The notes beneath the pieces were generated by a model. The model did not search any database, was not told the DNA's origin, and saw nothing but the letters and a program-made list of their open reading frames with translations. This document shows positions 1 through 64,000 of a stretch of DNA of 64,000 bases, in pieces (the stretch's first letter is position 1; each line of letters opens with the position of its first letter). The position numbers were made by a program, and so were the translations under genes. The stretch lies in the NCBI GenBank assembly GCA_017622795.1, contig JAGAQI010000075.1, positions 6,477 to 70,476 on the forward strand, in the 5' to 3' direction. This DNA comes from Lachnospiraceae bacterium. Its GTDB lineage: Bacteria; Bacillota; Clostridia; Lachnospirales; Lachnospiraceae.

Positions 1-166
1 ATGTCAAGAAAAAAAGATGGAAAATTTCTTCCACCTGAATTCTGTAATAATTATAGCATAGTCTCCAAAAAATATCCAGTCTTTATTTTTTTGCGCCGCA
101 TGATATAATCAAAGCTACCATTGTATAAGAGAAGGTCTGCGCAAGGGCGCAAAACGAAAGGGGACG

Positions 167-2203
167 ATGCGGATGAATCAGGAACAGTATTTAAGCCATG
201 TACTTGGTAAACTGGAAACGGCCATTGCGGAATTAGAAGGTAAAATGGAGTTCCGGCGGTCGGAGATTGCCAAAATGCAGGAGTATTACTGGGAAAGCTA
301 TAACGAATACGATGAGTTCGGTTATGAGAAATTTGATAACGACCGTCTGTTGAAAGAAGAATTGGATTCCCATGGTGAGTTGATAAAAACCTATGCCCGC
401 TATCAGAAAATGAAGGATTCTCCGTATTTTGCCGCAATTACTTTCCGCTATGAGGATGAAGATGATCCGGATACTTATTACATCGGTATCGGTGACTTTT
501 CACCGACAAAAGGGGATGTTCCATTGGTATGTGACTGGCGCGCGCCGATTTCCGGTTTGTTCTATGATTATGAAGTGGGAAAGGCAGCTTTTAAAGCCCC
601 GATGGGAGAGATTTTCGGAGAACTTTTACGCAAGCACCAGTATAAGATAAAGAACGGCAAGCTGCTTTATATGATTGACAGCGATATTGTGATTAACGAT
701 GAGGTTTTACAAAAAGAGTTGTCCATGAACGCCAATGCCAGACTGAAAAGCATTGTGACAACCATCCAAAAGGAGCAGAATGCCATTATCCGCAATGAAC
801 AGGACAAAATTCTGGTGATCCAGGGGTGTGCGGGATCCGGAAAAACTTCGGTAGCGCTACACCGGGTGGCATATTTGTTATATCATCACAGAAACCAGCT
901 GAATGCAAAACAGGTGTTGATTTTGTCACCCAATCCGGTGTTTTCAGAGTATATTTCCCATATTCTGCCGGAACTGGGGGAAGAAAATATTTTGGAAATG
1001 TCCTTTGATTTGTATGCTTACAAGGAATTAAAAAAGTATAAGGATACGGAAGACCGTTATGTCTATTTGGAACGTCTGCTTACGCTGCCGGAAGAGGAAG
1101 CATGGGAATATCAGGCGAAGGTGGCAGAAAAGCAGTCCAAAGACTATGTACTGGAACTCAATGAATTCGTACTGTTTTTGGAAGATTCTTTAATGAATTT
1201 TCGGGATTTTAACTATAAGAAAATTCACCGTACCGCCCAGGAACTCCGGACGCTGTTTTACGATAAATTCCCGGATATTCCGATTTTGGAAAGAATGAAA
1301 ACAGTGGCGGAGTATGTAATTGATGAAGAAGAAACCCTGTCCGGAAAAGAACTGGATATTTTGGAACGGGAAATTGTAGTGGATAAGCTGGAGCAAATGT
1401 ACGAATCCAAGGATTTTTATAAACTGTATAACCGCTTCTTGTCGGAAAGCGGAAGGGAACCGATAAAGGAAACGGCAAAGGCGATTCCTTATGAGGATGT
1501 GTATGCGCTTCTTTACCTGCGTCATTTGCTGCATGGCAGCATCAAACGAAGTGCCATTAAGCATCTGATTGTGGACGAAATGCAGGACTATTCCTACATG
1601 CAGTTTCTGGTACTCAGCAAGATGTTTTCCTGTCCGATGACTATTCTGGGTGACCGGGAGCAGCAGGCTGCACCGGGAAAACTGGACACCCAGACATTAT
1701 GTAAAGAGATTTTTGGTAAAGAAGCCAAGCTTTTAACTTTAAAGAAGAGCTATCGTTCTACTTCCGAGATTACCCGCTTTGCAAACCGCATCGCCGGCAT
1801 TGAAAACGAGGAGGCATTTGAGCGTCCGGGGAAGGAACCGGAGTGGATTATGTCGAAAAATGAGTCTGAAATGCAGGAAAAAATCATCGAAAAACTGATA
1901 AATGAGCAGAACGGTGCTTTTGAGACCACGGCAATTCTTACTACAACGGAAGAACAGGCAGAACGACTATATGTAGCGCTTAAGGATAGACTGGACGTCC
2001 ATATGTTGTCCCCAAACAGCAATAAAATGGAAAAAGGAATTATAATTACCACCTTCTATCTTGCCAAAGGTTTGGAGTTTGACAGCGTGCATATTGCCTA
2101 CGCTCCGGAGGAAGAAAATCTGACGCAGTACCAGCGTCAGATTCTGTATATCGGAGCGACCCGGGCGCTGCACGAACTGAGAGTGTATAGTATTGTGCCT
2201 TGA
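167..2203 (+). CDS. helD: UvrD-family helicase, HelD/helicase IV-like
   Basis: 678-aa ORF; Walker A GCAGSGKT, Walker B-like LIVDEMQDY, C-terminal YIGATRA helicase motif; RBS AAAGGGGA upstream. Confidence 0.8.
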   Translation: MRMNQEQYLSHVLGKLETAIAELEGKMEFRRSEIAKMQEYYWESYNEYDEFGYEKFDNDRLLKEELDSHGELIKTYARYQKMKDSPYFAAITFRYEDEDDPDTYYIGIGDFSPTKGDVPLVCDWRAPISGLFYDYEVGKAAFKAPMGEIFGELLRKHQYKIKNGKLLYMIDSDIVINDEVLQKELSMNANARLKSIVTTIQKEQNAIIRNEQDKILVIQGCAGSGKTSVALHRVAYLLYHHRNQLNAKQVLILSPNPVFSEYISHILPELGEENILEMSFDLYAYKELKKYKDTEDRYVYLERLLTLPEEEAWEYQAKVAEKQSKDYVLELNEFVLFLEDSLMNFRDFNYKKIHRTAQELRTLFYDKFPDIPILERMKTVAEYVIDEEETLSGKELDILEREIVVDKLEQMYESKDFYKLYNRFLSESGREPIKETAKAIPYEDVYALLYLRHLLHGSIKRSAIKHLIVDEMQDYSYMQFLVLSKMFSCPMTILGDREQQAAPGKLDTQTLCKEIFGKEAKLLTLKKSYRSTSEITRFANRIAGIENEEAFERPGKEPEWIMSKNESEMQEKIIEKLINEQNGAFETTAILTTTEEQAERLYVALKDRLDVHMLSPNSNKMEKGIIITTFYLAKGLEFDSVHIAYAPEEENLTQYQRQILYIGATRALHELRVYSIVP

Positions 2204-2269
2204 CAATTTTAATTCCAGCGTGTATACTGTTTTCAACAAAAAAATCAAACCGATGCGTAAGAAGAGTAG

Positions 2270-2535
2270 CTTTATCTGCAATCTTCAGAGACCTGCCGGT
2301 AGGTGCAAGGCAGGGAGGAGGATATGGTGAATGGACTTACAAGGGCCGGAGGAAAGCAGTAGCAAGTAATGCCGGACGGAACCCTGACCGTTATTCAGAA
2401 AGCCTGATAGGATGACAACCGTCATTAGTCAGGGAACAGAGGTGGGCATCAAAGAATGCCAAACCGGGTGGTACCGCAGAAGTAACTATGAGCTTCTGTC
2501 CCAGTGCAGATTGGGGCAGAAGCTTTCTTTTATTA
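2270..2535 (+). promoter_or_regulatory. T-box leader (Trp specifier) controlling trpS
   Basis: AGAGA stem I motif at about 2286; GAA-TGG-A specifier context with TGG at 2332-2334; T-box sequence AAACCGGGTGGTACCGCAGAAG at 2461-2482; terminator follows. Confidence 0.8.
2491..2535 (+). terminator. Intrinsic terminator of the trpS T-box
   Basis: AGCTTCTGTCCC (2491-2502) pairs with GGGGCAGAAGCT (2513-2524), followed by TTTCTTTTATT. Confidence 0.8.
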
Positions 2536-2595
2536 ATCCTTTTGTCCCGGAAAAATATTAAGTGGGGAATGGCCCCAAAATAAGGAGGATTAACC

Positions 2596-3600
2596 ATGGA
2601 AGATTCCAAAAAGACTTTATTCAGTGGCATGCAGGCCACCGGAAACTTAACCTTAGGTAACTATTTAGGAGCATTAAAGAACTGGGTGGCATTAAGTGAT
2701 GAGTACAACTGCTTCTACTGCGTTGTTGACGAGCACTCCATCACTGTAAGACAGGACCCGGCAGAACTCAGAAACCGTGCAAGAAAGCTGTTAACCCTTT
2801 ATCTGGCAGCAGGTCTTGACCCGGAGAAAAACTGCATTTATTACCAGAGTCATGTATCTGCCCACGCAGAGCTGGCATGGATTTTAAACTGCTTTACTTA
2901 CATGGGCGAGCTGCAGAGAATGACCCAGTTTAAGGATAAGTCCGCAAAACATGCCGACAATATCAATGCCGGTTTATTCACCTATCCGGTATTGATGGCA
3001 GCAGACATTTTACTGTTCCAGTCTGACGTGGTTCCGGTTGGTATCGACCAGATGCAGCACCTTGAGCTGACCAGAGACATTGCACAGCGTTTCAACGGTA
3101 TTTACGGCGATGTATTTAAGATTCCGGAAGCTTACATCGGAAAGTCCGGTGCCAAGATTATGAGCTTACAGGAGCCAACCAAGAAGATGTCCAAGTCCGA
3201 TGAAAATCCAAACGCAAGCATCTACTTACTGGATGATCCGGATACCATCATGAGAAAGTTTAAACGTGCGGTTACCGATTCCGAAGGAACTATTTTATAC
3301 CGTGATGAGCAGCCGGGTGTAAAGAATTTAATTGATATTTATAGTGCATGTACCGGCAAAGCTCCTGCTGATATTGAAAAGGAATTTGACGGCAAGGGTT
3401 ACGGCGATTTCAAGATGGAAGTAGGTGAAACCGTAGTATCCGTACTTAAGCCTCTTCAGGACAGAATGGCAGATATCGCCAAGGATAAGGCATATGTGGA
3501 TAATGTAATTAAGACCAATGCAGAAAAGGCAAACTACTTTGCAAATAAGACCTTACGCAAGGTACAGAAGAAGGTTGGTTTCCCGGAGAGAATAAGATAA
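2596..3600 (+). CDS. trpS: Tryptophan--tRNA ligase
   Basis: 334 aa; class I aaRS KMSKS motif (KKMSKSD); typical TrpRS N-terminus (FSGMQATGNLTLGNYLGA); strong RBS AAGGAGG. Confidence 0.95.
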   Translation: MEDSKKTLFSGMQATGNLTLGNYLGALKNWVALSDEYNCFYCVVDEHSITVRQDPAELRNRARKLLTLYLAAGLDPEKNCIYYQSHVSAHAELAWILNCFTYMGELQRMTQFKDKSAKHADNINAGLFTYPVLMAADILLFQSDVVPVGIDQMQHLELTRDIAQRFNGIYGDVFKIPEAYIGKSGAKIMSLQEPTKKMSKSDENPNASIYLLDDPDTIMRKFKRAVTDSEGTILYRDEQPGVKNLIDIYSACTGKAPADIEKEFDGKGYGDFKMEVGETVVSVLKPLQDRMADIAKDKAYVDNVIKTNAEKANYFANKTLRKVQKKVGFPERIR

Positions 3601-4409
3601 TGGATTATAAATTAATTGTATTAGACATTGACGGAACATTAACCAATTCCCAAAAAGAAATTACGCCCCGCACCAAAGAGGCGTTAATCAAGATTCAGGA
3701 GCAGGGCGTGTATGTGGCAATCGCCAGCGGCCGCCCGACTCCGGGTACCAAGAAAGTAGCACAGGAACTGGAGCTTGCTCGCTTTGGCAACTATGTGCTG
3801 TCCTTTAACGGCGGCCGTGTTGTCAACTGCAAAACCGGAGAAGTGGTACTGGATAAGACGATTCCGGCTGAGATGGCAGGTATCCTTTGCGAGGAAGCCA
3901 GACAGCACGGTGTGGGTATCATGACCTATGACAGCGAGTGTGCTCTGGGTGGTACGGTCGTGGATCAGTATATGGAACTGGAAGCCCGCATCAACAGTAT
4001 CGAATTGAAGCAGGTGGGTCACTTTAAGGATTATGTAGATTTTCCGGTGAATAAATGCCTGATGACCGGAGAACCGGAACGCATGGCAGAACTGGAAAAA
4101 GAATTAAAGGAAAAGTATGCCGGAAGTCTGAATATCTTCCGTTCCGAGCCGTTCTTCCTGGAACTGATGCCAAAGGGCATAGATAAGGCCTCCGTACTGA
4201 AAAATTTCCTGCCGTTCCTTGGCATCACCAGAGACCAGGTGATTTGCTGCGGCGACGGTTATAACGACAAAACAATGATTGAGTTCGCCGGTCTTGGCGT
4301 GGCCATGGCCAATGCCAGAGATGAAGTAAAGGAAGTGGCGGATTATATCACAAAGTCTAACGATGAAGACGGCATTGCCGAGGTTGTGGAGCGGTTTATT
4401 TTGAAGTAA
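3600..4409 (+). CDS. Cof-type HAD-IIB family phosphatase
   Basis: 269 aa; HAD motif I LDIDGTL, motif IV GDGYNDKTM; start overlaps the trpS stop (TAATG). Confidence 0.85.
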   Translation: MDYKLIVLDIDGTLTNSQKEITPRTKEALIKIQEQGVYVAIASGRPTPGTKKVAQELELARFGNYVLSFNGGRVVNCKTGEVVLDKTIPAEMAGILCEEARQHGVGIMTYDSECALGGTVVDQYMELEARINSIELKQVGHFKDYVDFPVNKCLMTGEPERMAELEKELKEKYAGSLNIFRSEPFFLELMPKGIDKASVLKNFLPFLGITRDQVICCGDGYNDKTMIEFAGLGVAMANARDEVKEVADYITKSNDEDGIAEVVERFILK

Positions 4410-4437
4410 GTGTTTATAGTGTCTTTCCAAAGGGGAA

Positions 4438-6075
4438 ATGAAAAGCATGAATTATCGCACTATATTCACAATTAAAGAATCAGAAAAAGCAACTGTAGAG
4501 TTGGCAGATGTAGAGGGCTTGAAAGGTCCTGCCGTGGTAAAACGGCTAAAGGGTGCAAATGCCGATATTTACAGGTTGCTTTGTTGCACCCAAAATTTCC
4601 ATATTCCCCGGGTGTTTTTTTGTGAGGAGCAAAGCTGTGAGCTTCTTGTAGCAGAAGAATATGTGGATGGAGAAAATCTGGGTGAACTTCTGCAGAAAAG
4701 GCTGATTTCTGATGAGCAAAAGATTAATTATGCCCTGCAGCTTTGTGAAGCTGTGGGCTTTTTGCATACCCTGAAGCCGACCGTTATTCATAGGGATATC
4801 AAACTCTCCAACATTTTAATCAATGGAAAAAATGAATTGAAGCTGATAGATTTTGATGCGTCCAGACAGTATAAGAATTTCTCAAATGAAGAAGATACTA
4901 GATTGCTCGGAACAAAAGGATATGCTGCTCCGGAGCAGTTTGGGTATTCCCAGACGGATGTGCGCAGCGATATTTATTCCATGGGTGTGGTTTTTCACAA
5001 AATGTGCCCGTTGGAAAATAAAGTGTTGGCAAAACAGTGGGATAAAATTGCTGAAAAATGTACCAGCTTTGACCCGAAAAACCGTTATCAGAATGTGGCG
5101 GAATTAAAGCGGGAATTGGAAAAGCTGGCAGCGTGGAAGAAGGCAAGAAGAATAAAAAACACAGCTTGGATTGGCAGTATAACAGTGGTTTTGGTAGTGG
5201 CAGCGTTGGTGGCAGTATTGTGGCCGAAGGAAACAGAGGCCGGGGATATGGGCGGAATAACTGTGACAACTGCACCGACAACTGCACCGACAACTGTGCC
5301 GACAGATGCACCGACGTTGATACCGACAAGTATACCTACCCCGGAACCAACGGCAACAAGTACACCGACGCCGAAACCAACGGCAACAAATACACCAATG
5401 CCAACGGCAACAAGTGTACCGACGCCGACAATAAAGCCGGAGCTTTCGACGGTTCCGACATCAATAAACCAACACTATTATAAGGGTATGACGGAAGAAA
5501 CGGAACTAATATTAAAGCATGGTTCGGATACTGCGCCGTTACCGGTAACATGGAGTGGGGAATGCTATGATTATGTCACAGGTAAGAATTATTCTATTCC
5601 GATGGATGAGATAGAAATCGGTCCGGGATATATCCGGCTTTTGGATAGCGGACTGATGCAACTGGAACCGTCCATCTATGAGCTTACGATAACGATGCAT
5701 TATGCCAGCAGATGGCCTCAAAGTACCAGCCGGGTGTTAAAAATATATCCGGAAGATGAGTATCCGAAGAAGTCGAATGCAGTGATGGCGACTGGGACAA
5801 ATTATTTTTATTTGAATGATCCCACTGATTTTGTAAAGAATGTTCTGAGTACGGTGACCAGCAAATTCGTAGGGGTATCTGCAGAAATTCCGGGAATGGC
5901 TGCAGTGGAAGTGGATTCTGACTGGTATGAAATTCTTTGCGATGGTAAGGTGATGATTATTCAAAAAGAATTCTTGCAACAGTATTATGAAAACGACCAG
6001 AAAATTAATCTGATTTACCACTTTGATGATGGGAAGAATCAGACGATGGTGATTAATTACAAGGAGACAAGATAA
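4438..6075 (+). CDS. Atypical membrane Ser/Thr protein kinase with extracytoplasmic C-terminal domain (paralog 1)
   Basis: 545 aa; catalytic loop HRDIKLSNIL, DFD in place of DFG (LIDFDASR), APE (GYAAPEQ), VVKRLK lysine, no GxGxxG loop; TM WIGSITVVLVVAALVAVLW; Pro/Thr linker; ~210-aa C-terminal domain. Confidence 0.8.
   Translation: MKSMNYRTIFTIKESEKATVELADVEGLKGPAVVKRLKGANADIYRLLCCTQNFHIPRVFFCEEQSCELLVAEEYVDGENLGELLQKRLISDEQKINYALQLCEAVGFLHTLKPTVIHRDIKLSNILINGKNELKLIDFDASRQYKNFSNEEDTRLLGTKGYAAPEQFGYSQTDVRSDIYSMGVVFHKMCPLENKVLAKQWDKIAEKCTSFDPKNRYQNVAELKRELEKLAAWKKARRIKNTAWIGSITVVLVVAALVAVLWPKETEAGDMGGITVTTAPTTAPTTVPTDAPTLIPTSIPTPEPTATSTPTPKPTATNTPMPTATSVPTPTIKPELSTVPTSINQHYYKGMTEETELILKHGSDTAPLPVTWSGECYDYVTGKNYSIPMDEIEIGPGYIRLLDSGLMQLEPSIYELTITMHYASRWPQSTSRVLKIYPEDEYPKKSNAVMATGTNYFYLNDPTDFVKNVLSTVTSKFVGVSAEIPGMAAVEVDSDWYEILCDGKVMIIQKEFLQQYYENDQKINLIYHFDDGKNQTMVINYKETR
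5265..5437 (+). repeat. In-frame low-complexity Pro/Thr linker with imperfect tandem DNA repeats
   Basis: Reiterated acaactgcaccgaca and ccaacggcaacaa(g/a)tacacc units encode TTAPTTAPTT...PTATSTPTPKPTATNTPMPTATS. Confidence 0.8.
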
Positions 6076-6512
6076 TGGGGAACAAGGCGGGAGAAAAAGA
6101 TACTGCGTTTCTGCAGTCGGAGTTGAAAAAGACAGAGAACCTGGAACAATTTCTTCAGGAAAATTCCGAGGTTTTGAAACCAAAAACTGTACAGGAATAC
6201 TTAAATGAAATGTTGATAAAGTATAATTTGGAGAAAAGTGAAATCATTCGGAAATCAGGGTTATCGGGAACGTATGCCTACCAGATTTTTGACGGCAAGA
6301 AAAGTGCCGGACGGGACAAACTCATTCAGCTGGCATTTGGTTTTCCACTTAATCTGGAGGAGACCCAGAAACTGCTCCGCTTTGGTGGTCACAATGAGCT
6401 GTATGTGAAAAAGAAGAGAGAAGCTTTCGTGATGTATGCGTTGGGAAAAGAATATGATATTAATCAGGTAAACGATTTATTATATCAAAATGAGGAGAAG
6501 ACCTTTGAGTAG
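6075..6512 (+). CDS. Small XRE-like HTH protein (paralog 1), translationally coupled to kinase 1
   Basis: 145 aa; start overlaps the kinase stop (TAATG); HTH-like segment IIRKSGLSGTYAYQIFDGKKSAGRDKLIQLAFGFPLNLEETQKLL; paralogs at 6655, 12242 and 13026. Confidence 0.65.
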   Translation: MGNKAGEKDTAFLQSELKKTENLEQFLQENSEVLKPKTVQEYLNEMLIKYNLEKSEIIRKSGLSGTYAYQIFDGKKSAGRDKLIQLAFGFPLNLEETQKLLRFGGHNELYVKKKREAFVMYALGKEYDINQVNDLLYQNEEKTFE

Positions 6513-6526
6513 GTCTTCTTTTTTTT
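6497..6526 (+). terminator. Intrinsic terminator
   Basis: GAAGACCT (6497-6504) / AGGTCTTC (6511-6518) followed by T8. Confidence 0.7.
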
Positions 6527-6552
6527 AGTGTTTTTTTAACAAAATGGAAAAA

Positions 6553-6596
6553 TTATGCTGGCGGCACAAGAATTTCTGAAATAATTGCTTTAATAT
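6553..6596 (+). promoter_or_regulatory. Degenerate copy of the island palindrome box plus -10 (TAATAT)
   Basis: TTATGCTG-G-CGGCACAA (2 mismatches in the right arm) at 6553-6569; TAATAT at 6591-6596, the same 21-nt gap as the seven strong copies. Confidence 0.4.
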
Positions 6597-6654
6597 AAAT
6601 ATGTGGCATATCTGAGCAGATGGCCATGGGAGAAAAGAACGAGGTGTGCACTGC

Positions 6655-7113
6655 ATGAAAAAAGCAACGGAAGAATTGTTGAATGAACTGAAAGAGGCAA
6701 AGGCAATCAGCGAGTTTACCAGTATAAACGAGGGAGAATTTGAGAATATTTCTTTAACAGAAATTCTTGCACAAATGTTGGAAAAATATAAAAAGGCAAG
6801 AATAGATGTCATCAAAGCGGCAAGATTTGATTATACCTACGGATATCAGATTTTTGACGGAAAAAAGCGGCCCAAGAGGGAAAAACTGCTGCAGATGGCC
6901 TTTGGCTTTCCACTAAGCCTGGAGGATACCAACCGCTTACTACGTGCCGGTGGTGTAAATGGGCTGTATGTCCGCTGCAAGCGGGATGTAATCTGCATGT
7001 ACTGTCTTCATAAGGGGATGAGCCTGGAGGAATGTAATTCCTATTTATATCAGCTGGGAGAAGAGACTCTCATTGAGGAGGATAATGATGGGAGTGAAGG
7101 AATGAGAAAATAA
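6655..7113 (+). CDS. Small XRE-like HTH protein (paralog 2)
   Basis: ATG at 6655 (the ORF track begins at GTG 6646); YTYGYQIFDGKKRPKREKLLQMAFGFPLSLEDTNRLLRAGG aligns with the other paralogs. Confidence 0.65.
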   Translation: MKKATEELLNELKEAKAISEFTSINEGEFENISLTEILAQMLEKYKKARIDVIKAARFDYTYGYQIFDGKKRPKREKLLQMAFGFPLSLEDTNRLLRAGGVNGLYVRCKRDVICMYCLHKGMSLEECNSYLYQLGEETLIEEDNDGSEGMRK

Positions 7114-7160
7114 TTAAGAAATTAATTATAAATATACTTATTTAGAGAAGGAGAAAGAAA

Positions 7161-7346
7161 ATGATTTTACTATTAATTATCTATTGGATTGCCGGTTATT
7201 GGGCATATGGAGTTGTATTTTATGAAGGAAAGATTGTTATGGCAAGACAAGGGCAGATTTTTGCAACAAAATTAGTGCAGGGACTTGTTTTTGGTTGGTT
7301 ATGGATTCCGGTGGCACTCGTAAAGAAAATTTTTGGAATAAGATAA
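7161..7346 (+). CDS. Small two-TM membrane protein
   Basis: 61 aa; RBS GAAGGAGAAAG; two hydrophobic segments. Confidence 0.5.
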   Translation: MILLLIIYWIAGYWAYGVVFYEGKIVMARQGQIFATKLVQGLVFGWLWIPVALVKKIFGIR

Positions 7347-7371
7347 AGAAAAAATAAGGAGATTTTTAGAA

Positions 7372-8220
7372 ATGTGTAAAAGGTGTGAGTTGTGCCATTC
7401 AACTGATGCATATGAAACGAGGTTCGGTATTCAGCTTTGTATGGATTGTATGGATGGTTTTTGGAAAATAATGAAAAATGATACGATTGCAATACAAAAG
7501 TATGCGAAGGAAGAAATGTTTCCAAATGCAACGATGAATGCAAAACAGCAGATTGTTGGTTTAGCAAAGAGAAAGCTGGATGAAGGTCTTGAAAAGCTGG
7601 AACCCAGACATGTTGAAAAAATCGAACCATTACATATGGAGAAAGTTGAGACAAGAAATAAGATGACTACGGAAGACACTAAAGAAAATACTAAAGAAAA
7701 TATAAAACCACAGCAAGGAATTACTTTAACTTCCCCGGAGAGCTTGGACGATTTGTCTGCAAAGTGCAATATTATTTATGTGATTGGCATAATTGTGATG
7801 GCGCTTTTCTTTGGGAATATTATTCTCGGCATAATTTTTGGGCTGGTTGCAGGGTGGATTATAAAAGGACCGATGATATTAAAATCCGCAACCTATAAAT
7901 TTAGGACAATGGAATTTTTAATGCCTGCAAATATTACTCTTGAGGAAATATACAGGGAAATTTCCCCAAAGTTAAATTCACAGGAGCTGGATGTTACTTT
8001 ACAAGAAAATAATTTGGAGTTTCATCATGGTTCTATTCACTATCAGTTTTTGACGGACGGAACGGAAGGTACATTCCGGCTGAGATGGTATTATTCGGTG
8101 GCAAAAGCTATGCTTGGCTCAAGAGATATCCATGACTATAAGGTAGTAAGACAGGATACAGGTCTCATTGCGTATGCGATTCAGAATGTGTCGGTGGAAA
8201 ACGGAGATACGGTAAAATAA
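7372..8220 (+). CDS. Zinc-ribbon / TM / C-terminal domain protein, function unknown
   Basis: 282 aa; N-terminal CxxC...CxxC (CKRCELC...CMDC); TM IIYVIGIIVMALFFGNIILGIIFGLVAGWII; RBS AAGGAGA. Confidence 0.6.
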   Translation: MCKRCELCHSTDAYETRFGIQLCMDCMDGFWKIMKNDTIAIQKYAKEEMFPNATMNAKQQIVGLAKRKLDEGLEKLEPRHVEKIEPLHMEKVETRNKMTTEDTKENTKENIKPQQGITLTSPESLDDLSAKCNIIYVIGIIVMALFFGNIILGIIFGLVAGWIIKGPMILKSATYKFRTMEFLMPANITLEEIYREISPKLNSQELDVTLQENNLEFHHGSIHYQFLTDGTEGTFRLRWYYSVAKAMLGSRDIHDYKVVRQDTGLIAYAIQNVSVENGDTVK

Positions 8221-8300
8221 AAAAGCACCGGTACCATATTATTGTTTGAAGGTATCGGTTTTGATGCTACGAAATCAGTGATGGTTAACTAAATTATTTA

Positions 8301-8375
8301 TCATAATAAGAAAACTCGTCAAGGATGCGGATTCGTCCTGCTTTTCAGCAAGTCCTTGACGAGTTTTTATTATGA
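8301..8375 (+). terminator. Long composite hairpin, probable terminator
   Basis: TCATAATAAGAAAACTCGTCAAGGA (8301-8325) pairs with TCCTTGACGAGTTTTTATTATGA (8353-8375); 27-nt interior with small hairpins. Confidence 0.6.
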
Positions 8376-8446
8376 TATCCTGAACTTTGATTCCTCCCCA
8401 ACTTTCCGTATGTCTGATTATGATGTGGAGTATCTTTTTTGTGAAA

Positions 8447-8490
8447 TTATGCTGACAGCATAAGAAAAATAAATTAGAAAGTTTTATAAT
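8447..8490 (+). promoter_or_regulatory. Island palindrome box TTATGCTG-A-CAGCATAA plus -10 TATAAT
   Basis: Perfect 8+1+8 dyad at 8447-8463; TATAAT at 8485-8490 after a 21-nt gap; no -35 hexamer; 74 nt upstream of the 8564 start. Confidence 0.6.
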
Positions 8491-8563
8491 AGGATTGCAG
8501 CAAGCCCTCGGGCTTTATCGAACGGGTAAAAGCTGGTAGATAGTAAAGACATAGGAGGAAAAC

Positions 8564-9553
8564 ATGAAAAAGAATATTATTTGCATTATTTTGTTATCAA
8601 TGGTTTGTATGATGGCTGGCTGCCAGTCCAAGGAGGAAAAGGCTTATAAGACTTTAGATAAGGTTGAAGAGCTGACGGCAGAGGGAAAATATGAGGATGC
8701 CCTTAAAAAGCTTGATAAAATCCGGGAAGTAATTGACGTGGAGGATGCAGAGGAAGAAGTACTGTTGGAACGTAAGTATGCAAAGATTCCGGAGGGGGAT
8801 CTTACGGAAAAGGTTCAGGCAGACATAGAATTGGTTGGGGCTACTGACGAAGAACTGATAGGCTTTGACATTTCCTCTGTTACAGAAATTATTACAGACA
8901 GGGATACCATTGAGGATTATCTGGATTCCTATTTTTATGGGGATTGGTATAAGGAAGGTAAAAATAAGTCAATTGAATTTAACGAGTGGGAACTTGACGA
9001 GGAACAATATGGTGTATCCTATATGTTCCGTGTGTCAAATGAATACATAGATAACATTGTTGTAAAAATGTATGAAATGGGTAAGGCTGACAAAGTTTTT
9101 TGCGTTATGCTGGGCAGTTATTATCTGGGGCAGTTACTTGATGGTTACGCGAGCTACTATGAAATTTCTGTTGTGGATTCGAAAGGGAATGTGGAATCAT
9201 ACAGAGATCTTTCCAAGGATGACTTTGAGGAATTAGAGGCAGAGGTTGCCATGGTTTCTGACATGGCCATGATAGAGGAAGAAATTGTTGAAACCACCCA
9301 TGATTCTTTTCTGGAACGGAAAAAAGGAGAGTTTTCCAATATTTTGGATACGGCGTTTGTTTCTTCCGAAATCGTAGATTATTCCGTTACATATTCGGAA
9401 GGAAGCATTATTTGTAGCATGAAAGTGAAATATTATGAGAATAAGTATTCTGCTTTATGGGGTGGAAATTCGCAGATTTTCTACGTAACAGGAACATTTA
9501 ATTACAATAAAAGTACCGGTACCGCATCATTAGTTTCTTTGAATGTGGAGTAA
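8564..9553 (+). CDS. Lipoprotein, function unknown
   Basis: 329 aa; signal peptide with lipobox MMAGC; RBS AGGAGG. Confidence 0.7.
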   Translation: MKKNIICIILLSMVCMMAGCQSKEEKAYKTLDKVEELTAEGKYEDALKKLDKIREVIDVEDAEEEVLLERKYAKIPEGDLTEKVQADIELVGATDEELIGFDISSVTEIITDRDTIEDYLDSYFYGDWYKEGKNKSIEFNEWELDEEQYGVSYMFRVSNEYIDNIVVKMYEMGKADKVFCVMLGSYYLGQLLDGYASYYEISVVDSKGNVESYRDLSKDDFEELEAEVAMVSDMAMIEEEIVETTHDSFLERKKGEFSNILDTAFVSSEIVDYSVTYSEGSIICSMKVKYYENKYSALWGGNSQIFYVTGTFNYNKSTGTASLVSLNVE

Positions 9554-9571
9554 GAAAAGGAGAAACAGAGG

Positions 9572-10198
9572 ATGGAGATTTTTTCGATTATATTGGGCAT
9601 TGTAGTGATACTTGTAATTATTGCATATATCTCGTCACAGATAAGAAAAAACCAGATGGATGAAGAAAGTAAGACAGATGAGAAAAGTGAAGAAGATGCA
9701 TTGTTTGAAGGCATCGATTTTGACGCAATGAAACCGGAAGAAGTTATTCCTTTAGAAGTGTATGAAGTAGAAGAGAATGTAATTACTGAAGAGGAACCGG
9801 TTCCCGGGGAACAGCAAGCTTCAACGCAAGAACCTCAAGCAGACGCTGCTCCTGCTAAACCGGTATTTGTTACAGATGCAGAAACAAGCAGCGGACAAAC
9901 GTATGAAAAGGTTCTTTCCACAGAAGATAAGAGGGAATGGATTGCAAATTTCGTTAGTATTAAGCGGTTTGTTGCTGCGGGTTGGACCTGCATGGGACTC
10001 GGTCTGGGATTCATTTTAGGGCGGCTTCTTGGCGATAATGTTGTCATGGTCTTGCTGATTATACTTGGAGGATTTATCGGGGGAGTATTCGGAACAAACT
10101 CTGTAGGCGCTGCCATGATGAAAGTTATTGCGGCAGAGCAAAGTATTTTAAATGAGGAACTGCTGAAAGAAATTTTAAAACGGTTGGAGGAAAAGTAA
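9572..10198 (+). CDS. Membrane protein with acidic linker and C-terminal glycine-zipper TM pair
   Basis: 208 aa; N-terminal TM; acidic stretch; GLGLGFILGRLLG...LGGFIGGVFG glycine-zipper segments. Confidence 0.65.
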   Translation: MEIFSIILGIVVILVIIAYISSQIRKNQMDEESKTDEKSEEDALFEGIDFDAMKPEEVIPLEVYEVEENVITEEEPVPGEQQASTQEPQADAAPAKPVFVTDAETSSGQTYEKVLSTEDKREWIANFVSIKRFVAAGWTCMGLGLGFILGRLLGDNVVMVLLIILGGFIGGVFGTNSVGAAMMKVIAAEQSILNEELLKEILKRLEEK

Positions 10199-10374
10199 AA
10201 GGGTGAATGAAACGTTTGTATTAACAGGATGTGGAGAGTACACCCTTCAAGAGAATTCAAACAGTAGTGTGCTTAAAGCAAGCAACCGGAGAACAAATAG
10301 AAGATTTGCTTTTAGCCGCTAAAAAGGCAGGTGTAACAGCAACGGATTTGCAGAAACTTGGATTGGAATAATGC

Positions 10375-10411
10375 GAAAAGCATGTCGAGTTTAATCTGGC
10401 ATGCTTTTTTT
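10375..10411 (+). terminator. Intrinsic terminator
   Basis: AAAAGCATG (10376-10384) / CATGCTTTT (10400-10408) running into a T tract. Confidence 0.6.
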
Positions 10412-10425
10412 CAATATAACTTCTT

Positions 10426-10454
10426 TTGACTTTTATCGGAAATAGGTATATACT
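10426..10454 (+). promoter_or_regulatory. Sigma-A type promoter for the kinase 2 operon
   Basis: TTGACT (10426-10431), 17-nt spacer, TATACT (10449-10454). Confidence 0.6.
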
Positions 10455-10484
10455 ATACGTAGATTTTTAAAGGTGGGGAAACCT

Positions 10485-12221
10485 ATGGGATTCGAGTATA
10501 TTACGTTGGAGACATTAAAGAAATCGGATAAAGCCATTATCGAAGTTGCCATGATGGATGACTATCCGGAAAGGGTAGTTGTAAAGCACTTAAAAGGTGT
10601 AAACATCAATTTGTTTCACCAGATATCTTTTTTACATAGTGTTTATATCCCAAAGATTTATAAATGCGAGTTGGATGGAGAATGGTTTGTTGTTATAGAA
10701 GAGTATCTGGAAGGTGAGAATCTGGAAAAATATTTGCGCGAACACCGCCTTACGGATAAGCAGAAATTGGATATTGCCCTGCAATTATGTGAGGCAGTAA
10801 AGTGTCTGCATGCGTTGCAACCGCCAATTATTCACCGTGATATTAAACCGCATAATATTATTGTTAACGAACATGGAGCATTAAAATTAATAGATTTTGA
10901 TGCTTCCCGCTATTATAGAGAAGATGATAACCGTCAGGACACCCGTCTCCTTGGTACTCCGGAATATGCACCGCCGGAACAATACGGCTATTCCCAGACA
11001 GACGTCCGCAGCGATATCTATTCTATGGGTATGGTATTTAAGGAATTGAATCTGACGGAAAAGAAGTTTCTTGTTTCCGAATGGGAAAAAATGGTTGGCA
11101 AGTGCAGAAATTTTGACCCGAAGCATCGGTACCAGACTGTGGATGAGCTGGAAAAAGAAATTAAGAAAATGGCGTTCTTACGCACGATTACCGGAAAAAC
11201 AGTGCTTGGCTGGACAGCAGCCGTTTTACTGTTATTGATAGTATTGTGGCAAGGCTGTATGCTTACCCGCAATAATGATGCAGGTGCAAGTAATCAAAAT
11301 GAAGTAACCGGTATGCCAACTCCAACGGAGGTTGTGCAGGAATCAGTAACACTGGAGCCGAAAGCAACAAGTACACCTGTGCCAACGGAAACACCAACAC
11401 AAGCGGTTGAACCAACTGCAGAACCAACGGCAACAAATACGCCTGTGCCGACAGAAACGCCAACGCCTGTGCCGACGGAAATGCCGGCGAGTGTAAATTC
11501 GCTGATTCCGGGAGTAGAAACAGTAGAAGAATTGGATGCATATTTTGCAAGTACGAATTTATATGTGTACAATTTTTATCGAAGCATTGCAGAACAAACA
11601 AAATTTTATATCGGTGTGGATAGTTTACTTGATACAAGCTGGAAATTTGATAAAATTACCTTTACAAATTATGAAACCGGGGTGGAAGTAGAGGTTCCGG
11701 CTTCGATGATAGATTTGGAAAGCGAAATCATATCGGTATCTAATGATTTTTTATTGGGGCTGGAAGATACCTATTACCAAGTAATAATATATATAACAAA
11801 TGGTGAGAGTTCACTTCCAGCCATGAGTACGGTAGTTAAAGTTTCCGAAGCTGTGGATGAAACAGGACATATACGTGCATTAGGGCGTGACTGGGTAACA
11901 TTCTATGCGCAGTATCCGACAGATATTATTATCACTTCAAACAGCGAGAATGTTTTGAAGATGGAAAAGCTTTATATTTGCCAAAGTGGTATTTATCCGG
12001 ATGGTATCCCTGAGATTTTGGATGCGGAAATATTAACTGAAGTTAATCCGGCTAATTATGAAATCATGGATGCCGGAAAAATGATGAAGCTTAGTAAAGA
12101 ACTTTTAGCAGGTTATTCTAATGAAAGCCGGGTGATTTTTGCTGCACTATGCAATGATGGAAATTATTGGCGGATTGTAGTAGAATATGATAACGGAAAG
12201 CCATACTGGATGCCACAATAA
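10485..12221 (+). CDS. Atypical membrane Ser/Thr protein kinase with extracytoplasmic C-terminal domain (paralog 2)
   Basis: ATG 10485 behind RBS AAAGGTGGGG (the track starts at GTG 10473); HRDIKPHNII, LIDFDASR, EYAPPEQ; TM; Pro/Thr linker; kinase domain clearly paralogous to 4438-6075, C-terminal domain divergent. Confidence 0.8.
   Translation: MGFEYITLETLKKSDKAIIEVAMMDDYPERVVVKHLKGVNINLFHQISFLHSVYIPKIYKCELDGEWFVVIEEYLEGENLEKYLREHRLTDKQKLDIALQLCEAVKCLHALQPPIIHRDIKPHNIIVNEHGALKLIDFDASRYYREDDNRQDTRLLGTPEYAPPEQYGYSQTDVRSDIYSMGMVFKELNLTEKKFLVSEWEKMVGKCRNFDPKHRYQTVDELEKEIKKMAFLRTITGKTVLGWTAAVLLLLIVLWQGCMLTRNNDAGASNQNEVTGMPTPTEVVQESVTLEPKATSTPVPTETPTQAVEPTAEPTATNTPVPTETPTPVPTEMPASVNSLIPGVETVEELDAYFASTNLYVYNFYRSIAEQTKFYIGVDSLLDTSWKFDKITFTNYETGVEVEVPASMIDLESEIISVSNDFLLGLEDTYYQVIIYITNGESSLPAMSTVVKVSEAVDETGHIRALGRDWVTFYAQYPTDIIITSNSENVLKMEKLYICQSGIYPDGIPEILDAEILTEVNPANYEIMDAGKMMKLSKELLAGYSNESRVIFAALCNDGNYWRIVVEYDNGKPYWMPQ
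11313..11486 (+). repeat. In-frame Pro/Thr-rich linker, low complexity
   Basis: Encodes PTPTEVVQESVTLEPKATSTPVPTETPTQAVEPTAEPTATNTPVPTETPTPVPTE with reiterated cctgtgccgac(a/g)gaaa units. Confidence 0.75.
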
Positions 12222-12241
12222 ATTACATCGGAGGAATATTT

Positions 12242-12697
12242 ATGGGAATCAAAGACGAAAAACCAACGGTACTCATGGATTCTGAAATGACAAAGCTCAG
12301 AAATGAAAATGATTTGGATAAGTTTCTGGAAGAGAATGATGACAATATGTTTACTCTTCGGGTAAGGGACTTTCTGATGAAGATGATGGTTCAGTATGAT
12401 ATGGATAAAAAGGATATCATTCCACGTTCCGGCCTAGCTACCTCTTATGCTCATAATATATTCAATGGCGATAAAGGGGACAAAGCAAAATACGGCAGAG
12501 ATAAGCTGATTATGTTGGCAATTGGTTTTCCTCTTACTTTGGAAGAAACCAATAAACTGTTGAAATATGGCGGACATAGTCCGTTGTATTCCAAGAACAG
12601 ACGGGATGCTATTATAATGTTTGCCATCGGGAAGCAATATTCTTATATAAAAACCAATGAGTGTTTGGATGAGCACGGGGAAGAACCGTTAGTGTAA
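12242..12697 (+). CDS. Small XRE-like HTH protein (paralog 3), downstream partner of kinase 2
   Basis: 151 aa; RBS GGAGGAA; SYAHNIFNGDKGDKAKYGRDKLIMLAIGFPLTLEETNKLLKYGG aligns with the paralogs. Confidence 0.65.
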   Translation: MGIKDEKPTVLMDSEMTKLRNENDLDKFLEENDDNMFTLRVRDFLMKMMVQYDMDKKDIIPRSGLATSYAHNIFNGDKGDKAKYGRDKLIMLAIGFPLTLEETNKLLKYGGHSPLYSKNRRDAIIMFAIGKQYSYIKTNECLDEHGEEPLV

Positions 12698-12712
12698 AAT
12701 AAGTAAAATGAA

Positions 12713-12753
12713 GAGAACAAGTAGTGTTTTTAAATACTGCTTGTTCTTTTTTT
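12713..12753 (+). terminator. Intrinsic terminator
   Basis: AGAACAAGTAGT / ACTGCTTGTTCT stem followed by T7. Confidence 0.7.
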
Positions 12754-12769
12754 GTGCAAAGAAACAGGT

Positions 12770-12813
12770 TTATGCTGCCAGCATAACAAGTGGGGTAGGA
12801 AAAGAAGTAAACT
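12770..12813 (+). promoter_or_regulatory. Island palindrome box TTATGCTG-C-CAGCATAA plus -10 TAAACT
   Basis: Perfect dyad at 12770-12786; TAAACT at 12808-12813 after a 21-nt gap. Confidence 0.55.
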
Positions 12814-12870
12814 AAAGTTGCAAAATCAAACAAAGCAGAGCTTTCTTAAAAGTAAAGGAGGATCAATATT

Positions 12871-13026
12871 ATGACTATAGTGATGGAATTAAGAAAATGT
12901 ACTGCATGCGGAAAAAAATATAGCTTTAATCCTGCTATAGGACATTTTAACTGTCCACATTGCAGAGGTTTAGGAAAAATCAAAAAGGGGCCGAAGAGAA
13001 AACCCAAGAAGGGAGGAATTTTCTGA
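12871..13026 (+). CDS. 51-aa zinc-ribbon microprotein with basic tail
   Basis: Absent from the ORF track (under 60 aa); RBS AAGGAGGA 7 nt upstream; MTIVMELRKCTACGKKYSFNPAIGHFNCPHCRGLGKIKKGPKRKPKKGGIF has CxxC...CxxC. Confidence 0.5.
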   Translation: MTIVMELRKCTACGKKYSFNPAIGHFNCPHCRGLGKIKKGPKRKPKKGGIF

Positions 13027-13241
13027 TGCAGGAAACCTATAAGAGAGTTGAACTGCTAAAAAAATCTTTGGCAAATGCACTATCTTTAGAAGCCACTAAT
13101 CAAATGCTACGTTTGGGTGGTGAACCGGAATTGTATTCGAAAAACAGACGGGATGCAATTTGTATGTTTTGCATAAATCTGCAGATGGGATTGGAAAAGT
13201 GCAACGAATTGCTGGAGCGGTACGATGAGGTGACACTGTAA
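13026..13241 (+). CDS. Truncated paralog of the island HTH family (C-terminal half only)
   Basis: ATG 13026 overlaps the upstream TGA (TGATG); LSLEATNQMLRLGGEPELYSKNRRDAICMFCI matches the C-terminal half of the paralogs; recognition-helix region absent. Confidence 0.5.
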   Translation: MQETYKRVELLKKSLANALSLEATNQMLRLGGEPELYSKNRRDAICMFCINLQMGLEKCNELLERYDEVTL

Positions 13242-13401
13242 GAGAACTAAATATTGGAAAACTTGGCAGAAACTATGGATGTCAAGCTTGTTGTTTTTAC
13301 AAATGAAATAGGAATATACAACAATTGTGAGGAAATGGATGCTCGGACAGTTGGTGCGTCCGAAAAGAAACTCTTTAAACTATTCCGTTGGTTAGGTAGT
13401 T

Positions 13402-13445
13402 TTATGCCGGCAGCATAACAAAATGGACGTGAAGTGAGGTAAGCT
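13402..13445 (+). promoter_or_regulatory. Island palindrome box TTATGCCG-G-CAGCATAA plus weak -10 TAAGCT
   Basis: Dyad with one mismatch at 13402-13418; TAAGCT at 13440-13445 after a 21-nt gap. Confidence 0.45.
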
Positions 13446-13485
13446 GAAATTACAAAGAAACCATTGTAGTGAAGGAGGAACGAAC

Positions 13486-13719
13486 ATGAGCTTAGAAAAC
13501 AAAATAATTGATTATGCAATCAGTCATTATTATGAAATGCCAAAAACAATTCAAAAGAAAATGGTAACGGAAGGAAAGAAGTATATTGAGAGAGAGCATC
13601 CGATTGCAAGTATGTTTATGCCGGATTCGACCAAAGAGAAATGTGTGAAAAGTTATTTTAATTCAAAAGCAAACTGCACATCAATTGGGACTTGTTTTAG
13701 CAAATGTATTAGCGTATAG
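13486..13719 (+). CDS. Hypothetical 77-aa protein
   Basis: RBS GAAGGAGGAA; no recognisable motif; Cys/Ser/Thr-rich C-terminus NCTSIGTCFSKCISV. Confidence 0.5.
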   Translation: MSLENKIIDYAISHYYEMPKTIQKKMVTEGKKYIEREHPIASMFMPDSTKEKCVKSYFNSKANCTSIGTCFSKCISV

Positions 13720-13741
13720 ACGCGGAAAGAGAGGAAATATC

Positions 13742-14128
13742 ATGACTACAGAAAAAGAATTAGCAAACGCTATCGAGAGAAATGAAAATGAAATCGTAAT
13801 TGAAGGCGACTTAAGTAACAAGGTAATTCGAATTAAGGCCACCGGAGCTGTAGCCTGGGGCGCCTGTATTATAGGACTCGGCGCAGTGGTTGCTCTTGGA
13901 ATTGCCACCGCAGGAAGCGGAGGAACAGCTACTCTGATTACGCTACCGGCAATGGGCGCTGCGTTAATGACTACTGCTCCGGTTGCAGTTGCCAGCATGG
14001 GTCTTCCAGCAGCGGTTTCTGCAGTGGGAATTGCTATGGCAGGCGGTGGTTGCGGTGTATTGAATAAGCTCAGGGATTACAAGCTGGTTAAGGTAAGCAA
14101 GGATAAAGTGATTCTTTACCGGAAGTAA
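13742..14128 (+). CDS. Gly/Ala-rich membrane protein (glycine-zipper type)
   Basis: ATG 13742 behind GAGAGGAAA (the track starts earlier, at 13685); soluble N-terminus TEKELANAIERNENEIVIEGDL, then a long Gly/Ala hydrophobic region, then a basic tail. Confidence 0.6.
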   Translation: MTTEKELANAIERNENEIVIEGDLSNKVIRIKATGAVAWGACIIGLGAVVALGIATAGSGGTATLITLPAMGAALMTTAPVAVASMGLPAAVSAVGIAMAGGGCGVLNKLRDYKLVKVSKDKVILYRK

Positions 14129-14129
14129 T

Positions 14130-14173
14130 TTATGCTACCAGCATAACAAACATAAAGCTACAACATATATAAT
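14130..14173 (+). promoter_or_regulatory. Island palindrome box TTATGCTA-C-CAGCATAA plus -10 TATAAT
   Basis: Dyad with one mismatch at 14130-14146, starting 2 nt after the upstream stop codon; TATAAT at 14168-14173 after a 21-nt gap. Confidence 0.6.
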
Positions 14174-14236
14174 TACAAATGTAAACAACAGACAAGTAAG
14201 TCTGAAAACGAATTTAATCCATAGGAGGAAAATGAA

Positions 14237-15205
14237 ATGAAAAAAGATTTTTATGAAGCATTAGAACAAGACATCGTAGGTTTAGGACTAGCAGAAGAGG
14301 AAAAGAGTAAGTTGTTAAAGCATATTATGCAGCTGAAGGCTCAGAAACTGAATATCATGGTAGTCGGAGGAACCGGCTGTGGTAAGAGTTCCACTATCAA
14401 CGCATTATTTGATGCTCCGGTTGCCAAAGTAGGAGAACGTCCGGATCCGGAAACCATGACGATTGAAAAGTATGAATTAGACAACCTGATTTTGTGGGAC
14501 ACACCGGGACTTGGTGATGGTAAAGAAGCCGACAAAAAGCATGCAAAAAACATTATTGACAAGCTTGTTGAAAAGGATAGCGATGGTAAGGCACTAATCG
14601 ATTTGGTATTAGTAATTCTCGATGGTTCCAGTAGAGACATGGGAACGTCCTTTGAGTTAATTAACAATGTGATCATTCCTAATTTAGGCGAAGAGCAAAA
14701 GGAAAGAATTCTGGTTGCTATCAACAAAGCTGATATGGCTAAGCCAAGACATTGGGATTACAACAAAAATGAACCGGATGAGATTCTGAAAGAGTTTCTG
14801 GAAGAGAAAATCAAGTCCGTGAAAAAGAGAATCAAGGAATCTACCGGCGTTGATGTAAATCCGATTTATTATTGCGCAGGCGATATGGATGATGGTGAGC
14901 AGCGCAAGGCATACAATCTGACAAAGCTCTTATGTTGGATGATTAAGGCAACTCCAACAGAAAAAAGAATTGTTTATGCAAATAATATGAATCAACAGCC
15001 TGAAATATGGGTAGATGACGATGAAATCATGGACTATGGTCAGGAAATCAGAAAAGATATCTGGGGCTCTGTTACAGAGGGTGCAGGTGTTGGCGGTGCC
15101 ATTGGTGAAGCAATCGGAACTATTTTCCATTGTGGACCGATAGGAAGAGCTGTCGGCACGGCAGTTGGTGCTGTAGTAGGATTCTTCTGTGGTATCTTTG
15201 GTTAA
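14237..15205 (+). CDS. Small P-loop GTPase (MMR_HSR1/YfjP-like) with C-terminal glycine-zipper tail (paralog 1)
   Basis: 322 aa; G1 GGTGCGKSS, G3 WDTPGLGD, G4 NKAD; C-terminal GAGVGGAIGEAIGTIF...GRAVGTAVGAVVGFFCGIFG. Confidence 0.8.
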   Translation: MKKDFYEALEQDIVGLGLAEEEKSKLLKHIMQLKAQKLNIMVVGGTGCGKSSTINALFDAPVAKVGERPDPETMTIEKYELDNLILWDTPGLGDGKEADKKHAKNIIDKLVEKDSDGKALIDLVLVILDGSSRDMGTSFELINNVIIPNLGEEQKERILVAINKADMAKPRHWDYNKNEPDEILKEFLEEKIKSVKKRIKESTGVDVNPIYYCAGDMDDGEQRKAYNLTKLLCWMIKATPTEKRIVYANNMNQQPEIWVDDDEIMDYGQEIRKDIWGSVTEGAGVGGAIGEAIGTIFHCGPIGRAVGTAVGAVVGFFCGIFG

Positions 15206-15213
15206 TAGAGTTG

Positions 15214-15255
15214 GAAGCCCAAGCGTGATTTGTACCGTTTGGGCTTCTCTTAATA
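15214..15255 (+). terminator. Probable terminator
   Basis: GAAGCCCAAGCG / CGTTTGGGCTTC stem; weak T tract (TCTTAATAAT). Confidence 0.55.
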
Positions 15256-15265
15256 ATAAACAACT

Positions 15266-15309
15266 TTATGCTGCCAGCATAACAAACCATGGTAAAAACA
15301 AGTTATAAT
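15266..15309 (+). promoter_or_regulatory. Island palindrome box TTATGCTG-C-CAGCATAA plus -10 TATAAT
   Basis: Perfect dyad at 15266-15282; TATAAT at 15304-15309 after a 21-nt gap. Confidence 0.6.
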
Positions 15310-15354
15310 AAAATTACAAAATAACACAAAACAAATCCAAAGGGGGTAAATAAT

Positions 15355-15591
15355 ATGTTTTTTGATTTTATTTCTGATTTAGTAATTGGCGCCTGTGATC
15401 TGGGATTTAAGCTGGATAGTGCTATATTTGGTGATTCTTCTGCTGATGCCGATGCACTTATGAAAGTGATTTTAAATGCGACTCAGAATGAAGAGGCAGA
15501 GGATACATACGTAGAAGCTGACGTTAAGTCCGCGGACGGAACAAGTACGATAGCTACAAGTATTGAAGGCATTAAAAAACACGTTTATTAA
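15355..15591 (+). CDS. Small hydrophobic-acidic protein with conserved KHVY C-terminal tail (paralog 1)
   Basis: 78 aa; RBS AAGGGGG; hydrophobic N-terminus, acidic middle, C-terminus IATSIEGIKKHVY matching 17262-17474. Confidence 0.6.
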   Translation: MFFDFISDLVIGACDLGFKLDSAIFGDSSADADALMKVILNATQNEEAEDTYVEADVKSADGTSTIATSIEGIKKHVY

Positions 15592-15617
15592 TAGGAACCG
15601 TTAAGGAGGAAAAAGAG

Positions 15618-16322
15618 ATGAAGAGAAATATTATGTTAGTCGGAGGAACCGGCTATGGTAAAAGTTCTACAATCAATGCATTGTGTAATACTCCGGTGGC
15701 AGCGGTAGCGGCTCTTGAAGAACCGGAAACAAAAGAAATCAGGAAGTATGAAACGGATAACATGGTTCTTTGGGACACACCGGGAATCGGTAGCAGTGTA
15801 GAAGAAGACAGTAAAAATATAGAGGCTTTAAAAAGTATGCTTCGTGAAAAAGACGAAGCAGGAAATCTGTTAATTGCTCAGGTGGTGCTTGTGATGGATG
15901 CCGGAAGCAGAGATATGGGGACTTCTTTTGAACTGCTCAATGACGTAATTGTTCCAAACTTAGGTGACAACCGTAAAGACAGAATTTTAGTGGCTTTAAA
16001 CCGTTGCGATGCAGTAAAGCCTAGAAACTGGAACTATGAAGCAAATGAGCCGGATGAAGTACTTAAGCAATTTCTAGAGGAAAAGGCAGAATCTGTAAAA
16101 ACAAGAATTTCAGAGTCTATCGGTATAGATGTTGAAGTTATTTATTACTGTGCCGGCGAGACAGAGAATGACGAACAGAGTCCGGCTTATAATTTGGATA
16201 AACTGGTTGCTAAGCTGATGGAGGTGACAACAACTGAGAGTGTGGTGGCTGAAAGAAACATCACTGTACAAAAGAAGGAATCTTTTATCAAGAGAATGAT
16301 CCGCAGACTTTTTGGTCGCTAA
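15618..16322 (+). CDS. Small P-loop GTPase (paralog 2)
   Basis: 234 aa; G1 GGTGYGKSS, G3 WDTPGIG, G4 variant NRCD; basic amphipathic C-terminus KESFIKRMIRRLFGR; RBS AAGGAGGA. Confidence 0.8.
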   Translation: MKRNIMLVGGTGYGKSSTINALCNTPVAAVAALEEPETKEIRKYETDNMVLWDTPGIGSSVEEDSKNIEALKSMLREKDEAGNLLIAQVVLVMDAGSRDMGTSFELLNDVIVPNLGDNRKDRILVALNRCDAVKPRNWNYEANEPDEVLKQFLEEKAESVKTRISESIGIDVEVIYYCAGETENDEQSPAYNLDKLVAKLMEVTTTESVVAERNITVQKKESFIKRMIRRLFGR

Positions 16323-16330
16323 TTCATAAT

Positions 16331-16369
16331 GAGGCAGACAGTATAAGCTGTTTGCCTCTCCTTCTTTTA
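16331..16369 (+). terminator. Intrinsic terminator
   Basis: GAGGCAGACAG / CTGTTTGCCTC stem followed by TCCTTCTTTTAT. Confidence 0.65.
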
Positions 16370-16387
16370 TGGCGAAAAGAACTGATA

Positions 16388-16431
16388 TTATGCTGTCAGC
16401 ATAACAATATGAGTTACAAAAGATCTATACT
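16388..16431 (+). promoter_or_regulatory. Island palindrome box TTATGCTG-T-CAGCATAA plus -10 TATACT
   Basis: Perfect dyad at 16388-16404; TATACT at 16426-16431 after a 21-nt gap. Confidence 0.6.
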
Positions 16432-16477
16432 TAAGATACAAGATAACAAATGAATTGTTACATAAGAGGAGGTAAAT

Positions 16478-17161
16478 ATGAATAGCGTATATAGACAAAA
16501 TGATATTGAAAGAAATGCCAAGAGAGCAGGGTTTTACCCAATGGATATTGTGGTAGTCGGAGGAACCGGAGCCGGAAAATCATCTACAATGAATGCACTT
16601 TTTGAGAAGGAAGTAGCGAAGGTAGGACACGGATGTGACCCGGAAACCAGCAAGAACAGTCATAAAGAATTGAACCAGTATTTACGTTTCTGGGATACAC
16701 CGGGATTCGGAGACAGCGTGGAAAAGGATAAAAAATATGCAAAGGACTTAATTAAGCTGCTAAATGAGTCCTGGACGGATAATGGAAGAACAATATATGG
16801 TGCAATCGATATGGTTATCGTTATTTTGGATGGTTCTGGTAGGGATATGGGAACCACCTATAAAATTTTGAATGAGGTAGTGCTTCCAAACTTCCCAAGT
16901 GATCGGATTTTGATGGCAATCAACCAGGCAGATGCAGCAAAGAGTCCAAAGCATTGGAATAATCAAAAAAATGAACCGGATGAAGTGTTGAAGAGCTTTT
17001 TAGAAGAAAAAGCAATTTCTGTAAAACGGAGAATTGAAGAAGCCACTGGAACCAGAGTATGTAAGCCGGTGTACTATTCAGCAGAAAAGGAATATAACGT
17101 TGAAAAATTATTAGATATGATAATTGATAATATGCCAACTTCGAGAAGAAAGATACAATAA
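16478..17161 (+). CDS. Small P-loop GTPase (paralog 3)
   Basis: 227 aa; G1 GGTGAGKSS, G3 WDTPGFGD, G4 variant NQAD; shares the DMGT..(L/I)N.V..PN and NEPDE(I/V)LK.FLEEK blocks with paralogs 1 and 2. Confidence 0.8.
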   Translation: MNSVYRQNDIERNAKRAGFYPMDIVVVGGTGAGKSSTMNALFEKEVAKVGHGCDPETSKNSHKELNQYLRFWDTPGFGDSVEKDKKYAKDLIKLLNESWTDNGRTIYGAIDMVIVILDGSGRDMGTTYKILNEVVLPNFPSDRILMAINQADAAKSPKHWNNQKNEPDEVLKSFLEEKAISVKRRIEEATGTRVCKPVYYSAEKEYNVEKLLDMIIDNMPTSRRKIQ

Positions 17162-17164
17162 AGT

Positions 17165-17208
17165 TTATGCTGTCAGCATAACAATTGAACGGAGAAAAGA
17201 AATATAAT
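17165..17208 (+). promoter_or_regulatory. Island palindrome box TTATGCTG-T-CAGCATAA plus -10 TATAAT
   Basis: Perfect dyad at 17165-17181, starting 4 nt after the GTPase 3 stop; TATAAT at 17203-17208 after a 21-nt gap. Confidence 0.6.
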
Positions 17209-17261
17209 TAAATCATAAAGAAACACAAAAAAGAAAAAAGATGTTTAAGGGAGCAAAAAAA

Positions 17262-17474
17262 ATGGCATTAGGTTTATTAACTAGTTTAGCATTAGGAGCA
17301 GTAGGGTTGGTCAGTGCAGGAGCAATTGTTACAAACAGTTCCGGTGGTTCTGTTTATTACGGTTCTACTTATGAGGATAACGATGAAGAATGGGATGATG
17401 AGTGGGAAGATGAAGATGAGGAAATCACAGAGGTGGCTACCAGTATTAGAGGCATCAGCAAGCATGTGTATTAA
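17262..17474 (+). CDS. Small hydrophobic-acidic protein with conserved KHVY C-terminal tail (paralog 2)
   Basis: ATG 17262 behind AAGGGAG (the track starts at 17241); hydrophobic N-terminus MALGLLTSLALGAVGLVSAGAIV, acidic run EDNDEEWDDEWEDEDEE, C-terminus VATSIRGISKHVY. Confidence 0.6.
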   Translation: MALGLLTSLALGAVGLVSAGAIVTNSSGGSVYYGSTYEDNDEEWDDEWEDEDEEITEVATSIRGISKHVY

Positions 17475-17498
17475 ATATAACATTAGTTAGTTCATAAT

Positions 17499-17543
17499 AA
17501 ATCCTTTCTTGTTTTTCTAAAGTATCTACAAGGATTTTTATTG
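17499..17543 (+). terminator. Intrinsic terminator
   Basis: AAATCCTT (17499-17506) / AAGGATTT (17530-17537) followed by TTTATT. Confidence 0.6.
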
Positions 17544-17691
17544 AAAGGCCTTATCACCCTTGCAGTAAGATAAAAATCCCGGTGACTCAGCAGGAGACAA
17601 AGTCCGGTGAAGCAAAAAGCTTTGCCGGAACTTAGAGGGGATGAAAAGATAGTAACTTGGCTAACATAAATTTTTTTACGGAGATGGAAAC

Positions 17692-18042
17692 ATGATCTTA
17701 GGAAACTTATTAAAAGCAGTTAGCAGTACGGTAGGCACTGGAATTTCTCTGAAGAATGCAACAAAGAGTGCTCCGAACTCTATGGGATGTTACAAAATTT
17801 ACTACCATGGCTTAAAGTATGTTGGAAAATCAGAGGATGGCATCCGAAAGCGTTTTGTGCAGTATTACAATGGTACAACAGCGCATTATCCGTCTGCTAA
17901 AAAGATTTACCAGCATCGGAATGAGATTACGGTAACCTGGCAGGTGTGCAACAGCCGTGAAGAGACCCGTGCCCTGGAGGCAAAGTGGATTAGGCAGTAT
18001 GATCCGGAATGGAACGACAGAAGGGGATGGGAAAGTGATTAA
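17692..18042 (+). CDS. Stand-alone GIY-YIG domain protein
   Basis: 116 aa; GCYKIYY...LKYVGKS (GIY...YIG-like), conserved Arg in IRKRF, Glu in ALEAKWI, Asn in EWND. Confidence 0.6.
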   Translation: MILGNLLKAVSSTVGTGISLKNATKSAPNSMGCYKIYYHGLKYVGKSEDGIRKRFVQYYNGTTAHYPSAKKIYQHRNEITVTWQVCNSREETRALEAKWIRQYDPEWNDRRGWESD

Positions 18043-18117
18043 AGTGTCGGTCAAGAACAGAATAGGGAACAAGTTTCTTGAAATTTAATACATTTGTAAA
18101 AATCTTTTTCTTGAGAT

Positions 18118-18158
18118 AAACCTGGTTTTAGTATATACTTAAACTAGGTTTTTCTTTC
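18118..18158 (+). terminator. Intrinsic terminator
   Basis: AAACCTGGTTT (18118-18128) / AAACTAGGTTT (18141-18151) followed by TTTCTTTC. Confidence 0.65.
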
Positions 18159-18162
18159 ATTT

Positions 18163-18284
18163 GCGGGTATAAGCAAAGGTCAGACGGAAGAAATTTGTAA
18201 GAAATATATTTCATTACAAATTTTCTTCGACAGACCGCGCAACGCGACTGAGAGAGCATTAGCTCTCGAAGTGCTTATACACGC
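18163..18284 (+). other. Nested inverted repeat predicting a three-way-junction structure in the sbcD upstream region
   Basis: Outer GCGGGTATAAGCA (18163-18175) / TGCTTATACACGC (18272-18284); long arm 18178-18200 / 18214-18236; side hairpin GAGAGC-atta-GCTCTC (18252-18267). Confidence 0.5.
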
Positions 18285-18317
18285 AAAATATACAACATAC
18301 CCTTAGGAGAGCATCCC

Positions 18318-19490
18318 ATGAAACTACTTCACCTTGCAGACCTTCATATCGGAAAAAGAGTGTATGAATATTCCATGCTGGAAGAGCAGAAAGCTGCCCT
18401 TACCCAGGCATTCCGTATGGCCGTAGAACGTAAGGTGGATGCAGTATTAATTGCAGGGGATGTGTATGATAAGAATATTCCGACCATCGAAGGTGTTAAG
18501 CTGTTTGATACCTTCCTTACGGCGTTAAAACAAAAGGATATTCCGACCTTTATTATCAGCGGCAATCATGATTCGGCGGAGCGTCTGTCTTTTGGGCGGC
18601 ATTTGTTTGAGAGTTCCAGAATTTATTTGTCCGGAACCTATGAAGAAGAAATTTTTAAGAAGACATTATGCGATGAATTCGGAGAAGTGGATATTTACCT
18701 GTTACCTTTCTTAAAACCACAGCAGATTGAAGTGAAAGAGGAAGAAGAAAAACCGCAGGATTATACCGGGGCAATAAAACTGGTACTAAACCGGTTAGAC
18801 ATAAATAAAAACAACCGTAATGTGCTTCTTGCCCATCAGTTTGTAGGCGGCGGAAGTACAGAGCCTTTCAGGGCTGATTCCGAAACCCAGTCGGTAGGCG
18901 GTGTGGATATGGTGGATTACCGGGTGTTTGATAATTTTGACTATGTGGCGCTCGGCCATTTACACGGAGCACAGCATGTAGGCAGGGAAACCGTGCGGTA
19001 TGCAGGTTCTCCGGTAAAGTATTCCTTTTCTGAGGCAAGGCAGGAAAAGTCAGCAACCCTGATTACACTTGGAAAGAAGCAATCGGAAGCTTCTGGGCAG
19101 GAAATGATAACCGATATTTCTATCGAAAAACTTCCGTTTACCCCGGTACATGACATGCGGGAAATAAAAGGTACACTGCAGCAGCTAACAAATCCGGATG
19201 TACTTTCAGAAAGTGACTGCAATGACTATATGCATATTACATTAACGGATGAAGAAGAAATTTACGATGTTTTCGGTAAACTCCGTGCTGCATATCCAAA
19301 CCTGATGACGCTGGATTTTGATAATGCCAGAACCAGAGCTGAAGGTGCGGTAATGTTAACCGGAGAAGTTATGAAAGAAAAATCAACTATGGAGTTATTC
19401 CGTGATTTTTTTGAAAAGCAGACGGGAAGCATGCTTTCCCCGATGCAGGAACAAATTTTAACAGACATCATTGAGAAAAACAGGGAGTAG
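18318..19490 (+). CDS. sbcD: Exonuclease SbcD (Mre11-like nuclease subunit)
   Basis: 390 aa; phosphoesterase motifs DLHIGK, GDVYDK, GNHDS, GHLHG; followed by sbcC. Confidence 0.9.
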   Translation: MKLLHLADLHIGKRVYEYSMLEEQKAALTQAFRMAVERKVDAVLIAGDVYDKNIPTIEGVKLFDTFLTALKQKDIPTFIISGNHDSAERLSFGRHLFESSRIYLSGTYEEEIFKKTLCDEFGEVDIYLLPFLKPQQIEVKEEEEKPQDYTGAIKLVLNRLDINKNNRNVLLAHQFVGGGSTEPFRADSETQSVGGVDMVDYRVFDNFDYVALGHLHGAQHVGRETVRYAGSPVKYSFSEARQEKSATLITLGKKQSEASGQEMITDISIEKLPFTPVHDMREIKGTLQQLTNPDVLSESDCNDYMHITLTDEEEIYDVFGKLRAAYPNLMTLDFDNARTRAEGAVMLTGEVMKEKSTMELFRDFFEKQTGSMLSPMQEQILTDIIEKNRE

Positions 19491-19496
19491 AGAAAA

Positions 19497-22400
19497 ATGA
19501 AACCGACATACTTGGAACTTTGTGCATTTGGTCCTTTTGCAGGACAGGTGATTTTACCGCTGGAACGAATTGTTTCAGAGGGTGTGTTTTTGGTGCACGG
19601 AGCAACCGGTGCCGGTAAAACTACTATTTTCGATGCAGTTTCCTTTGCTTTGTTTGGCAACGCCAGCGGTGAAAATCGTCCGGCGGATTCCTTCCGTTCC
19701 GACTTTGCCAAAGAAGACAGCAAAACCTATGTGATTTTAGAATTTACCCATAACGGACAGAACTATAAAATCGAAAGAAGTCCTGCATACCGTCGTCCGA
19801 AGCAGCGGGGAGAAGGTTTTACGGACAGCAAGGCGGAGGCTGTGCTTATCTTGCCAAATGGCATGAAGGTAGTCGGATATCAGATGGTAACAGATAAAGT
19901 GGAAGAAATTCTTTCGGTAGACTGGAAGCAGTTTAAGCAGATTTCCATGATTGCCCAGGGGGAATTTTTGCGTTTACTTACGGTGGAAAGTAAAGAACGT
20001 GGTGAGATTTTCCGCAAAGTATTTCACACGGGTAATTTAAGCCGTATCGGTAAAGAATTAAAGGAGCAGATGCTGAAGGTTAAGCGTTTTTGCGACGAAT
20101 TGGATAAATCTATTGTACAATATTACTGCGGCATCGATAATTCTGCTGACAGTGTATATAAAGCGCAGATTGAAGAATTTTTTGTAAGCAAAGATATTCA
20201 TAAAACAGAGGAATTTCAGAAAATTTTGGAAGAGCTTATCAGGGCAGATGGGGCAGAACTCAAGCATACGAAAGAACGGTTGGAAGTAATTGAGCAAAGA
20301 CTGACAGAGTTAAAGGTTAAAGAATCCAAAGCGGCAGAATGGATAGAAAAAAAGCAGGAATTTTCCCGACTTTCCGAACAGCTTCCGGACATGTTGGCCC
20401 TGGAGCAGAAAAACAAAATTGACAAGCAGCGTCTTGCTCTTGTGAAGCGTGCCATGACGGCAGTACGTCCGCAGAAAGAAGCCTATTTGGCAGCGAGAGA
20501 AGAAAGCGAACAATTGCTTAGAAGTATTGCGGAAAAAGAAAAGCAGATGGCAGAACTCCGTGCGTTGGAAGAGCATGTTACTTTGTCATACCAGAAAGCT
20601 CAGGCAGATAAAATCAATATGGAGCAGTTACTGCGCCGAATAGAGCAATTGCGTAGTGAGGTAAAGCTTCTTGCGCAAAAGGAAGAATTGGAAGAGGAAT
20701 TCCGGCAGCTGGAGCAGTCTGCAGCAGAATTGTTAGAGCTGGAAAGCACTAAGAAATTGCTTATGAAAGAAAAAGAATCTCGATTCAAGGAGTGCCGGGC
20801 AAAGCAGGACAAGCTTACGGAAATTTATCAGTCAGGACGTGCCCTGGAAGCAGAAGAAAGAGAGTTAAAGCATACGCTTGAAGAACTTGAAAATCAGGAA
20901 AAACGTTTTGAAAGTTTTGAAAAAATCAGAATTAATTATGAGAATTTAACAGCACAGATTTCAGAACTGCTGGAGGAAAAACAAAGGCAGAATGCAGTGC
21001 TGCAAAAGCTGGAGGCAGCTTATACTTATGAGCAGGCCGGCATGCTTGCTATGGATTTGGAAGCGGGCAGTCCGTGTCCGGTATGCGGTTCCACAGATCA
21101 TCCGGATCCTGCAAAGCCGGCTGGTGGCGTTGTGTCCAGAGAAGAACTGGCAACACGCAAACAGGAATATCAGGAAATCAGCGGAAAACTAGAGGAACTT
21201 GGTAAAGAAGCGGCATCAGAAAAAGGCACCATGGAATTATTACTGCAGCAGTTAGGTATCCGTGGCGATATTTCCCAGGTTCAGCAGCTGATTGCAGAAC
21301 GTATGGAGCAAAAAGAAAAAGTGAAGGAAACGCTTTCCGAAGTGGAGAAGCAGCTGGACGAGCTGGTAAAACAGCAGGAAGAAGGTATGAAGGCAAGGGA
21401 AGAAGCTTCTGTGTTGGAGCAGGAACTTTCAACGCTGAAAAAAGATCTGGATGCCCTGCAGGAAAAAACTCTTCGCATCCGTTCGGAACAGGAGGCAATT
21501 AATCAGTCGGTCAAGAGAATTCTTTTGGATGCTTCTTTTGAAAGTGTGGCAGCGGCGTCAGCGGCTCTGGAAGCTGCAGAAGCAGAGCAGGCAATGAAGA
21601 AAGATGCCATTGCGTTGGCAGAAAAAAATTATCAGGATTGGAATAACAGAAAACAGAGTGAAAGCGCAGTATTGGAACAGTTGTCCGGTCAGAAACTGAT
21701 GCGTATGCAAAAGGAGCAGTACGCACTGGAAGACTATGAAAAGGCTATTCGTATGGCGGGCTTTGATAATGAAGCGGACTTTGAAAAAAATGTACTTTCA
21801 GAGGAAGAACTGCAGAATCTGGAAGAAGCAACATTAGAAAACGAAAGTTCGGTAATACGGTTCAGGGAGCGGTATGCCCTGTTGGAGCAGGAACTGCAAA
21901 AAGCAGCTCCGGATTTAGATTCTGACTATGAAGAAAAAGTGGGAGCATTGACTGAAGAAAAAGATTTCCTCAGCCATCAGATAACCAGAGTGACTGCCCG
22001 TGCAGAAACAAACGGAAAAGTCCGTAAAAATGTGGAAACCCAGTTGGCAATCCGCAGCAACATGCAGAAGGAATACAGTAATGTGGCAGTACTTAGTGAT
22101 GTGGCAAACGGGGAACTGTCCGGAAAAGATCGTCTTCCGTTTGAACAGTATGTGCAGGCGTTCTACTTTGAGCAGGTAATTTACGAAGCGAATCTTCGTC
22201 TGAAAAAGATGAGTGGCGGCAGATATGCCTTAAAGCGTCGTGCGGAGGCTGAAAACAAAAGAAGTGTAACCGGTCTTGATTTGGAAATCATGGATTATTT
22301 TACCGGAAAGGCAAGAAGTGTAAAATCTTTATCCGGCGGCGAATCTTTTAAGGCAGCATTGTCTCTGGCTCTGGGGTTATCAGATGTGATTCAGGGGTAT

Positions 22401-22619
22401 GCCGGCGGCGTTGTAGTGGAAACCATGTTTGTAGATGAAGGCTTTGGCAGTCTGGATAAGGATTCCTTAGAGCAGGCGGTGGCAATTTTGAAAGAATTGG
22501 CTACCGAAAACCGTATTGTGGGGATTATTTCCCACGTAGAGGAATTAAAGGAGTGTATTGACAAGAAAATACTGCTTACCAAAAGTACCAAGGGCAGCAG
22601 TATTTCCTGGGATGAATAG
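19497..22619 (+). CDS. sbcC: Exonuclease SbcC (Rad50-like ATPase subunit)
   Basis: 1040 aa; Walker A GATGAGKTT, long coiled coils, CPVC zinc hook, LSGGE signature, Walker B FVDEGFG. Confidence 0.9.
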   Translation: MKPTYLELCAFGPFAGQVILPLERIVSEGVFLVHGATGAGKTTIFDAVSFALFGNASGENRPADSFRSDFAKEDSKTYVILEFTHNGQNYKIERSPAYRRPKQRGEGFTDSKAEAVLILPNGMKVVGYQMVTDKVEEILSVDWKQFKQISMIAQGEFLRLLTVESKERGEIFRKVFHTGNLSRIGKELKEQMLKVKRFCDELDKSIVQYYCGIDNSADSVYKAQIEEFFVSKDIHKTEEFQKILEELIRADGAELKHTKERLEVIEQRLTELKVKESKAAEWIEKKQEFSRLSEQLPDMLALEQKNKIDKQRLALVKRAMTAVRPQKEAYLAAREESEQLLRSIAEKEKQMAELRALEEHVTLSYQKAQADKINMEQLLRRIEQLRSEVKLLAQKEELEEEFRQLEQSAAELLELESTKKLLMKEKESRFKECRAKQDKLTEIYQSGRALEAEERELKHTLEELENQEKRFESFEKIRINYENLTAQISELLEEKQRQNAVLQKLEAAYTYEQAGMLAMDLEAGSPCPVCGSTDHPDPAKPAGGVVSREELATRKQEYQEISGKLEELGKEAASEKGTMELLLQQLGIRGDISQVQQLIAERMEQKEKVKETLSEVEKQLDELVKQQEEGMKAREEASVLEQELSTLKKDLDALQEKTLRIRSEQEAINQSVKRILLDASFESVAAASAALEAAEAEQAMKKDAIALAEKNYQDWNNRKQSESAVLEQLSGQKLMRMQKEQYALEDYEKAIRMAGFDNEADFEKNVLSEEELQNLEEATLENESSVIRFRERYALLEQELQKAAPDLDSDYEEKVGALTEEKDFLSHQITRVTARAETNGKVRKNVETQLAIRSNMQKEYSNVAVLSDVANGELSGKDRLPFEQYVQAFYFEQVIYEANLRLKKMSGGRYALKRRAEAENKRSVTGLDLEIMDYFTGKARSVKSLSGGESFKAALSLALGLSDVIQGYAGGVVVETMFVDEGFGSLDKDSLEQAVAILKELATENRIVGIISHVEELKECIDKKILLTKSTKGSSISWDE

Positions 22620-22651
22620 ATAGTTTACAAGGGAGAAGGAGGCTTGACAAT

Positions 22652-25600
22652 ATGATGATTCGCGATTTTGCATTAAATGCAGTGGAATTACAGGACGATT
22701 ATTTAAAAAATGCGTTCCGGCTGGAACAGGAATATCTGCTAAAGCTGGATGCGGACCGTTTGTTAGCCGGATTTTATGAAATTGCCGGAAAAACCGCCAA
22801 GGGTAAGCGTTATCCGGGGGGATGGGAAGATCAGGACATTGCGGGTCATACCATGGGGCATTATCTGACTGCTTTGGCGCAAAGCTATAAAGCAACCGGT
22901 GATAAAAAAATGTTGGAGCGGCTTACCTATGTGGTAAGTTCCCTGGCGGAATGTCAGGCAGAATCCGGGTATCTTTCCGCATTCAAAGAAGAATTATTTG
23001 ATAATCTGGAGCAGGGAAAGCAGGCCTGGGTACCTTGGTATACCATGCACAAAATACTTGCCGGTTTAATCAGCGTGTATCAGTTGACGGAAATGCCTGC
23101 TGCATTGGATGTAGCAATTCGTCTCGGCTCCTGGGTGTCAGGCCGGGTGAACCGCTGGGATGAGACTATGAAGGCGCAGGTACTGGCAACAGAATACGGC
23201 GGTATGAATGATTGTCTGTATGAGCTTTATAAAGAAAGCGGAAAAATTGAGTTTATGATGGCGGCAGAAAAATTTGATGAACTGCCTCTGTTCCGGGAAA
23301 TATACAACGATAATGATATTTTAGACGGCAAGCATGCCAATACCACAATACCAAAATTTTTAGGTGCATTAAATCGTTACATTACGGTAGGGGAAGAACA
23401 GGAATTCTATTTGGATGCTGCCAGAAAATTTTTTGATATCGTAGTACAAAATCATACCTATGTCACCGGCGGGAACAGTGAATGGGAACATTTCGGTGCA
23501 CCAAAAATTTTAGCTGAAGAGCGGACAAATTGTAATTGTGAAACTTGTAATACTTACAACATGTTAAAGCTTGCCAGAGGATTATTCCGGGTAACCGGTG
23601 AAAAAAAATATTTGGATTTTTATGAAGGAACCTTTTGGAATGCCATTGTTTCATCCCAAAATCCAAAGACAGGTATGTCTATGTATTTTCAGCCAATGGC
23701 TACCGGCTATTTCAAGGTGTTTAGCCGTCCGTTTGACAATTTCTGGTGCTGTACCGGTACCGGAATGGAAAATTTTACAAAACTGAATGACAGTATTTAC
23801 TATACCAGAGATAACATTATTTATCTCGGTATGTATGTTTCTTCCCGGCTGAAAGAAGAAACCTTAGGAATTGATATAAAGATGACAGCAGACCTTCCGG
23901 CAAATCCGGTGGTAAAGGTAGTGGTGGATAAAGAATCGGAAGGAGAAACAAAGCTGGCATTCCGTAAGCCGGAATGGAGTAAAAACGGTTTTTCTGTTAC
24001 AAGAAAAGGCAAAAACCTGAAAACAGAAGAGCGAGGCGGATTTGTCTATGTTTCTGTAGATAAAGGAACTACCGAAATTGAGGCGGCTTTTCTGCCGGAG
24101 GTGGCAATCCATGAATTGCCGGATAATCCGAATGTAGTGGCATTCACCTATGGTCACCTTGTTTTATCTGCGGGATTAGGTAAAGAGGAAATGGTTTCGT
24201 CCACTACGGGAGTCAATGTAACAGTACCGACAAGGGAAATCAAGATAAAAGATTCTCTCGTTATTACCGCAGGAACCGTGGAGGAGTGGAAGCAGAATCC
24301 GGACAAAGTATTGGTCCGTCAGGGAAATACGCTGAATTTTAAATTATCCGGTACGGATGAAGATAAAAATCTGGTTTTTTCACCGCATTATGCACGGTTT
24401 GAAGAAAGATACGGTATTTACTGGGAACTGGTACAGGGAGAGGAGATGATACAGAAAATGCCGGAGAAAAAGGAAAAGAAAGAAAAGAAGAAATCAAGAA
24501 AAACTTTAATGATAGTGATGCTGGTTGTCGTATTGCTGTTGCTTCTTGCAACAGGGTTCTTTGTGGCATTAGAAGTATCGGAAGGCTTCCGTAATGCCGT
24601 GATGAACCGTTTTGGAAGTAAGCAGACCAGTGGAGAAAATACGATGCCGACAGAGGTGCCGATACCGACAATAGCAGAATATGATAACCATGGTGACATT
24701 GTGGTAACAGTAGCGCCGACAGAGGAGCCTGTCCGGATGGTACAGAGTATGAGTCCGGAGCAATTGGAAAAAGAAGTAGCACTGGCAAACGCCGGAGATC
24801 TTCGGGGATTTACGGCTCTGATTGAAAACAGAAACGGAAGACAGTACCTTACTTTTACGAACGGTCTGTACAAGGTTTCTTACAAGTATGAAAATACTCC
24901 GTCCATTATGTCTTCCATCGTGTTGAATGAAGTGATTGTTTCTAACGGAACTAAAGCAGAAACTTTCTACTGGGACTACTATTTTGAAAGTGGTGAAGCT
25001 GTAAAGCTTTGTCCTTATGTGGGGGATTTCTGCAAAAACGGAAGAGAGCAGTTAGCGTTTTCCTTTATGGAAGGAAAATCGGATTCCTATGATACTCTGC
25101 ATGTGGTAGCCGGAAATACGTTACAGGAATACTTTGTAATCCGTCCGGAAAATATACTTGGAAAGCTGATTACGGTAAACGGATATTTGGATGTAGGGCA
25201 GAAGGTTTTGGCGGATCTTACTTCTGACGGAAGAAATTATTATGTTTCTTTGGAGGATTGTAAAATGGATCTGGCAGAAGAAATATATGCTGTGAAACCA
25301 AATTCCCGCTTAACCTATGAAATTTCGGAAGAAGGTATTGTACTGCAGAGCTTTGTGGAAGTCGGCGAAGGACAGTTTATCGGAAGAATCAGGGGTAATG
25401 TGATATACAATTCCAGAGATGTATTCCGGTTAACATCTCCAAGCTTTTATGCTTTTGCGGAGGACGATTACGACGATGTGGATTCTATGGGTATTATTCA
25501 GCCGGTAACAGAAGACCAGCTTTATATTACCAGAATCCCGATAACCGCAGGAAACGGTGAACGTCTGTTAGTAAGAGCGCGGCAGGAGATTCCGTTCAAT

Positions 25601-26287
25601 GATTTTGATGTAAATAATTTCAGATTAGACGAGAATGGTTTCCTGGCATATTATGAAAATAATGTGAAGGTGAGCATGACCGGTATCGACGTTTCCAAAT
25701 GGCAGTATGACATTAACTGGAAGAAGGTTGCGGCAGCCGGCATTGATTACGCAATTATCCGCCTTGGCTACCGCGGTACGGCCGCGGAAGGAAATACCGC
25801 TATGGATCCGTATTTTGAGCAGAATATCAAGGGTGCCTTGGATGCCGGACTTCACGTGGGTGTATACTACTTCACTCAGGCAATTACCGTGGAAGAAGCC
25901 ATTGAGGAAGCGAATATTGTAATTGATGCGTTAAAGGGTTATAATATAACTTTCCCGGTTGTATATGACACGGAGTATAGAGAAGGAGGTCGTGCCAACG
26001 ATTTACCGAATGAGCTCCGGACGGCCTGTGCCAAAGCGTTTTGCGACACTGTTTTGGCAGCAGGATACACTCCTGTAGTTTATACAAGCACCAATTGGAG
26101 TGTCCTGGATTTAAATTTAGAAGAATTGACGAATTATGACTTGTGGTATGCTTATTACGGTAATCCGGAAGACTTATACTATCCATATGAATATACGATG
26201 TGGCAGTATACTGACAGCGGCAAGGTGGACGGTATTAACGGTGCCGTAGATATGAATATCAGTTTTATGGATTATTCCACAAGATAA
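22652..26287 (+). CDS. Fusion protein: GH127-like (DUF1680) domain, single TM, unknown middle region, C-terminal GH25 muramidase
   Basis: 1211 aa; N-terminal DUF1680/GH127-like block with CNCETC and WCCTG Cys motifs; KKEKKEKKKSRK then TM LMIVMLVVVLLLLLATGFFVAL; C-terminus GIDVSKWQYDINWKKVAAAGIDYAIIRLGYRG...GVYYF...PVVYDTE is GH25-like. Confidence 0.8.
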   Translation: MMIRDFALNAVELQDDYLKNAFRLEQEYLLKLDADRLLAGFYEIAGKTAKGKRYPGGWEDQDIAGHTMGHYLTALAQSYKATGDKKMLERLTYVVSSLAECQAESGYLSAFKEELFDNLEQGKQAWVPWYTMHKILAGLISVYQLTEMPAALDVAIRLGSWVSGRVNRWDETMKAQVLATEYGGMNDCLYELYKESGKIEFMMAAEKFDELPLFREIYNDNDILDGKHANTTIPKFLGALNRYITVGEEQEFYLDAARKFFDIVVQNHTYVTGGNSEWEHFGAPKILAEERTNCNCETCNTYNMLKLARGLFRVTGEKKYLDFYEGTFWNAIVSSQNPKTGMSMYFQPMATGYFKVFSRPFDNFWCCTGTGMENFTKLNDSIYYTRDNIIYLGMYVSSRLKEETLGIDIKMTADLPANPVVKVVVDKESEGETKLAFRKPEWSKNGFSVTRKGKNLKTEERGGFVYVSVDKGTTEIEAAFLPEVAIHELPDNPNVVAFTYGHLVLSAGLGKEEMVSSTTGVNVTVPTREIKIKDSLVITAGTVEEWKQNPDKVLVRQGNTLNFKLSGTDEDKNLVFSPHYARFEERYGIYWELVQGEEMIQKMPEKKEKKEKKKSRKTLMIVMLVVVLLLLLATGFFVALEVSEGFRNAVMNRFGSKQTSGENTMPTEVPIPTIAEYDNHGDIVVTVAPTEEPVRMVQSMSPEQLEKEVALANAGDLRGFTALIENRNGRQYLTFTNGLYKVSYKYENTPSIMSSIVLNEVIVSNGTKAETFYWDYYFESGEAVKLCPYVGDFCKNGREQLAFSFMEGKSDSYDTLHVVAGNTLQEYFVIRPENILGKLITVNGYLDVGQKVLADLTSDGRNYYVSLEDCKMDLAEEIYAVKPNSRLTYEISEEGIVLQSFVEVGEGQFIGRIRGNVIYNSRDVFRLTSPSFYAFAEDDYDDVDSMGIIQPVTEDQLYITRIPITAGNGERLLVRARQEIPFNDFDVNNFRLDENGFLAYYENNVKVSMTGIDVSKWQYDINWKKVAAAGIDYAIIRLGYRGTAAEGNTAMDPYFEQNIKGALDAGLHVGVYYFTQAITVEEAIEEANIVIDALKGYNITFPVVYDTEYREGGRANDLPNELRTACAKAFCDTVLAAGYTPVVYTSTNWSVLDLNLEELTNYDLWYAYYGNPEDLYYPYEYTMWQYTDSGKVDGINGAVDMNISFMDYSTR

Positions 26288-26305
26288 TTTAGAAAGCAGA
26301 GTTTT

Positions 26306-27403
26306 ATGACATACGACTATTCAGAAATTGTGCCATATTTACTTCACTGGTATGAACGGAATGCCAGAATCCTCCGGTGGCGGGAGGAACCGAAGCCGTA
26401 TTATGTTTGGGTTTCGGAAATTATGTTGCAGCAAACAAGAGTAGAAGCGGTCAAAGGATACTTTGACCGCTTCCTTGCGGAACTTCCGGACATAAAAGCT
26501 CTTGCGGAGGCAGAGGAAGAAAAGCTGTTGAAATTGTGGGAAGGACTTGGTTATTACAACCGGGTCCGGAACATGCAAAAAGCAGCTAAGCTGGTTGTGG
26601 AACAATATGGCGGTGAGCTTCCGGCAGATTATGAGGCATTGAAAAAATTGCCCGGTATCGGTTCTTACACAGCAGGAGCAATTGCTTCCATTGCTTTCGG
26701 TATTCCGGAGCCTTCGGTGGACGGAAATGTTTTGCGTGTGTTAAAACGTATTTCGGCAAGCTTTGATGATATTACAAAGGAAAAGGTAAAAAAAGAGCTG
26801 GAAGAGGACGTGCGGCAGATTATGCCGAAAAACCGGCCGGGAGATTTCAATCAGTCGTTAATGGAACTGGGGGCAACGGTTTGCCTTCCAAACGGGAAAC
26901 CACTTTGTGACCAATGTCCGGTAATGCATCTGTGTAAGGCATTTCATCAGGGAGTGGAATTACAGATTCCGGTGAAGCCTCCGAAAAAAGCAAGAAAGCT
27001 GGAAGAGCGTACGGTATTTGTTATAAAACAGGAATGTAACGATACATTGGAAATTGTCCTTCATAAGCGTCCGGATACAGGTCTTCTTTCCGGTATGTGG
27101 GAGCTTCCGAATGTGGAGGGCCATTTGACGGAAAGGGAGATATCAGTCCGGTTCCCGGAAGCGGAAATCAGGCGTCTTCCGGACGGAAAACATATCTTTT
27201 CCCATGTGGAGTGGCGATTGTGGTGTTATGAAATTAAACTGGCAGAAGCAATAGCTTTACCTGTGAACACAGAGCAGGGAACAAAATCATTTACTTTGCA
27301 GGAAATCAAAGAGCAGATATCCATCCCGTCTGCTTTTGACTGTTGTAAAAAATATATGGATGGAACAACGGAAGAACAAAAGAAATCGAGGAAAAAGTCA
27401 TGA
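26306..27403 (+). CDS. mutY: A/G-specific adenine DNA glycosylase
   Basis: 365 aa; HhH-GPD (LPGIGSYTAGAIASIAFG), 4Fe-4S Cys cluster CLPNGKPLCDQCPVMHLC, NUDIX-like C-terminal domain. Confidence 0.9.
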   Translation: MTYDYSEIVPYLLHWYERNARILRWREEPKPYYVWVSEIMLQQTRVEAVKGYFDRFLAELPDIKALAEAEEEKLLKLWEGLGYYNRVRNMQKAAKLVVEQYGGELPADYEALKKLPGIGSYTAGAIASIAFGIPEPSVDGNVLRVLKRISASFDDITKEKVKKELEEDVRQIMPKNRPGDFNQSLMELGATVCLPNGKPLCDQCPVMHLCKAFHQGVELQIPVKPPKKARKLEERTVFVIKQECNDTLEIVLHKRPDTGLLSGMWELPNVEGHLTEREISVRFPEAEIRRLPDGKHIFSHVEWRLWCYEIKLAEAIALPVNTEQGTKSFTLQEIKEQISIPSAFDCCKKYMDGTTEEQKKSRKKS

Positions 27404-29667
27404 ATCACAAAACAAAATCTATGTTAAGTCTGCTGTTGATTACAGTAGTTACCGTGGCACTGGCTGTTGTCAGTGTGGTGGGAATCGGTCCGGATAAGAA
27501 GTTTTCTGCAGCGAATATTAAGCGGGGACTTGATTTGGCAGGGGGCTTAAGTATTACTTACCAGACGGTAAAGGAAGAGCCGACGGTGGAAGAAATGTCC
27601 GATACCAGATATAAGCTTCAGCTCCGTGTGGATAATTACTCTACGGAAGCAGCAGTGTATCAGGAAGGAAACAACAGAATTAACGTAGATATTCCGGGTG
27701 TTTCCGATGCAGAAAAGATATTAAGAGAGCTGGGACAGGCAGGTTCTATCTACTTTATCCATGGCAGCGGAAATATTGCTTACGACTATGAACAGGGAAG
27801 CTTTGTTTTAGCCAGAACCATGGAAGAAATCCAGGCAGACGGTGATGTGGTGCTGACCGGATCTGATATTGCAAAAGCAGAAGCAATGATGCAGGATTCC
27901 CAGAATGGTGTGGGAAAAGAATATGTGGTTTCTCTGTCTTTAAATGACGAAGGAAAAATAAAATTTGCAGATGCAACAAGAAAGAGCATCGGCAAGCAGA
28001 TTGCTATTGTATATGACGGTGAAGTAATCAGTGCTCCGACCGTAAACAGTGCAATTACGGATGGTCATGCGATTATTACTATGGGAAGCTCCGATTTTGA
28101 TGAAGCGAATAAGCTGGCATCTACCATCCGAATCGGTGCCCTTCCTTTGGAACTTGTAGAGATACGTTCCACCGTGGTTGGTGCGCAGCTGGGAGAAGAG
28201 GCAATCAGCACCAGCTTGTTGGCAGCTGCCATCGGCTTTGCGTGCGTTATCATTTTTATGATTGCATATTACCGTATTCCGGGTCTTGCAGCAAGTATTG
28301 CACTTATAATTTATGCGGGATTAAATGTTGTCGTTTTAAATTTGTTTGATGTAACTCTGACGCTTCAGGGAATGGCGGGTATTATTTTGTCTGTCGGAAT
28401 GGCAGTGGATGCCAACGTCATTATTTTCCAAAGAATCAGAGAAGAACTGGCCACAGGAAAAACAGTCCGCTCTGCCATGAAACTGGGCTTCGGCAAAGCA
28501 CTGTCTGCCATTGTGGATGGTAATGTAACAACCCTGATTGCAGCGTTTGTATTATATTTCCTCGGCTCCGGCGGAGTGAAGGGTTTTGCGATTACACTGG
28601 CTATCGGTATTCTTCTGTCCATGTTTACTGCCCTTACCGTAACCAGATTTATTTTAAATGCGTTATACGGTGCCGGCTTTGATCATGAAAAATTTTATGG
28701 TATCCAAAAGGAAAGAAAGATGCTTCCTTTTGTAAAGAATTTTAAGAAGTTTTGTGCGGTGTCTGCAATTGTAGCAATTATTGGTTTTGTATCAATGGCA
28801 TTGTATGCTTCGAAGGGACAGAGCGCTTTAAATTACGGACTGGATTTTAAGGGGGGAACTTCCCTTAGTGTGACATTTCCTGACGAACTGACGGAAAAGC
28901 TGAACCCGCGTTTGGAAAAGACGGTATCGAAAACTCTTTCTACAACAGCGGAAATCGTGCAGGTTACCGGAGAAAACACCTATATTATTAAAACAATGGA
29001 GCTTACCCAGGAGCAGCGCGCAGAGCTTACCAATGCTCTGGTGGCAGAATACGGGGTGGATGAAACACTGATTCAGACCGAAAATATCAGTGCGAAAGTA
29101 AGCGGTGAGATGAAGGCGGATGCGGTGAAGGCTGTTATTGTTGCCACAATCTGTATGCTGATTTATATTTGGATCCGCTTTAAGAACTTTAATTTTGCCG
29201 GTAGTGCCGTTGCGGCTTTGCTGCACGATGTATTGATTGTGCTTGCCGTGTATGCGGTAGGAAGAATTGCCGTGGGTAATACATTTATTGCCTGTATGCT
29301 GACCATTGTTGGTTATTCCATCAATGCAACTATTGTGGTGTTTGACCGTATCCGTGAAAATATGGCGTTAGCGGCGCAGAATAAAGAAATACCGGAGCTT
29401 GCAGAGGTAGTAAACCGCAGTGTGACGGAAACACTCTCCAGAAGTATTAATTCTTCTTTAACTACGTTTGTTATGGTTTTGATGCTTGCTGTTTTCGGAG
29501 TAGACACTATCCGCGAATTTGCGGTTCCGCTTATGGCAGGTATTCTTGCCGGCGGATGGTCTTCCGTATGTATTACCGGTGGACTATGGTATGTGTTGGA
29601 AACAAAGGTAAAAAGACATTCCGTGGAAGAAATTGCAGGAATTGAGGAAGAAGAAAAAAGTTTATAA
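27400..29667 (+). CDS. secDF: Protein translocase subunit SecDF (fused)
   Basis: 755 aa; N-terminal TM plus periplasmic-type domain, two 5-6 TM bundles; start overlaps the mutY stop (ATGA). Confidence 0.9.
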   Translation: MNHKTKSMLSLLLITVVTVALAVVSVVGIGPDKKFSAANIKRGLDLAGGLSITYQTVKEEPTVEEMSDTRYKLQLRVDNYSTEAAVYQEGNNRINVDIPGVSDAEKILRELGQAGSIYFIHGSGNIAYDYEQGSFVLARTMEEIQADGDVVLTGSDIAKAEAMMQDSQNGVGKEYVVSLSLNDEGKIKFADATRKSIGKQIAIVYDGEVISAPTVNSAITDGHAIITMGSSDFDEANKLASTIRIGALPLELVEIRSTVVGAQLGEEAISTSLLAAAIGFACVIIFMIAYYRIPGLAASIALIIYAGLNVVVLNLFDVTLTLQGMAGIILSVGMAVDANVIIFQRIREELATGKTVRSAMKLGFGKALSAIVDGNVTTLIAAFVLYFLGSGGVKGFAITLAIGILLSMFTALTVTRFILNALYGAGFDHEKFYGIQKERKMLPFVKNFKKFCAVSAIVAIIGFVSMALYASKGQSALNYGLDFKGGTSLSVTFPDELTEKLNPRLEKTVSKTLSTTAEIVQVTGENTYIIKTMELTQEQRAELTNALVAEYGVDETLIQTENISAKVSGEMKADAVKAVIVATICMLIYIWIRFKNFNFAGSAVAALLHDVLIVLAVYAVGRIAVGNTFIACMLTIVGYSINATIVVFDRIRENMALAAQNKEIPELAEVVNRSVTETLSRSINSSLTTFVMVLMLAVFGVDTIREFAVPLMAGILAGGWSSVCITGGLWYVLETKVKRHSVEEIAGIEEEEKSL

Positions 29668-29733
29668 AGGTTTTATTTCATTTTGAACCGGTATGTGGTA
29701 ACATGTGTTCAGAAATAAAATTCGGAGATTATT

Positions 29734-30462
29734 ATGAACCTGAAAAATAAAAAAACTGTATTAGGCGATGACGCTGCTCTCTATAGCCATAAAGAGGATG
29801 TCAGTGAAAAAGAAAAATGGGAGAATATGAGCCGGAGGGAGCGCTTACGGTATTTTGCGGATTACTACCTCGGAAAAATTGTAATTACCGTTATTGTTCT
29901 GGCTGTTGTAGGCTCTATTGCTTATACCATGTTAAAACCAAGGCCGGAAACTGTATTGGCTGTGGCGGTGGTAAATGATGCAGTGAACCAGCCGGCGTAC
30001 GATGAACTGCAAAGAAAATTTGAAGAATATATTTCTTTGAATGCGGAAGAGCAGCAGACAGTTTTTGATACCGGTTATACATTTAACAACTATGATTACC
30101 AGTCATGGCAAAAGTTCTCCATGTACAACATGGTAGGTGATTTGGATGTCAGCATTCTGCCAATGGAATATTTTGAAGAATATGCCCCGGGAGAGTATTT
30201 TTCTCCGGTGGCCGCGCATTTGTCCAGCAGTCTTTACGGCGCATTATCAGAGTATTTACTGGAAACAAAAAAGACGGATGATCAGGGAAATCTGATACCG
30301 GGTTCGGAAACCGTATTCGGAATCGATCTTTCTTCTACCTGGCTTTATCAGGACAGGCAGCTGGAAGAGCCTATGGTGCTTGTAATCAATGCAGCACCTA
30401 AGAATCCAAACAATATTGAATGCTTTTTAAATCTTTTATTCTTTCCTGATGATGTGAAATAG
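29734..30462 (+). CDS. Membrane-anchored hypothetical protein
   Basis: 242 aa; single N-terminal TM (IVITVIVLAVVGSIAYTML). Confidence 0.6.
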   Translation: MNLKNKKTVLGDDAALYSHKEDVSEKEKWENMSRRERLRYFADYYLGKIVITVIVLAVVGSIAYTMLKPRPETVLAVAVVNDAVNQPAYDELQRKFEEYISLNAEEQQTVFDTGYTFNNYDYQSWQKFSMYNMVGDLDVSILPMEYFEEYAPGEYFSPVAAHLSSSLYGALSEYLLETKKTDDQGNLIPGSETVFGIDLSSTWLYQDRQLEEPMVLVINAAPKNPNNIECFLNLLFFPDDVK

Positions 30463-30491
30463 AATTGCAAACGGAATAAATTTATTATATA

Positions 30492-30526
30492 ATAGATATG
30501 TCCTAGGGGCATATCTATTTTTCTTC
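30492..30526 (+). terminator. Intrinsic terminator
   Basis: ATAGATATG / CATATCTAT stem followed by TTTTTCTT. Confidence 0.6.
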
Positions 30527-30545
30527 CAAAACAAGGAGGTTATTT

Positions 30546-31493
30546 ATGGCGACTACAAAAAATAATACAAATAAATCAGGAAAAACAAATTATTCGGGTA
30601 AGGGTACAAGAAAGAAGAAAAAGTCATCGGATGATACTATGAAATTTTTATTGGTACTTGTAATTGCAGCAATTGCAATTGCATTGATTTTCTTTTCACA
30701 ATCAAAAGAAAATCCTGCTGACAGTAAGCCGACAGCAACACCGACTCCTGCCACTGCAGGAACTGATACAACAATAAATACACCTGCACCGGATGCTGCA
30801 GCCACACCTACAGAAGCTCCGGAACCGGGTCAGGATAACCGGGAGGAAACACCTACTGTTACTCCGACACCGCTGGCAACCAATACACCTATGCCAACAG
30901 CAACTCCAACTCCTACCAATACTCCAACACCTACACCGACTCCCGCTTTAAGTGTAACCGAGGCGGAAAAGGTAGTAAAGGATAAAGTGGATACGGAAGT
31001 ATATGATGTGCAGCTTGTAAGCGAAAATCTGGTGGTTGGTAATGGAAGATATTATCAGTTTGGAGCAATAAAAAATCAGGAATTTGTATACCCGTTCCTT
31101 GTAGTCAGTCAGGCAGACGGAAGCCTGCATTTTTATGATTCTACGGAAGGAACCGTATTTGATTTTTCTAAGTTCCCGTTAAAGGCTGAGGCAACTCCGA
31201 CTCCGACAGTAACACCGGCACCATCCGGAGTTCTCACGGCAAAAGAGGCATACGAGGTTTTATGTACTTACTCCAAAGATGCGTTACATATTGCTAAAGA
31301 AGTGAAAGAATATGATGCAGAATACGGAGATGAGTTGACATTTATTGATGGTGTGGATTGTTACCGCATCAATTTATCTGAATTCAGTAACGGAAAGATA
31401 AGAAACAGGGGTGAATTTTACATTTCCGTAGATGGTACAAAGTGCTACTATATTGACAGCGATACCAATGAATTTGTTGAGGCAGTTAAGTAA
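30546..31493 (+). CDS. Membrane-anchored protein with Pro/Thr-rich linkers
   Basis: 315 aa; basic N-terminus, TM LLVLVIAAIAIALIFF, PT-rich region, two small globular segments. Confidence 0.6.
   Translation: MATTKNNTNKSGKTNYSGKGTRKKKKSSDDTMKFLLVLVIAAIAIALIFFSQSKENPADSKPTATPTPATAGTDTTINTPAPDAAATPTEAPEPGQDNREETPTVTPTPLATNTPMPTATPTPTNTPTPTPTPALSVTEAEKVVKDKVDTEVYDVQLVSENLVVGNGRYYQFGAIKNQEFVYPFLVVSQADGSLHFYDSTEGTVFDFSKFPLKAEATPTPTVTPAPSGVLTAKEAYEVLCTYSKDALHIAKEVKEYDAEYGDELTFIDGVDCYRINLSEFSNGKIRNRGEFYISVDGTKCYYIDSDTNEFVEAVK
30726..30945 (+). repeat. In-frame Pro/Thr-rich low-complexity region
   Basis: Encodes KPTATPTPATAG...TPTPLATNTPMPTATPTPTNTPTPTPTP. Confidence 0.7.
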
Positions 31494-31529
31494 GACAGAA
31501 GTTACAGAGGATATAAGGGGTTAGCAAAC

Positions 31530-34500
31530 GTGAAAGAGAAGATTGAGCGACTTTCCAAAGGAATATTTGAATATGAGATGCCGGAACTAATTGTATCGGA
31601 AACGGAGCTCGATATTGTCGTAGAAGCCGGAATACGAAAAACAGGCAGTATCAGAATCACCAATGAAAAGGGTAAAAGAATGAAGGGAGTCCTTTATGTT
31701 ACCGGAAAAATATTGACGCTTGGCAGAAACGATTTTATCGGTGCAGAATGCGAACTGGAATATGATGTGGACGCTTCTACTCTGCAGGCCGGTGAGGAGC
31801 ATGTGGGCACAATCGATATTGTCAGTGACTGTGGAGAATGTCAGATTCCGTTCCGGATTCATGTATCAGAGCCGGTGTTCCGTACTTCTGTCGGAACTGT
31901 CCGGGATTTATTCCAGTTTGCAAATCTTGCCCGTTTAAATTGGAAAGAAGCAGTGGATTTATTTTCCTCGGAAGACTTTTCTAAGGTTGTGTTGCAAAAA
32001 GAACCCAAATATCGTTTGGCGTATGAGCAACTGTCTTTTTCCAATGATAAGTCCCAGGCGATGGAAGAATTTTTAGTACTGGTACATAAAAAGAAACGTT
32101 GTGAATTTTATGTGGAAAACGGTGTGGCAGAGTATACTGCCGGTGACCGTAACTTTATGGAAAGCCTTATCATTAAAAAAGAACAGTGGGGATATTTGAA
32201 TATCAGCCTGCAGGTAGCTGCTCCTTATGTTTCTTTGACCAAAAACGAAATTACGATGGATGATTTTGTAGGAGGTCAGGCGGAAGTTAATTTTGTTGTA
32301 GAAGCGGAAAAAATGAAACGGGGTACCTACTATACAGAAATTATCCTTTCTGCGGGGAGAAAAGAAATCCGGGTGCCGATTACCATCCATAAGCAAATAC
32401 AGGAAGAAGCTACGGGGCTTTTCGGAAAAAGTATGCACCGTCTGGAATACCGGCTGACAGAGTTGTATCTGCAGTTTAGAAACAATACCGTATCCAGTGG
32501 TAATTATTTGTCAGAATCGGCCCGTTTGATAGAGTCCATTCTCCTGTTACTGGACAAACAGGAAATGGAAAATACGGATCCTGCTGCAAAGACAGGAATT
32601 GAAGAAAAGAAATGTTTGTATGAATTGTATCGTGCGTATCTTTCTATCGTGGACGGAAAAAACAGAGGCATGGATGATTCTTACGAATTGATTTTAAGCC
32701 GAAAATCTTATTTTGAGCGGAATAACCGCACATTTTATTGTGCGGTATTGTACCTGGAGGCTATGAAATCCAGAGACAGGCGTCAAATCGAAGAATCCGT
32801 TAATATAATCCGAAGATATTATGAACAGGATAATAAAGAGGATATTATACTCTGGTTCCTGTTATATATGGATAAACGTTTTGAAAGCAGCAAATTATTG
32901 CGCTATGACACTATAAAAAAGCACTGTGAAGAGGGAAACGTCAGCAGTCTTTTAGCTTTCGAGGCTGCTTTGGTCTGGAATGCAGAGCCAATGGCAGTAT
33001 CGGAACTAGGAAATTTTGAATGTCAGGTGATGCAGTATCTGATTAAATATAAGATGGCATCAAAAGAAACGGCGTTACAGTTTGCGTATCTTTCGGAAAA
33101 AAATACAGAGAAAGACAAAGCATTAATCCGTATATTAAGGCAGTTGTATGAACAGTTTAAGCATAAGGACATTTTATTTGCTCTGTGTAAAAAAATGATT
33201 CGTAATAATTATTGCAGTAAAGAGGATCATCCATACTACAAGCAGGGGCTAAAGGAACAGTTGCGCTTGGATCGTCTGCATGAATATTATCTTATGACAT
33301 TGGATAAAACGGCAAACCAGCTGATTGATCCGCAGGTATTGCTGTATTTCAGTATGACAAATTTTACGACGGAAGAAGATGCAGCTTTCGTATATTCTTA
33401 TGTTGTAAGAAATAAAGATACGAATCCGGCTATTTATCGGGCTTATTTGAAAAAAATGGAGCAATTTGCCGTAAATCAGATGAAAGCAGGAGTTATTTCC
33501 GAATTTCATGCGGTTCTTTATGCAGATGTATTGCGGGCTTCCATCATTGACCGTGAAATGGCAGAAAAACTTCCGGAGTTGATTTTTACGTATCAGGTAG
33601 AGTGTAAAGATCATAAAATGCAAAGTATTTGTGTGGCTCATAAAGAAGAGAAAACAGTGCAAATGGTGCCGCTGGAAGAGAAGCGCGGTATACGACAGGC
33701 TCTGGTGAGAATCTATACGGAAAATGCAGAAGTTTTTTTGGTAGACAAGGAAGGAAACTATTATTTGCCGAATCGGGATGATAAAATGTTCCGGCTGATG
33801 CATGCAGAGAATTTTCTCGAAACCTGCTATGAAATCGGAAGTGATAATCGCAAGCTTTTGCTTCATATGTGGGAGAAAAACAAAAACTATAATCGTCACG
33901 ACGACCTGATGATAGAACTTCAAAAACAAATTTCACAAATGGAAGATATCAGGGAAGAAGTGCAGAACAACTGTGTTGTAGCTTTGGTGGACTATTATTA
34001 TGACCACTATAATGTGGAACTTTTGGAATCCTACCTAAATGCGGTCAATTTAAAACTTCTGCCTACAAAAGAACGCGAAAAAATGTTGGAGATGATGATT
34101 CTTCGTGACATGTATGACAAAGTTATTGAGAGCGTGGAAATTTTCGGTTGTTCTACCGGAATGCAGGCAAAACGTCTTTCTAAGCTTTGCGTCCGGGGCA
34201 TTGCTTCTTCACGTGAAGAAAAAGACCGTGCGACGCTTTTGACCATGGGTTTTTATGCATTCCGCTACGGACGGGTGGAAGAAAGATTACTGCAATATCT
34301 GGTTGACCGATATAACGGCACTACCGGTGACATGTGTGAACTATGGAAAGCGGCAAAAGAAAGAGAATTGGAAACAACCAGTCTGGAAGAGCGTCTGCTG
34401 GCGCAAATGTTGTTTGCGGAAAGCTACGTGGAAGATTCCTTTGCAGTTTTTGTAAGTTATTGCGGAAGCGGCTTAAACCGCAAACTTATCCGCTCTTATT

Positions 34501-35144
34501 TCTCCTATTGCGCATATAAATATTTTGTGAAAGACCGGATGACTAATACGGAACTATTTGAAATGCTGAAAAAAGAGTCTTTTTTGGAAAACAATCAGAT
34601 TTGTATTTTAGCATTGTTAAAGTATTATGCTCAAAAAGCCACATTGGTGGAAGCGGAAAAGGCCTTTGTTAATTTCCATATTCAAAGATTAGTGCAGAAA
34701 AAGCTTATTTTTGGTTTCTACAAGGAATTTGAAGGGAAGATTGCTTTACCTGCTTATATGCTGGATAAGTATTTTGTGGAGTATAGGACAAATCCGGAGC
34801 ATAAGCTGACGATTCACTATTCCTGCGGCATGGAAGATGAAGAATTAAAAGCAGAGGAAATGACAGATGCCGGATACGGTATTTTTGAAAAGGAACTGAT
34901 TTTATTCTATGGTGAGAGCCTGCAGTATTTTATAACGGAAGAAAGCGAACGGGGAACCGAAATTGTAGAAAGCCGTATTATCAGTCATACAGAAACGGAT
35001 GTTTCTTTCGGGACAACAAAATACGGTAAAATCAATGAAATTCTTGTTACAAAAGAACTGCAGGACGAAAAGACCCTGTATAGTCTGTTAGAGCAGTATT
35101 ATAAAGAGGAGTATGCGATAAAACGGCATTTTACACCGCTGTAA
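31530..35144 (+). CDS. Large (1204 aa) hypothetical protein, first gene of a tight four-gene operon
   Basis: GTG start behind AAGGGG; N-terminal beta-rich segments, then a long helical-repeat-like region; no catalytic motif recognised. Confidence 0.7.
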   Translation: MKEKIERLSKGIFEYEMPELIVSETELDIVVEAGIRKTGSIRITNEKGKRMKGVLYVTGKILTLGRNDFIGAECELEYDVDASTLQAGEEHVGTIDIVSDCGECQIPFRIHVSEPVFRTSVGTVRDLFQFANLARLNWKEAVDLFSSEDFSKVVLQKEPKYRLAYEQLSFSNDKSQAMEEFLVLVHKKKRCEFYVENGVAEYTAGDRNFMESLIIKKEQWGYLNISLQVAAPYVSLTKNEITMDDFVGGQAEVNFVVEAEKMKRGTYYTEIILSAGRKEIRVPITIHKQIQEEATGLFGKSMHRLEYRLTELYLQFRNNTVSSGNYLSESARLIESILLLLDKQEMENTDPAAKTGIEEKKCLYELYRAYLSIVDGKNRGMDDSYELILSRKSYFERNNRTFYCAVLYLEAMKSRDRRQIEESVNIIRRYYEQDNKEDIILWFLLYMDKRFESSKLLRYDTIKKHCEEGNVSSLLAFEAALVWNAEPMAVSELGNFECQVMQYLIKYKMASKETALQFAYLSEKNTEKDKALIRILRQLYEQFKHKDILFALCKKMIRNNYCSKEDHPYYKQGLKEQLRLDRLHEYYLMTLDKTANQLIDPQVLLYFSMTNFTTEEDAAFVYSYVVRNKDTNPAIYRAYLKKMEQFAVNQMKAGVISEFHAVLYADVLRASIIDREMAEKLPELIFTYQVECKDHKMQSICVAHKEEKTVQMVPLEEKRGIRQALVRIYTENAEVFLVDKEGNYYLPNRDDKMFRLMHAENFLETCYEIGSDNRKLLLHMWEKNKNYNRHDDLMIELQKQISQMEDIREEVQNNCVVALVDYYYDHYNVELLESYLNAVNLKLLPTKEREKMLEMMILRDMYDKVIESVEIFGCSTGMQAKRLSKLCVRGIASSREEKDRATLLTMGFYAFRYGRVEERLLQYLVDRYNGTTGDMCELWKAAKERELETTSLEERLLAQMLFAESYVEDSFAVFVSYCGSGLNRKLIRSYFSYCAYKYFVKDRMTNTELFEMLKKESFLENNQICILALLKYYAQKATLVEAEKAFVNFHIQRLVQKKLIFGFYKEFEGKIALPAYMLDKYFVEYRTNPEHKLTIHYSCGMEDEELKAEEMTDAGYGIFEKELILFYGESLQYFITEESERGTEIVESRIISHTETDVSFGTTKYGKINEILVTKELQDEKTLYSLLEQYYKEEYAIKRHFTPL

Positions 35145-35160
35145 GCAAAGGAGTAATAGT

Positions 35161-36393
35161 ATGGCATCATTAATGCTTGGCATTGATTTCAGTAAAACAG
35201 ATATGCAAATCGGTATATGGAATGAAGAACGCACCTGTGCAGATGTTTATCAATTTCCTGAATACATGGGAGGAGATATTATTCCTACTATGGTGATTGC
35301 CAATGAAGAAGGTAATTTGCTGGTGGCCAAGGAAGCATTGGACTACAGCATGAAGACACAGCAACATGGTGTAACATCACTGTATGGAAATTTGTCCAAC
35401 GATAAAATTGATTTGGGCACCAGGCAGATGAGTGTAAACCAATTATTTGCACACTACCTTCAGGAAACACTTGCAGTAATAAGAAAACGTTTCGGAAGTG
35501 CTTCCATTGCAAGAATCGGGATTACCGGTGAGCGGATGACAGAGGAAAAGAAGCATCATTTGGCAGAAATTATGGAATCTATCGGATATTCCGGAGACAA
35601 ATTGTTTTTTGCTTCTCATGCAGATACCGTATTGTGGTATGAAATATGTGAGAGTACCAAAGGCAGCTCTATGACTCTTGATTTTGACAGCAAGGGAATG
35701 ATGGCTTATTTGATGAATCCGGGTAATGAAGATATGGATATCCCGTATTATGTGGAGACCATTGACTACACCGGTTTGATGCCTGGAGGATTAACCGGCA
35801 TTTTAGATGAAGAAGAGAGGAAAAACAGTTTTACCGGAGTAACAGAGCTGGCGATTGCAAGAAAGGCAGTGGCAAGGCTGTATGTTACGGGAGACATTGT
35901 GGATACACCGGGAGTTTCTACCATTTTGGGGCGGTTTTATAATAACGGCCGGAGAATATTCACCGGACGTAGTCTGTATTGCCTGGGAGCCTGCTATTAT
36001 GCCGTAAAAGAAAAACTTCCAAAGAAAGCCATCGGAGATGCTCAAATTTTCCATGATGTGACATTGGAAGCGTATGAAGATGCGGTGATACATCAGGTGC
36101 TGCTGCTGAAGGCAGGAACCGACCTTTCCAAAGCCGGTGCCGGTATTCAGGTAATATTGGACGATACAAGGGAAATGAAATTCCAAATTACGGATGTGCG
36201 TACTGCGGAATCGATTAATTGTACGTTACATCCGGAGGAGTTTCCTTTTAGGGAGAATAAAACCCTCCGCTTAGAAATTGAAGCAAGGTTTTTAGATTAT
36301 GAAACCTTGGTATTGAAAATCCGGGATGTGGGTTTCGGCGATATTTGTCCGGCATCCTATCGTGTATGGGAACAAACTGTTAATTTAGGCTAG
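35161..36393 (+). CDS. Hsp70/actin-fold-like protein with degenerate phosphate loops
   Basis: 410 aa; LGIDFSKTDMQIG (compare Hsp70 GIDLGTTNS), ARIGITGERMTEEKK (compare AVITVPAYFND), LTLDFDSKGMMAYL (compare FDLGGGTFD). Confidence 0.6.
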   Translation: MASLMLGIDFSKTDMQIGIWNEERTCADVYQFPEYMGGDIIPTMVIANEEGNLLVAKEALDYSMKTQQHGVTSLYGNLSNDKIDLGTRQMSVNQLFAHYLQETLAVIRKRFGSASIARIGITGERMTEEKKHHLAEIMESIGYSGDKLFFASHADTVLWYEICESTKGSSMTLDFDSKGMMAYLMNPGNEDMDIPYYVETIDYTGLMPGGLTGILDEEERKNSFTGVTELAIARKAVARLYVTGDIVDTPGVSTILGRFYNNGRRIFTGRSLYCLGACYYAVKEKLPKKAIGDAQIFHDVTLEAYEDAVIHQVLLLKAGTDLSKAGAGIQVILDDTREMKFQITDVRTAESINCTLHPEEFPFRENKTLRLEIEARFLDYETLVLKIRDVGFGDICPASYRVWEQTVNLG

Positions 36394-36406
36394 AGAGGAC
36401 CTTGTT

Positions 36407-37243
36407 ATGGGAAAGTTAATCGTTACAACAGGTAATTATGCAAAAACAGGATATCTGTTAAAAAATTCAAAACAGAATATTTATTCCATTGAAGAACTGT
36501 GCTATTGCATTATGCGGAATCCGGAACTGTGTGATGATTATCTGTATGATGAAGGTCTGGCACGTTATATCAGAGAGTCCTTAGGGCTTAAAGAACGTGG
36601 TGCTTTGCTTGCAGATTTGATTAAAAGAGATGCCCCGCTAAAGGATTTGATTACGGTAGTTTTTTGCAGTTGTGATTATTATACCAAAGAAGAAATTGAA
36701 GAATTTCTTCAGGAGCAGTCCAAGGTGGAGCGCAGTGAGGAGTGGGTTCGCACAAAAAGTAAGGCAGACAGTTATTTAACCCATGGCAACTTTAGAGATG
36801 CGGTAATGAATTACCGTTTTTTATTGAAAGAAAAAGAAACCTACGGAATTACATCGGAAACCTTAGGAGATATTTATCATAACCTGGCGATTGCATTGCT
36901 TCATACGGATGGTTTTGGTGAAGCAGCAGACTATTTCAGGGAGGCATATGAACGGAATAACCGTGAAGAAACATTGAAGCAGTATCTTTTAGCCTTACGG
37001 TTTTCCGGTGACCGGGTAATGTATGAATCGGCATTGGATATTTATCAGGTGTCGGAAAGTATTTCGAAATGGTTGGATGTGGCTTTTTTTCAGACAGAAC
37101 TGGAAACACAGGAAATTTCTGATTTTAATGATATCAATTTGCTTCGTCAGTTGTTGAGAGATGGAAAAATTAACGAATTTTACATCAATGTCAACCGGAT
37201 AACAGAGCAGATGAAAGAGCAGTACAGAAAATACAACGAATAA
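36407..37243 (+). CDS. Hypothetical protein with TPR-like helical segment
   Basis: 278 aa; 13-nt gap to the upstream gene; NLAIALLHTDGFGEAADYFREAYERNN is TPR-like. Confidence 0.6.
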   Translation: MGKLIVTTGNYAKTGYLLKNSKQNIYSIEELCYCIMRNPELCDDYLYDEGLARYIRESLGLKERGALLADLIKRDAPLKDLITVVFCSCDYYTKEEIEEFLQEQSKVERSEEWVRTKSKADSYLTHGNFRDAVMNYRFLLKEKETYGITSETLGDIYHNLAIALLHTDGFGEAADYFREAYERNNREETLKQYLLALRFSGDRVMYESALDIYQVSESISKWLDVAFFQTELETQEISDFNDINLLRQLLRDGKINEFYINVNRITEQMKEQYRKYNE

Positions 37244-37258
37244 CGAGTGGGGAAAGCA

Positions 37259-38428
37259 ATGGGATTTTTTCGGAATTTGTTTCAGAGAAAAAAGAAAAAA
37301 GAGCAGACTGCCGAGATAAAGCAGGAGGATAAGCTGGTATTAAAGGATGGCATTTACAGCACAACGGAAGAACGGACCGGATTTGTGCAAAGCTGCTGCG
37401 ATTTGATTAACGAGGCGGGACGCCAGCGGTTTGAAGCGAAGAAGGAGTATGAAGTAGTCACCTCATATTTGGCAGATATTCAAAAAATTGATTTACTTCC
37501 TGCCCAGGCAAAAAAATCCATTGATGATATGGCAAGAAAGCTGATTGCTCTCAATCAGGAACGGCAGAAAATGCAGAAAATTACTCCAAAAATTACAATA
37601 GCCCAGCGTTTGGCGTTGGAGCCTTATGAGGATACCATTTTAGAAGAGATAAGAAAAATGGAAGAGCAGGAGAATTATTTGCAGGTAATTAATTCAGACA
37701 TCCGTTATTTGGAAAGTGAAAAGGCTTCTTTGGATTATGAACTGCAGGATGTTACGGAACGTGATGAACAGGGCAGAAAAATGCTGACGGTAGCCGGTGT
37801 CTTTATCATTATTTTCCTTATTTTCCTGTTTACTTTGCAGGAAGTGGCTAATAAGAATGTGCAGTTGCCATTTATTTTTACGATTGCCTTTGGTATTATT
37901 GTGATTGCCTACTTCTATTTTTCCAACCGTAAGAATCAATATGATTTAAAAATGGCAGAACTTAAAATGAACCGTGCCATTATGTTACTGAATAAGGTAA
38001 AAATAAAGTATGTGAACTGTACTAATCTGCTGGATTACTTATATGAAAAGTTTCATGTAAATAATGCGCAGGAATTACATTATCACTGGCAGGAGTATAT
38101 GCGTATTGTGGAAGAGGAACGCCGTTTCAAAAAGACAGCAGAGTCCATCGATTTTTATACGGAAGAAATTGTCCGTGAGTTAAAGAAAAACGGTGTTTCG
38201 GATGCGGCGGTCTGGGGATATCAGATAGAGGCATTGGTAGATCCGAAGGAAATGGTAGAGGTCAGACACCGCTTAAATGTGCGCCGTCAGAAACTTCGTC
38301 AGCGGATTGATTACAACAATAATCAGGAAGAAATGGCCAGAAAGTCGTTACGTACCTTCCGGGAACGCCATGTGGCATTTGATTCGGAAACATTAATGAT
38401 TTTGGCAAAAAATGAGGTGGAAGTGTAG
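37259..38428 (+). CDS. Coiled-coil membrane protein (two central TM helices)
   Basis: ATG 37259 behind GTGGGGAAAG (the track starts at GTG 37247); TM pair MLTVAGVFIIIFLIFLF / LPFIFTIAFGIIVIAYFYF flanked by coiled-coil-like segments. Confidence 0.6.
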   Translation: MGFFRNLFQRKKKKEQTAEIKQEDKLVLKDGIYSTTEERTGFVQSCCDLINEAGRQRFEAKKEYEVVTSYLADIQKIDLLPAQAKKSIDDMARKLIALNQERQKMQKITPKITIAQRLALEPYEDTILEEIRKMEEQENYLQVINSDIRYLESEKASLDYELQDVTERDEQGRKMLTVAGVFIIIFLIFLFTLQEVANKNVQLPFIFTIAFGIIVIAYFYFSNRKNQYDLKMAELKMNRAIMLLNKVKIKYVNCTNLLDYLYEKFHVNNAQELHYHWQEYMRIVEEERRFKKTAESIDFYTEEIVRELKKNGVSDAAVWGYQIEALVDPKEMVEVRHRLNVRRQKLRQRIDYNNNQEEMARKSLRTFRERHVAFDSETLMILAKNEVEV

Positions 38429-38509
38429 AATTTAAGAGAAATTTTGATTTTATCTCTTGACATTTCTCTAAAATTTCTTTACTATACAAAGAAGATATAG
38501 TTAAATGTA

Positions 38510-38760
38510 ATGATGAAGAGGAGTAAGCAAAGAAACTTTTCAGAGAGCAGACCGGTAATTGCTGTGAGGTCTGTATGGCGAATTTGCTGAAGGTAGCTTC
38601 GGAACAGTATTTCTGAACAGTGTAAACTTAAGTAGGAGGTACCGGCTCACACCGTTATCCGTGACGTCTGTGTCAGCAGACAATGAGGCAGTAGTAATAC
38701 TGTGAAAAAAGGTGGTACCACGAATGACCCGTCGTCCTTTTAGGATGACGGGTCTTTTTA
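38510..38760 (+). promoter_or_regulatory. T-box leader controlling valS
   Basis: AGAGAG at 38542; candidate specifier GUA at 38593-38595 within GAAGGTAG; T-box AAAAAGGTGGTACCACGAATG at 38706-38726; terminator GACCCGTCGTCC / GGATGACGGGTC plus T5 at 38726-38760. Confidence 0.8.
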
Positions 38761-38781
38761 CGTTGATAAAGGAGGTCTATT

Positions 38782-41469
38782 ATGAGAAAAGAATTAGCAA
38801 AGAACTACGATCCAAAAGACATTGAAGACAGATTGTATTCCAAGTGGCTGGATAAGAAATATTTCCACGCCGAAGTGGATGAAACCAAGAAACCGTTTAC
38901 CATTGTGATTCCACCGCCAAACATTACCGGTCAGCTTCACATGGGCCATGCACTGGACAACACCATGCAGGATATTTTAATCCGTTTTAAGAGAATGCAG
39001 GGTTATAACGCTCTGTGGCAGCCGGGTACCGACCATGCCAGCATTGCGACAGAGGTAAAGATTATCGAAAAGATGAAGGAAGAGGGTATTTCCAAGGAAG
39101 ATCTTGGCCGTGAAGGCTTTTTAGAGCGTGCCTGGGACTGGAAGAAAGAATACGGCGGCAGAATTATCAGCCAGTTAAAGAAGCTTGGTTCCTCCTGTGA
39201 CTGGGACAGAGAGCGCTTCACCATGGATGAAGGCTGTAACAAGGCCGTAGAAGAAGTATTCTGCAAGATGCATCAGAAGGGACTTATCTACAAGGGCTCC
39301 AGAATTATCAACTGGTGTCCGGTATGTCATACTTCTATCTCCGATGCAGAAGTAGTTTATGAGGAACAGGCGGGCCATTTCTGGCATATTAAGTATCCGG
39401 TAGTAGGTACTGACGACTTCTTACAGTTTGCTACCACCAGACCGGAAACCATGCTTGGTGATACCGCTATCGCCGTTCATCCGGAAGATGAAAGATATAC
39501 TCACTTAGTTGGCAAGATGGTAAAGGTTCCGTTTGTTGACCGTGAAATTCCGATTATTGCAGATACTTACGTTGAAAAGGATTTTGGTACCGGTGTAGTT
39601 AAGATTACTCCTGCCCATGACCCTAACGACTACGAAGTTGGTAAGCGTCATAACCTTCCTGAAATCAATATTATGAATGACGATGCTACCATCAATGCCA
39701 ACGGCGGAAAGTTTGAAGGCATGGACCGTTACGAAGCTAGAAAGCAGATTGTAGCAGAACTCGATGAAATGGGTCTTCTTGTAAAGGTAGAAGATTACAC
39801 CCATAATGTAGGTACCCACGACCGTTGTAAGACCACCGTTGAACCGATGATTAAGCCACAGTGGTTCGTAAAGATGGACGAACTGATTAAGCCGGCGGTT
39901 GAGGCTGTTAAGAATAACGAGATTACTTTAATACCGGAACGTATGGAAAAGACTTACTACAACTGGACCGATAACATCCGAGACTGGTGTATCTCCAGAC
40001 AATTATGGTGGGGCCACAGAATTCCTGCGTATTACTGCCAAAAGTGCGGTGAAGTTATTGTTGCTAAGACGAAGGACGCTCCAAGTGTATGTCCAAAGTG
40101 CGGATGCAACCACTTAGAGCAGGATCCGGACACTTTAGATACCTGGTTTTCCTCTGCATTATGGCCATTCTCCACTCTTGGCTGGCCGGAAAAGACCAAG
40201 GATTTAGAGTACTTCTATCCAACCGACGTTTTAGTTACCGGTTATGATATTATCTTCTTCTGGGTAATCCGTATGATTTTCTCCGGTTACGAGCATATGC
40301 AGGAGAAACCGTTTAAGACTGTATTGTTCCACGGCTTAGTACGTGACTCCCAGGGTCGTAAGATGAGTAAGTCCTTAGGAAACGGTATCGATCCACTGGA
40401 AGTGATTGATAAGTACGGTGCGGATGCACTCAGATTTACACTGATTACCGGTAATGCACCTGGTAACGACATGCGTTTCTACTGGGAAAGAGTAGAAGCG
40501 AGCAGAAACTTTGCCAATAAGGTTTGGAATGCTTCCCGTTTCATCATGATGTACATGGACCAGATGGCAGAAGCGGGTCTTAAGTTTGATTTAAAGAACG
40601 TTGATAAGGCAAACTTAGAAGATGCGGACTGTTGGATTTTATCCAGATTCAATACTGTAGTAAAAGAAGTAACCGACAATATGGAAAGCTTTGAGCTTGG
40701 TGTAGCGGCCCAGAAGATTTATGATTTCATTTATGATGATTTGTGCGACTGGTACATTGAAATGGTTAAGCCTCGTTTCTTTGGTGATAATGCAACTTCC
40801 AAGGAAACTGCTATGTGGACACTTCGCCATGTTCTCACCGGTGCATTAAAGTTATTACATCCATATATGCCATTTATTACAGAAGAAATTTTCTGCACGT
40901 TAAAGGAAGCAGAAGGTACACTTGATGAGAACGAATCCATTATGATTTCCGAGTGGCCGACCTACAATGCAGAATTTGATTTTGCAGAAAAGGCAGCTGC
41001 GGTAGAAATGATTAAGGAAGCAGTTAAGGGTATCCGTAATGTTCGTACCCAGATGAATGTACCGCCAAGTAGAAAGGCAACCGTTTATGTTGTTTCTGCA
41101 GAAGAGGCAGTTCGTAACACGTTTGAGGGAAGTAAGGTATTCTTTGCAACTCTCGGTGGTGCCAGCGAAGTACTTATTCAGGAAGATAAGGCAGGAATCG
41201 CAGAAGATGCAGTATCTGCAGTACTTCCACAGGCAGTAATCTACATTCCGTTCTCTGATTTAGTTGATATCGAGAAGGAAATTGAGCGTCTGAATAAAGA
41301 AAAGGCACGTCTTACCGGTGAAATTAAGCGTGGTGAGGGCATGCTTTCTAATGCTAACTTCGTAGCTAAGGCGCCGGAGGCAAAGATTGCAGAAGAAAGA
41401 GCAAAGTTAGAAAACTACAAGAGCATGATGGCTCAGGTAGAAGAAAGACTGGCAGCTCTCAGCAAGTAA
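38782..41469 (+). CDS. valS: Valine--tRNA ligase
   Basis: 895 aa; HIGH-type HMGHAL, KMSKS, C-terminal coiled coil. Confidence 0.95.
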
Positions 41470-41638
41470 AAAAGAAATAAAACGAATATACATTCTGAGG
41501 AATCCGCCAGTTTATGGCGGATTTCCGCAGTTTGTGCGGTGATTTACTAAATTCCTTTATAGTTTTTCTTGCATTTTTGTGTTGGGAAAGGTAAGATGGT
41601 AAAGTAACATAGATTTGCGAAGGAAAGGATGAAAGCAA

Positions 41639-41773
41639 ATGATTAATTATGAAGAAGAACTTGCTAAATTTCAGCCGAGTCTTGAAATTGATGAAGCGGA
41701 AGAAGCAATTTTGCATAACGATTTAACGGATATTTCTGACATTATTGAACTGATTGTGAAATCCGGTAAATAG
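41639..41773 (+). CDS. Possible 44-aa acidic microprotein
   Basis: Absent from the ORF track; MINYEEELAKFQPSLEIDEAEEAILHNDLTDISDIIELIVKSGK; RBS-like GGAAAGGA upstream; ends 17 nt before the next gene. Confidence 0.3.
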   Translation: MINYEEELAKFQPSLEIDEAEEAILHNDLTDISDIIELIVKSGK

Positions 41774-41790
41774 AAGGAACGAGGTATACT

Positions 41791-43224
41791 ATGAATTGTC
41801 CGAAGTGTGGCCATGAGATAATAAAATGGCGGAAACGCTGCGAAATCTGCGGACAGGACATCAGTGTTTATGAGCGTCTCAGAAAAATATCCAATGCATT
41901 TTATAATAAAGGCTTGGAGCGTGCTAAAGTTAGGGATTTAAGCGGCGCTATAGAAATGCTGAAAAAAAGTCTGGAGATAAATAAAGAAAATACGGATGCC
42001 AGAAATCTGTTGGGTCTTGTCTATTTTGAAATGGGAGAAGTTGTGGCTGCTTTAAGTGAATGGGTAATCAGCCAGAATTTTCAGCCGGAAGATAATGCCG
42101 CAGCTGATTTTTTGAAGAAGGTTCAGTCTGATACCGTGGCATTCGATGGAATGAATCAGACCATAAAGAAGTATAATATTGCCCTAATGAATGCAAAGCG
42201 TCAGGATGATGATTTAGCTATTTTGCAGCTAAAGCGTGTGATTAGCCAGAATCCTAAGTTTGTGCAGGCATTGTTATTACTTGCATTGATTTATCTGAAA
42301 AATTGTGAATACGAGAAAGCAAGACGTTGTCTTGTGCGAGTGCAAAAAATTGACGTGGCAAATGTCACGGCGTTGCGCTATTTGGAAGAAATCCGTTTAA
42401 ATACCCAGCAGGGTGGACAGGCGCAGCAGGAGGTAAGTAAAGATTTTGATGATTCCTCTGTTTCTTCCCAAATTGTGCCAATTAGTACGTACCGTGAAGA
42501 CAAACCGAACTTCATTGCCTTTATTACATTTTTCCTTGGAATTCTGATCGGAGTTGCTGTTATTTATTATATGGCAGTACCAAATATCCGCCAGAGTATT
42601 ATGGAGGAATATAATAAAAAAGAACGGGATTACAGTGCGGTTGTCAGTGCTAAGGATGTGGAGATTTCTTCCCTGAAAAGTGATATCCGGATTTTGGAAA
42701 ATAAAGTAGATGATTTGGAGCGCACACTCAGAAGAGAAGAAGGCTATACCTTAATTGACTATGAACCGCTGATTGATTTGCTTCATTCCTATCAGGAGTA
42801 TTTAAAAACGGAAAAACCTTCCCTGGAGCAGACGGAAGAATTGTTGTTGGCTGCAGAGGGATTGGATATGACCGATATGACTGATTTGTCAGCAGTGGCT
42901 TTGTATAACGATATGGTAAAGGGGCTTAAGCAAAAGGCAGGTGCATTCTATCTGGAAGAGGGCATGTTCTTTTATGCAGGAGGAAACCAGGAAGAGGCAT
43001 TGCTCTGGTTTGAAAAGGCATACAATTGTATTCCAAACGAGCCGGAAGTACTTTACCACCTGGCAAGAATTTACCATAATCTTGGCGATTTAGAACAGGC
43101 AAAGGCATTGTATGAGATTTTGATAGACGAGCATCAGGATTCTACCAGAAGCCAGGAGGCAGCAACTTATTTGGAATATGTAAATAAAACCCTGGAGGAT
43201 GCGGCACAAAATCCTGCGGAATAA
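41791..43224 (+). CDS. Zinc-ribbon / TPR / TM / coiled-coil / TPR protein
   Basis: 477 aa; N-terminal CPKCG...CEICG, TPR-like repeats, TM FIAFITFFLGILIGVAVIYYMAV. Confidence 0.7.
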   Translation: MNCPKCGHEIIKWRKRCEICGQDISVYERLRKISNAFYNKGLERAKVRDLSGAIEMLKKSLEINKENTDARNLLGLVYFEMGEVVAALSEWVISQNFQPEDNAAADFLKKVQSDTVAFDGMNQTIKKYNIALMNAKRQDDDLAILQLKRVISQNPKFVQALLLLALIYLKNCEYEKARRCLVRVQKIDVANVTALRYLEEIRLNTQQGGQAQQEVSKDFDDSSVSSQIVPISTYREDKPNFIAFITFFLGILIGVAVIYYMAVPNIRQSIMEEYNKKERDYSAVVSAKDVEISSLKSDIRILENKVDDLERTLRREEGYTLIDYEPLIDLLHSYQEYLKTEKPSLEQTEELLLAAEGLDMTDMTDLSAVALYNDMVKGLKQKAGAFYLEEGMFFYAGGNQEEALLWFEKAYNCIPNEPEVLYHLARIYHNLGDLEQAKALYEILIDEHQDSTRSQEAATYLEYVNKTLEDAAQNPAE

Positions 43225-43327
43225 AAACAGAATAAGTTTACAGAGGATAAAAGACGAGAGTCTGAAGAAAGTTTCTTTGGATTCCCGTCTTTTTTTATCG
43301 CTAAAAATGCTAATAAGGAGGATAACA

Positions 43328-43654
43328 GTGAGAGCAGAAGAATTTGAAGTGAACGGAACAACCATGGTGATTCATTTACAGGAGGAACTGGATCACCATA
43401 ATGCGGTTTATATCCGGGAAATGGCGGATGGATATGTGGATAAGTATCCAATCAATACCATTGTTTTTGATTTCAGCAACGTGAAGTTTATGGACAGTTC
43501 CGGAATCGGAGTAATTATGGGACGGTATAAGCAGATGTCTTATGTAGGCGGCTCCGTATATGTGTACGGAATAGGAAGCAATGTAGACAGAATATTTGAA
43601 ATGTCCGGATTATACAAGATTGTAAAGAAGTGGAATCAGGCGGAGGTGAAATAA
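43328..43654 (+). CDS. spoIIAA: Anti-sigma-F factor antagonist SpoIIAA (STAS)
   Basis: GTG 43328 behind TAAGGAGGA; STAS domain with phosphorylatable Ser context FMDSSGIGVI; operon context. Confidence 0.85.
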   Translation: MRAEEFEVNGTTMVIHLQEELDHHNAVYIREMADGYVDKYPINTIVFDFSNVKFMDSSGIGVIMGRYKQMSYVGGSVYVYGIGSNVDRIFEMSGLYKIVKKWNQAEVK

Positions 43655-43656
43655 AC

Positions 43657-44118
43657 ATGAGAGAGAATAATAAAAATATATGTGAACTCAGTTTTTTAGC
43701 AATATCAGAGAATGAATCATTTGCCAGAATGGCAGCAGCGGCATTTGTGATGCCGCAAAATCCTACCTTGGAAGAAATCTCTGATATTAAAACTGCTATT
43801 TCGGAGGCAGTAACCAATGCAATCCTACATGGATATAACCAGGATGCGAAGGGAATGGTACATATGAGGTGTGAACAGATGGGAGAAATTTTTACGTTTA
43901 TTATATCTGACGAGGGTGTGGGAATAGACAACGTAGAACAGGCGATGGAGCCTTTATTTACCTCAAAACCGGAATTGGAGCGGTCCGGTATGGGATTTTC
44001 CTTTATGGAAGCTTTTATGGATACATTGTCAGTAGAGTCAGAACCGGGAAAAGGAACAAGGGTTATCATGACAAAGCGGCTTGGAGCAGATGTGCCGTCA
44101 TCATCTTTTGACGAGTAG
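43657..44118 (+). CDS. spoIIAB: Anti-sigma-F factor SpoIIAB (Ser kinase)
   Basis: ATG 43657 behind GGAGGTG; HATPase_c motifs EAVTNAILHG, DEGVGI, SGMGFS. Confidence 0.85.
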   Translation: MRENNKNICELSFLAISENESFARMAAAAFVMPQNPTLEEISDIKTAISEAVTNAILHGYNQDAKGMVHMRCEQMGEIFTFIISDEGVGIDNVEQAMEPLFTSKPELERSGMGFSFMEAFMDTLSVESEPGKGTRVIMTKRLGADVPSSSFDE

Positions 44119-44127
44119 GAGGTGGCC

Positions 44128-44847
44128 ATGGATACCCAGTTACTTATCCGGAAAGCACAAGAAGGGGATAAAGTGGCAAGGGAACAGGTGATAAATGAAA
44201 ATGTGGGGCTGGTATGGAGTATTGTCAGACGTTTTTTGGGAAGAGGGCAAGAGGCGGAAGATTTATTTCAAATTGGTGCTATAGGATTAATGAAGGCGGT
44301 GGACAAGTTTGATTTATCCTATGAAGTAATGTTCAGTACGTATGCGGTTCCGATGATCAGTGGCGAAATTAAGCGATATTTAAGGGACAACAACAGTTTG
44401 ATTAAAATGAGCCGTTCCATTAAAGAAAACGGTTGGAAAATAAAGGCGGCCCAGGAGCGTCTGAACTTTGAACTCGGCAGGGATGCAACACTGGAAGAAT
44501 TGGCGGCAGCGACCGAACTTTCCATGGAAGATGTGGTAACAGCATTAGAAGCAGGAAGTGAAATTGAATCCATTTATAAAACGGTATATCAGGGAGATGG
44601 CAATGAAATATATTTGGTGGATCGTATCAGAGAGGAGAAAAATGAAGCAGAACTTCTGATTGACCGCATGACAGTAGAGCAGTTGCTGAACAGTCTTACA
44701 GAGGAAGAAAAGCTTCTGATTACATCCCGGTATTTCGAAGATAAAACTCAGATGGAAACGGCAAAATTGCTGGGTATCAGTCAGGTGCAGGTGAGTCGTT
44801 TGGAAAAGAAAATTTTATTAAAAATGAGAAAAAATGTGCAAGGGTGA
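44128..44847 (+). CDS. sigF: Sporulation sigma factor SigF
   Basis: Sigma-70 region 2 (FSTYAVPMISGEIKRYLRD) and region 4 HTH (TQMETAKLLGISQVQVSRLEKK); follows spoIIAA-AB. Confidence 0.85.
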   Translation: MDTQLLIRKAQEGDKVAREQVINENVGLVWSIVRRFLGRGQEAEDLFQIGAIGLMKAVDKFDLSYEVMFSTYAVPMISGEIKRYLRDNNSLIKMSRSIKENGWKIKAAQERLNFELGRDATLEELAAATELSMEDVVTALEAGSEIESIYKTVYQGDGNEIYLVDRIREEKNEAELLIDRMTVEQLLNSLTEEEKLLITSRYFEDKTQMETAKLLGISQVQVSRLEKKILLKMRKNVQG

Positions 44848-44898
44848 ATAAACAGGAATAATTTGCGGATACTAACAAAAATTCCAAAACAGAAAGGA

Positions 44899-45054
44899 AT
44901 GGTGAGAGTAGTGTCTGCAAAACAGCGAACGATTGTGATTTTTGCTATTCTGGCAGTGGTTCTGGTTGCTGTCGGTCTGATTATATATTCCGTAGTAAAT
45001 GCCGGGGAATATGACGGTATTTTTGTGAATGGGGTAAGGCAGGTGCTTTTATAG
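44899..45054 (+). CDS. Possible small membrane protein; start uncertain
   Basis: Single TM TIVIFAILAVVLVAVGLIIYSVV; stop abuts the spoVAA ATG; no clear RBS. Confidence 0.35.
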   Translation: MVRVVSAKQRTIVIFAILAVVLVAVGLIIYSVVNAGEYDGIFVNGVRQVLL

Positions 45055-45672
45055 ATGAGTACGGTTTATATTAAACCGGAGTTGAGTTGTCTTGTTTCTC
45101 ACAAAAAAATAACGGTAGCTGATGTGTGTCAGGTATATGCAGCAGAGGAAAATATCGCAAAACAGGTACGTCAGGTACCGTTGTTTCAAATAAGTAAGTC
45201 ACAGGAGAAAAATAAAATTTCGCTATCTTCCCTGTATGTAATTCGTCATATTATGGAAGCTGTGCATGGTGTAACGGTAATTAACTTGGGGGAACCGGAT
45301 TTTCTTGTGGAGTATCTTCCGCCCGGACCGAAAAAGAAATGGCTGGACTATGTAAAGGCAGTACTTGTGGGAATTGTGGTGTTTTTTGGCTCCGCTTTTA
45401 CCATAATGACGTTTAATGAGGATGCCAGTTTGCCTGTGATTTTTGGCAGAATATATGAAAGTGTGAGTGGTGATCCGGCAGGAAACGGATGGTTGGAGGT
45501 ATTTTATTCCCTGGGCCTTCCGTTGGGGATTATTTTATTCTTCAATCATTTTGCTTCTGCAAAGCTGAGCAACGATCCGACACCTCTGCAGATTCAGATG
45601 CGCCAGTATGAAATGCAAGAAGATACTACCATTATTGAGAATGCTGCAAGGAAAGGGGAGCGGCTGGAATAA
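45055..45672 (+). CDS. spoVAA: Stage V sporulation protein AA
   Basis: 205 aa; soluble N-terminal domain plus C-terminal TMs; position and length as for SpoVAA; resembles the Bacillus SpoVAA N-terminus. Confidence 0.7.
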   Translation: MSTVYIKPELSCLVSHKKITVADVCQVYAAEENIAKQVRQVPLFQISKSQEKNKISLSSLYVIRHIMEAVHGVTVINLGEPDFLVEYLPPGPKKKWLDYVKAVLVGIVVFFGSAFTIMTFNEDASLPVIFGRIYESVSGDPAGNGWLEVFYSLGLPLGIILFFNHFASAKLSNDPTPLQIQMRQYEMQEDTTIIENAARKGERLE

Positions 45673-46082
45673 TGTGGTGGCAGAATGTGATATATGCCGG
45701 TGTGGGACTTTGCGGCGGACTTTTGGTAGCAGGCGGACTGTTTGCGTTTTTGGCTTTGGTAGGGGTCATTACCAGATTGGCGGCAGGCACCGCTACAGCG
45801 AAATATTTGACCTTTTACGAAGATATGGCACTGCTTGGCTGTGTGGGAGGAAACTTACTGTTTATATACCGATTCGGTTTACCGCCGGGGAACTTGTTTC
45901 TTGCAATGTATGGAATAGGCTCCGGCATATTCACAGGATGTCTGGCAGCGGCATTATCGGAGGTGGTAAATATGTTTCCGGTACTAAGTGAAAGAGTCAG
46001 TTTAAAAAAAGGAATGGCAGGGATTATGGCCATGTTTGCAATAGGCAAGCTGGTGGGCTCATTATTTGGATTACTGTGGTAA
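45672..46082 (+). CDS. spoVAB: Stage V sporulation protein AB
   Basis: 136 aa, polytopic membrane protein; 1-nt overlap with the spoVAA stop; operon context. Confidence 0.65.
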   Translation: MWWQNVIYAGVGLCGGLLVAGGLFAFLALVGVITRLAAGTATAKYLTFYEDMALLGCVGGNLLFIYRFGLPPGNLFLAMYGIGSGIFTGCLAAALSEVVNMFPVLSERVSLKKGMAGIMAMFAIGKLVGSLFGLLW

Positions 46083-46119
46083 TCAGAATGGACAGAGAGT
46101 AACAATACAGGAGGTAACT

Positions 46120-46638
46120 ATGGGGAATCAGGACAGTGGTAAAAAGCCAATTAATGCAAAAACAATTATGCAGGAGAAGAATGAGCAGGAAAAAGCAAAA
46201 AAATATAATAAATATGTGGAAAATAAAACGCCGAAGCCGGATTTGTTGAAGGATATGTTTAACGCGTTTTGGGTGGGCGGAGTAATCTGTACCATTGGAC
46301 AGGCATTTACAAATTTCTATTCTTCTAAAGGACTGGCAGAAGAGGATGCAGCCGCATATACTACCATTTCTCTGATTTTGCTGGCAGTGCTATTGACCGC
46401 TTTTAACGTTTTTTCAAAGATTACAAAAATCGGTGGTGCAGGAAGTCTGGTTCCGATTACCGGGTTTGCGAACTCTGTGGCAGCACCCGCCATTGAATTT
46501 GGCGTGGAAGGCGAGGTCTATGGTAAAGGTTGCAAAATTTTTACCATTGCCGGACCGGTAATTTTATTTGGTATTTTTTCAAGCTGGGTATTGGGATTTA
46601 TATACTGGATAGGAATGATAACAGGAGTGGTTGGATAA
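46120..46638 (+). CDS. spoVAC: Stage V sporulation protein AC
   Basis: ATG 46120 behind GGAGGT; FWVGGVICTIGQ and GAGSLVPITGFANS blocks typical of SpoVAC. Confidence 0.85.
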   Translation: MGNQDSGKKPINAKTIMQEKNEQEKAKKYNKYVENKTPKPDLLKDMFNAFWVGGVICTIGQAFTNFYSSKGLAEEDAAAYTTISLILLAVLLTAFNVFSKITKIGGAGSLVPITGFANSVAAPAIEFGVEGEVYGKGCKIFTIAGPVILFGIFSSWVLGFIYWIGMITGVVG

Positions 46639-46657
46639 CTGCTCCTGTTTTATTATT
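46620..46657 (+). terminator. Intrinsic terminator
   Basis: ACAGGAG (46621-46627) / CTCCTGT (46642-46648) followed by TTTTATTATT. Confidence 0.6.
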
Positions 46658-46760
46658 ACTTGCTTAAGTTATGGTAAAGATTTGGTAAAGACAATTGCTT
46701 TTGATTTTTTATTCATGTATACTGAAATAGTATGATGATAAATTACTTTGGAAAGGGAAG

Positions 46761-48290
46761 TTGCGTGTGAGATTAAACAAATTATTGATGGAAAAAGTGT
46801 ATGAATCCATTGCTGCCGTGTTACCGATTACGGCGATAGTACTTGCTTTAAGCATCAGTATTGCGCCCTTAACGCCGGGAACCTGGACGTTATTCTTTTT
46901 TGGCGCGTTACTGCTTATTTTTGGTATGGGCTTGTTTACACTTGGTGTTGACATGTCTATGATTCCAATGGGCGAAGGTATCGGTGTAATGATGAGTAAG
47001 GCAAAAAAATATGCGATACCACTTATTATTTGTTTTGTTTTGGGTGTAGTTATTACTATTGCGGAGCCTGATTTAACGGTACTTGCCAACCAGGTGCCAT
47101 CCATTCCGAATATGGTGCTTATTTTGACCGTTGCAGTGGGGGTTGGTCTGTTTCTTATGTTGGCACAAGTACGTATCAGGAAGCAGATTCCGCTGTCATA
47201 TTTACTTGTGTTTTTTTATGTGACGGTTTTTATTTTAGCTTTTATCATTCCAAAGAATTTCGTTCCGGTATCCTTCGATTCCGGCGGTGTTACCACCGGA
47301 CCTATCACGGTTCCGTTTATTATGGCTCTTGGTATTGGTATGGCTTCTGTCAGAAGTGATAAAAATTCCAGTACGGACAGCTTCGGTTTAACTGCCCTTT
47401 GCAGTGTGGGACCGATTCTTGCAGTTATGATTCTTGGTATTTGTTATAAGCCGGAAGATGCTTCTTATACGCCGGTATCCCTGGTGGAACTGGACACCAC
47501 TAAGGAAGTGGCACGGGAGTTTTTGCGGGCATTTCCTCATTATGCGGAAGAGGTAGCTATTGCGATTATTCCGATTGTGATAATGTTTGTGATTTTCCAG
47601 GCAATTTCTAAACGATTCCACAAGCATCAGATTCTTCGAATTGTATTAGGTCTTATTTATACATACATTGGTTTAGTTATGTTTTTAACCGGTGTTAATG
47701 TAGGATTTATGCCGGCCGGTCAGTTTATCGGACAGTCTCTGGCAGGGGGTGCTGTACCTTTCCTGCTTATTCCGATTGGTGCCCTTATCGGTTATTACAT
47801 TGTAAAAGCAGAGCCGGCGGTTCGTGTGCTTACCAAGCAGGTAGAAGAAATTACGAACGGTTCCATATCCCAGAAATCTTTAGGAACGGCGCTTTCCATC
47901 GGTATAGCGGTGTCGGTAGGTTTGGCGATGCTTCGTATTTTAACCGGACTTAACATTATGTATTTTTTAGTGCCGGGATATGCTGTTTCTTTAATCATGA
48001 CATTTTTTGTACCACAGATTTTCACCGGTATTGCCTTCGACTCCGGCGGTGTTGCCAGTGGTCCGATGACAACTACCTTTTTGCTTCCGCTTGCTATGGG
48101 TGCCTGTGAAGCAGCAGGTGGCAACATTTTAACCGATGCGTTTGGTATTGTGGCCATGGTTGCCATGACTCCGTTACTTACCATTCAGTTGTTAGGTCTT
48201 TACAGTAAAATTAAGAAAAAGCTGGCAAAGCACCAACAGATTTCTTTGGAGTATCTGGAAGACTGTATTGTATTCTTTGATGAAAATTAG
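46761..48290 (+). CDS. DUF1538-family membrane protein; start uncertain (TTG 46761 or GTG 46767)
   Basis: 509 aa polytopic; internal duplication marked by SFDSGGVTTGPITVPF and AFDSGGVASGPMTTTF. Confidence 0.75.
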   Translation: MRVRLNKLLMEKVYESIAAVLPITAIVLALSISIAPLTPGTWTLFFFGALLLIFGMGLFTLGVDMSMIPMGEGIGVMMSKAKKYAIPLIICFVLGVVITIAEPDLTVLANQVPSIPNMVLILTVAVGVGLFLMLAQVRIRKQIPLSYLLVFFYVTVFILAFIIPKNFVPVSFDSGGVTTGPITVPFIMALGIGMASVRSDKNSSTDSFGLTALCSVGPILAVMILGICYKPEDASYTPVSLVELDTTKEVAREFLRAFPHYAEEVAIAIIPIVIMFVIFQAISKRFHKHQILRIVLGLIYTYIGLVMFLTGVNVGFMPAGQFIGQSLAGGAVPFLLIPIGALIGYYIVKAEPAVRVLTKQVEEITNGSISQKSLGTALSIGIAVSVGLAMLRILTGLNIMYFLVPGYAVSLIMTFFVPQIFTGIAFDSGGVASGPMTTTFLLPLAMGACEAAGGNILTDAFGIVAMVAMTPLLTIQLLGLYSKIKKKLAKHQQISLEYLEDCIVFFDEN

Positions 48291-48304
48291 AAAGGAGGAG
48301 GCTT

Positions 48305-48976
48305 ATGGCTAAAACAGGAGCAATGAAGCTGATGGTCAGCTTTGTAGAGCGCGGTCAGGGTAATGACCTGGCAAAATTTTATGCAGAGCATAACGTAAAC
48401 TTTAATTACCGCTGTGTAGGCGTTGGTACTGCCTCTTCCGACTTATTGGATGTCCTTGGTATCGGTTCTGCGGAAAAAGATGTAATTTTCAGTCTGGCTT
48501 CCAAAGTAAATGCGGAGCGTCTGATGACAAGACTGACAGACAGCCTTCGGAGTATCAGAGAAAAAGGTATTGTGTTTACGATGCCGTTAACCGGTTTAAA
48601 TAACGTGGTAGCAACCGTATTGGAACGTCAGGGTGATGTAGAGAATAAAGGAGGAAATGACATGGATGCTAACGTGGCAAACAGTCTGGTTCTTGTTATG
48701 GTGAATCAGGGCAATACCGACGAGGTTATGAATACAGCAAGAGCAGCCGGTGCCAGGGGAGGTACAATTATCCGTTCCCGATTTATGGGTGTGGAAGAAT
48801 TAGACGGTCTGTATGAAAGCATGCAGGAGGGAGAAAAGGAGATTATCGCCATGGTGGTGCCAACTGCACAGAGAAACACCATTATGGAAACTATTAATAA
48901 AAAGCATGGATTAAAAAACGAAGCGGGTGCAGTGCTCCTGTCATTAGGTATTGACCAGATAGCGAAACTTGGATAA
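48305..48976 (+). CDS. P-II-like regulatory protein (two-domain), partner of the DUF1538 protein
   Basis: 223 aa; two ~100-aa halves of beta-alpha-beta type; known DUF1538/P-II gene pairing. Confidence 0.65.
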   Translation: MAKTGAMKLMVSFVERGQGNDLAKFYAEHNVNFNYRCVGVGTASSDLLDVLGIGSAEKDVIFSLASKVNAERLMTRLTDSLRSIREKGIVFTMPLTGLNNVVATVLERQGDVENKGGNDMDANVANSLVLVMVNQGNTDEVMNTARAAGARGGTIIRSRFMGVEELDGLYESMQEGEKEIIAMVVPTAQRNTIMETINKKHGLKNEAGAVLLSLGIDQIAKLG

Positions 48977-48981
48977 AATGA

Positions 48982-49018
48982 AAGGGAACATTTATCTTTT
49001 GTAAATGTTCCCTTTTAC
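48982..49018 (+). terminator. Intrinsic terminator
   Basis: AAGGGAACATTTA / TAAATGTTCCCTT stem followed by TTAC; weak T tract. Confidence 0.6.
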
Positions 49019-49058
49019 TGTGTGTAACAGGCAGAAAAGAGAGAAGCGGAGAAAAGGT

Positions 49059-51122
49059 ATGGAGTACAAATTTAAAAATTATGAGAAAAAAGAGTTATTG
49101 AGAAACCACATTAAGGTAGGAGGAGCCGACAACAAAGGCAACCGCATTGATGTGACAAATTTATATTTTGAGAAAAACGGAAAACCATGGATTGGCGTTA
49201 TGGGCGAGTTTCATTTTGCACGTTGTAAAAAAGAAAACTGGAATGATGTTTTGTGTAAAATGAAGGCCGGTGGAGTCACAGTAGTGGCGACCTATCTGTT
49301 TTGGATTTATCATGAAGAAATGGAGGGACAATTTGACTTTTCCGGTGATTTGGATATCCGGGCATTTATTTTAGAGTGTCAAAAGGTGGGCTTGGAAGTG
49401 GTTATCCGAATCGGTCCTTGGGCCCATGGCGAGTGCAGAAACGGCGGCTTCCCGGACTGGCTGATGGAAAAGCCTTATGCTCTTCGCGACAATAACCCGG
49501 ACTATATGGCAAAGGCAAGAATTTTTTATGAAAAGATTTTTGAGCAGGTAAAAGGGCTGTTTTATAAGGACGGCGGCAATATCATCGGTATTCAGTTTGA
49601 AAATGAACTGGTAGACAATGCAGAACATCTGCTGTCATTAAAGAACATGGCGCTGGAAATCGGATATGAAGCACCGCTGTATACAGTTACCGGTTGGAAC
49701 AGTCAGTATGGTGCAAAAATTCCAGTGGATGAGGTGGTACCGGTATTTGCGGCTTATCCGGAAGCTCCGTGGTCTGATACCACAGAAAGATTACCATTGT
49801 CTCCGCATTATGCGTTTAATCAAATGAGAAATGATTCTGCCGTTGGCGTGGATTTAATCAAGGCATCTGATGAGGATGGCTGGCGTCTTCCGTACGAGCG
49901 TTATCCGTTTGCTACTTGTGAACTGGGTGGCGGTATGCAGGTGACCCATCACCGCAGACCATTAATCAAAGGGATGGATATTTACGCCATGTCCCTTTGT
50001 AAGCTTGGTTCCGGCAATAATTTAATCGGTTACTATATGTATGTAGGCGGCACCAATAAGATTGGCAAACTGTCTACGTTCCAGGAGAGCAAGGCAAGCG
50101 GGTATCCAAATGACTACAGCATTTTGTCCTATGACTTCCAAACTATGATTTCCGAATACGGTGAACTCCGGGAACAGTATCGCTTGACTAATTTGTTACA
50201 CCTGTTTGCTCAGGACTTTGGCGAGATTCTGGCACCAATGACTACGGTAGACAGCGAAACAGCGGTTTCTGTGGAGAATATGGATTCTTTACGATACAGC
50301 ATGCGTACCGACGGTAAAAGCGGCTTTATCTTTGTGAACCATTATCAACGTCTGGCAAAGTTAAATGATGTAAAAGATGTGGTGATTGATACCGGAAGCG
50401 TGAAGTTTCCTGCGTTTGACGTGAAGGGGGACGTGGCTTTTGTATTACCATATAATATTATGCTTGGCAACGAAAAACTGGAATATGCAACTGCACAGCC
50501 GATTTGTAACTGCGGCAACACCTATTTCTTTGCGGAAATTCCGGGCATTACGGCAGAATACAAATTTGCAGGACGGGAAGTATTAACCGAAAATGGCAGG
50601 GGTAATACGGTACTTACCATTGGAGAGGTTCAGGTTGTTACCATAAAGTGGGAACTGGCAAGATATCTCCGTAAGCTGGATGGCAAGATATATCTTGGCG
50701 CAGAATGCGACCTGGTCTATAAGGACGGTGAAGTTGTTTCTGCAGCTCCGGGTGAGTTTATGTACTTCTTATGGAACGGAACTGAGTTTGAAAAGAAAAC
50801 CGGCGGAGCATCTTATAACCGGGCAGAAATCAGTATTGTTCCGCTAAACGCAGCTCCGTTTGAACCAAAATATATGGAGCAGCTGCAGTTTAACGGTCCA
50901 AGAAAAGTAGAGTACAGCAAGATTTCCGTAACTACAGAGGAGGGCTTTGTGGAAATTCCGAACGTGGGTGATGTGCTGCAGCTTTATACTGCAGAGAATG
51001 AATTGCTGGCGGACAATTTCTACTATGGAAAGCCTTGGAGACTTCCGGCAAGTCTGATTTATGGCAAGGAATGTATTTTGGCGGTATCGGAACTGAAGGA
51101 TGATTTTTATAAAGAAATATAA
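49059..51122 (+). CDS. Glycoside hydrolase family 35 beta-galactosidase-like
   Basis: ATG 49059 (MEYKFKNY); GKPW...GEFHFAR...KAGG...TYLFW..HEE..GQFDFSG...IGPW..GEC.NGGFPDWL and IQFENE acid/base motif. Confidence 0.85.
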   Translation: MEYKFKNYEKKELLRNHIKVGGADNKGNRIDVTNLYFEKNGKPWIGVMGEFHFARCKKENWNDVLCKMKAGGVTVVATYLFWIYHEEMEGQFDFSGDLDIRAFILECQKVGLEVVIRIGPWAHGECRNGGFPDWLMEKPYALRDNNPDYMAKARIFYEKIFEQVKGLFYKDGGNIIGIQFENELVDNAEHLLSLKNMALEIGYEAPLYTVTGWNSQYGAKIPVDEVVPVFAAYPEAPWSDTTERLPLSPHYAFNQMRNDSAVGVDLIKASDEDGWRLPYERYPFATCELGGGMQVTHHRRPLIKGMDIYAMSLCKLGSGNNLIGYYMYVGGTNKIGKLSTFQESKASGYPNDYSILSYDFQTMISEYGELREQYRLTNLLHLFAQDFGEILAPMTTVDSETAVSVENMDSLRYSMRTDGKSGFIFVNHYQRLAKLNDVKDVVIDTGSVKFPAFDVKGDVAFVLPYNIMLGNEKLEYATAQPICNCGNTYFFAEIPGITAEYKFAGREVLTENGRGNTVLTIGEVQVVTIKWELARYLRKLDGKIYLGAECDLVYKDGEVVSAAPGEFMYFLWNGTEFEKKTGGASYNRAEISIVPLNAAPFEPKYMEQLQFNGPRKVEYSKISVTTEEGFVEIPNVGDVLQLYTAENELLADNFYYGKPWRLPASLIYGKECILAVSELKDDFYKEI

Positions 51123-51168
51123 CAAATTCTATTGTACAAAAAAGTAAATAAAACAAGTAGCTTCATAG

Positions 51169-51258
51169 AAAAAAAGAATTCCGATTATTTCAAAGCAACG
51201 ACCTCGGCGGGGCTTGCCCCGGCCGGAGAGTGCGTGAAATAATCGGAATTCTTTTTTT
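51169..51258. terminator. Composite bidirectional terminator between convergent genes
   Basis: AAAAAAGAATTCCGATTATTTCA (51169-51192) pairs with TGAAATAATCGGAATTCTTTTTTT (51235-51258); inner GC hairpin GGGGC-tt-GCCCC. Confidence 0.75.
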
Positions 51259-51270
51259 GAAAAACTTGTT

Positions 51271-52731
51271 TTACTTACTTTTCGGTTCGTTCGTGACATC
51301 GCATTTCAGTTTTTTGAAAATCTTCTTATCCTGAGAAGATAAAATTACACTGGAATGTACCTGACTGCCACGCAGCTTGGATAACTGCTGCAGTACTTGA
51401 AATGCTTCTTTGTTCACTGCTGCATTGGATGATAGGGCAATCAGCATTTCGTCTGTATGGAGACGTGGGTTTTTACTGCCAAGATACTGTGTTTTTAAAG
51501 TCTGGATAGGAGATAAGGACTCCGGAGACAGGACCTTTTGCGCATGAGGAATTCCGGCCAGATGCTTTAAGGAATTCATTAAGGTAGCGGCACTGGCCCC
51601 AAGTAAGTCGCCGGTTTTGCCGGTAATGATGGTACCGTCAGGAAGCTCGATGGCAACAGCCGGAGCATTGGTACGTGCTGCACGTTCTAAGGCTGGTCCT
51701 ACCGGCTTGCGGTCTGCCGGGGATAAATTTTCGTTACTCATAATCAGGTTGATTTTGTTAAGCTCTTCCTGACTGCGGGTTCCTTCGGCTACACCGGATA
51801 ATGCCTGATAATAACGGCGGATAATTTCCTGATGGGAAGCAGCACGACAGGCGTCATCATCAAAGATACAGTTGCCTACCTGGTTTACACCCATATCGGT
51901 TGGGGAAGCATAAGGGCTGGTTCCGTAAATTTTCATGAACATAGCATTTAACACCGGGAAGATTTCTACGTCGCGGTTGTAGTTTACGGTAGTTTCACCA
52001 TAAGCCTTTAAATGGTATGGGTCAATCATGTTGACATCGTTTAAGTCAGCAGTGGCCGCTTCATATGCCAGGTTAACCGGATGGTCTAACGGAAGATTCC
52101 ATACCGGGAATGTTTCAAATTTTGCATAGCCTGCACGGATACCATGCTTATGTTCGTGATAAAGCTGGGAAAGACAGGTACACATTTTGCCGCTGCCGGG
52201 ACCCGGTGCGGTAACCACAACCAACGGACGGGTGGTTTCAATATAATCATTTTTACCAAAGCCTTCGTCGCTGACAATAAACGGAACATTGGTTGGGTAG
52301 CCGGGAATCATATAGTGATGATATACCGGAATGCCCATTTTTGCCAAACGGGTTTGGAATTTTGTTGCACTTATTTGGTTTGCAAACATAGAAAGCACAA
52401 CGCTGCCGACATATAATCCTCTGGAACGGAACTCGTTAATCAGGCGGATTACATCTTCATCGTAAGTGATTCCAAGATCGGCACGTATTTTGTTACGTTC
52501 AATATCGTCGGCACTTACCACGATAACAATTTCTGCCTGGTCTGCTACGGTCATTAACATTTGCAGCTTACTGTCTGCGGCAAATCCCGGCAGTACTCTG
52601 GAGGCATGGTAATCGTCAAATAATTTTCCGCCAAACTCCAGATATAGCTTGTTATCGAATTTTCCGATACGTTCCATAATGTGTTCCGACTGCGTTTTAA
52701 GGTATTTTTCATTATCAAATCCGATTTGCAT
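51271..52731 (-). CDS. DUF1846 (UPF0371) family protein
   Basis: Start at MQIGFDNEKYL (52731) behind GGAATGAGGGA; FDNKLYLEFGGKLFDDYHASRVLPGF block typical of UPF0371. Confidence 0.8.
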   Translation of the reverse strand: MQIGFDNEKYLKTQSEHIMERIGKFDNKLYLEFGGKLFDDYHASRVLPGFAADSKLQMLMTVADQAEIVIVVSADDIERNKIRADLGITYDEDVIRLINEFRSRGLYVGSVVLSMFANQISATKFQTRLAKMGIPVYHHYMIPGYPTNVPFIVSDEGFGKNDYIETTRPLVVVTAPGPGSGKMCTCLSQLYHEHKHGIRAGYAKFETFPVWNLPLDHPVNLAYEAATADLNDVNMIDPYHLKAYGETTVNYNRDVEIFPVLNAMFMKIYGTSPYASPTDMGVNQVGNCIFDDDACRAASHQEIIRRYYQALSGVAEGTRSQEELNKINLIMSNENLSPADRKPVGPALERAARTNAPAVAIELPDGTIITGKTGDLLGASAATLMNSLKHLAGIPHAQKVLSPESLSPIQTLKTQYLGSKNPRLHTDEMLIALSSNAAVNKEAFQVLQQLSKLRGSQVHSSVILSSQDKKIFKKLKCDVTNEPKSK

Positions 52732-52884
52732 AAGTCCCTCATTCCCCGCGTGTTGCGGCATGTTGTGGTGAAATACATTTAAAAAACAACTTTTAGTATA
52801 CCACAAAGAGTTTGGTTTCTCAATAAATAATTATACTCATTTAAAAAAAGATTTTTATGGGACGCGGAAAAATGTCGATTGCAG

Positions 52885-52913
52885 TTGAAAATTTGTTCAG
52901 GTAATGCTACAAT
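52885..52913 (+). promoter_or_regulatory. Sigma-A type promoter
   Basis: TTGAAA (52885-52890), 17-nt spacer, TACAAT (52908-52913). Confidence 0.5.
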
Positions 52914-52945
52914 AAATGTAATCTAATTTGAAAGGAGATATAAAG

Positions 52946-53170
52946 ATGGGCATTCTTTGGACAATTCTTATGGGTGCTTTAACCGGTTGGCTGGCAGGCA
53001 AAATTATGAAGAGCCAGGGGGGTTGGATCAGAAATATCATCATCGGTGTAATCGGTGGTTTTATTTCCGGTTTAATTTTTGGAAGCACTACATTAATCGG
53101 TGGTCTTATTCTTTCTGTTATTTGTACCTGTGTTGTTATTTGGGTATGGGAAAAATACATTAAGAAGTAA
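52946..53170 (+). CDS. GlsB/YeaQ/YmgE family small membrane stress protein
   Basis: ATG 52946 behind AAAGGAGA; MGILWTILMGALTGWLAGKIM...IIIGVIGGFISGLIFG. Confidence 0.8.
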   Translation: MGILWTILMGALTGWLAGKIMKSQGGWIRNIIIGVIGGFISGLIFGSTTLIGGLILSVICTCVVIWVWEKYIKK

Positions 53171-53190
53171 GATACTTACATACGAACAAA

Positions 53191-53231
53191 AAAGGAGACC
53201 GTACGGATTTTACCACATGGTCTCCCTTTTT
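53191..53231 (+). terminator. Intrinsic terminator
   Basis: GGAGACC (53194-53200) / GGTCTCC (53219-53225) followed by CTTTTT. Confidence 0.65.
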
Positions 53232-53252
53232 ACTATATGGAGGAAATTTCAA

Positions 53253-54527
53253 ATGAAATTAAATTATAAACGGACCTTTTTTATTGGCTTTGCTTTTCTT
53301 GCCATCAGTGCTTTCTGGCAGATGTACGATAATATTATTCCGCTGATTTTGCAGAATACCTTTCATTTAAGCGAGTCTGTCATTGGTGTTATTATGGCGG
53401 CGGATAATGTTTTAGCAGTATTTTTACTGCCGATTATCGGTACTTTTTCTGATAAAGTGGACACGCCTCTCGGCAAACGTACACCGTTTATTATCGGTGG
53501 TACCGCTGCGGCAGTTTTAATGATGATGATGCTTCCTACGGCAGATAAAATGGGCAACGTGATTTTATTTATTGTAGCGCTTGGGGCAACACTTCTTGCC
53601 ATGGCAATGTACCGTTCTCCGGCAGTGGCTTTAATGCCTGATTTAACACCGAAGCCTCTCCGCAGTAAGGCGAATGCCATTATTAATTTGATGGGAGCCA
53701 TCGGTGGGGTGTATACACTTATTTTAATCAGTACTTTAGTTGGTGAGGGGAAAACCCCAAGCTATCTTCCGGTATTTCTTGGTGTGGCATTCATTATGGT
53801 GCTTTCCGTAGTCATGCTTCTTTTAACTACTAATGAAAAAAAGATTGCTAAGCAGGTTGCTTTGGAATATCCGGAGCAGGAGGAAGAGGTAAAAACAACA
53901 GCGGACGGCAAGCTGGACCCAGAGGTAAAAAAGAGTCTGATTTTAATTTCATTGTCCGTATTATTCTGGTTTGCTGCATATAATGCAGTAACTACAGCGT
54001 TTTCCCGCTATGCGGTCACCGTGTGGGGAATGGAAAACGGTGGTTATGCCAACTGCCTTATGACAGCAACGGTGGCGGCAATTATCAGCTATATCCCAAT
54101 CGGTATGATTGCTTCTAAAATCGGCAGAAAAAAGACAATTCTTATCGGTATTGCGTTAATGGGTTCCTGTTTTCTGATGGCAGCATTTATGCCGGAATAT
54201 CATCCGATGATTAACGTAGGATTTTGTATGATAGGATTCGGCTGGGCAGCTATCGGTGTAAATTCTCTGCCAATGGTAGTAGAAATGAGTAAAAGCGGGG
54301 ATATTGGTAAATATACGGGATTGTATTACACCTTTTCCATGTTGGCACAGATTGCAACCCCGATTTTGTCCGGTATGCTGCTTGATTTTGTATCCTATCG
54401 CACTTTGTTCCCGTATGCAGTAGTTTTTTCTGTTTTGGCATTCATCACTATGTCCATGGTAAAACATGGTGATAACCGGCCGGAAAAGAAAAAAGATGTA
54501 TTGGAAAATTTTGATGTAGAGGACTAA
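53253..54527 (+). CDS. MFS transporter
   Basis: ATG 53253 behind GGAGGAAA (the track start at 53100 overlaps the previous gene); about 12 TM; MFS loop motif GTFSDKVDTPLGKRTPF. Confidence 0.8.
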   Translation: MKLNYKRTFFIGFAFLAISAFWQMYDNIIPLILQNTFHLSESVIGVIMAADNVLAVFLLPIIGTFSDKVDTPLGKRTPFIIGGTAAAVLMMMMLPTADKMGNVILFIVALGATLLAMAMYRSPAVALMPDLTPKPLRSKANAIINLMGAIGGVYTLILISTLVGEGKTPSYLPVFLGVAFIMVLSVVMLLLTTNEKKIAKQVALEYPEQEEEVKTTADGKLDPEVKKSLILISLSVLFWFAAYNAVTTAFSRYAVTVWGMENGGYANCLMTATVAAIISYIPIGMIASKIGRKKTILIGIALMGSCFLMAAFMPEYHPMINVGFCMIGFGWAAIGVNSLPMVVEMSKSGDIGKYTGLYYTFSMLAQIATPILSGMLLDFVSYRTLFPYAVVFSVLAFITMSMVKHGDNRPEKKKDVLENFDVED

Positions 54528-54549
54528 TTTTTGTTTGGAGTTTTGACGT

Positions 54550-55359
54550 ATGACAGTTAGTATTTGTGTTGTTGTAATTCTTGTGATATTATACAACTTT
54601 TTAATTATGCCACGCTTTACACCCCGGCCAATGCACGAATTTAAAGGCTGGCTGTATGCTCATCGGGGATTCCACGATAATAACTCCGATGCTCCGGAAA
54701 ATTCTGCAAAAGCAATGAAGCTTGCGGTAGAAAAAGGCTATGGCATAGAATTGGATGTTCAGCTTACTAAAGATGAAAAGGTAGTGGTATTCCATGATGC
54801 GACCTTAAAGCGTGTCTGCGGAGTGGATGCACCGGTGAATTCCATGACTTATGAGGAACTGCAACAATTGCGCTTGTTGGATTCTGATGAAAAAATACCA
54901 TTGTTCTCAGAGGTATTAAAAATTATTGACGGAAAAGTTCCTCTGATTATGGAAGTAAAGATGGTAAATACAAAAACAAGAGTATGTGAGCTTGCAAATA
55001 AAGAATTGGAAACCTATAAAGGAATTTACTGCATGGAGTCGTTTCATCCTTTTGCGGTACAGTGGTATAAAAAGAACCGGCCGGATGTGGTCAGAGGTCA
55101 GCTTTCTGCTAACTTTAAAAAAGAGGGTCAGAAGGAAGGCTTTCAGGAGTGGCTGGTGCATATGCTTTTGACAAATGTTTTGGCACGTCCGGATTTTGTG
55201 GCGTATTCCCATAAATCCGCAAATAATATCAGCAGAAGATTAACCCGTAGGTATGGGGCAACAGCGGTGGCATGGACCATCCGTTCCCAAGAGGAGTTAG
55301 ATAAAAACCGTAAGAAATTTGACCTATTTATTTTTGAAAGCTTTGTTCCGAAAAAATAA
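54550..55359 (+). CDS. Glycerophosphodiester phosphodiesterase family protein (membrane-anchored)
   Basis: 269 aa; N-terminal TM; AHRGFH..APENS and ELDVQLTKD, VVFHD motifs. Confidence 0.85.
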   Translation: MTVSICVVVILVILYNFLIMPRFTPRPMHEFKGWLYAHRGFHDNNSDAPENSAKAMKLAVEKGYGIELDVQLTKDEKVVVFHDATLKRVCGVDAPVNSMTYEELQQLRLLDSDEKIPLFSEVLKIIDGKVPLIMEVKMVNTKTRVCELANKELETYKGIYCMESFHPFAVQWYKKNRPDVVRGQLSANFKKEGQKEGFQEWLVHMLLTNVLARPDFVAYSHKSANNISRRLTRRYGATAVAWTIRSQEELDKNRKKFDLFIFESFVPKK

Positions 55360-55386
55360 GCAGAAAAACAGAAAGAAGGACTTTAC

Positions 55387-56514
55387 GTGGAAGAATCTAT
55401 TTTACACGGCGGTGAAAAGGAACTATTAGAGTTGAAAAAGACGCTTCAGGAGAAAAACCGGTATAATGCGGTTTTAGATTCTATGGATGCCGCGGTGGAT
55501 GAGCAAAAATTGAATATTGAAAAACGTAAGGCAGAAATTGAAAAAGAGATGAATCTGGAGGTCATACGCCGCAGAGAAGCAGTAGCGGCACCGTTTTATA
55601 CTGAAATTGCAGCCTGTGAGGCAGAATTGAAATCTGCCTTGGAGGAACGCTCCAAAAAGCGTATCGAACTGATTGCCCAGATTATGCAGGAAGAAAATGA
55701 AATGTATGAAAAGCGAAAGGAAAACCTGGAAAATCAGAGAAAACTGGTAGGACAGACCGATGGTGTTCCGGGTATATGTACCACCAGACTGTTTCTTGCA
55801 TTTTTTTGCCCGAGGAGCGGCAAAGATGCCTTGATTTTGGTGATTGGTTTACTTGTTTTGTTTTTAATTCTTCCACTGTCAGTATATTTTGGTGTTTACG
55901 GTGGTAATAACAGATCTATGCTTACTACGATTTATCTTGTATTTATTGTCATTTTCTACACGTTGTATCTGCTTATCAACAATTTGGTTAAGGACAAATA
56001 CTTGATAGGAATCAATAAATTATTAAAAATAATGGAAGATCTGGATAAGCTGGAGGCAAATAAAAAGAAGCGGGAGAAAGAATTGGAAAATCTTCCGGAT
56101 TCAGCCCTGGATTTGGGAGAGTTTGATGAAGAAGTGAACCGCTTACAGGCAGTTATTGAAGAACTGACAAAGCAGAAAGATTTAGCGGTCATGAATTTTG
56201 ATTCCGACGAACGGTTACATGTTGCAATCGGCCAGGAAGTGCAGGAGAAGTTTAAACCGGAACTGGATCATATGCGAGCTGTTTTGCAGGACCATATGGA
56301 TTCCTATGAAAGGATGCAGGTAGAGTATAATAAATTCCTGGATGACCGCCGAATAGAAGAACGGTATGGAATTTTACTCCAGGCAGAGCCGGATATTTTC
56401 AGCCAGACGGTTATTGATGAGTTAATTTTCTACATTACCCACAGCGATGCGGAAAATATCAGTAAAGCAATTATTAAGAGAAAGAAAAAACTTGGACAAC
56501 CTATGAGTTTATAA
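55387..56514 (+). CDS. Coiled-coil membrane protein, function unknown
   Basis: 375 aa; GTG start; coiled-coil N- and C-terminal regions around two TM helices. Confidence 0.55.
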   Translation: MEESILHGGEKELLELKKTLQEKNRYNAVLDSMDAAVDEQKLNIEKRKAEIEKEMNLEVIRRREAVAAPFYTEIAACEAELKSALEERSKKRIELIAQIMQEENEMYEKRKENLENQRKLVGQTDGVPGICTTRLFLAFFCPRSGKDALILVIGLLVLFLILPLSVYFGVYGGNNRSMLTTIYLVFIVIFYTLYLLINNLVKDKYLIGINKLLKIMEDLDKLEANKKKREKELENLPDSALDLGEFDEEVNRLQAVIEELTKQKDLAVMNFDSDERLHVAIGQEVQEKFKPELDHMRAVLQDHMDSYERMQVEYNKFLDDRRIEERYGILLQAEPDIFSQTVIDELIFYITHSDAENISKAIIKRKKKLGQPMSL

Positions 56515-56553
56515 AAGAAAAGGCAGTTGCTTTTGGGCAACTGCCTTGCTTTT
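56513..56553. terminator. Bidirectional terminator between convergent genes
   Basis: AAGGCAGTTGC (56520-56530) / GCAACTGCCTT (56537-56547), flanked by an A-run and a T-run. Confidence 0.75.
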
Positions 56554-57231
56554 TTAATATCCGCGATTTCCGATTACATAAGCCAATATACTGGCAATCA
56601 GGAAAGCCCCCTCTGCGTTTGGATGAAGCCCGTCTTCCTGATAAATGGCAGAAAGCTTTTCTTCACCGAGCTTTAAAAACTCTTCATGCAAATCTACCAG
56701 CTGGGTGCCGTTAACTTCCGCCAGATGTTTAATATGCGGAATCAATTGTAACAGGTACTTTTCCTGGTGCTTCCGCCAGATGCAGTTACGCACCGGAACC
56801 GGAGTAACGAGGTAAATCAGAGCATTTGGATTGGCTGATTTTAAAGCGTCTATTATGTACTGATAAAAGGTTTCGAACATTGGCTCAAAGGAAATCAGAT
56901 TGTTGTAAGTGTCCTGCCAGTCTTCCGTGTCGTGCATACCGTCCTGGGCATCGTTTGTGCCCAACATGATGATGTAGATATCGCCGGCGAGAGAAAGCGC
57001 TTCGTCGTATTCCGGCTGCAAAACGTATGGCAAGCCAAAGGTGCGTCCGGTATCGTCCTCCATCATGGTGACGCAGCTACAGGTAACACCTTCGTTGAAT
57101 ACGGCGTAATCTTCACCGAGAAATTCCTGCAAAAGGGATGGGTAATAGACGGATGGGTCGTCGCCTAAGCCAAAACCCTCCGTAATACTGTCACCTATGC
57201 AGACTACTCGTAATTTGGTTTCCTGATCCAT
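56554..57231 (-). CDS. SGNH/GDSL hydrolase
   Basis: 225 aa; block I IGDSITEG, block III GTNDA, block V DGLHPN. Confidence 0.8.
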   Translation of the reverse strand: MDQETKLRVVCIGDSITEGFGLGDDPSVYYPSLLQEFLGEDYAVFNEGVTCSCVTMMEDDTGRTFGLPYVLQPEYDEALSLAGDIYIIMLGTNDAQDGMHDTEDWQDTYNNLISFEPMFETFYQYIIDALKSANPNALIYLVTPVPVRNCIWRKHQEKYLLQLIPHIKHLAEVNGTQLVDLHEEFLKLGEEKLSAIYQEDGLHPNAEGAFLIASILAYVIGNRGY

Positions 57232-57247
57232 TGTTTACCTCATTGGT

Positions 57248-58465
57248 TTATTTTTCGTTTTCAGCCATCATCATTGCACGAACCTTTAAGGAAAGGCCGA
57301 ACAGGTTAATGAAGCCTTCTGCGTCATGGTGGTCGTAAAGATCACCGGTAGTGAAGGAAGCGATGCTTTCGTTGTATAAGGAGTACTTGGAAGTAGTTCC
57401 CTGATTGATGATGTTGCCCTTATATAATTTAAGCTTAACGTCGCCGGTTACATACTGCTGTGTGGATTCTACGAAAGCCTGGAGAGCTTCACGAAGTGGT
57501 GTGAACCACTTGCCTTCGTAAACGATATCTGCGTACTTGTCACCGATACCCTTCTTGTAAGCAAGAGTGTCACGGTCTAAAATGAGCTCTTCTAACTGCT
57601 CATGAGCTGCCATTAAGATGGTTCCGCCCGGAGTTTCATAAACACCGCGGGACTTCATGCCAACAACACGGTTTTCTACGATATCAACGATACCAACGCC
57701 GTGCTTGCCGCCGAGGGCGTTTAATTCCTTTAAAATATCGGAAGCCTTCATAGCCTTGCCGTTTAATGCAACAGGAGCACCCTTTTCAAAGGTAAGAGTG
57801 ATGATTTCGCCTTCATCCGGAGCCTTTTCAGGGGAAACACCGAGAACCAGTAAGTGGTCATAGTTTGGTGCGTTTGCAGGATCCTCTAATTCAAGACCTT
57901 CATGGCTGATGTGCCATAAGTTACGGTCACGGCTGTAGCTGTGGCTTGCGTCGAACGGAAGGTCGATACCATGCTGCTTGCAGTATTCGATTTCGTCTTC
58001 ACGGGACTGCATCTTCCAAGTGTCGTTGCAACGCCATGGAGCGATAATCTTTAAGTCAGGAGCGAGAGCCTTGATACCAAGCTCGAAACGTACCTGGTCG
58101 TTACCCTTACCGGTAGCACCGTGACAGATGGCAACTGCGCCTTCCTTACGGGCAATTTCAACTAACTTCTTTGCGATGAGCGGACGAGCCATGGAAGTAC
58201 CCAGTAAGTACTTGTTTTCATAAACAGCACCGGCCTTTACGCAAGGAACTGCATATTCATCAACGAATTCATCTACAACATCAAGGATGTAAAGCTTTTC
58301 TGCACCGGAGTATTTAGCACGTTCTTCGAGACCGTCAAGCTCATTGCCCTGACCAACGTCGATACAGCAGCAAACTACATCATAATCGTAATTTTCTTTT
58401 AACCATGGAATAATGGCGGTAGTATCAAGACCACCGGAGTACGCAAGAATAACTTTTTCTTTCAT
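57248..58465 (-). CDS. argG: Argininosuccinate synthase
   Basis: 405 aa; [11 protein letters not shown]-loop; full-length match to the ArgG pattern; RBS GGGAGG. Confidence 0.95.
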
Positions 58466-58684
58466 AATTGTTATGCCTCCCTAATTTCCCGTATGGGTTT
58501 TTGATTAAAAATTTATAATTATACATTCAATATACACCACGATGAAAAATTATGCAAGATGGAAGTGAAAAATTATGTAAAAATTTTTTGCGACCGTTTT
58601 TCGGGTTTTGCTTGCATGATAATTCTATTTGAGCTACAATAAAATTTAAGGGTTTATTTTCAGATAGAAATGAGAGGTTACGGC

Positions 58685-59269
58685 ATGAAATACCAGGTGA
58701 TTCTTGCATCCGGTTCTCCAAGAAGAAAGGAACTTTTAGAGTTAATCGGTGTGGAGTTTAAAATTATTACCAGCAATAAGGAAGAAGTTATTACAAGTAC
58801 TAATCCGGAGGAAGTAGTAAAAGAGCTTTCTATGATGAAGGCAGAGGATGTGGCAGCAGGCGTGGCAGGTCCGGCAATTATTCTCGGTGCGGATACGGTG
58901 GTTGCCCACGGCGGACGGATTCTCGGTAAGCCAAAGGATAAGGCAGATGCAGTAAATATGATTCGTTCTTTTGCGGGAGATGACCACTATGTCTATACCG
59001 GTGTGTGTATAATAAGGAAAGAAGCAGATGGTTCGGTAAACAAGATTTCCTTTGCGGAAGGCACCAAAGTTACGGTATATCCGATGACAGAGGAGGCAAT
59101 TGAGCAATACGTGGCTACCAATGAGCCTATGGACAAAGCAGGCGCGTACGCAATTCAGGGTTTATTTGCTCCTTATATTAAAGGAATTGAAGGCGATTAC
59201 TATAATATTGTAGGTTTCCCGATTGCAGGGATTTACCAGCGTTTAAAAGCGGAGGGAATCGACTTATAA
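58685..59269 (+). CDS. maf: Maf-like nucleoside triphosphate pyrophosphatase
   Basis: ATG 58685 behind GAGAGG; ILASGSPRRKELL, GADTVV, GAYAIQG motifs. Confidence 0.85.
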   Translation: MKYQVILASGSPRRKELLELIGVEFKIITSNKEEVITSTNPEEVVKELSMMKAEDVAAGVAGPAIILGADTVVAHGGRILGKPKDKADAVNMIRSFAGDDHYVYTGVCIIRKEADGSVNKISFAEGTKVTVYPMTEEAIEQYVATNEPMDKAGAYAIQGLFAPYIKGIEGDYYNIVGFPIAGIYQRLKAEGIDL

Positions 59270-59309
59270 TTATTATTAGAAATAATTCTAAAAAAATTAA
59301 AAATAGGTA

Positions 59310-59338
59310 TTGCATAAAATTGCATAAGAATGTATAAT
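59310..59338 (+). promoter_or_regulatory. Sigma-A type promoter of the GNAT-argJ-argB-argD block
   Basis: TTGCAT (59310-59315), 17-nt spacer, TATAAT (59333-59338) preceded by TG. Confidence 0.55.
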
Positions 59339-59385
59339 TATGAAAAATAAAATGGAAGAGAGTTTTTTGTCGGGAGGAAAATCCA

Positions 59386-59835
59386 ATGATTACCTACAGA
59401 GTGATGACAATGGAAGACTATGACGGGGTCTATGCCCTGTGGATGACCATTCAAGGTTTTGGTATCCGAAGTATTGATGATTCCAGAGAAGGAGTAGAAA
59501 AGTTTTTAAAGCGTAATCCCACCACCAGTGTAGTGGCGTTGGACGGTGATAAAATCATCGGCAGTATATTGTGCGGACACGATGGCCGTAGGGCATGCTT
59601 CTATCATGTATGTGTGGCAGAAAGCTACCGGCAGCAGGGTATCGGTAAAAAGATGGCTGCCTTTGCCCAGGAGGCATTAAAGAAAGAAGGCATCAATAAG
59701 GTAGGCTTGCAGGCATTTGTTACCAATGAAAAGGGTAACAAGTTCTGGCGCAGTCTTAAATGGACCGAACGTACCGATTTGAATTATTACGATTTGTCCT
59801 TAAATGATGACAATATTACTACTTTTAATAAGTAG
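59386..59835 (+). CDS. GNAT family N-acetyltransferase
   Basis: 149 aa; acetyl-CoA binding motif RQQGIGKKM. Confidence 0.8.
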   Translation: MITYRVMTMEDYDGVYALWMTIQGFGIRSIDDSREGVEKFLKRNPTTSVVALDGDKIIGSILCGHDGRRACFYHVCVAESYRQQGIGKKMAAFAQEALKKEGINKVGLQAFVTNEKGNKFWRSLKWTERTDLNYYDLSLNDDNITTFNK

Positions 59836-59882
59836 TTTGAAGTATTACATAATGAAGTTGAAAAATAAGGAGGAAGTTTCTT

Positions 59883-61112
59883 ATGTTCAAGCAGACAGAA
59901 GGCGGTGTAACCGCAGCAAAGGGTTTTATGGCTGCATCTACAGCGGCAGGTATCAAATATAAAGACAGAACCGACATGGCAATGGTGTATTCCGAAGTGC
60001 CATGTACTGTGGCAGGTACCTTTACTACAAACGTGGTTAAGGCAGCTCCGGTTTTATGGGATAAGATGATTGCGGACGAAAAGAAAACTGCCCAGGTGGT
60101 GGTAATCAATGCAGGTATCGCCAATGCCTGCACCGGTGAAATCGGATACAGCTATTGCGAACAAACCGCAAAGGCAGCAGAGGAAGCATTAAACATTCCT
60201 TATGATAATGTATTTGTGGCATCCACCGGCGTTATCGGAAAGCAGCTTCCGATTGATAAGATTATGGCAGGTACCAAGGTGCTGGCAGGCAAGCTTAACG
60301 GCTCTATCGAAGCAGGTACCGATGCGGCAAAGGCGATTATGACTACCGACACTAAAAAGAAGGAAATTGCGGTTTCCATGATGCTCGGCGGCAAAGAAGT
60401 TACCCTTGGCGGTATGTGTAAGGGTTCCGGTATGATTCATCCGAATATGTGCACCATGCTTGGATTTATCACAACCGATGCCAACATTTCTAAGGAATTA
60501 CTGGACAAGGCGTTAAAGGAGGACGTTCAGGACACCTACAACATGGTTTCCGTAGACGGTGACACTTCCACTAACGATACCGTACTTCTTATGGCAAACG
60601 GTCTGGCAGGTAATGAAAAGATTACATCCGCAGACAGCGAAGATTACAAGACCTTTGCAGCGGCACTTCATTTTGTAAATGAGTATCTTTCCATGCGTAT
60701 TGCAGAGGACGGCGAAGGTGCAACCAAGTTATTTACCGCAAAGGTTATCAATGCAAAGACAAAGGCAGCAGCTAAGGTTCTTGCAAAGTCCGTGATTACC
60801 TCCAGCCTTACCAAGGCAGCGGTTTACGGCAACGATGCCAACTGGGGCAGAATTCTTTGTGCACTGGGCTACTCCGGTGAGCAGTTCGACCCATACAAGG
60901 TAGATATTACCATTACCGATGGTACCGATACCTTAATGCTGGTAGAAAACGGCATGGCAACCGATTATTCCGAAGAATTTGCAACAAAGATTCTTTCCGG
61001 CAAGGAAGTTACCGCAGTTGCAAATATGAAAGACGGCGAAGCAACCGCAACCGCATGGGGCTGCGACCTGACTTATGATTATGTAAAGATTAATGCGGAC
61101 TACCGTTCTTAA
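59883..61112 (+). CDS. argJ: Bifunctional ornithine acetyltransferase / N-acetylglutamate synthase
   Basis: 409 aa; autoprocessing site context HPNMCTMLGFITTDA; RBS AAGGAGGA. Confidence 0.95.
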   Translation: MFKQTEGGVTAAKGFMAASTAAGIKYKDRTDMAMVYSEVPCTVAGTFTTNVVKAAPVLWDKMIADEKKTAQVVVINAGIANACTGEIGYSYCEQTAKAAEEALNIPYDNVFVASTGVIGKQLPIDKIMAGTKVLAGKLNGSIEAGTDAAKAIMTTDTKKKEIAVSMMLGGKEVTLGGMCKGSGMIHPNMCTMLGFITTDANISKELLDKALKEDVQDTYNMVSVDGDTSTNDTVLLMANGLAGNEKITSADSEDYKTFAAALHFVNEYLSMRIAEDGEGATKLFTAKVINAKTKAAAKVLAKSVITSSLTKAAVYGNDANWGRILCALGYSGEQFDPYKVDITITDGTDTLMLVENGMATDYSEEFATKILSGKEVTAVANMKDGEATATAWGCDLTYDYVKINADYRS

Positions 61113-61172
61113 TTTGGAAGGATAATGCGCATTCATAATAGGGAGTTTGAAAAGAATAGGAGAGTATAAGTG

Positions 61173-62048
61173 ATGGAAAATAATGTACCGGATATGTTAA
61201 AAACCCAAGTGTTGATTGAGGCACTGCCTTATATCCAGAAGTTCAACAATAAGAAGGTTGTGGTAAAGTACGGCGGAAGTGCCATGTTAGACCCAAATCT
61301 TCAGTTAAATGTTATCCGCGATGTAGCCCTGCTTAAGTTGGTTGGCATGAAGCCGATCATTGTACACGGCGGAGGTAAGGAAATCAGCAAATGGGTTGGC
61401 CTGCTTGGCAAGGAACCTGTATTTGTGGAAGGTCTTCGTGTCACTGATGCTGAAACCATGGAAGTGGCAGAAATGGTGCTTAACAAAGTAAATAAAAATC
61501 TGGTGCAGATGATGGAGCAGATTGGTGTAAAAGCGGTGGGTATCTGCGGTAAGGACGGTTCCACCCTTCACGTTACCAAGAAGCTGGCAAACGGTCAGGA
61601 CATCGGTTTTGTAGGAAATATTGATAAGGTAGATACTTCCTTGATTGATACCTTAATTGAACAGGGTTTTGTACCGGTAATTGCGCCAATCGGTATCGAC
61701 GATGCTTATCAGTCCTACAATATCAATGCTGACGATGCGGCTTGTGCCATTGCAACTGCAGTAGGTGCGGAAAAGCTTGCTTTCTTAACTGACATTGAGG
61801 GCGTATGCATGGATCCGAAGGATAAGAGCACCTTGATTTCCGAGCTGACTCTTTCTAAGGCTGATGAACTGATTCAGGACGGTTTTATCGGCGGCGGCAT
61901 GCTTCCGAAGATTAAGAACTGTATCGACGCTGTTAAGGAAGGCGTTGGCGGCGTACATATTTTAGACGGCAGAATGGAGCACAGTCTGTTACTTGAATTC
62001 TTTACCGATAAGGGTATCGGAACTGCTATTTACGACGAAAATAAATAG
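61173..62048 (+). CDS. argB: Acetylglutamate kinase
   Basis: AAK family [13 protein letters not shown]; ATG 61173 (GTG 61170 also possible). Confidence 0.95.
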
Positions 62049-62223
62049 GGCATTTAAAAATTGTTTTTCAGAGTACATTTCAATATATATTTTTGATGTT
62101 ACAATATCCATGTCCGTTCTGTTCGAACAACTATTGGCTGAGATGTCGGACAGATTGGATATTGTAATATCAAAAATAATGGTTTGAAACGTTATTAGTG
62201 AAAACAATGTTTTAAAAGTGCCC
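62048..62223 (+). other. Nested, rod-like ~176-nt inverted repeat in the argB-argD spacer
   Basis: Outer arms GGGCATTTAAAAATTGTTTT (62048-62067) / AAAACAATGTTTTAAAAGTGCCC (62201-62223); inner arms GATGTTACAATATCCATGTCCG (62095-62116) / CGGACAGATTGGATATTGTAATATC (62147-62171). Confidence 0.6.
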
Positions 62224-62248
62224 TAAGTTATTAAGGAGGAAAAGAAGA

Positions 62249-63430
62249 ATGAATTCGATAGAGTGTAGAAATAGAGCAGAAAACGTGCTGATGCACACCT
62301 ACGGACGTTATCCGGTAGTGCTTGACCACGGCGACGGTGTTTATCTTTACGATACCGACGGCAAGCAGTATCTGGATTTTTCCGCAGGTATCGGTGTATT
62401 TGCCCTGGGTTATAACAATACAGCATATAATGATGCGTTAAAGGCGCAGATTGATAAATTATTACATACATCCAACTATTACTATAATGAGCCGGCCCTG
62501 CTGGCAGCAGAGGGCCTTGCCAAGGCTTCCGGCATGGACCGTGTATTCTTTACCAACAGCGGTACGGAAGCAGTGGAAGGTGCTATCAAGCTGGCAAGAA
62601 AGTATTATTACAAAAAGACCGGTGTGGCAGACAGCGAAATTATTGCCATGGACCATTCCTTCCACGGAAGAAGTATGGGTGCCCTTTCGGTCACCGGTAC
62701 AAAGAAGTACCGCGAGCCGTTTGAACCTTTAATTGGCGGTGCGGTATTTGCGGAATTCAACAATTTAGAGGATGTAAAATCTAAGATTACCGATAAAACA
62801 GCAGCTATCATTATGGAAACCCTGCAGGGTGAGGGTGGTATCCATCCGGCAACCAAGGAGTTTATTGAAGGTGTTGCTGCAATCTGTAAGGAAAAGGATA
62901 TCGTTCTGATTTTAGATGAAATCCAGTGCGGTATGGGCCGTTCCGGCAACATGTTCTGCTATCAGAAGTACGGTGTACAGCCGGATATTGTAACCTGTGC
63001 CAAGGCTCTTGGCTGTGGTGTTCCGGTAGGCGCATTTGCAGCAACCGAAAAAGTGGCAGCCGCTTTTGAACCGGGCGACCACGGCACTACTTATGGTGGT
63101 AATCCGTTTGTATGCGCGGCAGTAGCAAAGGTATTCGACCTGTTTGAAGAGCAGAAGGTGCTGGATAATGTAAAAGAAAACGGAGAGTATCTCTACGAAA
63201 AGTTAGAAGAATTTGCAAAGGAAAATGCTTGCGTCAAAGAGCACAGGGGCTTTGGATTTATGCAGGGTCTGGAATTCACCATGCCGGTAAAGGAAATTGC
63301 ATCCAAAGCATTAGAGAATGGTCTGATTCTGATTTCTGCGGGAGCGAATACCATCCGTTTCTTGCCTCCATTGGTAATGCAGAAGGCTCAGATTGATGAG
63401 ATGATTGAGAAATTGAAGAAGTGCTTATAG
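62249..63430 (+). CDS. argD: Acetylornithine aminotransferase
   Basis: 393 aa; class III PLP aminotransferase LILDEIQCGMGRSG, PLP-Lys context TCAKALG; RBS AAGGAGGA. Confidence 0.9.
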   Translation: MNSIECRNRAENVLMHTYGRYPVVLDHGDGVYLYDTDGKQYLDFSAGIGVFALGYNNTAYNDALKAQIDKLLHTSNYYYNEPALLAAEGLAKASGMDRVFFTNSGTEAVEGAIKLARKYYYKKTGVADSEIIAMDHSFHGRSMGALSVTGTKKYREPFEPLIGGAVFAEFNNLEDVKSKITDKTAAIIMETLQGEGGIHPATKEFIEGVAAICKEKDIVLILDEIQCGMGRSGNMFCYQKYGVQPDIVTCAKALGCGVPVGAFAATEKVAAAFEPGDHGTTYGGNPFVCAAVAKVFDLFEEQKVLDNVKENGEYLYEKLEEFAKENACVKEHRGFGFMQGLEFTMPVKEIASKALENGLILISAGANTIRFLPPLVMQKAQIDEMIEKLKKCL

Positions 63431-63484
63431 TTGATTGTGGGGGCAGGAGAAATCTTTCCCCCTTGTTTTTAACCGGGAGTCTAT

Positions 63485-64000
63485 ATGAAACTGAAAGTAG
63501 CCATCTGTGATGATGAAGAAAGACAAAGAAAATATGTGCTGGAGCTATTGGGAGCATGGGCAAAGCTGGGACGTCATTTATTGGAAGTAAAGGAATTTCC
63601 GAACGCAGAGTCCTTTTTATTCCAGTATGAAACCGAAAAAGATTTTGACATTCTTTTGCTGGACGTGGAAATGGAAAAACTTTCCGGAATTGATTTAGCA
63701 AAAGAAGTACGCAAAGATAACAAGGCGGTGCAGATTGTGTTTATCACCGGATATTATGAGTATTTCAGTGACGGATTTGATGTATCGGCACTGCATTATC
63801 TGATAAAGCCGGTGGATGAAAGAAAACTGTATCCGGTGCTTGACCGTGCAGTAAGCAATTTAAGTTACCGCGAGCGTTCTGTACTGTTGTCAACGGCAGA
63901 GGCTGATATCCGGGTGCCTCTGGCAGATATTTTGTATGTGGAATCTGAAAATGTATATGTGGTGGTACATACGGTAAGCGGAATCTATCGTAGCAGAATT
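63485..64000 (+). CDS. LytTR-family response regulator (3' end truncated by the window edge)
   Basis: Open to the window end; receiver domain (ICDDEE, LLLDVEM, LHYLIKP), then LytTR onset ADILYVESENVYVVVHT; absent from the ORF track because no stop lies in the window. Confidence 0.85.
   Translation, partial: MKLKVAICDDEERQRKYVLELLGAWAKLGRHLLEVKEFPNAESFLFQYETEKDFDILLLDVEMEKLSGIDLAKEVRKDNKAVQIVFITGYYEYFSDGFDVSALHYLIKPVDERKLYPVLDRAVSNLSYRERSVLLSTAEADIRVPLADILYVESENVYVVVHTVSGIYRSRI

Follow-up and report, generated by a model that had tools for sequence, protein, structure and literature searches.

Do a membrane Ser/Thr kinase and the small helix-turn-helix (HTH) protein encoded beside it act as one sensor and one regulator and, if so, on which DNA would the regulator act? 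The question is raised by two gene pairs in a 64,000-nt stretch of DNA from a Lachnospiraceae bacterium (hereafter, the window). In each pair, a kinase gene (K1 or K2) is followed by an HTH gene (H1 or H3). The original prediction read them as duplicated sensor-regulator modules and named the HTH proteins as candidates to bind a palindrome found in the same island. Few bacterial Hanks kinases have a defined path from signal to promoter, and their targets are usually described as pleiotropic, not exclusive (PMC4601284).

Gene organization

The reading frames of both pairs are as first described. K1 (4438-6075, + strand) encodes 545 aa and is directly followed by H1 (6075-6512, +; 145 aa), the stop of the one and the start of the other sharing one base in TAATG at 6073-6077. 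K2 (10485-12221, +) encodes a second membrane Ser/Thr kinase, a paralogue of the first whose ectodomain has diverged. H3 (12242-12697, +), an HTH paralogue, begins 20 nt 3' of the K2 end and is preceded by a GGAGG RBS. A mechanical ORF list gives GTG 10473 as an alternative start for K2, but the originally chosen ATG 10485 is the better one, because the RBS aaaggtgggg lies 6-7 nt before it.

The set of HTH genes proved to be larger than H1 and H3, the two that had been recognized. A third full-length paralogue, H2 (6655-7113, +; 152 aa from ATG 6655), had been missed, as had a truncated fourth (12960-13241, +). H2 has no kinase before it and is preceded by a dyad promoter (see below). The length of 152 aa is shared by an H2-like database protein (P0004), and H2 orthologues are found on the same contigs as H1 orthologues. 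The truncated paralogue covers only the C-terminal half of the family, without the recognition helix, and is 46% identical to H3 residues 84-150. An intrinsic-terminator-like hairpin with a T-run (6492-6523, +) closes the K1-H1 unit. Just 5' of K2 is a sigma-70-like promoter, TTGACT-17-TATACT (10426-10454, +), and K2-H3 thus appears to have a promoter of its own, independent of the dyad. The island as a whole is low in GC and contains GTPases and a GIY-YIG ORF.

The small HTH proteins

The sequence motif attributed to the HTH proteins was confirmed, with identities of 42-46% among H1, H2 and H3. None of the three matches a Pfam or NCBIfam HTH model at E<0.1, and the family is without a Pfam model. 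Among 46 diverse members, 18 match XRE-type profiles at E<0.01 (HTH_31 in 10, HTH_3 in five, HTH_26 in two and HTH_19 in one). Searching PDB sequences with the HTH profile returned only noise (best E 0.21), and a fold search was therefore needed. The AF2 model of H1 (pLDDT 89.8) is all-helical, and nearly all of its top 50 Foldseek matches are Cro/C1-XRE proteins (DdrO, 434 Cro, C.AhdI, HigA, ClgR); HipB is also among the fold matches. The best matches have a target-normalised TM of about 0.65-0.78 and an rmsd of about 2 Å, with weak E-values (0.06-0.4). As modelled, H1 has the Cro/C1-XRE five-helix fold, with the HTH formed by helices 54-61 and 65-72 and a recognition helix that reads GTYAYQIFDG. 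The original label "XRE-like" stands on the predicted fold and on the HTH_31 and HTH_3 matches of distant members, but not on profile matches of H1-H3 themselves.

An N-terminal extension of H1 carries Thr10. This residue is present in 95 of 96 HTH ORFs (a tally that takes in L001, a partial copy of the window), and it is one of only three invariant columns in the 46 diverse members. Thr10 is a candidate phospho-acceptor; it could also be conserved for structural reasons, for example helix N-capping. H1-H3 have no match to an FHA domain in Pfam. The family comprises at least 3164 clusters at 50% identity from Clostridia and other gut anaerobes. Its hosts are mainly gut and rumen Lachnospiraceae, Oscillospiraceae and Erysipelotrichaceae, in which regulation is poorly understood.

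Kinase-HTH pairing across genomes

Kinase-HTH adjacency, for which a survey across genomes had been suggested, is conserved outside the source genome. When genomes were scanned for relatives of the HTH protein, 77 other loci were collected, and 72 of them have a kinase-like ORF of the K1/K2 kind. Isolates of Agathobacter, Coprococcus eutactus and Beduini massiliensis (loci L024, L032 and L043/L044) are among the carriers of related modules. The nearest kinase is within 600 bp for 78 of the 96 HTH ORFs (L001 again included), in the orders H>K (37 pairs), K>H (24), divergent (15) and convergent (2). The kinase and the HTH protein are the only families that recur across the 77 loci; any other gene family is present in nine at most. 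In the loci compared, the neighbourhood of the pair yielded no conserved PP2C phosphatase and no third partner of any kind, and no other defence genes are conserved there. The identities of adjacent kinases and HTH proteins correlate (r=0.80, as against 0.10 or less in permutations), although this mirror-tree signal is confounded, shared phylogeny contributing to it. Taken as comparative evidence, the pairing, the lack of a third family and the correlation argue for the one-sensor, one-regulator reading.

No fusion of the two proteins (a "Rosetta stone") was seen among the top 150 representatives, which include only a few tandem HTH duplications. When four further K1 homologues without the G-loop were sampled, two had an HTH gene within 2 kb and two had none within 4 kb. 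Adjacency is therefore weaker from kinase to HTH than from HTH to kinase.

Dyad promoters in the window

A 17-bp dyad, TTATGCTG-N-CAGCATAA, occurs at eight sites between 6553 and 17181, where 0.37 would be expected. At all eight, the gap from the dyad to a -10-like hexamer is exactly 21 nt and there is no -35; none of these promoters appears in a -35/-10 consensus scan of the window. With start sites placed from the -10-like hexamers, a 21-nt gap puts the dyad centre near -42, which is an activator position. The fixed spacing together with the missing -35 points to activation, not repression.

All eight promoters are on the + strand. The first (6553-6596; -10 TAATAT) has a degenerate dyad, TTATGCTGGCGGCACAA, and precedes H2; a dyad between H1-like and H2-like genes is also found in loci L002-L004. 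The second (8447-8490; TATAAT), with the perfect dyad TTATGCTGACAGCATAA, precedes genes for a lipoprotein (8564-9553) and a membrane protein (9572-10198). Perfect dyads are likewise found before a zinc-ribbon ORF (12871-13026) and the truncated paralogue (promoter at 12770-12813; TAAACT), before 15355-15591 and a GTPase gene at 15618-16322 (15266-15309; TATAAT), before a GTPase gene at 16478-17161 (16388-16431; TATACT), and before 17241-17474 and possibly 17692-18042 (17165-17208; TATAAT). Dyads with one mismatch precede 13486-13719 and 13685-14128 (13402-13445; TAAGCT) and a GTPase gene at 14237-15205 (14130-14173; TATAAT). The predicted regulon in the window would thus comprise H2, the truncated paralogue, envelope proteins and lipoproteins, three paralogous GTPases and small membrane proteins. 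Neither the K1-H1 nor the K2-H3 unit has a dyad upstream, and the TGTGC-type dyad, a possible operator for H3, is present in the window at chance level only.

The dyad across the family

The dyad recurs at 33 sites in 24 other loci, as against 2.0 in shuffles, and 21 of the 33 are no more than 113 bp from an HTH ORF. Over all loci, the spacing between dyad and -10 peaks at 21 (67 cases, as against 14 or fewer at any other spacing). The gene behind a dyad promoter in the relatives is the HTH gene itself in 13 cases and otherwise mostly encodes a signal-peptide or membrane protein. The half-site tends to follow the recognition helix, Y..D going with TATGC (15:0) and H..N with TGTGC (7:1), a trend that is confounded by shared ancestry. 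Of the four loci in which both helix types occur, three also contain both dyads. In the reverse direction, an HTH gene is found at 18 of 36 metagenome sites that have the promoter geometry but at only 1 of 84 that lack it. The proposal that the HTH proteins bind the palindrome thus gains support from sequence comparison, with a refinement: the H3 recognition helix (SYAHNIFNG) is unlike that of H1 and H2, which are therefore the better candidates for the dyad of the window. The motifs associated with transcription start sites in C. phytofermentans (PMC5171806) were considered and are unrelated to the dyad module.

A proposed kinase-activator cassette

From these comparisons it is fairly probable that K1-H1 and K2-H3 represent one self-contained cassette present in duplicate, in which a Hanks-type receptor kinase and a stand-alone activator of Cro/C1-XRE fold work in a two-component-like manner. 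The kinase would sense an extracytoplasmic cue, presumably a ligand, through its variable β-sandwich ectodomain. We infer that it would then phosphorylate its cognate small HTH protein, the likeliest site being Thr10, which belongs to the N-terminal extension and not to the HTH itself. A dimer of the HTH protein would bind the 17-bp dyad, (T/G)T(A/G)TGC-N5-GCA(T/C)A(A/C), 21 nt before the -10, and from about -42 would recruit sigma-A RNA polymerase to promoters without a -35, which would be class-II-type activation. The want of a conserved PP2C phosphatase near the pair in the loci compared counts against the cassette reading.

Less secure, and leaning slightly to the doubtful side, is the wider proposal of a new and widespread class, a "Hanks two-component system," defined by a receptor kinase without the G-loop, one cognate XRE-fold activator, a Thr as the receiver residue and a dedicated operator at -42. 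In the literature searched, we found no description of a kinase-HTH module of this kind. Such a class, if true, would contradict the usual view of bacterial eSTKs as few and pleiotropic. What emerges from the cross-genome comparison is a complete circuit that can be tested, with a kinase as sensor, one cognate regulator in which Thr10 is the candidate phosphosite, a precise predicted operator, and promoters whose architecture predicts activation. The putative target genes, which are adjacent and vary with lineage, mostly encode envelope and secreted proteins. If confirmed, the circuit would have to be counted as a new module type in censuses of signal transduction; it would also give a regulon-prediction rule for uncultured gut Firmicutes and a source of orthogonal kinase/activator/operator sets whose two specificities, TATGC and TGTGC, can be told apart.

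Alternatively, the HTH protein may bind and activate the dyad and not be a substrate of the kinase. Adjacency would then reflect co-regulation only, with the kinase operon under control of the HTH protein, and the kinase would have other, pleiotropic targets, like most bacterial eSTKs. The position of the dyad in H>K loci, upstream of the H-K operon, fits this view since it indicates autoregulation, as do the two sampled kinases with no HTH gene nearby and the general description of eSTKs as pleiotropic (PMC4601284). However, K1-H1 and K2-H3 both lack a dyad in the window, yet the pairing is retained, and across loci it persists over three gene orders, the divergent one included. The HTH protein has no sensor domain of its own, and co-regulation offers no explanation for a near-invariant Thr10 outside the DNA-binding domain. 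We therefore consider co-regulation without phosphorylation unlikely.

The kinases

The cassette reading assigns catalysis to K1 and K2, whose paralogy was correctly recognized (35% identity over the full length, E=1e-94, and far higher identity in the kinase domain). Both match Pfam Pkinase (PF00069; 104.1 bits for K1 and 101.7 for K2, cut-off 31.7), and both contain VVK(R/H)LK, HRDIKxxN, DFD and APEQ. The AF2 model of K1 (pLDDT 82.7) is that of a single-pass membrane Hanks-type Ser/Thr kinase. It has a cytoplasmic kinase domain (residues ~1-220), a TM segment inside helix ~220-261, a disordered Pro/Thr linker (266-335) and two extracytoplasmic β-domains (345-437 and 455-542), in agreement with the architecture first proposed. 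The top Foldseek match of the model is M. tuberculosis PknB (E=6e-14), and solved kinase domains resemble the predicted fold. The full-length model retrieves kinases only, and the one clue to the ectodomain fold is that its C-terminal β-domain is weakly CBM_X2-like (19.9 bits, under the cut-off). The ectodomain as a lone query found no homologues, a null that reflects the sensitivity limit of the word index and not absence, because the full-length query recovers orthologues. Assignment to the PASTA kinases (PknB/PrkC/Stk1) was rejected: the scores with NCBIfam NF033483 (107.7 and 114 bits, over the kinase core alone) fall well short of the cut-off, 450, and the K1 ectodomain is predicted to be a β-sandwich in place of PASTA repeats.

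The Gly-rich loop GxGxxG is absent from K1 and K2, as had been noted, its position being taken by KESEKATV and KKSDKAII, and it is found in none of 78 related kinases; ATP binding and activity are therefore not assured. The third DFx position is G in 36, D in 32 and E in six, so DFD is not family-wide. The kinase might then be a dead or weak pseudokinase, a scaffold that tethers the HTH protein at the membrane in the style of an anti-sigma factor or anti-activator until a ligand at the ectodomain releases it. The universal loss of the loop is in keeping with this, as is the occurrence of DFD or DFE for DFG in roughly half of the 78, and a possible pseudokinase is on record among atypical clostridial kinases: C. 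difficile CD2148, in which both the catalytic Asp and the Asn are missing (PMC9674922). CD2148 was rejected as a kinase of the same kind since the present family retains both residues: HRD, the Asn, the Mg-binding Asp of DFx and APEQ are each present in 78/78, and the β3 Lys in 68/78. The Thr residues of the activation loop are also kept, DT and GT being invariant, and the N-lobe of the K1 model is normal, with the β1-β2 hairpin predicted intact. Such conservation is hard to account for without catalysis. We infer that the kinases are active, and a scaffolding role alone seems quite improbable.

The kinase core also matches the PADLOC models PD-T4-6, mad6 and Stk2 (over K1 residues 52-190 only) and NCBIfam MAD6 (66 and 81 bits, where the cut-off is 460), and the NCBIfam model of BREX PglW gives 21 and 24 bits for K1 and K2 (cut-off 990). 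These matches, the low-GC island with its GTPases and GIY-YIG ORF, and the occurrence among the fold matches of HigA and of HipB, an XRE HTH protein encoded beside a kinase, might point to a HipBA-like toxin-antitoxin pair or to a kinase-based anti-phage unit (of the PD-T4-6, Stk2 or MADS kind), with the HTH protein as its XRE-type antitoxin or repressor. Such a reading is nevertheless very improbable: the matches are to the generic catalytic core and score far under the curated cut-offs; the kinases match Pkinase, have no HipA domain and are membrane receptors with a TM segment and large ectodomains; gene order varies, where hipB lies upstream as repressor of a cytoplasmic HipA toxin; the operator is at an activator position and not over the promoter; and conservation around the pair does not extend to other defence genes.

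Comparison with known systems

For the receptor kinase-activator cassette, the closest analogues would be PknH/EmbR and PknL/Rv2175c of M. tuberculosis. The genes of PknH and EmbR are adjacent. In PknH/EmbR, and also in AfsK/AfsR of Streptomyces, the kinase is a membrane-bound one of Hanks type with an extracytoplasmic sensor domain, and its phosphorylation of the activator on Thr stimulates promoter binding (PMC4601284). However, EmbR is a SARP (OmpR-type wHTH plus BTA) that docks via FHA, whereas H1 is a 145-aa protein of predicted Cro/C1 fold with no FHA match. The present kinases also differ from PknH in lacking the Gly-rich loop, and the present pair is a mobile, multiply duplicated cassette over Clostridia. 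PknL (Rv2176) is encoded next to Rv2175c and is essentially without an ectodomain. Rv2175c is a regulator that consists of a DNA-binding domain only, with a single phosphosite, Thr9, in a flexible N-terminal extension before the HTH (PMC4601284), which parallels Thr10. That extension was reported as unique to M. tuberculosis (PMC4601284), and the HTH of Rv2175c is an atypical winged one, whereas Thr10 is conserved over a family of more than 3000 clusters at 50% identity.

The module apparently works like a two-component system but is not one. K1, K2 and H1-H3 have no HisKA/HATPase_c or receiver domain by Pfam and NCBIfam, and the chemistry would be Ser/Thr phosphorylation in place of His-Asp transfer. 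XRE-family HTH proteins are encoded beside protein kinases also in HipBA and in the Streptomyces WhiJ-type clusters of XRE, DUF397 and anti-sigma-like kinase genes. However, a membrane Hanks receptor kinase is part of neither: HipA is a cytoplasmic toxin with a PI3/4-kinase-like fold, and the kinases of the WhiJ-type clusters are of the GHKL (RsbW-like) family.

As to the predicted mode of activation, λ cI at PRM, C.AhdI, C.Esp1396I and PlcR are all Cro/C1-fold dimers that activate from a dyad abutting the -35, near -42, and the C-proteins, controllers of R-M systems, are among the best fold matches of H1. Unlike the HTH proteins described here, these activators are not known to have a protein kinase as partner or controller. 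PlcR differs also in having a TPR peptide-sensing domain and a box 1 bp longer than the dyad. That box, TATGNAN4TNCATA, has the outer TATG/CATA bases in common with the dyad, a likeness offered as a lead only.

Organization of the Modules

Both modules lie on the + strand. In the first, trpS and HAD hydrolase genes precede the membrane Ser/Thr kinase K1 (4438-6075; 545 aa, stop TAA), and the small HTH gene H1 (6075-6512) is directly 3' of it, the K1 stop and the H1 ATG overlapping as TAATG; a terminator at 6492-6523 closes the unit. In the second, the kinase K2 (10485-12221) is followed after 20 nt by H3 (12242-12697), which has a GGAGG RBS in front, and a -35/-10 consensus scan places an apparent promoter of K2-H3's own, TTGACT-17-TATACT, at 10426-10454. 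The coordinates of these four genes, the overlap and the gap are as the original prediction gave them. Mechanical ORF calling puts the K2 start at GTG 10473, but the RBS aaaggtgggg precedes ATG 10485, which makes the predicted start the better one. The HTH inventory was right for H1 and H3 but missed two + strand paralogues: the full-length H2 (6655-7113), without a kinase of its own, and a truncated fourth member (12960-13241), which has the C-terminal half of the family only.

Small HTH Proteins

H1, H2, and H3 match no Pfam or NCBIfam model, and a PDB sequence search with the small protein gave only noise. The AF2 model of H1 is all-helical (pLDDT 89.8), with the HTH in helices 54-61 and 65-72. 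Its top 50 Foldseek matches are nearly all Cro/C1-XRE HTH proteins, including DdrO, 434 Cro, the controller proteins C.AhdI and C.Esp1396I, HigA, and ClgR (target-normalised TM 0.65-0.78 and rmsd ~2 Å for the best, with weak E-values, 0.06-0.4). Among 46 diverse family members, 18 match XRE-type profiles (HTH_31 10, HTH_3 5, HTH_26 2, HTH_19 1). The predicted label, XRE-like, is thus right, and the proteins are a divergent XRE branch without its own model. The family has 3164 clusters at 50% identity (E≤1e-3; 1560 at E≤1e-10), its members being nearly all stand-alone and ~140 aa long. Most conserved is the recognition helix, (T/S)Y.(Y/H)Q(I)F(D/N)G, which reads TY.YQIFDG in H1 and H2 and SYAHNIFNG in H3. 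Thr10, in an N-terminal extension outside the HTH, is present in 95 of 96 proteins of the genome set; across the 46 diverse members, Thr10 and only two other columns are invariant.

Kinases

K1 and K2 both pass Pfam Pkinase and align from end to end at 35% identity (E=1e-94), which bears out their predicted paralogy. Both have the motifs VVK(R/H)LK, HRDIKxxN, and APEQ, with DFD for DFG and with KESEKATV (K1) or KKSDKAII (K2) in the place of GxGxxG, again as predicted. In the AF2 model of K1 (pLDDT 82.7) the N-lobe is canonical (β1 6-14, β2 18-25, β3 31-37, αC 42-49), the activation loop and the Pro/Thr linker (266-335) are disordered, and a long helix spans the TM segment; the top structural match is M. 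tuberculosis PknB. Structure prediction had been proposed for the extracytoplasmic domain, and for K1 it gives β-domains at 345-437 and 455-542, both confident. The second is weakly CBM_X2-like (19.9 bits, under the cut-off; 29.5 bits in a longer orthologue).

Dyad Promoters

The 17-bp dyad TTATGCTG-N-CAGCATAA, the candidate operator, occurs at eight sites in the low-GC island against 0.37 expected: 6553 (degenerate), 8447, 12770, 13402, 14130, 15266, 16388, and 17165. A ninth match, at 23253, has three mismatches and was set aside. Every island dyad is intergenic and 5' of + strand genes, and in 8/8 the distance to a TAnnnT -10-like hexamer is exactly 21 nt. If the -10 is placed between -12 and -7, the dyad covers -50 to -34 and is centered near -42, a class-II activator geometry seen, for example, with lambda cI at PRM. 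The -35/-10 consensus scan of the window recovered none of these eight promoters.

The same architecture recurs in other loci, where the spacing behind T(A/G)TGC-N5-GCA(C/T)A is 21 nt in 67 cases, and no other single spacing has more than 14. With up to one mismatch, TTATGC-N5-GCATAA has 33 sites in 24 other loci vs 2.0 in shuffles, 21 of them no more than 113 bp from the nearest HTH ORF. More distant loci with the HTH gene before the kinase (H>K) carry GTGTGC-N5-GCACAC in identical architecture, typically as [dyad]-H-K-[dyad]-target. Behind the relatives' dyad promoters lie the HTH gene itself (13 cases) and mostly genes for signal-peptide or membrane proteins. In a reverse test, 120 stretches of metagenome contigs matched the dyad exactly; the 21-nt/-10 geometry is present in 36, of which 18 encode an HTH-family protein (13 of them a kinase too), vs one of the 84 that lack the geometry.

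Helix and half-site tend to go together. Loci with the TY.YQIFDG helix have 15 TATGC and no TGTGC dyads, those with TYGHQIFNG have seven TGTGC and one TATGC, and three of four loci with both helix classes (L039-L041) carry both dyads. These counts, though phylogenetically non-independent, are as a cognate protein-operator pair would predict. In L039-L041 (e.g., L041 4227-8205) two complete modules adjoin, one with helix TYGHQIFNG near a TGTGC dyad and the other with TYLYHILSG near a TATGC dyad; they are a natural test case of operator specificity.

Pairing Across Genomes

Scanning genomes for proteins related to the small HTH protein gave 78 loci (one, L001, a copy of part of the window) from Lachnospiraceae, Oscillospiraceae, Erysipelotrichaceae, Christensenellaceae, Peptococcaceae, and one Gastranaerophilales MAG. 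A kinase-like ORF of the same type is present in 72 of the 77 others, so that the adjacency, for which a survey had been proposed, is not confined to the source genome. With L001 counted, the nearest kinase is within 600 bp for 78 of 96 HTH ORFs (37 H>K, 24 K>H, 15 divergent, 2 convergent). Clustering of neighboring ORFs yields just two recurrent families, the kinase in 74 loci and the HTH in 71, the next being in nine loci; no conserved phosphatase is among the clustered neighbors. Pairwise identities of adjacent kinases and HTH proteins correlate (r=0.80 vs at most 0.10 in permutations), shared phylogeny contributing. Kinase-to-HTH adjacency is weaker than HTH-to-kinase adjacency: of four further G-loop-less kinases sampled among the K1 homologues listed, two each have a pair of HTH genes in the 2 kb upstream, and the other two lack any HTH gene inside 4 kb.

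Proposed Signaling Path and Alternatives

We consider it fairly likely that a receptor kinase phosphorylates a cognate XRE-fold activator that binds the -42 dyad and activates. A ligand-responsive kinase would phosphorylate its activator, probably at Thr10, and the activator would then bind the dyad and turn transcription on. Phosphotransfer is favored, though not proved, by the strict conservation of catalytic residues, by a near-invariant Thr that is not part of the DNA-binding domain, and by a pairing that persists in three gene orders.

The HTH protein might instead be merely a co-encoded activator, with the kinase acting elsewhere, which we regard as unlikely.

Somewhat less probable still is a pseudokinase that sequesters the HTH protein. 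The GxGxxG loop is absent from all 78 related kinases. HRD, the catalytic Asn, the DFx Asp, APEQ, and an activation-loop DT and GT are invariant among them, and the β3 Lys is kept in 68, a pattern of residues that argues for a catalytically constrained enzyme. By contrast, the catalytic Asp and Asn are both missing from C. difficile CD2148, a possible pseudokinase (PMC9674922). The third DFx residue varies (G36/D32/E6), and so DFD is a local trait while absence of the G-loop is a family trait. A toxin-antitoxin or defense unit is very improbable for the pair.

The kinase-to-transcription-factor logic of the proposed phosphorylation path is shared with PknH/EmbR, which interact through FHA, and PknL, which phosphorylates Rv2175c at Thr9 in a disordered N-terminal tail (PMC4601284). 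Unlike in those systems, the kinase lacks a G-loop, neither protein family is the same, the candidate operator is defined and in activator register, and the pair is a portable, duplicated cassette in many Clostridia. Assignment to a two-component system, PASTA kinase, HipBA, or known defense kinase was rejected, as defining features are not present. Literature searches found no description of the kinase-HTH module, which is of substantial interest as it offers a complete, testable path from signal to promoter.

L203 (4001-9760) and L204 have two G-loop-less kinases in tandem; the ectodomain of one contains LRR_5 repeats, a GH10 xylanase gene adjoins the kinases, and no HTH gene lies inside 4 kb. 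These loci suggest that kinase-only clusters exist, possibly for polysaccharide-related sensing.

Circuit and Island

K1-H1 is without a dyad. Dyad promoters precede H2, a lipoprotein and membrane-protein pair, a zinc-ribbon ORF with the truncated paralogue, three paralogous GTPases, and several small membrane or acidic proteins. The helix that goes with TATGC is in H1 and H2 and not in H3, and the window has no TGTGC dyad above chance level. A dyad also lies between H1-like and H2-like genes in three relatives (L002-L004), which suggests H2 as a putative induced second-tier regulator.

The truncated paralogue is 46% identical to H3 residues 84-150, lacks the recognition helix, and shares dyad 12770 with the zinc-ribbon ORF (12871-13026; 51 aa, CxxC...CxxC). 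By analogy with EmbR2, which acts against EmbR, it could be a dominant-negative anti-activator, or else a pseudogene remnant. A 61-aa membrane ORF (7161-7346; MILLLIIYWIAGYWAYG...) has similar small ORFs directly behind dyads in L005 (from 3870) and L064 (from 4958) and may be a recurrent regulon member.

The GTPase genes (14237-15205, 15618-16322, 16478-17161) have a dyad promoter each. The first product matches MMR_HSR1 and AIG1, with weak P-loop-region similarity to LeoA and a glycine-zipper membrane anchor at its C-terminus. Two small acidic proteins (15355-15591, 17241-17474) have a common C-terminal motif, ATSI(E/R)GI(K/S)KHVY. Other genomes do not keep the genes of this stretch (14237-17474) together with the module.

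From H1 to the ORF at 18318 (6000-18000) G+C is 0.37-0.40 vs 0.43-0.46 in the flanks, and gene content differs in L002-L004, relatives that keep K1-H1-H2; the region has the look of variable cargo, with the dyad in every promoter. A perfect 15-bp inverted repeat (8311-8367; AAAACTCGTCAAGGA / TCCTTGACGAGTTTT, 27-nt loop) lies ~90 nt past the stop of the 7372-8220 gene and ~80 bp 5' of dyad 8447, with no terminator call. At the island end is a GIY-YIG nuclease-domain ORF (17692-18042; Pfam E=1.8e-7). Past it, long imperfect palindromes (18114-18155 and 18178-18236) lie just 5' of ORF 18318-19490, which, on reading its sequence, we take to resemble the nuclease SbcD.

Follow-up and report, generated by a model that had tools for sequence, protein, structure and literature searches.

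A probable chromosomal signalling locus of membrane kinases, HTH proteins and dyad-box promoters in a Lachnospiraceae bacterium

Most characterised XRE/Cro-C1 proteins, such as DdrO, HipB, ImmR and SinR, are repressors. Lambda CI at OR2 and the C-proteins of R-M systems show that Cro/CI-type proteins are also able to activate from an operator placed like the one described here. In Rv2175c, phosphorylation lowers DNA binding. Among regulators phosphorylated by STKs, Rv2175c (T9) and EthR are modified in an unstructured N-terminus (PMC4601284). AIG-type GTPases are effectors in conflict systems (PMC7159879). In this study, we analysed 64,000 nt of DNA (the window) from a gut Lachnospiraceae bacterium, in which a block at 4438-18042, composed exclusively of + strand genes, carries two membrane Ser/Thr kinases, each with a paired small DNA-binding protein, beside eight box-bearing transcription units. 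We consider, with a probability of about 0.55 for the explanation as a whole, that this block is a signalling locus resident in the chromosome and not a foreign island, in which a receptor kinase phosphorylates its cognate HTH protein and thereby activates a local, cassette-like envelope/surface regulon. The combination of kinase, HTH protein and box appears to form a signalling module of wide distribution, of which no prior description was found. The features of the block are as follows; promoters, terminators and the units driven are predictions.

4438..6075, +: STK1, kinase (Pkinase 104 bits; HRDIKxxN, DFD and APE motifs)
6075..6512, +: HTH1, 145-aa XRE/Cro-type HTH protein, translationally coupled to STK1, whose stop its start overlaps
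6492..6523, +: intrinsic terminator after HTH1 (13-bp stem and T-run)
6553..6596, +: box promoter 1 (TTATGCTGGCGGCACAA, 21 nt, TAATAT), driving HTH2, p61 and the 282-aa protein
6646..7113, +: HTH2, box-driven XRE-type paralog (probable start ATG 6655, 152 aa in L001)
7161..7346, +: p61, 61-aa two-TM membrane protein
7372..8220, +: 282-aa protein with N-terminal Zn-ribbon (CxxC..CxxC) and TM segment
8447..8490, +: box promoter 2 (perfect dyad, 21 nt, TATAAT), driving the lipoprotein and p208
8564..9553, +: 329-aa lipoprotein (lipobox MAGC)
9572..10198, +: p208, membrane protein of 208 aa with a glycine zipper at its C-terminus (GxxxG at 142, 146, 150, 166, 170)
10375..10409, +: terminator after p208 (hairpin and T-run)
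10426..10454, +: sigma-70-like promoter of STK2-HTH3 (10/12 matches)
10473..12221, +: STK2, STK1 paralog (Pkinase 102 bits; start called 10485 in L001)
12242..12697, +: HTH3, kinase-coupled paralog (variant recognition helix SYAHNIFNG)
12710..12751, +: strong terminator after HTH3 (dG -22 kcal/mol)
12770..12813, +: box promoter 3 (L019 homology stops at the box 3' edge)
12871..13026, +: 51-aa Zn-ribbon protein (CxxC..CxxC)
13026..13241 (alternative start 12960), +: HTH4, apparent remnant
13254..13418, +: 3' end left of a NERD-domain gene that strain L019 keeps whole (332 aa)
13402..13445, +: box promoter 4, driving p77 and p128
13486..13719, +: p77, 77-aa protein
13742..14128, +: p128, 128-aa Gly/Ala-rich membrane protein, glycine-zipper-like (phrog_25580 at 2.7e-9)
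14130..14173, +: box promoter 5, driving GTPase 1
14237..15205, +: GTPase 1, AIG1/Toc/IRG-like TRAFAC GTPase with Gly-zipper tail anchor
15213..15248, +: hairpin after GTPase 1 (dG -20 kcal/mol; T-poor tail, terminator status uncertain)
15266..15309, +: box promoter 6, driving KHVY1 and GTPase 2
15355..15591, +: KHVY microprotein 1 (78 aa, acidic, C-terminus SIEGIKKHVY)
15618..16322, +: GTPase 2, soluble paralog
16331..16358, +: terminator after GTPase 2
16388..16431, +: box promoter 7, driving GTPase 3
16478..17161, +: GTPase 3, soluble paralog
17165..17208, +: box promoter 8, driving KHVY2
17241..17474, +: KHVY microprotein 2 (77 aa; hydrophobic segment at the N-terminus and an acidic repeat; C-terminus SIRGISKHVY)
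17692..18042, +: GIY-YIG domain protein (PF01541 E = 1.8e-7)

The two kinases noticed in the preliminary description of this DNA are borne out by Pkinase matches above the profile cut-off of 31.7 bits. STK1 starts 29 nt past the stop of the HAD gene, with no terminator between them, and consists of a cytoplasmic Hanks-type kinase domain (~1-240), a single TM helix (~243-261), a Pro/Thr-rich linker and an extracellular C-terminal domain (~215 aa) for which no homologs were detectable. STK2 is 50% identical to STK1 in the catalytic domain and 23% in the extracellular domain. In species whose TrpS is 93-98% identical, the kinase catalytic domain is 70-75% identical and the ectodomain at most 30% or unalignable. 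The catalytic residues (beta-3 Lys, HRDIKPxN, DFD and APE) are kept throughout the HTH-linked kinase subfamily. However, the catalytic competence of STK1 and STK2 is only assumed because the N-lobe of these kinases is atypical, the GxGxxG loop being absent and the alpha-C Glu not evident. Domain searches found no sigma factor gene within the block, and it contains no cognate PP2C phosphatase.

HTH1, HTH2 and HTH3 show a mutual identity of 42-46%. The central domain of the HTH1 AF2 model (pLDDT 94.4) superposes on 434 Cro, DdrO and C-proteins, and Foldseek placed 434 Cro, DdrO and C.AhdI as its structural neighbours at TMt 0.66-0.77. Four paralogs had been counted previously; three of them are full copies, but the sequence of HTH4 marks it as a remnant or decoy since the HTH itself is missing and the alignment is limited to the C-terminal ~60 residues. 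The HTH4 remnant shares 82% DNA identity over 44 nt with the 3' end of HTH3 (repeat D15). None of the HTH copies in the window reached a Pfam or NCBIfam HTH model, and Pfam HTH_3 was matched by 14 of 48 diverse family members. This ~140-aa HTH protein defines a large family (2,812 clusters at 50% identity, E <= 1e-3) without a Pfam or NCBIfam model of its own, and its kinase-linked members span Clostridia, Erysipelotrichales and Coriobacteriia. A Hanks kinase adjoins the HTH gene in 74 of 78 loci, which were taken from one-genome-per-species data and selected through the HTH (median gap 200 nt); the remaining four lie at contig ends. The kinase and HTH distance matrices are correlated (r = 0.68, permutation maximum 0.14), a signal confounded by shared phylogeny. 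Thr10, kept in 135 of 146 HTH representatives, ranks with the roughly twelve best-conserved positions and sits in the low-confidence N-terminal tail of the HTH1 model. It is the candidate phosphoacceptor.

The box TTATGCTGNCAGCATAA was matched eight times with 0-2 mismatches, always inside the block and on the + strand, and a ninth site, outside the block at 23253, has 3 mismatches, against 0.37 expected; 0 of 100 shuffles reached nine. The box is a 17-bp dyad whose half-site centres are 10 bp apart. In all eight cases a TAnnnT -10 follows the box after exactly 21 nt, with neither a -35 nor an extended -10, and this fixed distance centres the box near -41.5. When promoters were scored by sigma-70 -35/-10 elements, none of the eight box promoters scored and the STK2 promoter did. 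The repeated promoter box described earlier is therefore real, and so is the use of other promoters by the kinase operons, exemplified by TTGACT-17-TATACT at 10426-10454. The proposed separation of a sensing layer from an output layer also stands: the kinase operons lack the box, and HTH2 and all putative effector units carry it. The alternation of boxes with terminators holds only in part, as good hairpins were found at 6492, 10375, 12710, 15213 and 16331 but no terminator precedes the other half of the boxes, four out of eight.

Other species carry the same box with its register unchanged, ahead of HTH2 orthologs (L012, L014-16, L020-22 and L031 for the ortholog of box 1) and of unrelated cargo. 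A generalised motif, a 7-3-7 dyad with a TGC-N5-GCA core followed after 20-22 nt by TAnnnT, occurs at 75 sites in 1.16 Mb of HTH-family loci versus 1.4 in Markov shuffles (~50-fold). The generalised dyad is present in 45 of the 78 loci, frequently 84-108 nt upstream of the HTH gene, and was absent under the strict pattern from 33. The type of dyad and the recognition helix covary (YGYQIFDG with TTATGC, YGHQIFNG with GTGTGC), a relation confounded by shared phylogeny. Because the register is conserved across species, the dyad is enriched at HTH genes and the recognition helix covaries, the box is very likely the HTH operator. Among 58 first genes downstream of family dyads, 22 are HTH genes, which we read as probable autoregulation, and 35 are classed as 'other', mostly signal-peptide, lipoprotein and membrane proteins (Big_2, GH5, LRR, SLH, Lgt, Zn-ribbon).

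The cargo agrees with the earlier account. The lipoprotein (8564), zinc-ribbon (7372 and 12871), KHVY (15355 and 17241) and GIY-YIG (17692) genes are all present, GxxxG runs were found in the glycine-zipper proteins (9572-10198, 13742-14128 and the GTPase 1 tail), and the three GTPases (14237-15205, 15618-16322 and 16478-17161), mutually 54-55% identical, have the G1, G3 and G4 motifs. GTPase 1 exceeds the cut-off of the MMR_HSR1 and AIG1 profiles, is matched by Foldseek to Toc34, Irga6 and GIMAP7 (E ~1e-7), and has widespread orthologs at 65% identity. Family searches gave no match for the 282-aa Zn-ribbon protein. A p61 homolog in L030 likewise lies behind a box, and a 62%-identical copy of the 51-aa Zn-ribbon protein lies behind a different box in L019. 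No box was found near the GIY-YIG gene on its upstream side, and its membership in the regulon is doubtful.

In the signalling model, STK1 and STK2 would be single-pass receptors that sense an extracellular cue via their fast-evolving C-terminal ectodomains. Each kinase, coupled translationally or transcriptionally to its partner (STK1 to HTH1, STK2 to HTH3), would most likely phosphorylate it on the near-invariant Thr10 of the flexible N-terminus. The HTH dimer would then bind the dyad at about -41.5, a class II activator position, and switch on box-driven HTH2, forming a feed-forward or positive loop, together with seven cargo units. The presumably co-induced output would comprise the lipoprotein, small membrane proteins, glycine-zipper proteins and three GTPases, one of them tail-anchored and the other two its soluble partners. 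The cargo behaves like promoter-carrying cassettes exchanged between species and strains, with the kinase-HTH core anchored after trpS-HAD.

The sign of this regulation might be the opposite. The HTH proteins could be classical XRE repressors: the dyad would be an operator at which RNA polymerase is occluded, and signalling by the kinase would relieve repression. Such a role is usual for the fold, DdrO is a structural neighbour, the dyad abuts or reaches the -35 region, and the N-terminal phosphorylation of Rv2175c and EthR offers a precedent. However, the eight promoters should be weak unaided because they lack a recognisable -35 and extended -10, the 21-nt phasing kept across distant taxa is the need of an activator contacting RNA polymerase and not of a repressor, and lambda CI and the C-proteins are precedents for activation. 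We regard repression as unlikely, though a serious contender. That the box is no HTH operator at all, but a dispersed MITE/REP-like repeat or a -35-region element of an alternative sigma factor, is hardly credible. Its copies do fall in 59-70-nt repeat families of 63-74% identity, for which element spread or duplication could account. Nevertheless, sigma elements are asymmetric and the box has perfect two-fold symmetry; it keeps one orientation and a fixed distance to the -10, immediately upstream of genes; the box before HTH2 is conserved in other species despite diverged flanks; and the enrichment at HTH-family genes, the helix covariation and the lack of a sigma factor gene in the block also speak against it. 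An inducible anti-phage or competition island, in which the kinases detect attack and the GTPases, glycine-zipper proteins and GIY-YIG nuclease act as abortive-infection-type effectors, seems improbable. The kinases match the defence models PD-T4-6 and mad6 at the domain level only, the GTPases match LeoA/mad8, the nearest structures to GTPase 1 are those of the immunity GTPases IRG and GIMAP, NERD, a HerA-like ATPase and patatin are found among cargo elsewhere, the ectodomains are hypervariable and cargo turns over at strain level, and the conflict-system role of AIG-type GTPases fits. Yet no complete known system was found, all PADLOC matches being generic; family-wide cargo consists mostly of secreted, surface or envelope proteins and not nucleases; phage sensing does not usually rely on an extracellular sensor; in Eubacterium sp. 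the GTPase pair has no box and an ordinary chromosomal setting; and the GIY-YIG gene itself lacks the box.

Somewhat less probable again is the view of the preliminary description that a self-contained block was inserted between trpS/HAD and sbcD, here taken to mean horizontal acquisition of all 13.6 kb as one genomic island. The block contains only non-housekeeping genes and is more AT-rich than its flanks (GC 0.35-0.41 versus 0.42-0.47), as had been noted by eye for its intergenic regions. The low GC3 applies to the cargo (0.27-0.40 versus 0.43-0.57), but STK1, HTH1 and HTH2 are backbone-like (0.43-0.48). The borders are unmarked, as also stated, by any integrase or transposase domain, tRNA or bordering direct repeat. 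In 2.9 million viral contigs the exact box is no more frequent than expected by chance (9 single hits). Ten loci from at least 6 other species (L014-16, L019-22, L030, L031 and L046; TrpS 93-98% identical) have the same kinase-HTH core and box after trpS-HAD, and in several species core genes abut or overlap the HAD stop codon; the constancy of the core at this junction is biased because the loci were found through the HTH. The junction does carry variant cargo: the box-driven genes differ among species and between two strains, and the HAD-to-sbcD distance is about 6.8 kb in L022 versus 13.9 kb here. Only the cargo, not the kinase-HTH core, is variable and AT-rich, which does not support a single inserted block and is in line with a resident signalling locus. 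Strain L019 aligns collinearly with the window as far as the final base of the box at 12770-12786, homology ending at 12787, and diverges beyond it. Nor is the regulon confined to the HAD-sbcD interval, since L019 carries an extra cassette of a box and a 766-aa gene between uvrD and trpS.

The most far-reaching interpretation that we consider, to which we give a probability of about 0.35 as a whole, is that the block at 4438-18042 exemplifies cognate "Ser/Thr two-component systems", a class that would be widespread in gut Clostridia, Erysipelotrichales and Coriobacteriia. Such a system would consist of a Hanks-type receptor kinase, a dedicated Cro-type helix-turn-helix (HTH) protein of about 140 aa and a 17-bp TGC-N5-GCA dyad centered at -41.5. 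It would have hypervariable ectodomains and a conserved Thr near the N-terminus as phospho-acceptor, and it would regulate its own genes together with a local regulon of promoter cassettes that strains exchange at the operator; here it would drive a strain-specific envelope/GTPase program. The kinase-HTH genes STK1, HTH1 and HTH2 are referred to as the core, the dyad promoter element as the box and the box-driven genes as the cargo. The features are as follows.

Upstream flank, + strand: UvrD/PcrA-like helicase, T-box leader (2244-2506), trpS and Cof-type HAD phosphatase
4438-6075, + strand: STK1, a Pkinase protein
6075 (HTH1), 6646 (HTH2) and 12242 (HTH3), + strand: paralogs of about 150 aa, 42-46% identical
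9572-10198 (p208) and 13742-14128 (p128), + strand: membrane proteins with glycine-zipper segments
10473-12221, + strand: STK2, a Pkinase protein
13026-13241, + strand: fourth copy of the HTH paralog, with only the C-terminal ~60 residues retained
14237, 15618 and 16478, + strand: GTPases 1, 2 and 3, pairwise identity 54-55%; the tail of GTPase 1 is a further glycine-zipper segment
Further block genes, + strand: a lipoprotein, two Zn-ribbon proteins, two KHVY-ending proteins and a GIY-YIG protein
Downstream flank, + strand: sbcD, sbcC and a GH127/GH25 protein

The + strand carries every long ORF from 167 to about 50 kb of the window. Two contigs, L001 and L006, match the window at 99.99-100% identity. 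The preliminary description had listed the genes between the flanks correctly as to the two kinases, three GTPases, glycine zippers, lipoprotein, Zn-ribbon, KHVY and GIY-YIG proteins. It had also counted four HTH paralogs, of which three are full-length; the copy at 13026-13241 is reduced to a C-terminal remnant and therefore contains no HTH. All paralogs of block genes lie inside the block and none elsewhere in the window. Searches of the cargo proteins with PADLOC, PHROGs and NCBIfam assigned a specific family to none of them.

The block had been taken for an inserted island. The helicase-trpS-HAD arrangement, as far as each contig retains it, was found in ten loci. Besides a second strain of the same species (L019, the GTDB representative), they represent six or more other species, whose TrpS is 93-98% identical. 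The next genes in all ten loci, a sample biased by its retrieval through the HTH and thus blind to empty trpS-HAD/sbcD junctions, are an STK-HTH core with the same box, beyond which the cargo differs. This cargo consists of Transposase_31, Uma2 and a 990-aa protein with a HerA-like ATPase in L014-L016, and of multi-Zn-ribbon proteins in L021. In L022 there are a 720-aa protein and a box preceding a 183-aa protein and an Lgt paralog, with sbcD reached after only about 6.8 kb. The STK orthologs of these loci share 70-75% identity in the catalytic domain, and their ectodomains are at most 30% identical or unalignable. The GC3 of STK1, HTH1 and HTH2 (0.43-0.48) resembles that of the flanks, and that of STK2 and the cargo is 0.27-0.40; the atypical composition suggested for the block therefore applies to STK2 and the cargo but not to the core. 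As had been stated, a search for an integrase, a transposase, a tRNA target and bordering direct repeats found none at the block. The expected variation among close relatives does exist in the cargo, between species as well as strains, but the presence of the core in ten of ten HTH-selected loci, its backbone-like GC3 and the lack of mobility hallmarks argue against insertion of the block as an island.

The two strains of the species differ in their box-linked genes. HTH1 of L019 is identical to the window copy and the shared segments are 92-99% identical. Collinearity ends at 12787, the last base after the box at 12770-12786, and the sequences diverge beyond it. The order in L019 at this breakpoint is a box, a NERD gene (332 aa, L019 16739-17737), another box, a gene similar to that of Zn51 (a 51-aa protein, 12871-13026 in the window) and a 506-aa gene. 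Of this NERD gene, complete in L019, the window keeps only a 3' remnant, a 54-aa ORF at 13254-13418 just 5' of the box at 13402, and Zn51 stands behind a different box. In addition, a 2.4-kb insertion in L019 (3605-6030) lies between uvrD and the trpS leader at the equivalent of window 2194-2197, thus outside the HAD-sbcD interval; it contains a perfect box, a -10 element and the gene of a 766-aa secreted Big_2 protein with a signal peptide. These strain differences in box-linked genes suggest that the cargo behaves as promoter-carrying cassettes, with at least one breakpoint at a box. If the interpretation given above is correct, such turnover at the strain level suggests that new genes can join an existing signaling circuit with the help of a shared operator.

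A T-box (RF00230, 101.9 bits) at 2244-2506 precedes trpS, and trpS-HAD occupies 2596-4409. The HAD stop codon and the STK1 start (4438) are separated by 29 nt, a gap with neither a terminator nor a consensus promoter. The kinase ORF adjoins or overlaps the HAD stop codon in several trpS-HAD species, as in L020, L021 and L046. Transcription of STK1-HTH1 may therefore be a read-through of the trpS operon, which is under tRNA-Trp control.

Eight copies of the box, TTATGCTGNCAGCATAA, were found at 0-2 mismatches, all of them within the block and on the + strand (0.37 copies expected); a ninth match, with three mismatches, lies outside the block at 23253. A TAnnnT hexamer follows at a spacing of exactly 21 nt in all eight cases, and six of the eight hexamers are TATAAT, TATACT or TAATAT. 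At the would-be -35 hexamer about two of six positions agree with TTGACA, as read from the alignment, and a scan for consensus promoters picked up no box promoter. The same scan did pick up the TTGACT-17-TATACT promoter that had been noted upstream of STK2. If positions -12 to -7 are assigned to the -10 hexamer, the dyad extends from about -50 to -34 with its center at -41.5 and its half-site centers 10 bp apart; the predicted geometry is that of a dimeric class II activator. The possibility that the palindrome acts as RNA was rejected, as it sits 5' of the -10 element and its stem would leave a 1-nt loop (3 nt with a 7-bp stem). Hairpin terminators were found 3' of HTH1, p208, HTH3, GTPase 1 and GTPase 2; therefore the alternation of terminators and boxes previously described holds for about half of the units and not for the remainder. 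The trinucleotide after the box is GAA for the two boxes 3' of STK1-HTH1 and CAA for the six 3' of STK2-HTH3, and the recognition helix of HTH3 deviates from those of the other paralogs. Together, these differences make two parallel sub-regulons (STK1-HTH1 and STK2-HTH3) possible.

The HTH copies of the window matched no Pfam or NCBIfam model. The family to which they belong includes at least 1,317 proteins in a 90%-identity collection, and 2,812 (E <= 1e-3) or 1,434 (E <= 1e-10) 50%-identity clusters, nearly all of 135-150 aa. HTH_3 was matched by 14 of 48 diverse members (best 5e-10), and the family profile gave weak matches to XRE proteins in the PDB (E ~0.04). In the AF2 model of HTH1 (pLDDT 94.4), helices flank a central five-helix domain at its N- and C-terminal sides. 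By Foldseek this domain resembles 434 Cro, the DdrO N-terminal domain and the restriction-modification (R-M) controller C.AhdI (TMt 0.66-0.77, rmsd ~2 A), and HTH1 is thus modeled as a five-helix Cro/C1 fold. Thr10 is among the most conserved positions (135 Thr and 3 Ser in 146 representatives) and is located in the low-confidence N-terminal tail of the model, where it is a candidate phospho-acceptor. None of the family members scanned matched an FHA domain.

Both kinases exceed the Pkinase (PF00069) cut-off of 31.7 bits by a wide margin (STK1, 104.1; STK2, 101.7). They possess K35 (the beta-3 Lys), HRDIKLSN or HRDIKPHN, DFD and APE, and these elements are conserved across 53 HTH-linked kinases (beta-3 Lys, IHRDIKPxNI, IDFDxSR, DTxxLGT..APEQ). 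In the catalytic regions (4438-5170, 10473-11200 and the 53 relatives) DFD replaces DFG, and HRD, Asn and APE are strictly conserved. STK1, STK2 and the 53 relatives lack a GxGxxG loop, and from K35 to the hinge they show no conserved acidic position for the alpha-C Glu; the Pfam match begins at about profile position 55. STK1, STK2 and their relatives are probably active kinases of an atypical kind. The N-lobe of the HTH-linked kinases is unusual. The STK1 ectodomain alone, used as query, retrieved no homolog at E <= 1e-3, and the sensor domain is an orphan. At 5258-5435 and 11345-11479, 12- and 24-nt tandem-like repeats (families D2 and D3) encode the Pro/Thr-rich extracellular linkers of STK1 and STK2, respectively, which are likely hotspots of length variation.

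A one-genome-per-species scan with an alignment of 12 HTH sequences yielded 78 loci, from Lachnospiraceae, Ruminococcus, other Clostridia, Erysipelotrichales, Coriobacteriia (Olsenella, Atopobiaceae), Peptococcaceae and Gastranaerophilales. By tblastn with kinase catalytic domains, a kinase gene stands beside the HTH gene in 74 of these loci; the other four HTH genes are at contig ends. The median gap between the two genes is 200 nt, and it is 1.5 kb or less in 70 of the 74. Kinase and HTH distances are correlated (r = 0.68, permutation maximum 0.14), a value to which shared phylogeny contributes. Each kinase is a candidate for phosphorylating its partner HTH on Ser/Thr, with Thr10 as the candidate site. 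Within some genomes the module expands to paralogous sets: L012 (GCA_017937905.1, 1-10429) contains at least three and possibly four kinases with several HTH genes in 16 kb, and several other MAGs give two separate loci each.

The dyad was followed through the same loci with a generalized motif, consisting of a 7-3-7 dyad with at most one mispair and a TGC-N5-GCA core, then 20-22 nt and TAnnnT. It was found at 75 sites in 1.16 Mb, in 45 of the 78 loci, as against 1.4 sites in Markov shuffles. Five variants were distinguished.

TTATGC..GCATAA: close relatives
GTATGC..GCATAC: loci labeled Ruminococcus or Clostridia
GTGTGCA..TGCACAC: many Lachnospiraceae
GTCTGC..GCAGAC: Erysipelotrichales
GGATGCA..TGCATCC: one Oscillospiraceae locus

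Many sites lie 84-108 nt 5' of an HTH start codon. Where an HTH gene is preceded in this way, its recognition helix follows the type of dyad (...TYGYQIFDG... with TTATGC, ...TYGHQIFNG... with GTGTGC). The enrichment of dyads near family genes and this covariation are indirect indications of the predicted binding of the HTH to a two-fold symmetric operator. The first gene 3' of the site (n = 58) encodes an HTH in 22 cases, a kinase in one and another protein in 35, mostly signal-peptide, lipoprotein or membrane proteins. Pfam matches of these other proteins include Big_2 (4), GH5 (2), LRR, SLH, DUF4230, Lgt, Zn-ribbons, patatin, PP2C and NERD. In viral contigs, the exact box gave nine single matches, which is chance level, so a phage-borne module was rejected. 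In metagenome contigs it is single-copy and spread over many biomes among the matches listed (L106-L225, at least 120 loci). The 129 loci comprising the 120 listed metagenome and the nine viral matches contain 60 strand-specific matches to the generalized pattern, above chance expectation, so some of these sites may be further promoters of the same system in other organisms.

These observations are consistent with the following mechanism. An extracellular signal would be received by the variable ectodomain of STK1 or STK2, and the kinase would phosphorylate its coupled HTH (HTH1 or HTH3, candidate site Thr10). A dimer of the HTH on the dyad at -41.5 would then recruit RNA polymerase to promoters that lack a -35 element, with induction of HTH2 in a positive loop and of seven cargo units as the outcome. 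The main rival to this scheme has the opposite sign, in that the HTH would repress and phosphorylation would relieve the repression; the class II geometry is of the type expected for activation. It is also possible to read the block as a defense island. PADLOC did return matches, to a kinase domain (PD-T4-6, mad6) and to P-loop/GTPase proteins (the LeoA N-terminus, mad8), but these were generic and formed no full defense system, and the family-wide cargo disfavors this reading.

The closest functional precedents for the proposed kinase-HTH activation circuit would be PknH-EmbR and PknL-Rv2175c of Mycobacterium tuberculosis, and precedents for the promoter geometry would be lambda CI at PRM and the C-proteins of R-M systems. 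In PknH-EmbR and PknL-Rv2175c, as here, the gene of a Hanks kinase that crosses the membrane once and bears an extracellular sensor adjoins that of a DNA-binding protein; in the mycobacterial pairs the kinase phosphorylates this protein on Thr. Rv2175c is a winged HTH and EmbR a SARP/OmpR-type protein that contains FHA, whereas the protein here is a Cro/C1-type HTH of about 140 aa, extended by helices at both termini and devoid of an FHA domain. The present pairing is moreover family-wide (74 of 78 loci) and has a defined operator and a local regulon, although phosphotransfer here is putative. According to a table in PMC4601284, the phosphosite of Rv2175c is Thr9 in an unstructured N-terminal extension, to which the conserved Thr10 in the flexible N-terminus of the present family may be analogous.

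The likeness to lambda CI and the C-proteins lies in a dyad centered near -41.5, and C.AhdI and C.Esp1396I are among the top structural matches of the HTH1 model. Lambda CI at OR2/PRM, C.AhdI and C.Esp1396I are dimeric Cro/C1-fold proteins whose dyad abuts the -35 region and which activate promoters with a poor -35 element, often that of their own gene. They are not under kinase control and serve one or two promoters, in contrast to eight promoters, several paralogs and a conserved partner kinase here. Classical two-component systems and the sigma-I/RsgI transmembrane systems of Clostridia follow a similar logic, with a sensor that varies outside the cell, a transmitter in the cytoplasm, a DNA-binding output of their own and autoregulation; they likewise occur as paralogous modules in a genome and often have surface proteins or glycoside hydrolases as local targets. 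In the present system a Hanks Ser/Thr kinase takes the place of the His-Asp phosphorelay or of anti-sigma release, and a receiver domain is lacking. In HipBA and HipBST, a Ser/Thr kinase gene also adjoins that of an XRE-type HTH, which binds dyad operators, and HipB is among the structural neighbors of HTH1. HipA and HipT are soluble and of another kinase family, whereas STK1 and STK2 belong to PF00069 and have a TM helix, a Pro/Thr linker and an ectodomain, and growth-arrest logic is not evident. TrpS is the target of HipT (PMC6581861). A link of this kind from the adjacency to trpS was rejected, since the kinases are of another family and membrane-bound and the adjacency occurs in one clade only; it is regarded as coincidence.

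A literature search, incomplete in coverage, found no description of the kinase-XRE module or of such GTPases in this context. Four aspects would be new as predicted here: a kinase-HTH pairing that is family-wide and crosses phyla, a partner from a Cro-type HTH family without a Pfam or NCBIfam model, an operator that is legible in the sequence and varies together with the protein, and a local, cassette-like regulon. Bacterial Hanks kinases are generally described (abstract of PMC4601284) as few per genome, pleiotropic and without exclusive partners. If our interpretation is true, a kinase, a DNA-binding partner and an operator that travel together are a counter-example to this picture. Sensor, transmitter, output and target promoters would then be readable from sequence, as in two-component systems, and both kinase-substrate specificity and operator recognition would be directly testable, covarying helix-dyad pairs being already visible. 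It would also provide handles on sensing and surface change in abundant and poorly studied gut Lachnospiraceae, Ruminococcus and Coriobacteriia.

Among the cargo, the GTPases retain the G1 (GGTGxGKSS), G3 (WDTPG) and G4 (N[KRQ]xD) motifs and pass the Pfam AIG1 cut-off of 27 bits (35.0, 29.1 and 33.7 for GTPases 1-3). They resemble the AIG1/GIMAP, Toc34/33 and IRG (p47) members of the septin-like TRAFAC clade. The model of GTPase 1 (pLDDT 72.6) is nearest to Toc34/33, IRG proteins (Irga6/Irgb6) and GIMAPs such as GIMAP7 (E ~1e-7), although TM-scores are only 0.4-0.5 and identity is 15-22%. GTPase 1 is tail-anchored, as are Toc34 and GIMAPs; it differs from them in being bacterial and in standing under a dyad box. 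Its orthologs are very common (65% identical, ~334 aa, same Gly-rich tail), and one was found in 572 collection blocks from records named Eubacterium sp. The cluster there (L017/L018, 9790-12306) encodes a 45-aa protein, a 334-aa GTPase with a Gly-zipper tail, a 227-aa GTPase and DUF6106, adjoins a type III CRISPR-Cas locus and guaB, and has no dyad box. Since the same pair is boxless in Eubacterium sp., this lineage has brought a conserved pair of a tail-anchored and a soluble GTPase under the box. The recurrence of this pairing suggests dimerization-dependent GTPases. In some proteins (P0121-P0141, 455-557 aa) two GTPases are fused into one chain.

KHVY2 (17241-17474) has an acidic repeat whose length varies between strains, the translation being 77 aa in the window and 87 aa in L007 (2461), with gene calls of 70-80 aa; of about 200 loci retrieved, only those of this species showed the C-terminal KHVY motif. 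Immediately 3' of sbcC, 22652-26287 encodes a 1,211-aa protein with GH127 (beta-L-arabinofuranosidase-like) and GH25 (lysozyme) domains, which is kept in the conspecific contigs.

Follow-up and report, generated by a model that had tools for sequence, protein, structure and literature searches.

Bound at OR2, lambda cI activates PRM, and the promoters described here share with that system the fold class of the candidate regulator and the operator geometry (17 bp with an odd central base pair, at about −42, abutting a weak −35). Positive autoregulation, as in lambda, may have a parallel in the candidate regulator gene HTH2, predicted to be driven by its own type of box, but there is no S24/LexA-like domain, tripartite operator or lysogeny context, and the locus is chromosomal and kinase linked. 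The restriction-modification controller proteins C.AhdI and C.Esp1396I and actinobacterial ClgR are also small XRE-type dimers activating from a dyad upstream of or overlapping the −35; however, the C proteins are about 80 aa long and use paired C-boxes in restriction-modification operons, none of which is seen here, and ClgR has another, GC-rich motif and controls clp genes. Class II CRP/FNR promoters likewise have an activator dyad near −41.5/−42, a missing or poor −35 and strict helical phasing, but their winged-helix activators (22-bp site, ligand-binding domains) are unrelated in sequence and fold.

Within the Firmicutes, RRNPP regulators (PlcR, with the box TATGNAN4TNCATA, and ComR/Rgg, with theirs) are XRE-HTH activators with a palindrome upstream of the −10. 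The first-pass annotation of this locus proposed a loose likeness to the PlcR box; the outer TATG...CATA letters are indeed similar, but the resemblance is superficial, as the half-sites are spaced 1 nt differently and RRNPP proteins (about 280 to 320 aa) carry a TPR peptide-binding domain, whereas HTH1, at 145 aa, does not. No pheromone gene was seen at the locus, where the signal input appears to be the kinase.

Hanks kinases are paired with transcription factors in PknH-EmbR, PknL-Rv2175c, PknK-VirS and AfsK-AfsR, and an N-terminal Thr of Rv2175c controls DNA binding (PMC4601284). As in those pairs, a Ser/Thr kinase gene here adjoins a DNA-binding-protein gene, and the Rv2175c residue may have an analogue in an N-terminal Thr conserved in 95% of the HTH family, which could instead be a helix N-cap and not a phosphosite. 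The known pairs differ in being actinobacterial, with FHA/BTAD, winged-helix or AraC factors, and none has a defined class-II-type box regulon. The same triad as here is found at the Listeria monocytogenes lmo0618 locus (divergent 151-aa HTH homolog, 42% identical; 380-aa kinase; downstream DUF5067 gene), with a TATGC-N5-GCATA and GAC-flank element between the kinase and DUF5067 genes, but there the palindrome breaks down at the inner bases and the hexamer is a poor −10 (TCTAAT, at 22 nt). The Listeria HTH homolog is annotated as hypothetical, and lmo0618 is mentioned in the literature found only as weakly resembling TraE1 and as a putative kinase picked up in a screen for intracellular replication.

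Here, we report eight dyad promoters in an island of a gut Lachnospiraceae bacterium, within a 64-kb window (the whole stretch of DNA analysed, to which coordinates refer). A box, a membrane Ser/Thr kinase and a small, uncharacterised DNA-binding protein that travel together across Clostridia point to an undescribed signalling pathway.

Dyads in the window

A search for TTATGCTG-N-CAGCATAA with up to 2 mismatches returned exactly 8 sites in the window (0.01 expected; 0/100 shuffles reached 8), with no mismatch in five, 1 in two and 2 at 6553. The seven dyads and one degenerate copy of the first-pass annotation were all recovered, the seven with the central bases (A, C, G, C, C, T, T) and the split into five perfect and two 1-mismatch copies that it had given, and its statement that the dyad is absent elsewhere in the 64 kb agrees with this search. 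At 3 mismatches one more match appeared, within a GH127 gene at 23253; with 0.37 expected, this is no more than chance. The sites and their predicted targets are as follows.

6553-6569, plus strand: degenerate dyad TTATGCTGGCGGCACAA; −10 TAATAT at 6591-6596; predicted promoter of HTH2 (6646-7113)
8447-8463, plus strand: perfect dyad; −10 TATAAT at 8485-8490; predicted promoter of a lipoprotein-like gene (8564-9553) and 9572-10198
12770-12786, plus strand: perfect dyad; −10 TAAACT at 12808-12813; predicted promoter of a Zn-ribbon ORF (12871-13026) and a truncated HTH paralog (12960-13241)
13402-13418, plus strand: 1-mismatch dyad; −10 TAAGCT at 13440-13445; predicted promoter of 13486-13719 and a Gly-rich membrane protein (13685-14128)
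14130-14146, plus strand: 1-mismatch dyad; −10 TATAAT at 14168-14173; predicted promoter of GTPase 1 (14237-15205)
15266-15282, plus strand: perfect dyad; −10 TATAAT at 15304-15309; predicted promoter of a 78-aa ORF (15355-15591) and GTPase 2 (15618-16322)
16388-16404, plus strand: perfect dyad; −10 TATACT at 16426-16431; predicted promoter of GTPase 3 (16478-17161)
17165-17181, plus strand: perfect dyad; −10 TATAAT at 17203-17208; predicted promoter of a small membrane/acidic protein (17241(17262)-17474)

The C-terminus of GTPase 1 is a Gly-zipper. Terminators precede several boxes (6492-6523, directly upstream of dyad 6553; 16331-16358, upstream of dyad 16388; terminator-like hairpins upstream of dyads 15266 and 12770, the latter with a T-run), so each box starts a transcription unit. 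Some earlier measurements needed revision: the string described as a 22-bp box has 21 letters, and the 55 to 90 nt given from box end to start codon measure 59/67 to 100 nt from the dyad end. Six copies had been said to extend to the longer box; CAA does follow six, of which only five also have the leading T.

A perfect palindrome in many intergenic repeats might suggest a REP/MITE-like element, or a cruciform or RNA hairpin of structural nature, without a role in transcription initiation. This is effectively refuted, because conservation is limited to the 17-bp core and a short flank with unrelated surroundings between copies, the register to the −10 and downstream genes is fixed, and the 64 kb holds no further copy. 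We agree with the earlier exclusion of a hairpin or terminator role on the ground that a loop of 1 nt is too short for a hairpin to form; a T-run is also missing behind the dyad.

Promoter geometry

As first noted from direct reading, a −10-like hexamer (TAnnnT) stands behind every dyad in the window after a spacer of 21 nt (8/8). The frequency of TAnnnT in the dyad region is 0.019 to 0.028, which gives a P of about 2e-14 to 4e-13 for all eight at this spacing. At 17-nt spacing the −35 slot reads, in site order, AAGAAT, AAGAAA, AACAAG, AACAAA, AACAAA, AACAAA, AACAAT and AACAAT, and therefore TTGACA is present in 0/8 window sites; an extended −10 TG is likewise found in 0/8. The claim that these promoters lack a −35 holds to that extent, but the 3′ half of a residual −35 is conserved: a logo of 69 non-redundant promoters is asymmetric, with an element that is confined to the promoter-proximal side and has A at −32 in 94%, and the only conserved bases of this vestigial −35, which abuts the dyad, are that A and a G or C at −33. 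The A at −32 fits sigma region 4 touching a residual −35 element.

HTH proteins and kinases

Two kinase genes, three HTH genes and a truncated HTH paralog lie among the dyads and directly before them.

4438-6075, plus strand: receptor Ser/Thr kinase 1 (Hanks kinase domain, one transmembrane segment, Pro/Thr-rich linker, extracellular domain)
6075-6512, plus strand: HTH1, 145 aa, Cro/CI-fold DNA-binding protein and candidate dyad-binding activator, directly after kinase 1
6646-7113, plus strand: HTH2, 155 aa, paralog 42% identical to HTH1, predicted to be driven by dyad 6553
10473-12221, plus strand: receptor Ser/Thr kinase 2, architecture as kinase 1
12242-12697, plus strand: HTH3, 151 aa, paralog 46% identical to HTH1, after kinase 2
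12960-13241, plus strand: truncated HTH paralog, 93 aa as listed, C-terminal half of the family only, without recognition helix

Four HTH paralogs had been counted in the island; three (HTH1 to HTH3) stand, and the fourth is the truncated protein, which aligns with HTH1 residues 79-143 (hhalign probability, 98.6%). The ORF at 13685-14128 was also compared and rejected as a paralog. The family is large, is without a Pfam model and has its own architecture, with an N-terminal extension (helices 1 and 2), a C-terminal two-helix domain and no S24/LexA-like C-terminal domain. On its AF2 model (pLDDT, 91), the fold of HTH1 is Cro/CI (XRE), the core matching DdrO, 434 Cro, C.AhdI, C.Esp1396I and ClgR (Foldseek E values weak, at least 0.05; probability, 1.0; TM, 0.65 to 0.78 over the HTH core); C.AhdI, C.Esp1396I and ClgR are among the best structural matches (TM, 0.65 to 0.74 over the core). 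The recognition helix, Y-x-Y-Q-I-F-x-G, is nearly invariant across the family (YAYQIF in HTH1; YAHNIF in HTH3), and the residue between the tyrosines tends to follow the dyad type (A/G with TTATGC, C with GTATGC, V with GTCTGC).

Both kinases are Hanks-type (PF00069) and look like receptors, because each spans the membrane with one segment and has a large domain outside the cell; kinase 2 has its own sigma-A-like promoter (TTGACT-17-TATACT, 10426-10454). The kinase and XRE protein pair recalls HipA/HipB, and we weighed a HipBA-like toxin-antitoxin or defence module, in which a kinase toxin would be paired with an HTH antitoxin that represses its own gene through the dyad as operator. The island has low GC and differs between strains, and PADLOC matches its kinase domains to the PD-T4-6, mad6 and Stk2 defence models and its GTPases to LeoA models, but these matches are generic kinase-domain and P-loop similarity. 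With receptor-like Hanks kinases in place of HipA, most dyads before genes other than the HTH-kinase pair, and an HTH family that is rare in phages, such a module is highly improbable.

Dyads in other genomes

Exact palindromes were sought in 185,579 species genomes, giving 119 loci, and 8-kb blocks were checked for an HTH homolog. One was present at 37 of the 119 (homologs 30 to 46% identical, across Clostridia). The first-pass annotation had proposed looking for the box beside orthologous GTPase/kinase genes in related genomes, and most of the 37 loci encode a kinase too. TAnnnT lay at exactly 21 nt in 33/37 exact sites with an HTH homolog, 16/37 other Clostridia sites and 2/46 non-Clostridia chance sites, and the spacer histogram of exact sites has 34 at 21 nt against 0 to 9 at other spacings. 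Loci picked by HTH homology alone had this dyad or a variant of it (GTGTGCTG.., GTATGC.., GTCTGC..), with the 21-nt distance unchanged, and a blind search of such loci (8-N-8 palindrome, then 21 nt, then TAnnnT) yielded almost only this dyad family, with symmetric half-site variants. The −10 at 21 nt is present in 13/17 non-redundant family dyads, and the spacing persists from family to family in >60 non-redundant promoters. In the orthologous islands L205 and L206 there are three such promoters each, and the counterpart of dyad 6553 is perfect or near-perfect in both (L206, 10433; L205, 10470). HTH-kinase adjacency holds at most loci with enough flanking sequence, Listeria lmo0618 included; this tight link of the HTH gene to receptor Ser/Thr kinases was missed in the first-pass annotation.

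The idea of a protein-recognised dyad at a class-II-like position, bound by an XRE-type HTH protein of the island, gains strong support from this comparison: the dyad co-occurs with HTH homologs, the 21 nt are kept, variant dyads have the same spacing, orthologous sites are retained and the fold is Cro/CI. The box had also been tied to island genes, which is true within the 64-kb window, but in a sister genome copies also lie at other places (L094, L067). The 16 Clostridia sites with a proper −10 but no HTH gene in the 8-kb block, and two exact dyads in L094 far from any HTH gene, would suit a real promoter element of some other regulator encoded elsewhere, with the HTH and kinase genes merely members of its regulon. 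We consider this very unlikely: the otherwise rare HTH gene lies within 8 kb of half of all Clostridia exact matches, different HTH subfamilies go with different dyad sequences, 17 bp with an odd centre is the classic geometry of a Cro/CI operator, and no other DNA-binding gene is consistently present. The dyad rule is not universal in the HTH family, because no recognisable dyad was found in about 20 HTH and kinase loci (L122-L142 group) or in the kinase-less subgroup L138-L157.

Proposed regulation

We favour, as the probable reading of kinase, HTH protein and box together, that each box serves as operator for a sigma-A promoter that needs an activator, an HTH dimer. If, as assumed, transcription starts 7 nt beyond the −10, the 17-bp dyad would be centred at −42 and reach from about −50 to about −34, against the vestigial −35. 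We infer that a dimer of a small Cro/CI-fold HTH protein (HTH1, HTH2 or HTH3) binds it, and the promoter-proximal subunit would recruit or stabilise RNA polymerase, much as lambda cI does at PRM and as restriction-modification controllers and class II CRP do at their promoters. The HTH protein is itself a probable phosphorylation target of the receptor-type Hanks Ser/Thr kinases encoded beside it, and this control would make a pathway from kinase to activator to box. The predicted regulon in the window comprises HTH2, the truncated paralog, envelope and small membrane proteins and three LeoA-like GTPases; in other genomes it would be mostly membrane-anchored DUF4352/DUF5067, OB-fold and DUF6809 proteins.

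Most characterised Cro/CI/XRE proteins, including the top fold matches DdrO, 434 Cro and HigA, are repressors, and the dyad extends into the −35 slot from the upstream side, so that an XRE dimer over −50 to −34 might instead block RNA polymerase at −10-only promoters until the kinase or another cue relieves it; the dyads in front of the HTH gene itself at 13 loci would suit autorepression. Repression would not need spacing fixed to a single nucleotide, yet this is what the >60 promoters retain. Lacking both a −35 and an extended −10, the promoters should be weak unaided. At type B loci, moreover, the HTH-kinase operon has its own consensus sigma-A promoter (TTGACA-17-TATAAT), clear of the dyad, and the divergent target gene has dyad and −10 only. 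Some dyads at HTH-homology loci are bidirectional, with TATAAT symmetrically on both sides. A repressor operator is thus unlikely, and the geometry argues for activation. At several Ruminococcus loci, the predicted promoter points into a convergent gene.

The DNA comes from a metagenome-assembled Lachnospiraceae genome; NCBI protein J6C07_07595 matches HTH1 at 100% identity, and the species representative (JAZSFC01) is 92 to 99% identical to the window over shared DNA. The island (~4.4 to 17.5 kb; GC content below that of its surroundings) lies between trpS/HAD and sbcDC. Both of its receptor-type Hanks Ser/Thr kinases start with the kinase domain, which a single transmembrane segment and a Pro/Thr-rich linker join to an ectodomain of ~250 aa. 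HTH1 and HTH3 (145 to 151 aa) each directly follow one kinase, and HTH2 is a third paralog. The remaining genes encode several small or membrane proteins and three P-loop GTPases, which gave LeoA-like and MMR_HSR1 matches.

4438-6075, kinase 1
6075-6512, HTH1
6646-7113, HTH2
10473-12221, kinase 2
12242-12697, HTH3
12960-13241, truncated HTH paralog (93 aa, C-terminal half only)
14237-15205, GTPase 1
15618-16322, GTPase 2
16478-17161, GTPase 3

Searches of Pfam/NCBIfam (E ≤ 0.01) returned no match for HTH1, HTH2, or HTH3, including to HTH_3, HTH_19, and HTH_31, and the family profile had no significant match among PDB sequences. Among the homologs, a single weak HTH_19 match was found, and some are labelled "XRE family transcriptional regulator" in their source annotations. 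An AlphaFold model (pLDDT, 91) contained a Cro/CI-type HTH core, with DdrO, 434 Cro, C.AhdI, C.Esp1396I, ClgR, and HipB as top Foldseek neighbours (TM score over the core, 0.6 to 0.78; probability, 1.0, but E-values ≥ 0.05); as modelled, the HTH protein has a five-helix Cro/CI-type fold. The family comprises at least 1,659 representatives at 50% identity (E ≤ 1e-10), nearly all ~140 aa long. The supposed fourth HTH paralog proved to be truncated: the protein encoded at 12960-13241 aligns with HTH1 residues 79 to 143 (hhalign probability, 98.6%) and is without the recognition helix, and the box at 12770 is its predicted promoter. It may be an anti-activator or a dominant-negative partner. The open reading frame at 13685-14128 was rejected as the fourth paralog, as it encodes a Gly-rich membrane protein.

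The box is a 17-bp palindrome with 8-N-8 arms. When up to 2 mismatches were allowed, TTATGCTGNCAGCATAA was found in the 64-kb window at exactly 8 sites (0.01 expected), the same eight listed in the first-pass annotation and no others: five perfect copies, two with 1 mismatch, and the copy at 6553 with 2. Allowing 3 mismatches added one intragenic site (23253), which is chance level. The reported fixed spacing of 21 nt between the dyad and the −10 hexamer was found in 8/8 copies (P, ~1e-13, from a regional TAnnnT frequency of 0.019 to 0.028), the hexamers being TATAAT (four copies), TATACT, TAAACT, TAAGCT, and TAATAT (one each). The slot at 17-nt spacing holds AA(C/G)A(A/C)(A/T)-type sequences with at most 3/6 matches to TTGACA, in agreement with the earlier description of all eight promoters as having no −35 hexamer; the extended −10 TG occurs in 0/8, and a generic sigma-70 scan of the window did not call the box promoters. 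Directly 5′ of four boxes (6553, 12770, 15266, and 16388) sits a terminator-like hairpin, which makes each box the predicted start of a separate transcription unit. Two earlier measurements needed correction, in that the "22-bp box" is a string of 21 letters and the distance from box to start codon is 59/67 to 100 nt, not 55 to 90 nt.

The dyad itself is not the stable stem-loop (loop of at least 3 nt, then a U-run) of an intrinsic terminator or RNA hairpin; its centre is 1 nt, it is followed by CAA or GAC instead of a T-run, and the actual terminators are found 5′ of the boxes, which upholds the earlier exclusion of such a role. A dispersed REP/MITE-like repeat was likewise rejected. The common part is only 17 bp plus ~4 nt, and every window copy is in register with a −10 hexamer and a downstream gene rather than scattered without relation to promoters. 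A structural repeat fits the data worse than activation, and its probability is close to negligible.

To follow the spacing beyond the window, exact palindromes were scanned in one genome per species (185,579 species, 596 Gb), giving at least 119 loci, roughly as many as we estimate chance alone to predict in 596 Gb. The matches listed were divided by context.

Table. TAnnnT hexamers at exactly 21 nt from exact palindromes (matches listed)
Context; sites listed; sites with TAnnnT at exactly 21 nt
HTH homolog (30 to 46% identical) in the same 8-kb block, usually with a kinase; 37; 33
Other Clostridia; 37; 16
Unrelated phyla; 46; 2

The matches in unrelated phyla are an internal negative control for the 21-nt spacing. 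Among the HTH-linked matches listed, a histogram of spacers from 12 to 31 nt has 34 at 21 nt versus 0 to 9 at each other spacing. Independently of the palindrome, 80 metagenome loci were chosen by HTH homology alone and screened blind for 8-N-8 palindromes of any sequence with TAnnnT 21 nt further on; nearly all matches belong to the same dyad family. When the −10 condition was not imposed, 13/17 non-redundant family dyads had a hexamer at 21 nt, and 2 more had one at 20 or 22 nt.

Dyad variants in the HTH-selected loci:
TTATGCTGNCAGCATAA
TTATGCTAATAGCATAA
GTATGC(T/C)G.C(G/A)GCATAC
GTCTGCCGCCAGCAGAC
GTGTGCTGCCAGCACAA, flanked on either side by TATAAT at 21 nt and hence bidirectional

Orthologous islands of related Lachnospiraceae (HTH 78% and 66% identical) carry three box promoters each, including the ortholog of that at 6553. 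In the variant dyads, the two half-sites carry matching changes, and these follow the HTH subfamilies. The recognition helix (Y-x-Y-Q-I-F) is near-invariant in the family, and the residue between the tyrosines tends to vary with dyad type, a correspondence that is no more than suggestive. That the dyad is bound by a different, unlinked regulator fits these data worse than activation by the HTH protein and is improbable. About one-third of the HTH-selected loci have no recognisable dyad (L122 to L142, with kinases; L138 to L157, kinase-less); searches of these loci for other palindromes or spacings gave nothing convincing except TGTGC-T-GCACA in one subgroup. In that kinase-less subgroup (L143, L147, L150 to L153, and L161), the shorter dyad TCCTGTGC-T-GCACATGA has its TGTGC half-sites 4 bp closer together and TAnnnT at 21 nt in every locus but L161; it may be a variant operator with a different half-site spacing.

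A promoter logo was built from 69 non-redundant related promoters. Setting the −10 hexamer at −12 to −7 puts the dyad at −50 to −34, and its central base is uninformative; on the promoter side only, there is C/G at −33, A at −32 (94%), A/C at −31, and A/T at −30, and an extended −10 TG is not conserved among the 69. This one-sided element resembles the 3′ half of a TTGACA hexamer at the canonical 17-nt spacing, a putative vestigial −35 abutting the operator. The class II activator position proposed in the first-pass annotation stands as regards the dyad-to-−10 geometry, which puts the dyad centre at −42 given an inferred start site 7 nt past the −10 hexamer; on that start site, all 8 window sites and most related sites lie near −41.5/−42 and abut the −35 slot, and the core promoter is deficient (weak or absent −35, no extended −10). 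At lambda OR2/PRM, a 17-bp operator is centred at −42 and cI contacts sigma region 4, a geometry common to class II activator sites in general. The box promoters are alike in having a 17-bp operator at −42 beside a weak −35. A MerR-type promoter, in which the dyad lies inside a 19- to 20-bp −35/−10 spacer, was rejected, as the dyad is wholly upstream of the −35 slot. Further support comes from a layout in which the dyad separates a divergent DUF6809 gene from an HTH-X-kinase operon: TTGACA-17-TATAAT serves the operon as a promoter of its own, and the DUF6809 target gene has the dyad plus a −10 only. Kinase 2 in the window also has its own sigma-A-like promoter (10426-10454).

An HTH dimer on the 17-bp operator at −42 probably recruits sigma-A RNA polymerase to these otherwise deficient promoters. 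We read this as activation because the 21-nt spacing is fixed to a single nucleotide across distant taxa, the −35 and the extended −10 are both absent, the residual half −35 is on the proximal side only, and bidirectional sites are symmetric. The main rival, a repressor operator, is unlikely; it accounts for neither the fixed spacing nor the deficient core promoters.

An RRNPP regulator (PlcR/ComR/Rgg) combines an N-terminal XRE HTH with a C-terminal, peptide-binding TPR domain over ~280 to 320 aa, whereas the HTH proteins have 145 to 155 aa, nine short helices, and no TPR match. The loose resemblance to the PlcR box noted earlier is superficial: TATGNAN4TNCATA is a 16-bp dyad with an even centre, the box here is a 17-bp dyad with an odd centre, and the PlcR box lacks the TGC..GCA that forms the invariant core here.

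A kinase gene adjoins the HTH gene in most of the 37 listed genome loci, in ~55/80 metagenome loci, and in Listeria, an adjacency across taxa as in a dedicated kinase/transcription-factor pair. Of the genes suggested earlier as companions of the box in related genomes, the kinase is the usual neighbour in HTH-linked loci; the box-driven GTPases are specific to the window's lineage. From gene adjacency and the analogy of known kinase/transcription-factor pairs, we infer that the kinase may control the HTH protein. In one such dedicated pair, PknL-Rv2175c, an N-terminal Thr governs DNA binding (PMC4601284). Across 122 sequences (119 family representatives plus HTH1 to HTH3), an N-terminal position is T in 116 and S in 3; it is HTH1 residue 10 (window ~6102-6104), in the motif K-x-T-(E/D)-E-L outside the HTH core. 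This Thr is a candidate phosphosite for the adjacent kinase and equally could be a helix N-cap. A HipBA-like toxin-antitoxin or defence module fits the data worse than activation and is very improbable: HipA kinases (PF07804/PF07805) are cytoplasmic and co-transcribed with HipB, the island kinases belong to Pkinase (PF00069) and have both a transmembrane segment and an ectodomain, and the PADLOC matches are generic kinase and P-loop matches, with no defence system called. Phage origin is also unlikely, as the family occurs in only 6/50,697 phage records and 3 viral contigs; four of the six records are unverified "Listeria phage" contigs matching the Listeria chromosome locus. The plasmid search gave no more than mislabelled pieces of the Listeria chromosome and a single weak match in Paraclostridium.

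Predicted dyad-driven genes across loci:
HTH protein itself, 13 loci
Membrane-anchored DUF4352/DUF5067 proteins, 19 loci
Membrane-anchored tRNA_anti-like OB-fold proteins, 12 loci
DUF6809 proteins, 7 loci
Small multi-transmembrane proteins, lipoproteins, Mor-like protein, VWA, metallophosphatase

Predicted regulon content turns over quickly. In a related species (L206, 8366-12512), a syntenic minimal island of uvrD-like, trpS, HAD, kinase, HTH, HTH2, four small open reading frames, and sbcDC has three box promoters and lacks the GTPases and the second kinase, so window 8.5 to 17.5 kb looks like a lineage-specific expansion. In the sister genome JAZSFC01, an extra exact box and a gene for a 593-aa secreted protein (L067, 6100-8000) are inserted near window ~2195, between the UvrD-like helicase and T-box/trpS, and another contig (L094, 2399 and 6692) has two exact boxes with no nearby HTH gene. 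By these predicted sites, the regulon is strain-variable and reaches beyond the island. A 397-aa dyad target in L094 was rejected as a long HTH paralog (hhalign probability, 0.85%).

In Listeria monocytogenes NCTC7974 (L204, 3172-5450; lmo0617-lmo0619 region), a 151-aa HTH homolog (42% identical) is divergent from the 380-aa kinase lmo0618, which in turn precedes a DUF5067 gene. Between the kinase and DUF5067 genes lie TCCTATGCCTGCTGCATAGGA and then a GAC flank, with TATGC-N5-GCATA retained and a poor −10 (TCTAAT at 22 nt). In the open-access papers searched, lmo0618 appears as a putative kinase only, and the triad offers a hypothesis for this unexplained locus.

The Hanks-type Ser/Thr kinases of bacteria are generally portrayed as pleiotropic, and few dedicated transcriptional outputs are ascribed to them. 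The locus points to the opposite, a large HTH family without a Pfam/NCBIfam model that is genetically tied to receptor kinases and brings a sharply defined operator and fixed promoter geometry. We tentatively propose a widespread, undescribed two-component-like pathway of Clostridia and Listeria, in which a small Cro/CI-fold activator would be the dedicated phosphorylation target of a receptor Hanks kinase, with the near-invariant N-terminal Thr perhaps as the site. Acting from the −42 operator, it would turn on envelope-protein and GTPase genes as a private regulon, truncated paralogs such as that at 12960-13241 would serve as anti-activators, and some species would add a terminator-nested promoter. 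The parts are of known kinds (Cro/CI-type activator, class II geometry, Hanks kinase with a neighbouring transcription factor); their combination, breadth, and sharply conserved operator appear undescribed. Open-access literature searches returned no description of the HTH family, the box, or the kinase pairing, and the half-site strings matched primers only. Sequence alone now suffices to predict the regulon in hundreds of Clostridia from gut and rumen, and spacing rules, binding, and phosphorylation become directly testable. For Clostridia, a group that is genetically hard to manipulate, the box also offers a small and probably inducible promoter part.

At many divergent HTH/kinase loci, the box directly follows the kinase stop codon, and the loop of the kinase-gene terminator (strong hairpin, −18 to −32 kcal/mol, plus T-run) holds the −10 hexamer, whose distance from the box is again exactly 21 nt.

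Boxes with a −10 hexamer in a terminator loop (locus coordinates):
L044, 3382-3450
L019, 446
L064, 4248
L027, 2650
L007, 1423
L054, 1935
L075, 5273
L061, 3636
L116, 670
L005, 2789
L018, 2286

Stem sequences vary among these loci, and the loop TATAAT is kept. At L044-type loci the promoter appears to be nested inside the kinase-gene terminator; transcripts starting in the loop would miss the 5′ arm and so escape termination. In Ruminococcus albus KH2T6 (L044, 3442-3795, minus strand), the box promoter is directed into a convergent classical XRE gene (117 to 121 aa), a layout also present in L019, L064, and L027. Such a promoter would yield antisense RNA to this second regulator.

Two box-driven small proteins of the island share the C-terminal motif ATSI(E/R)GI(K/S)KHVY; one (15355-15591) is encoded directly 5′ of the GTPase 2 gene and the other (17241-17474) after GTPase 3, and a family search gave no match for either. 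The window also contains two T-box leaders (Rfam RF00230) at 2244-2506 (102 bits) and 38501-38742 (126 bits), the former preceding a class I Trp/Tyr-type tRNA synthetase gene (2596-3600).
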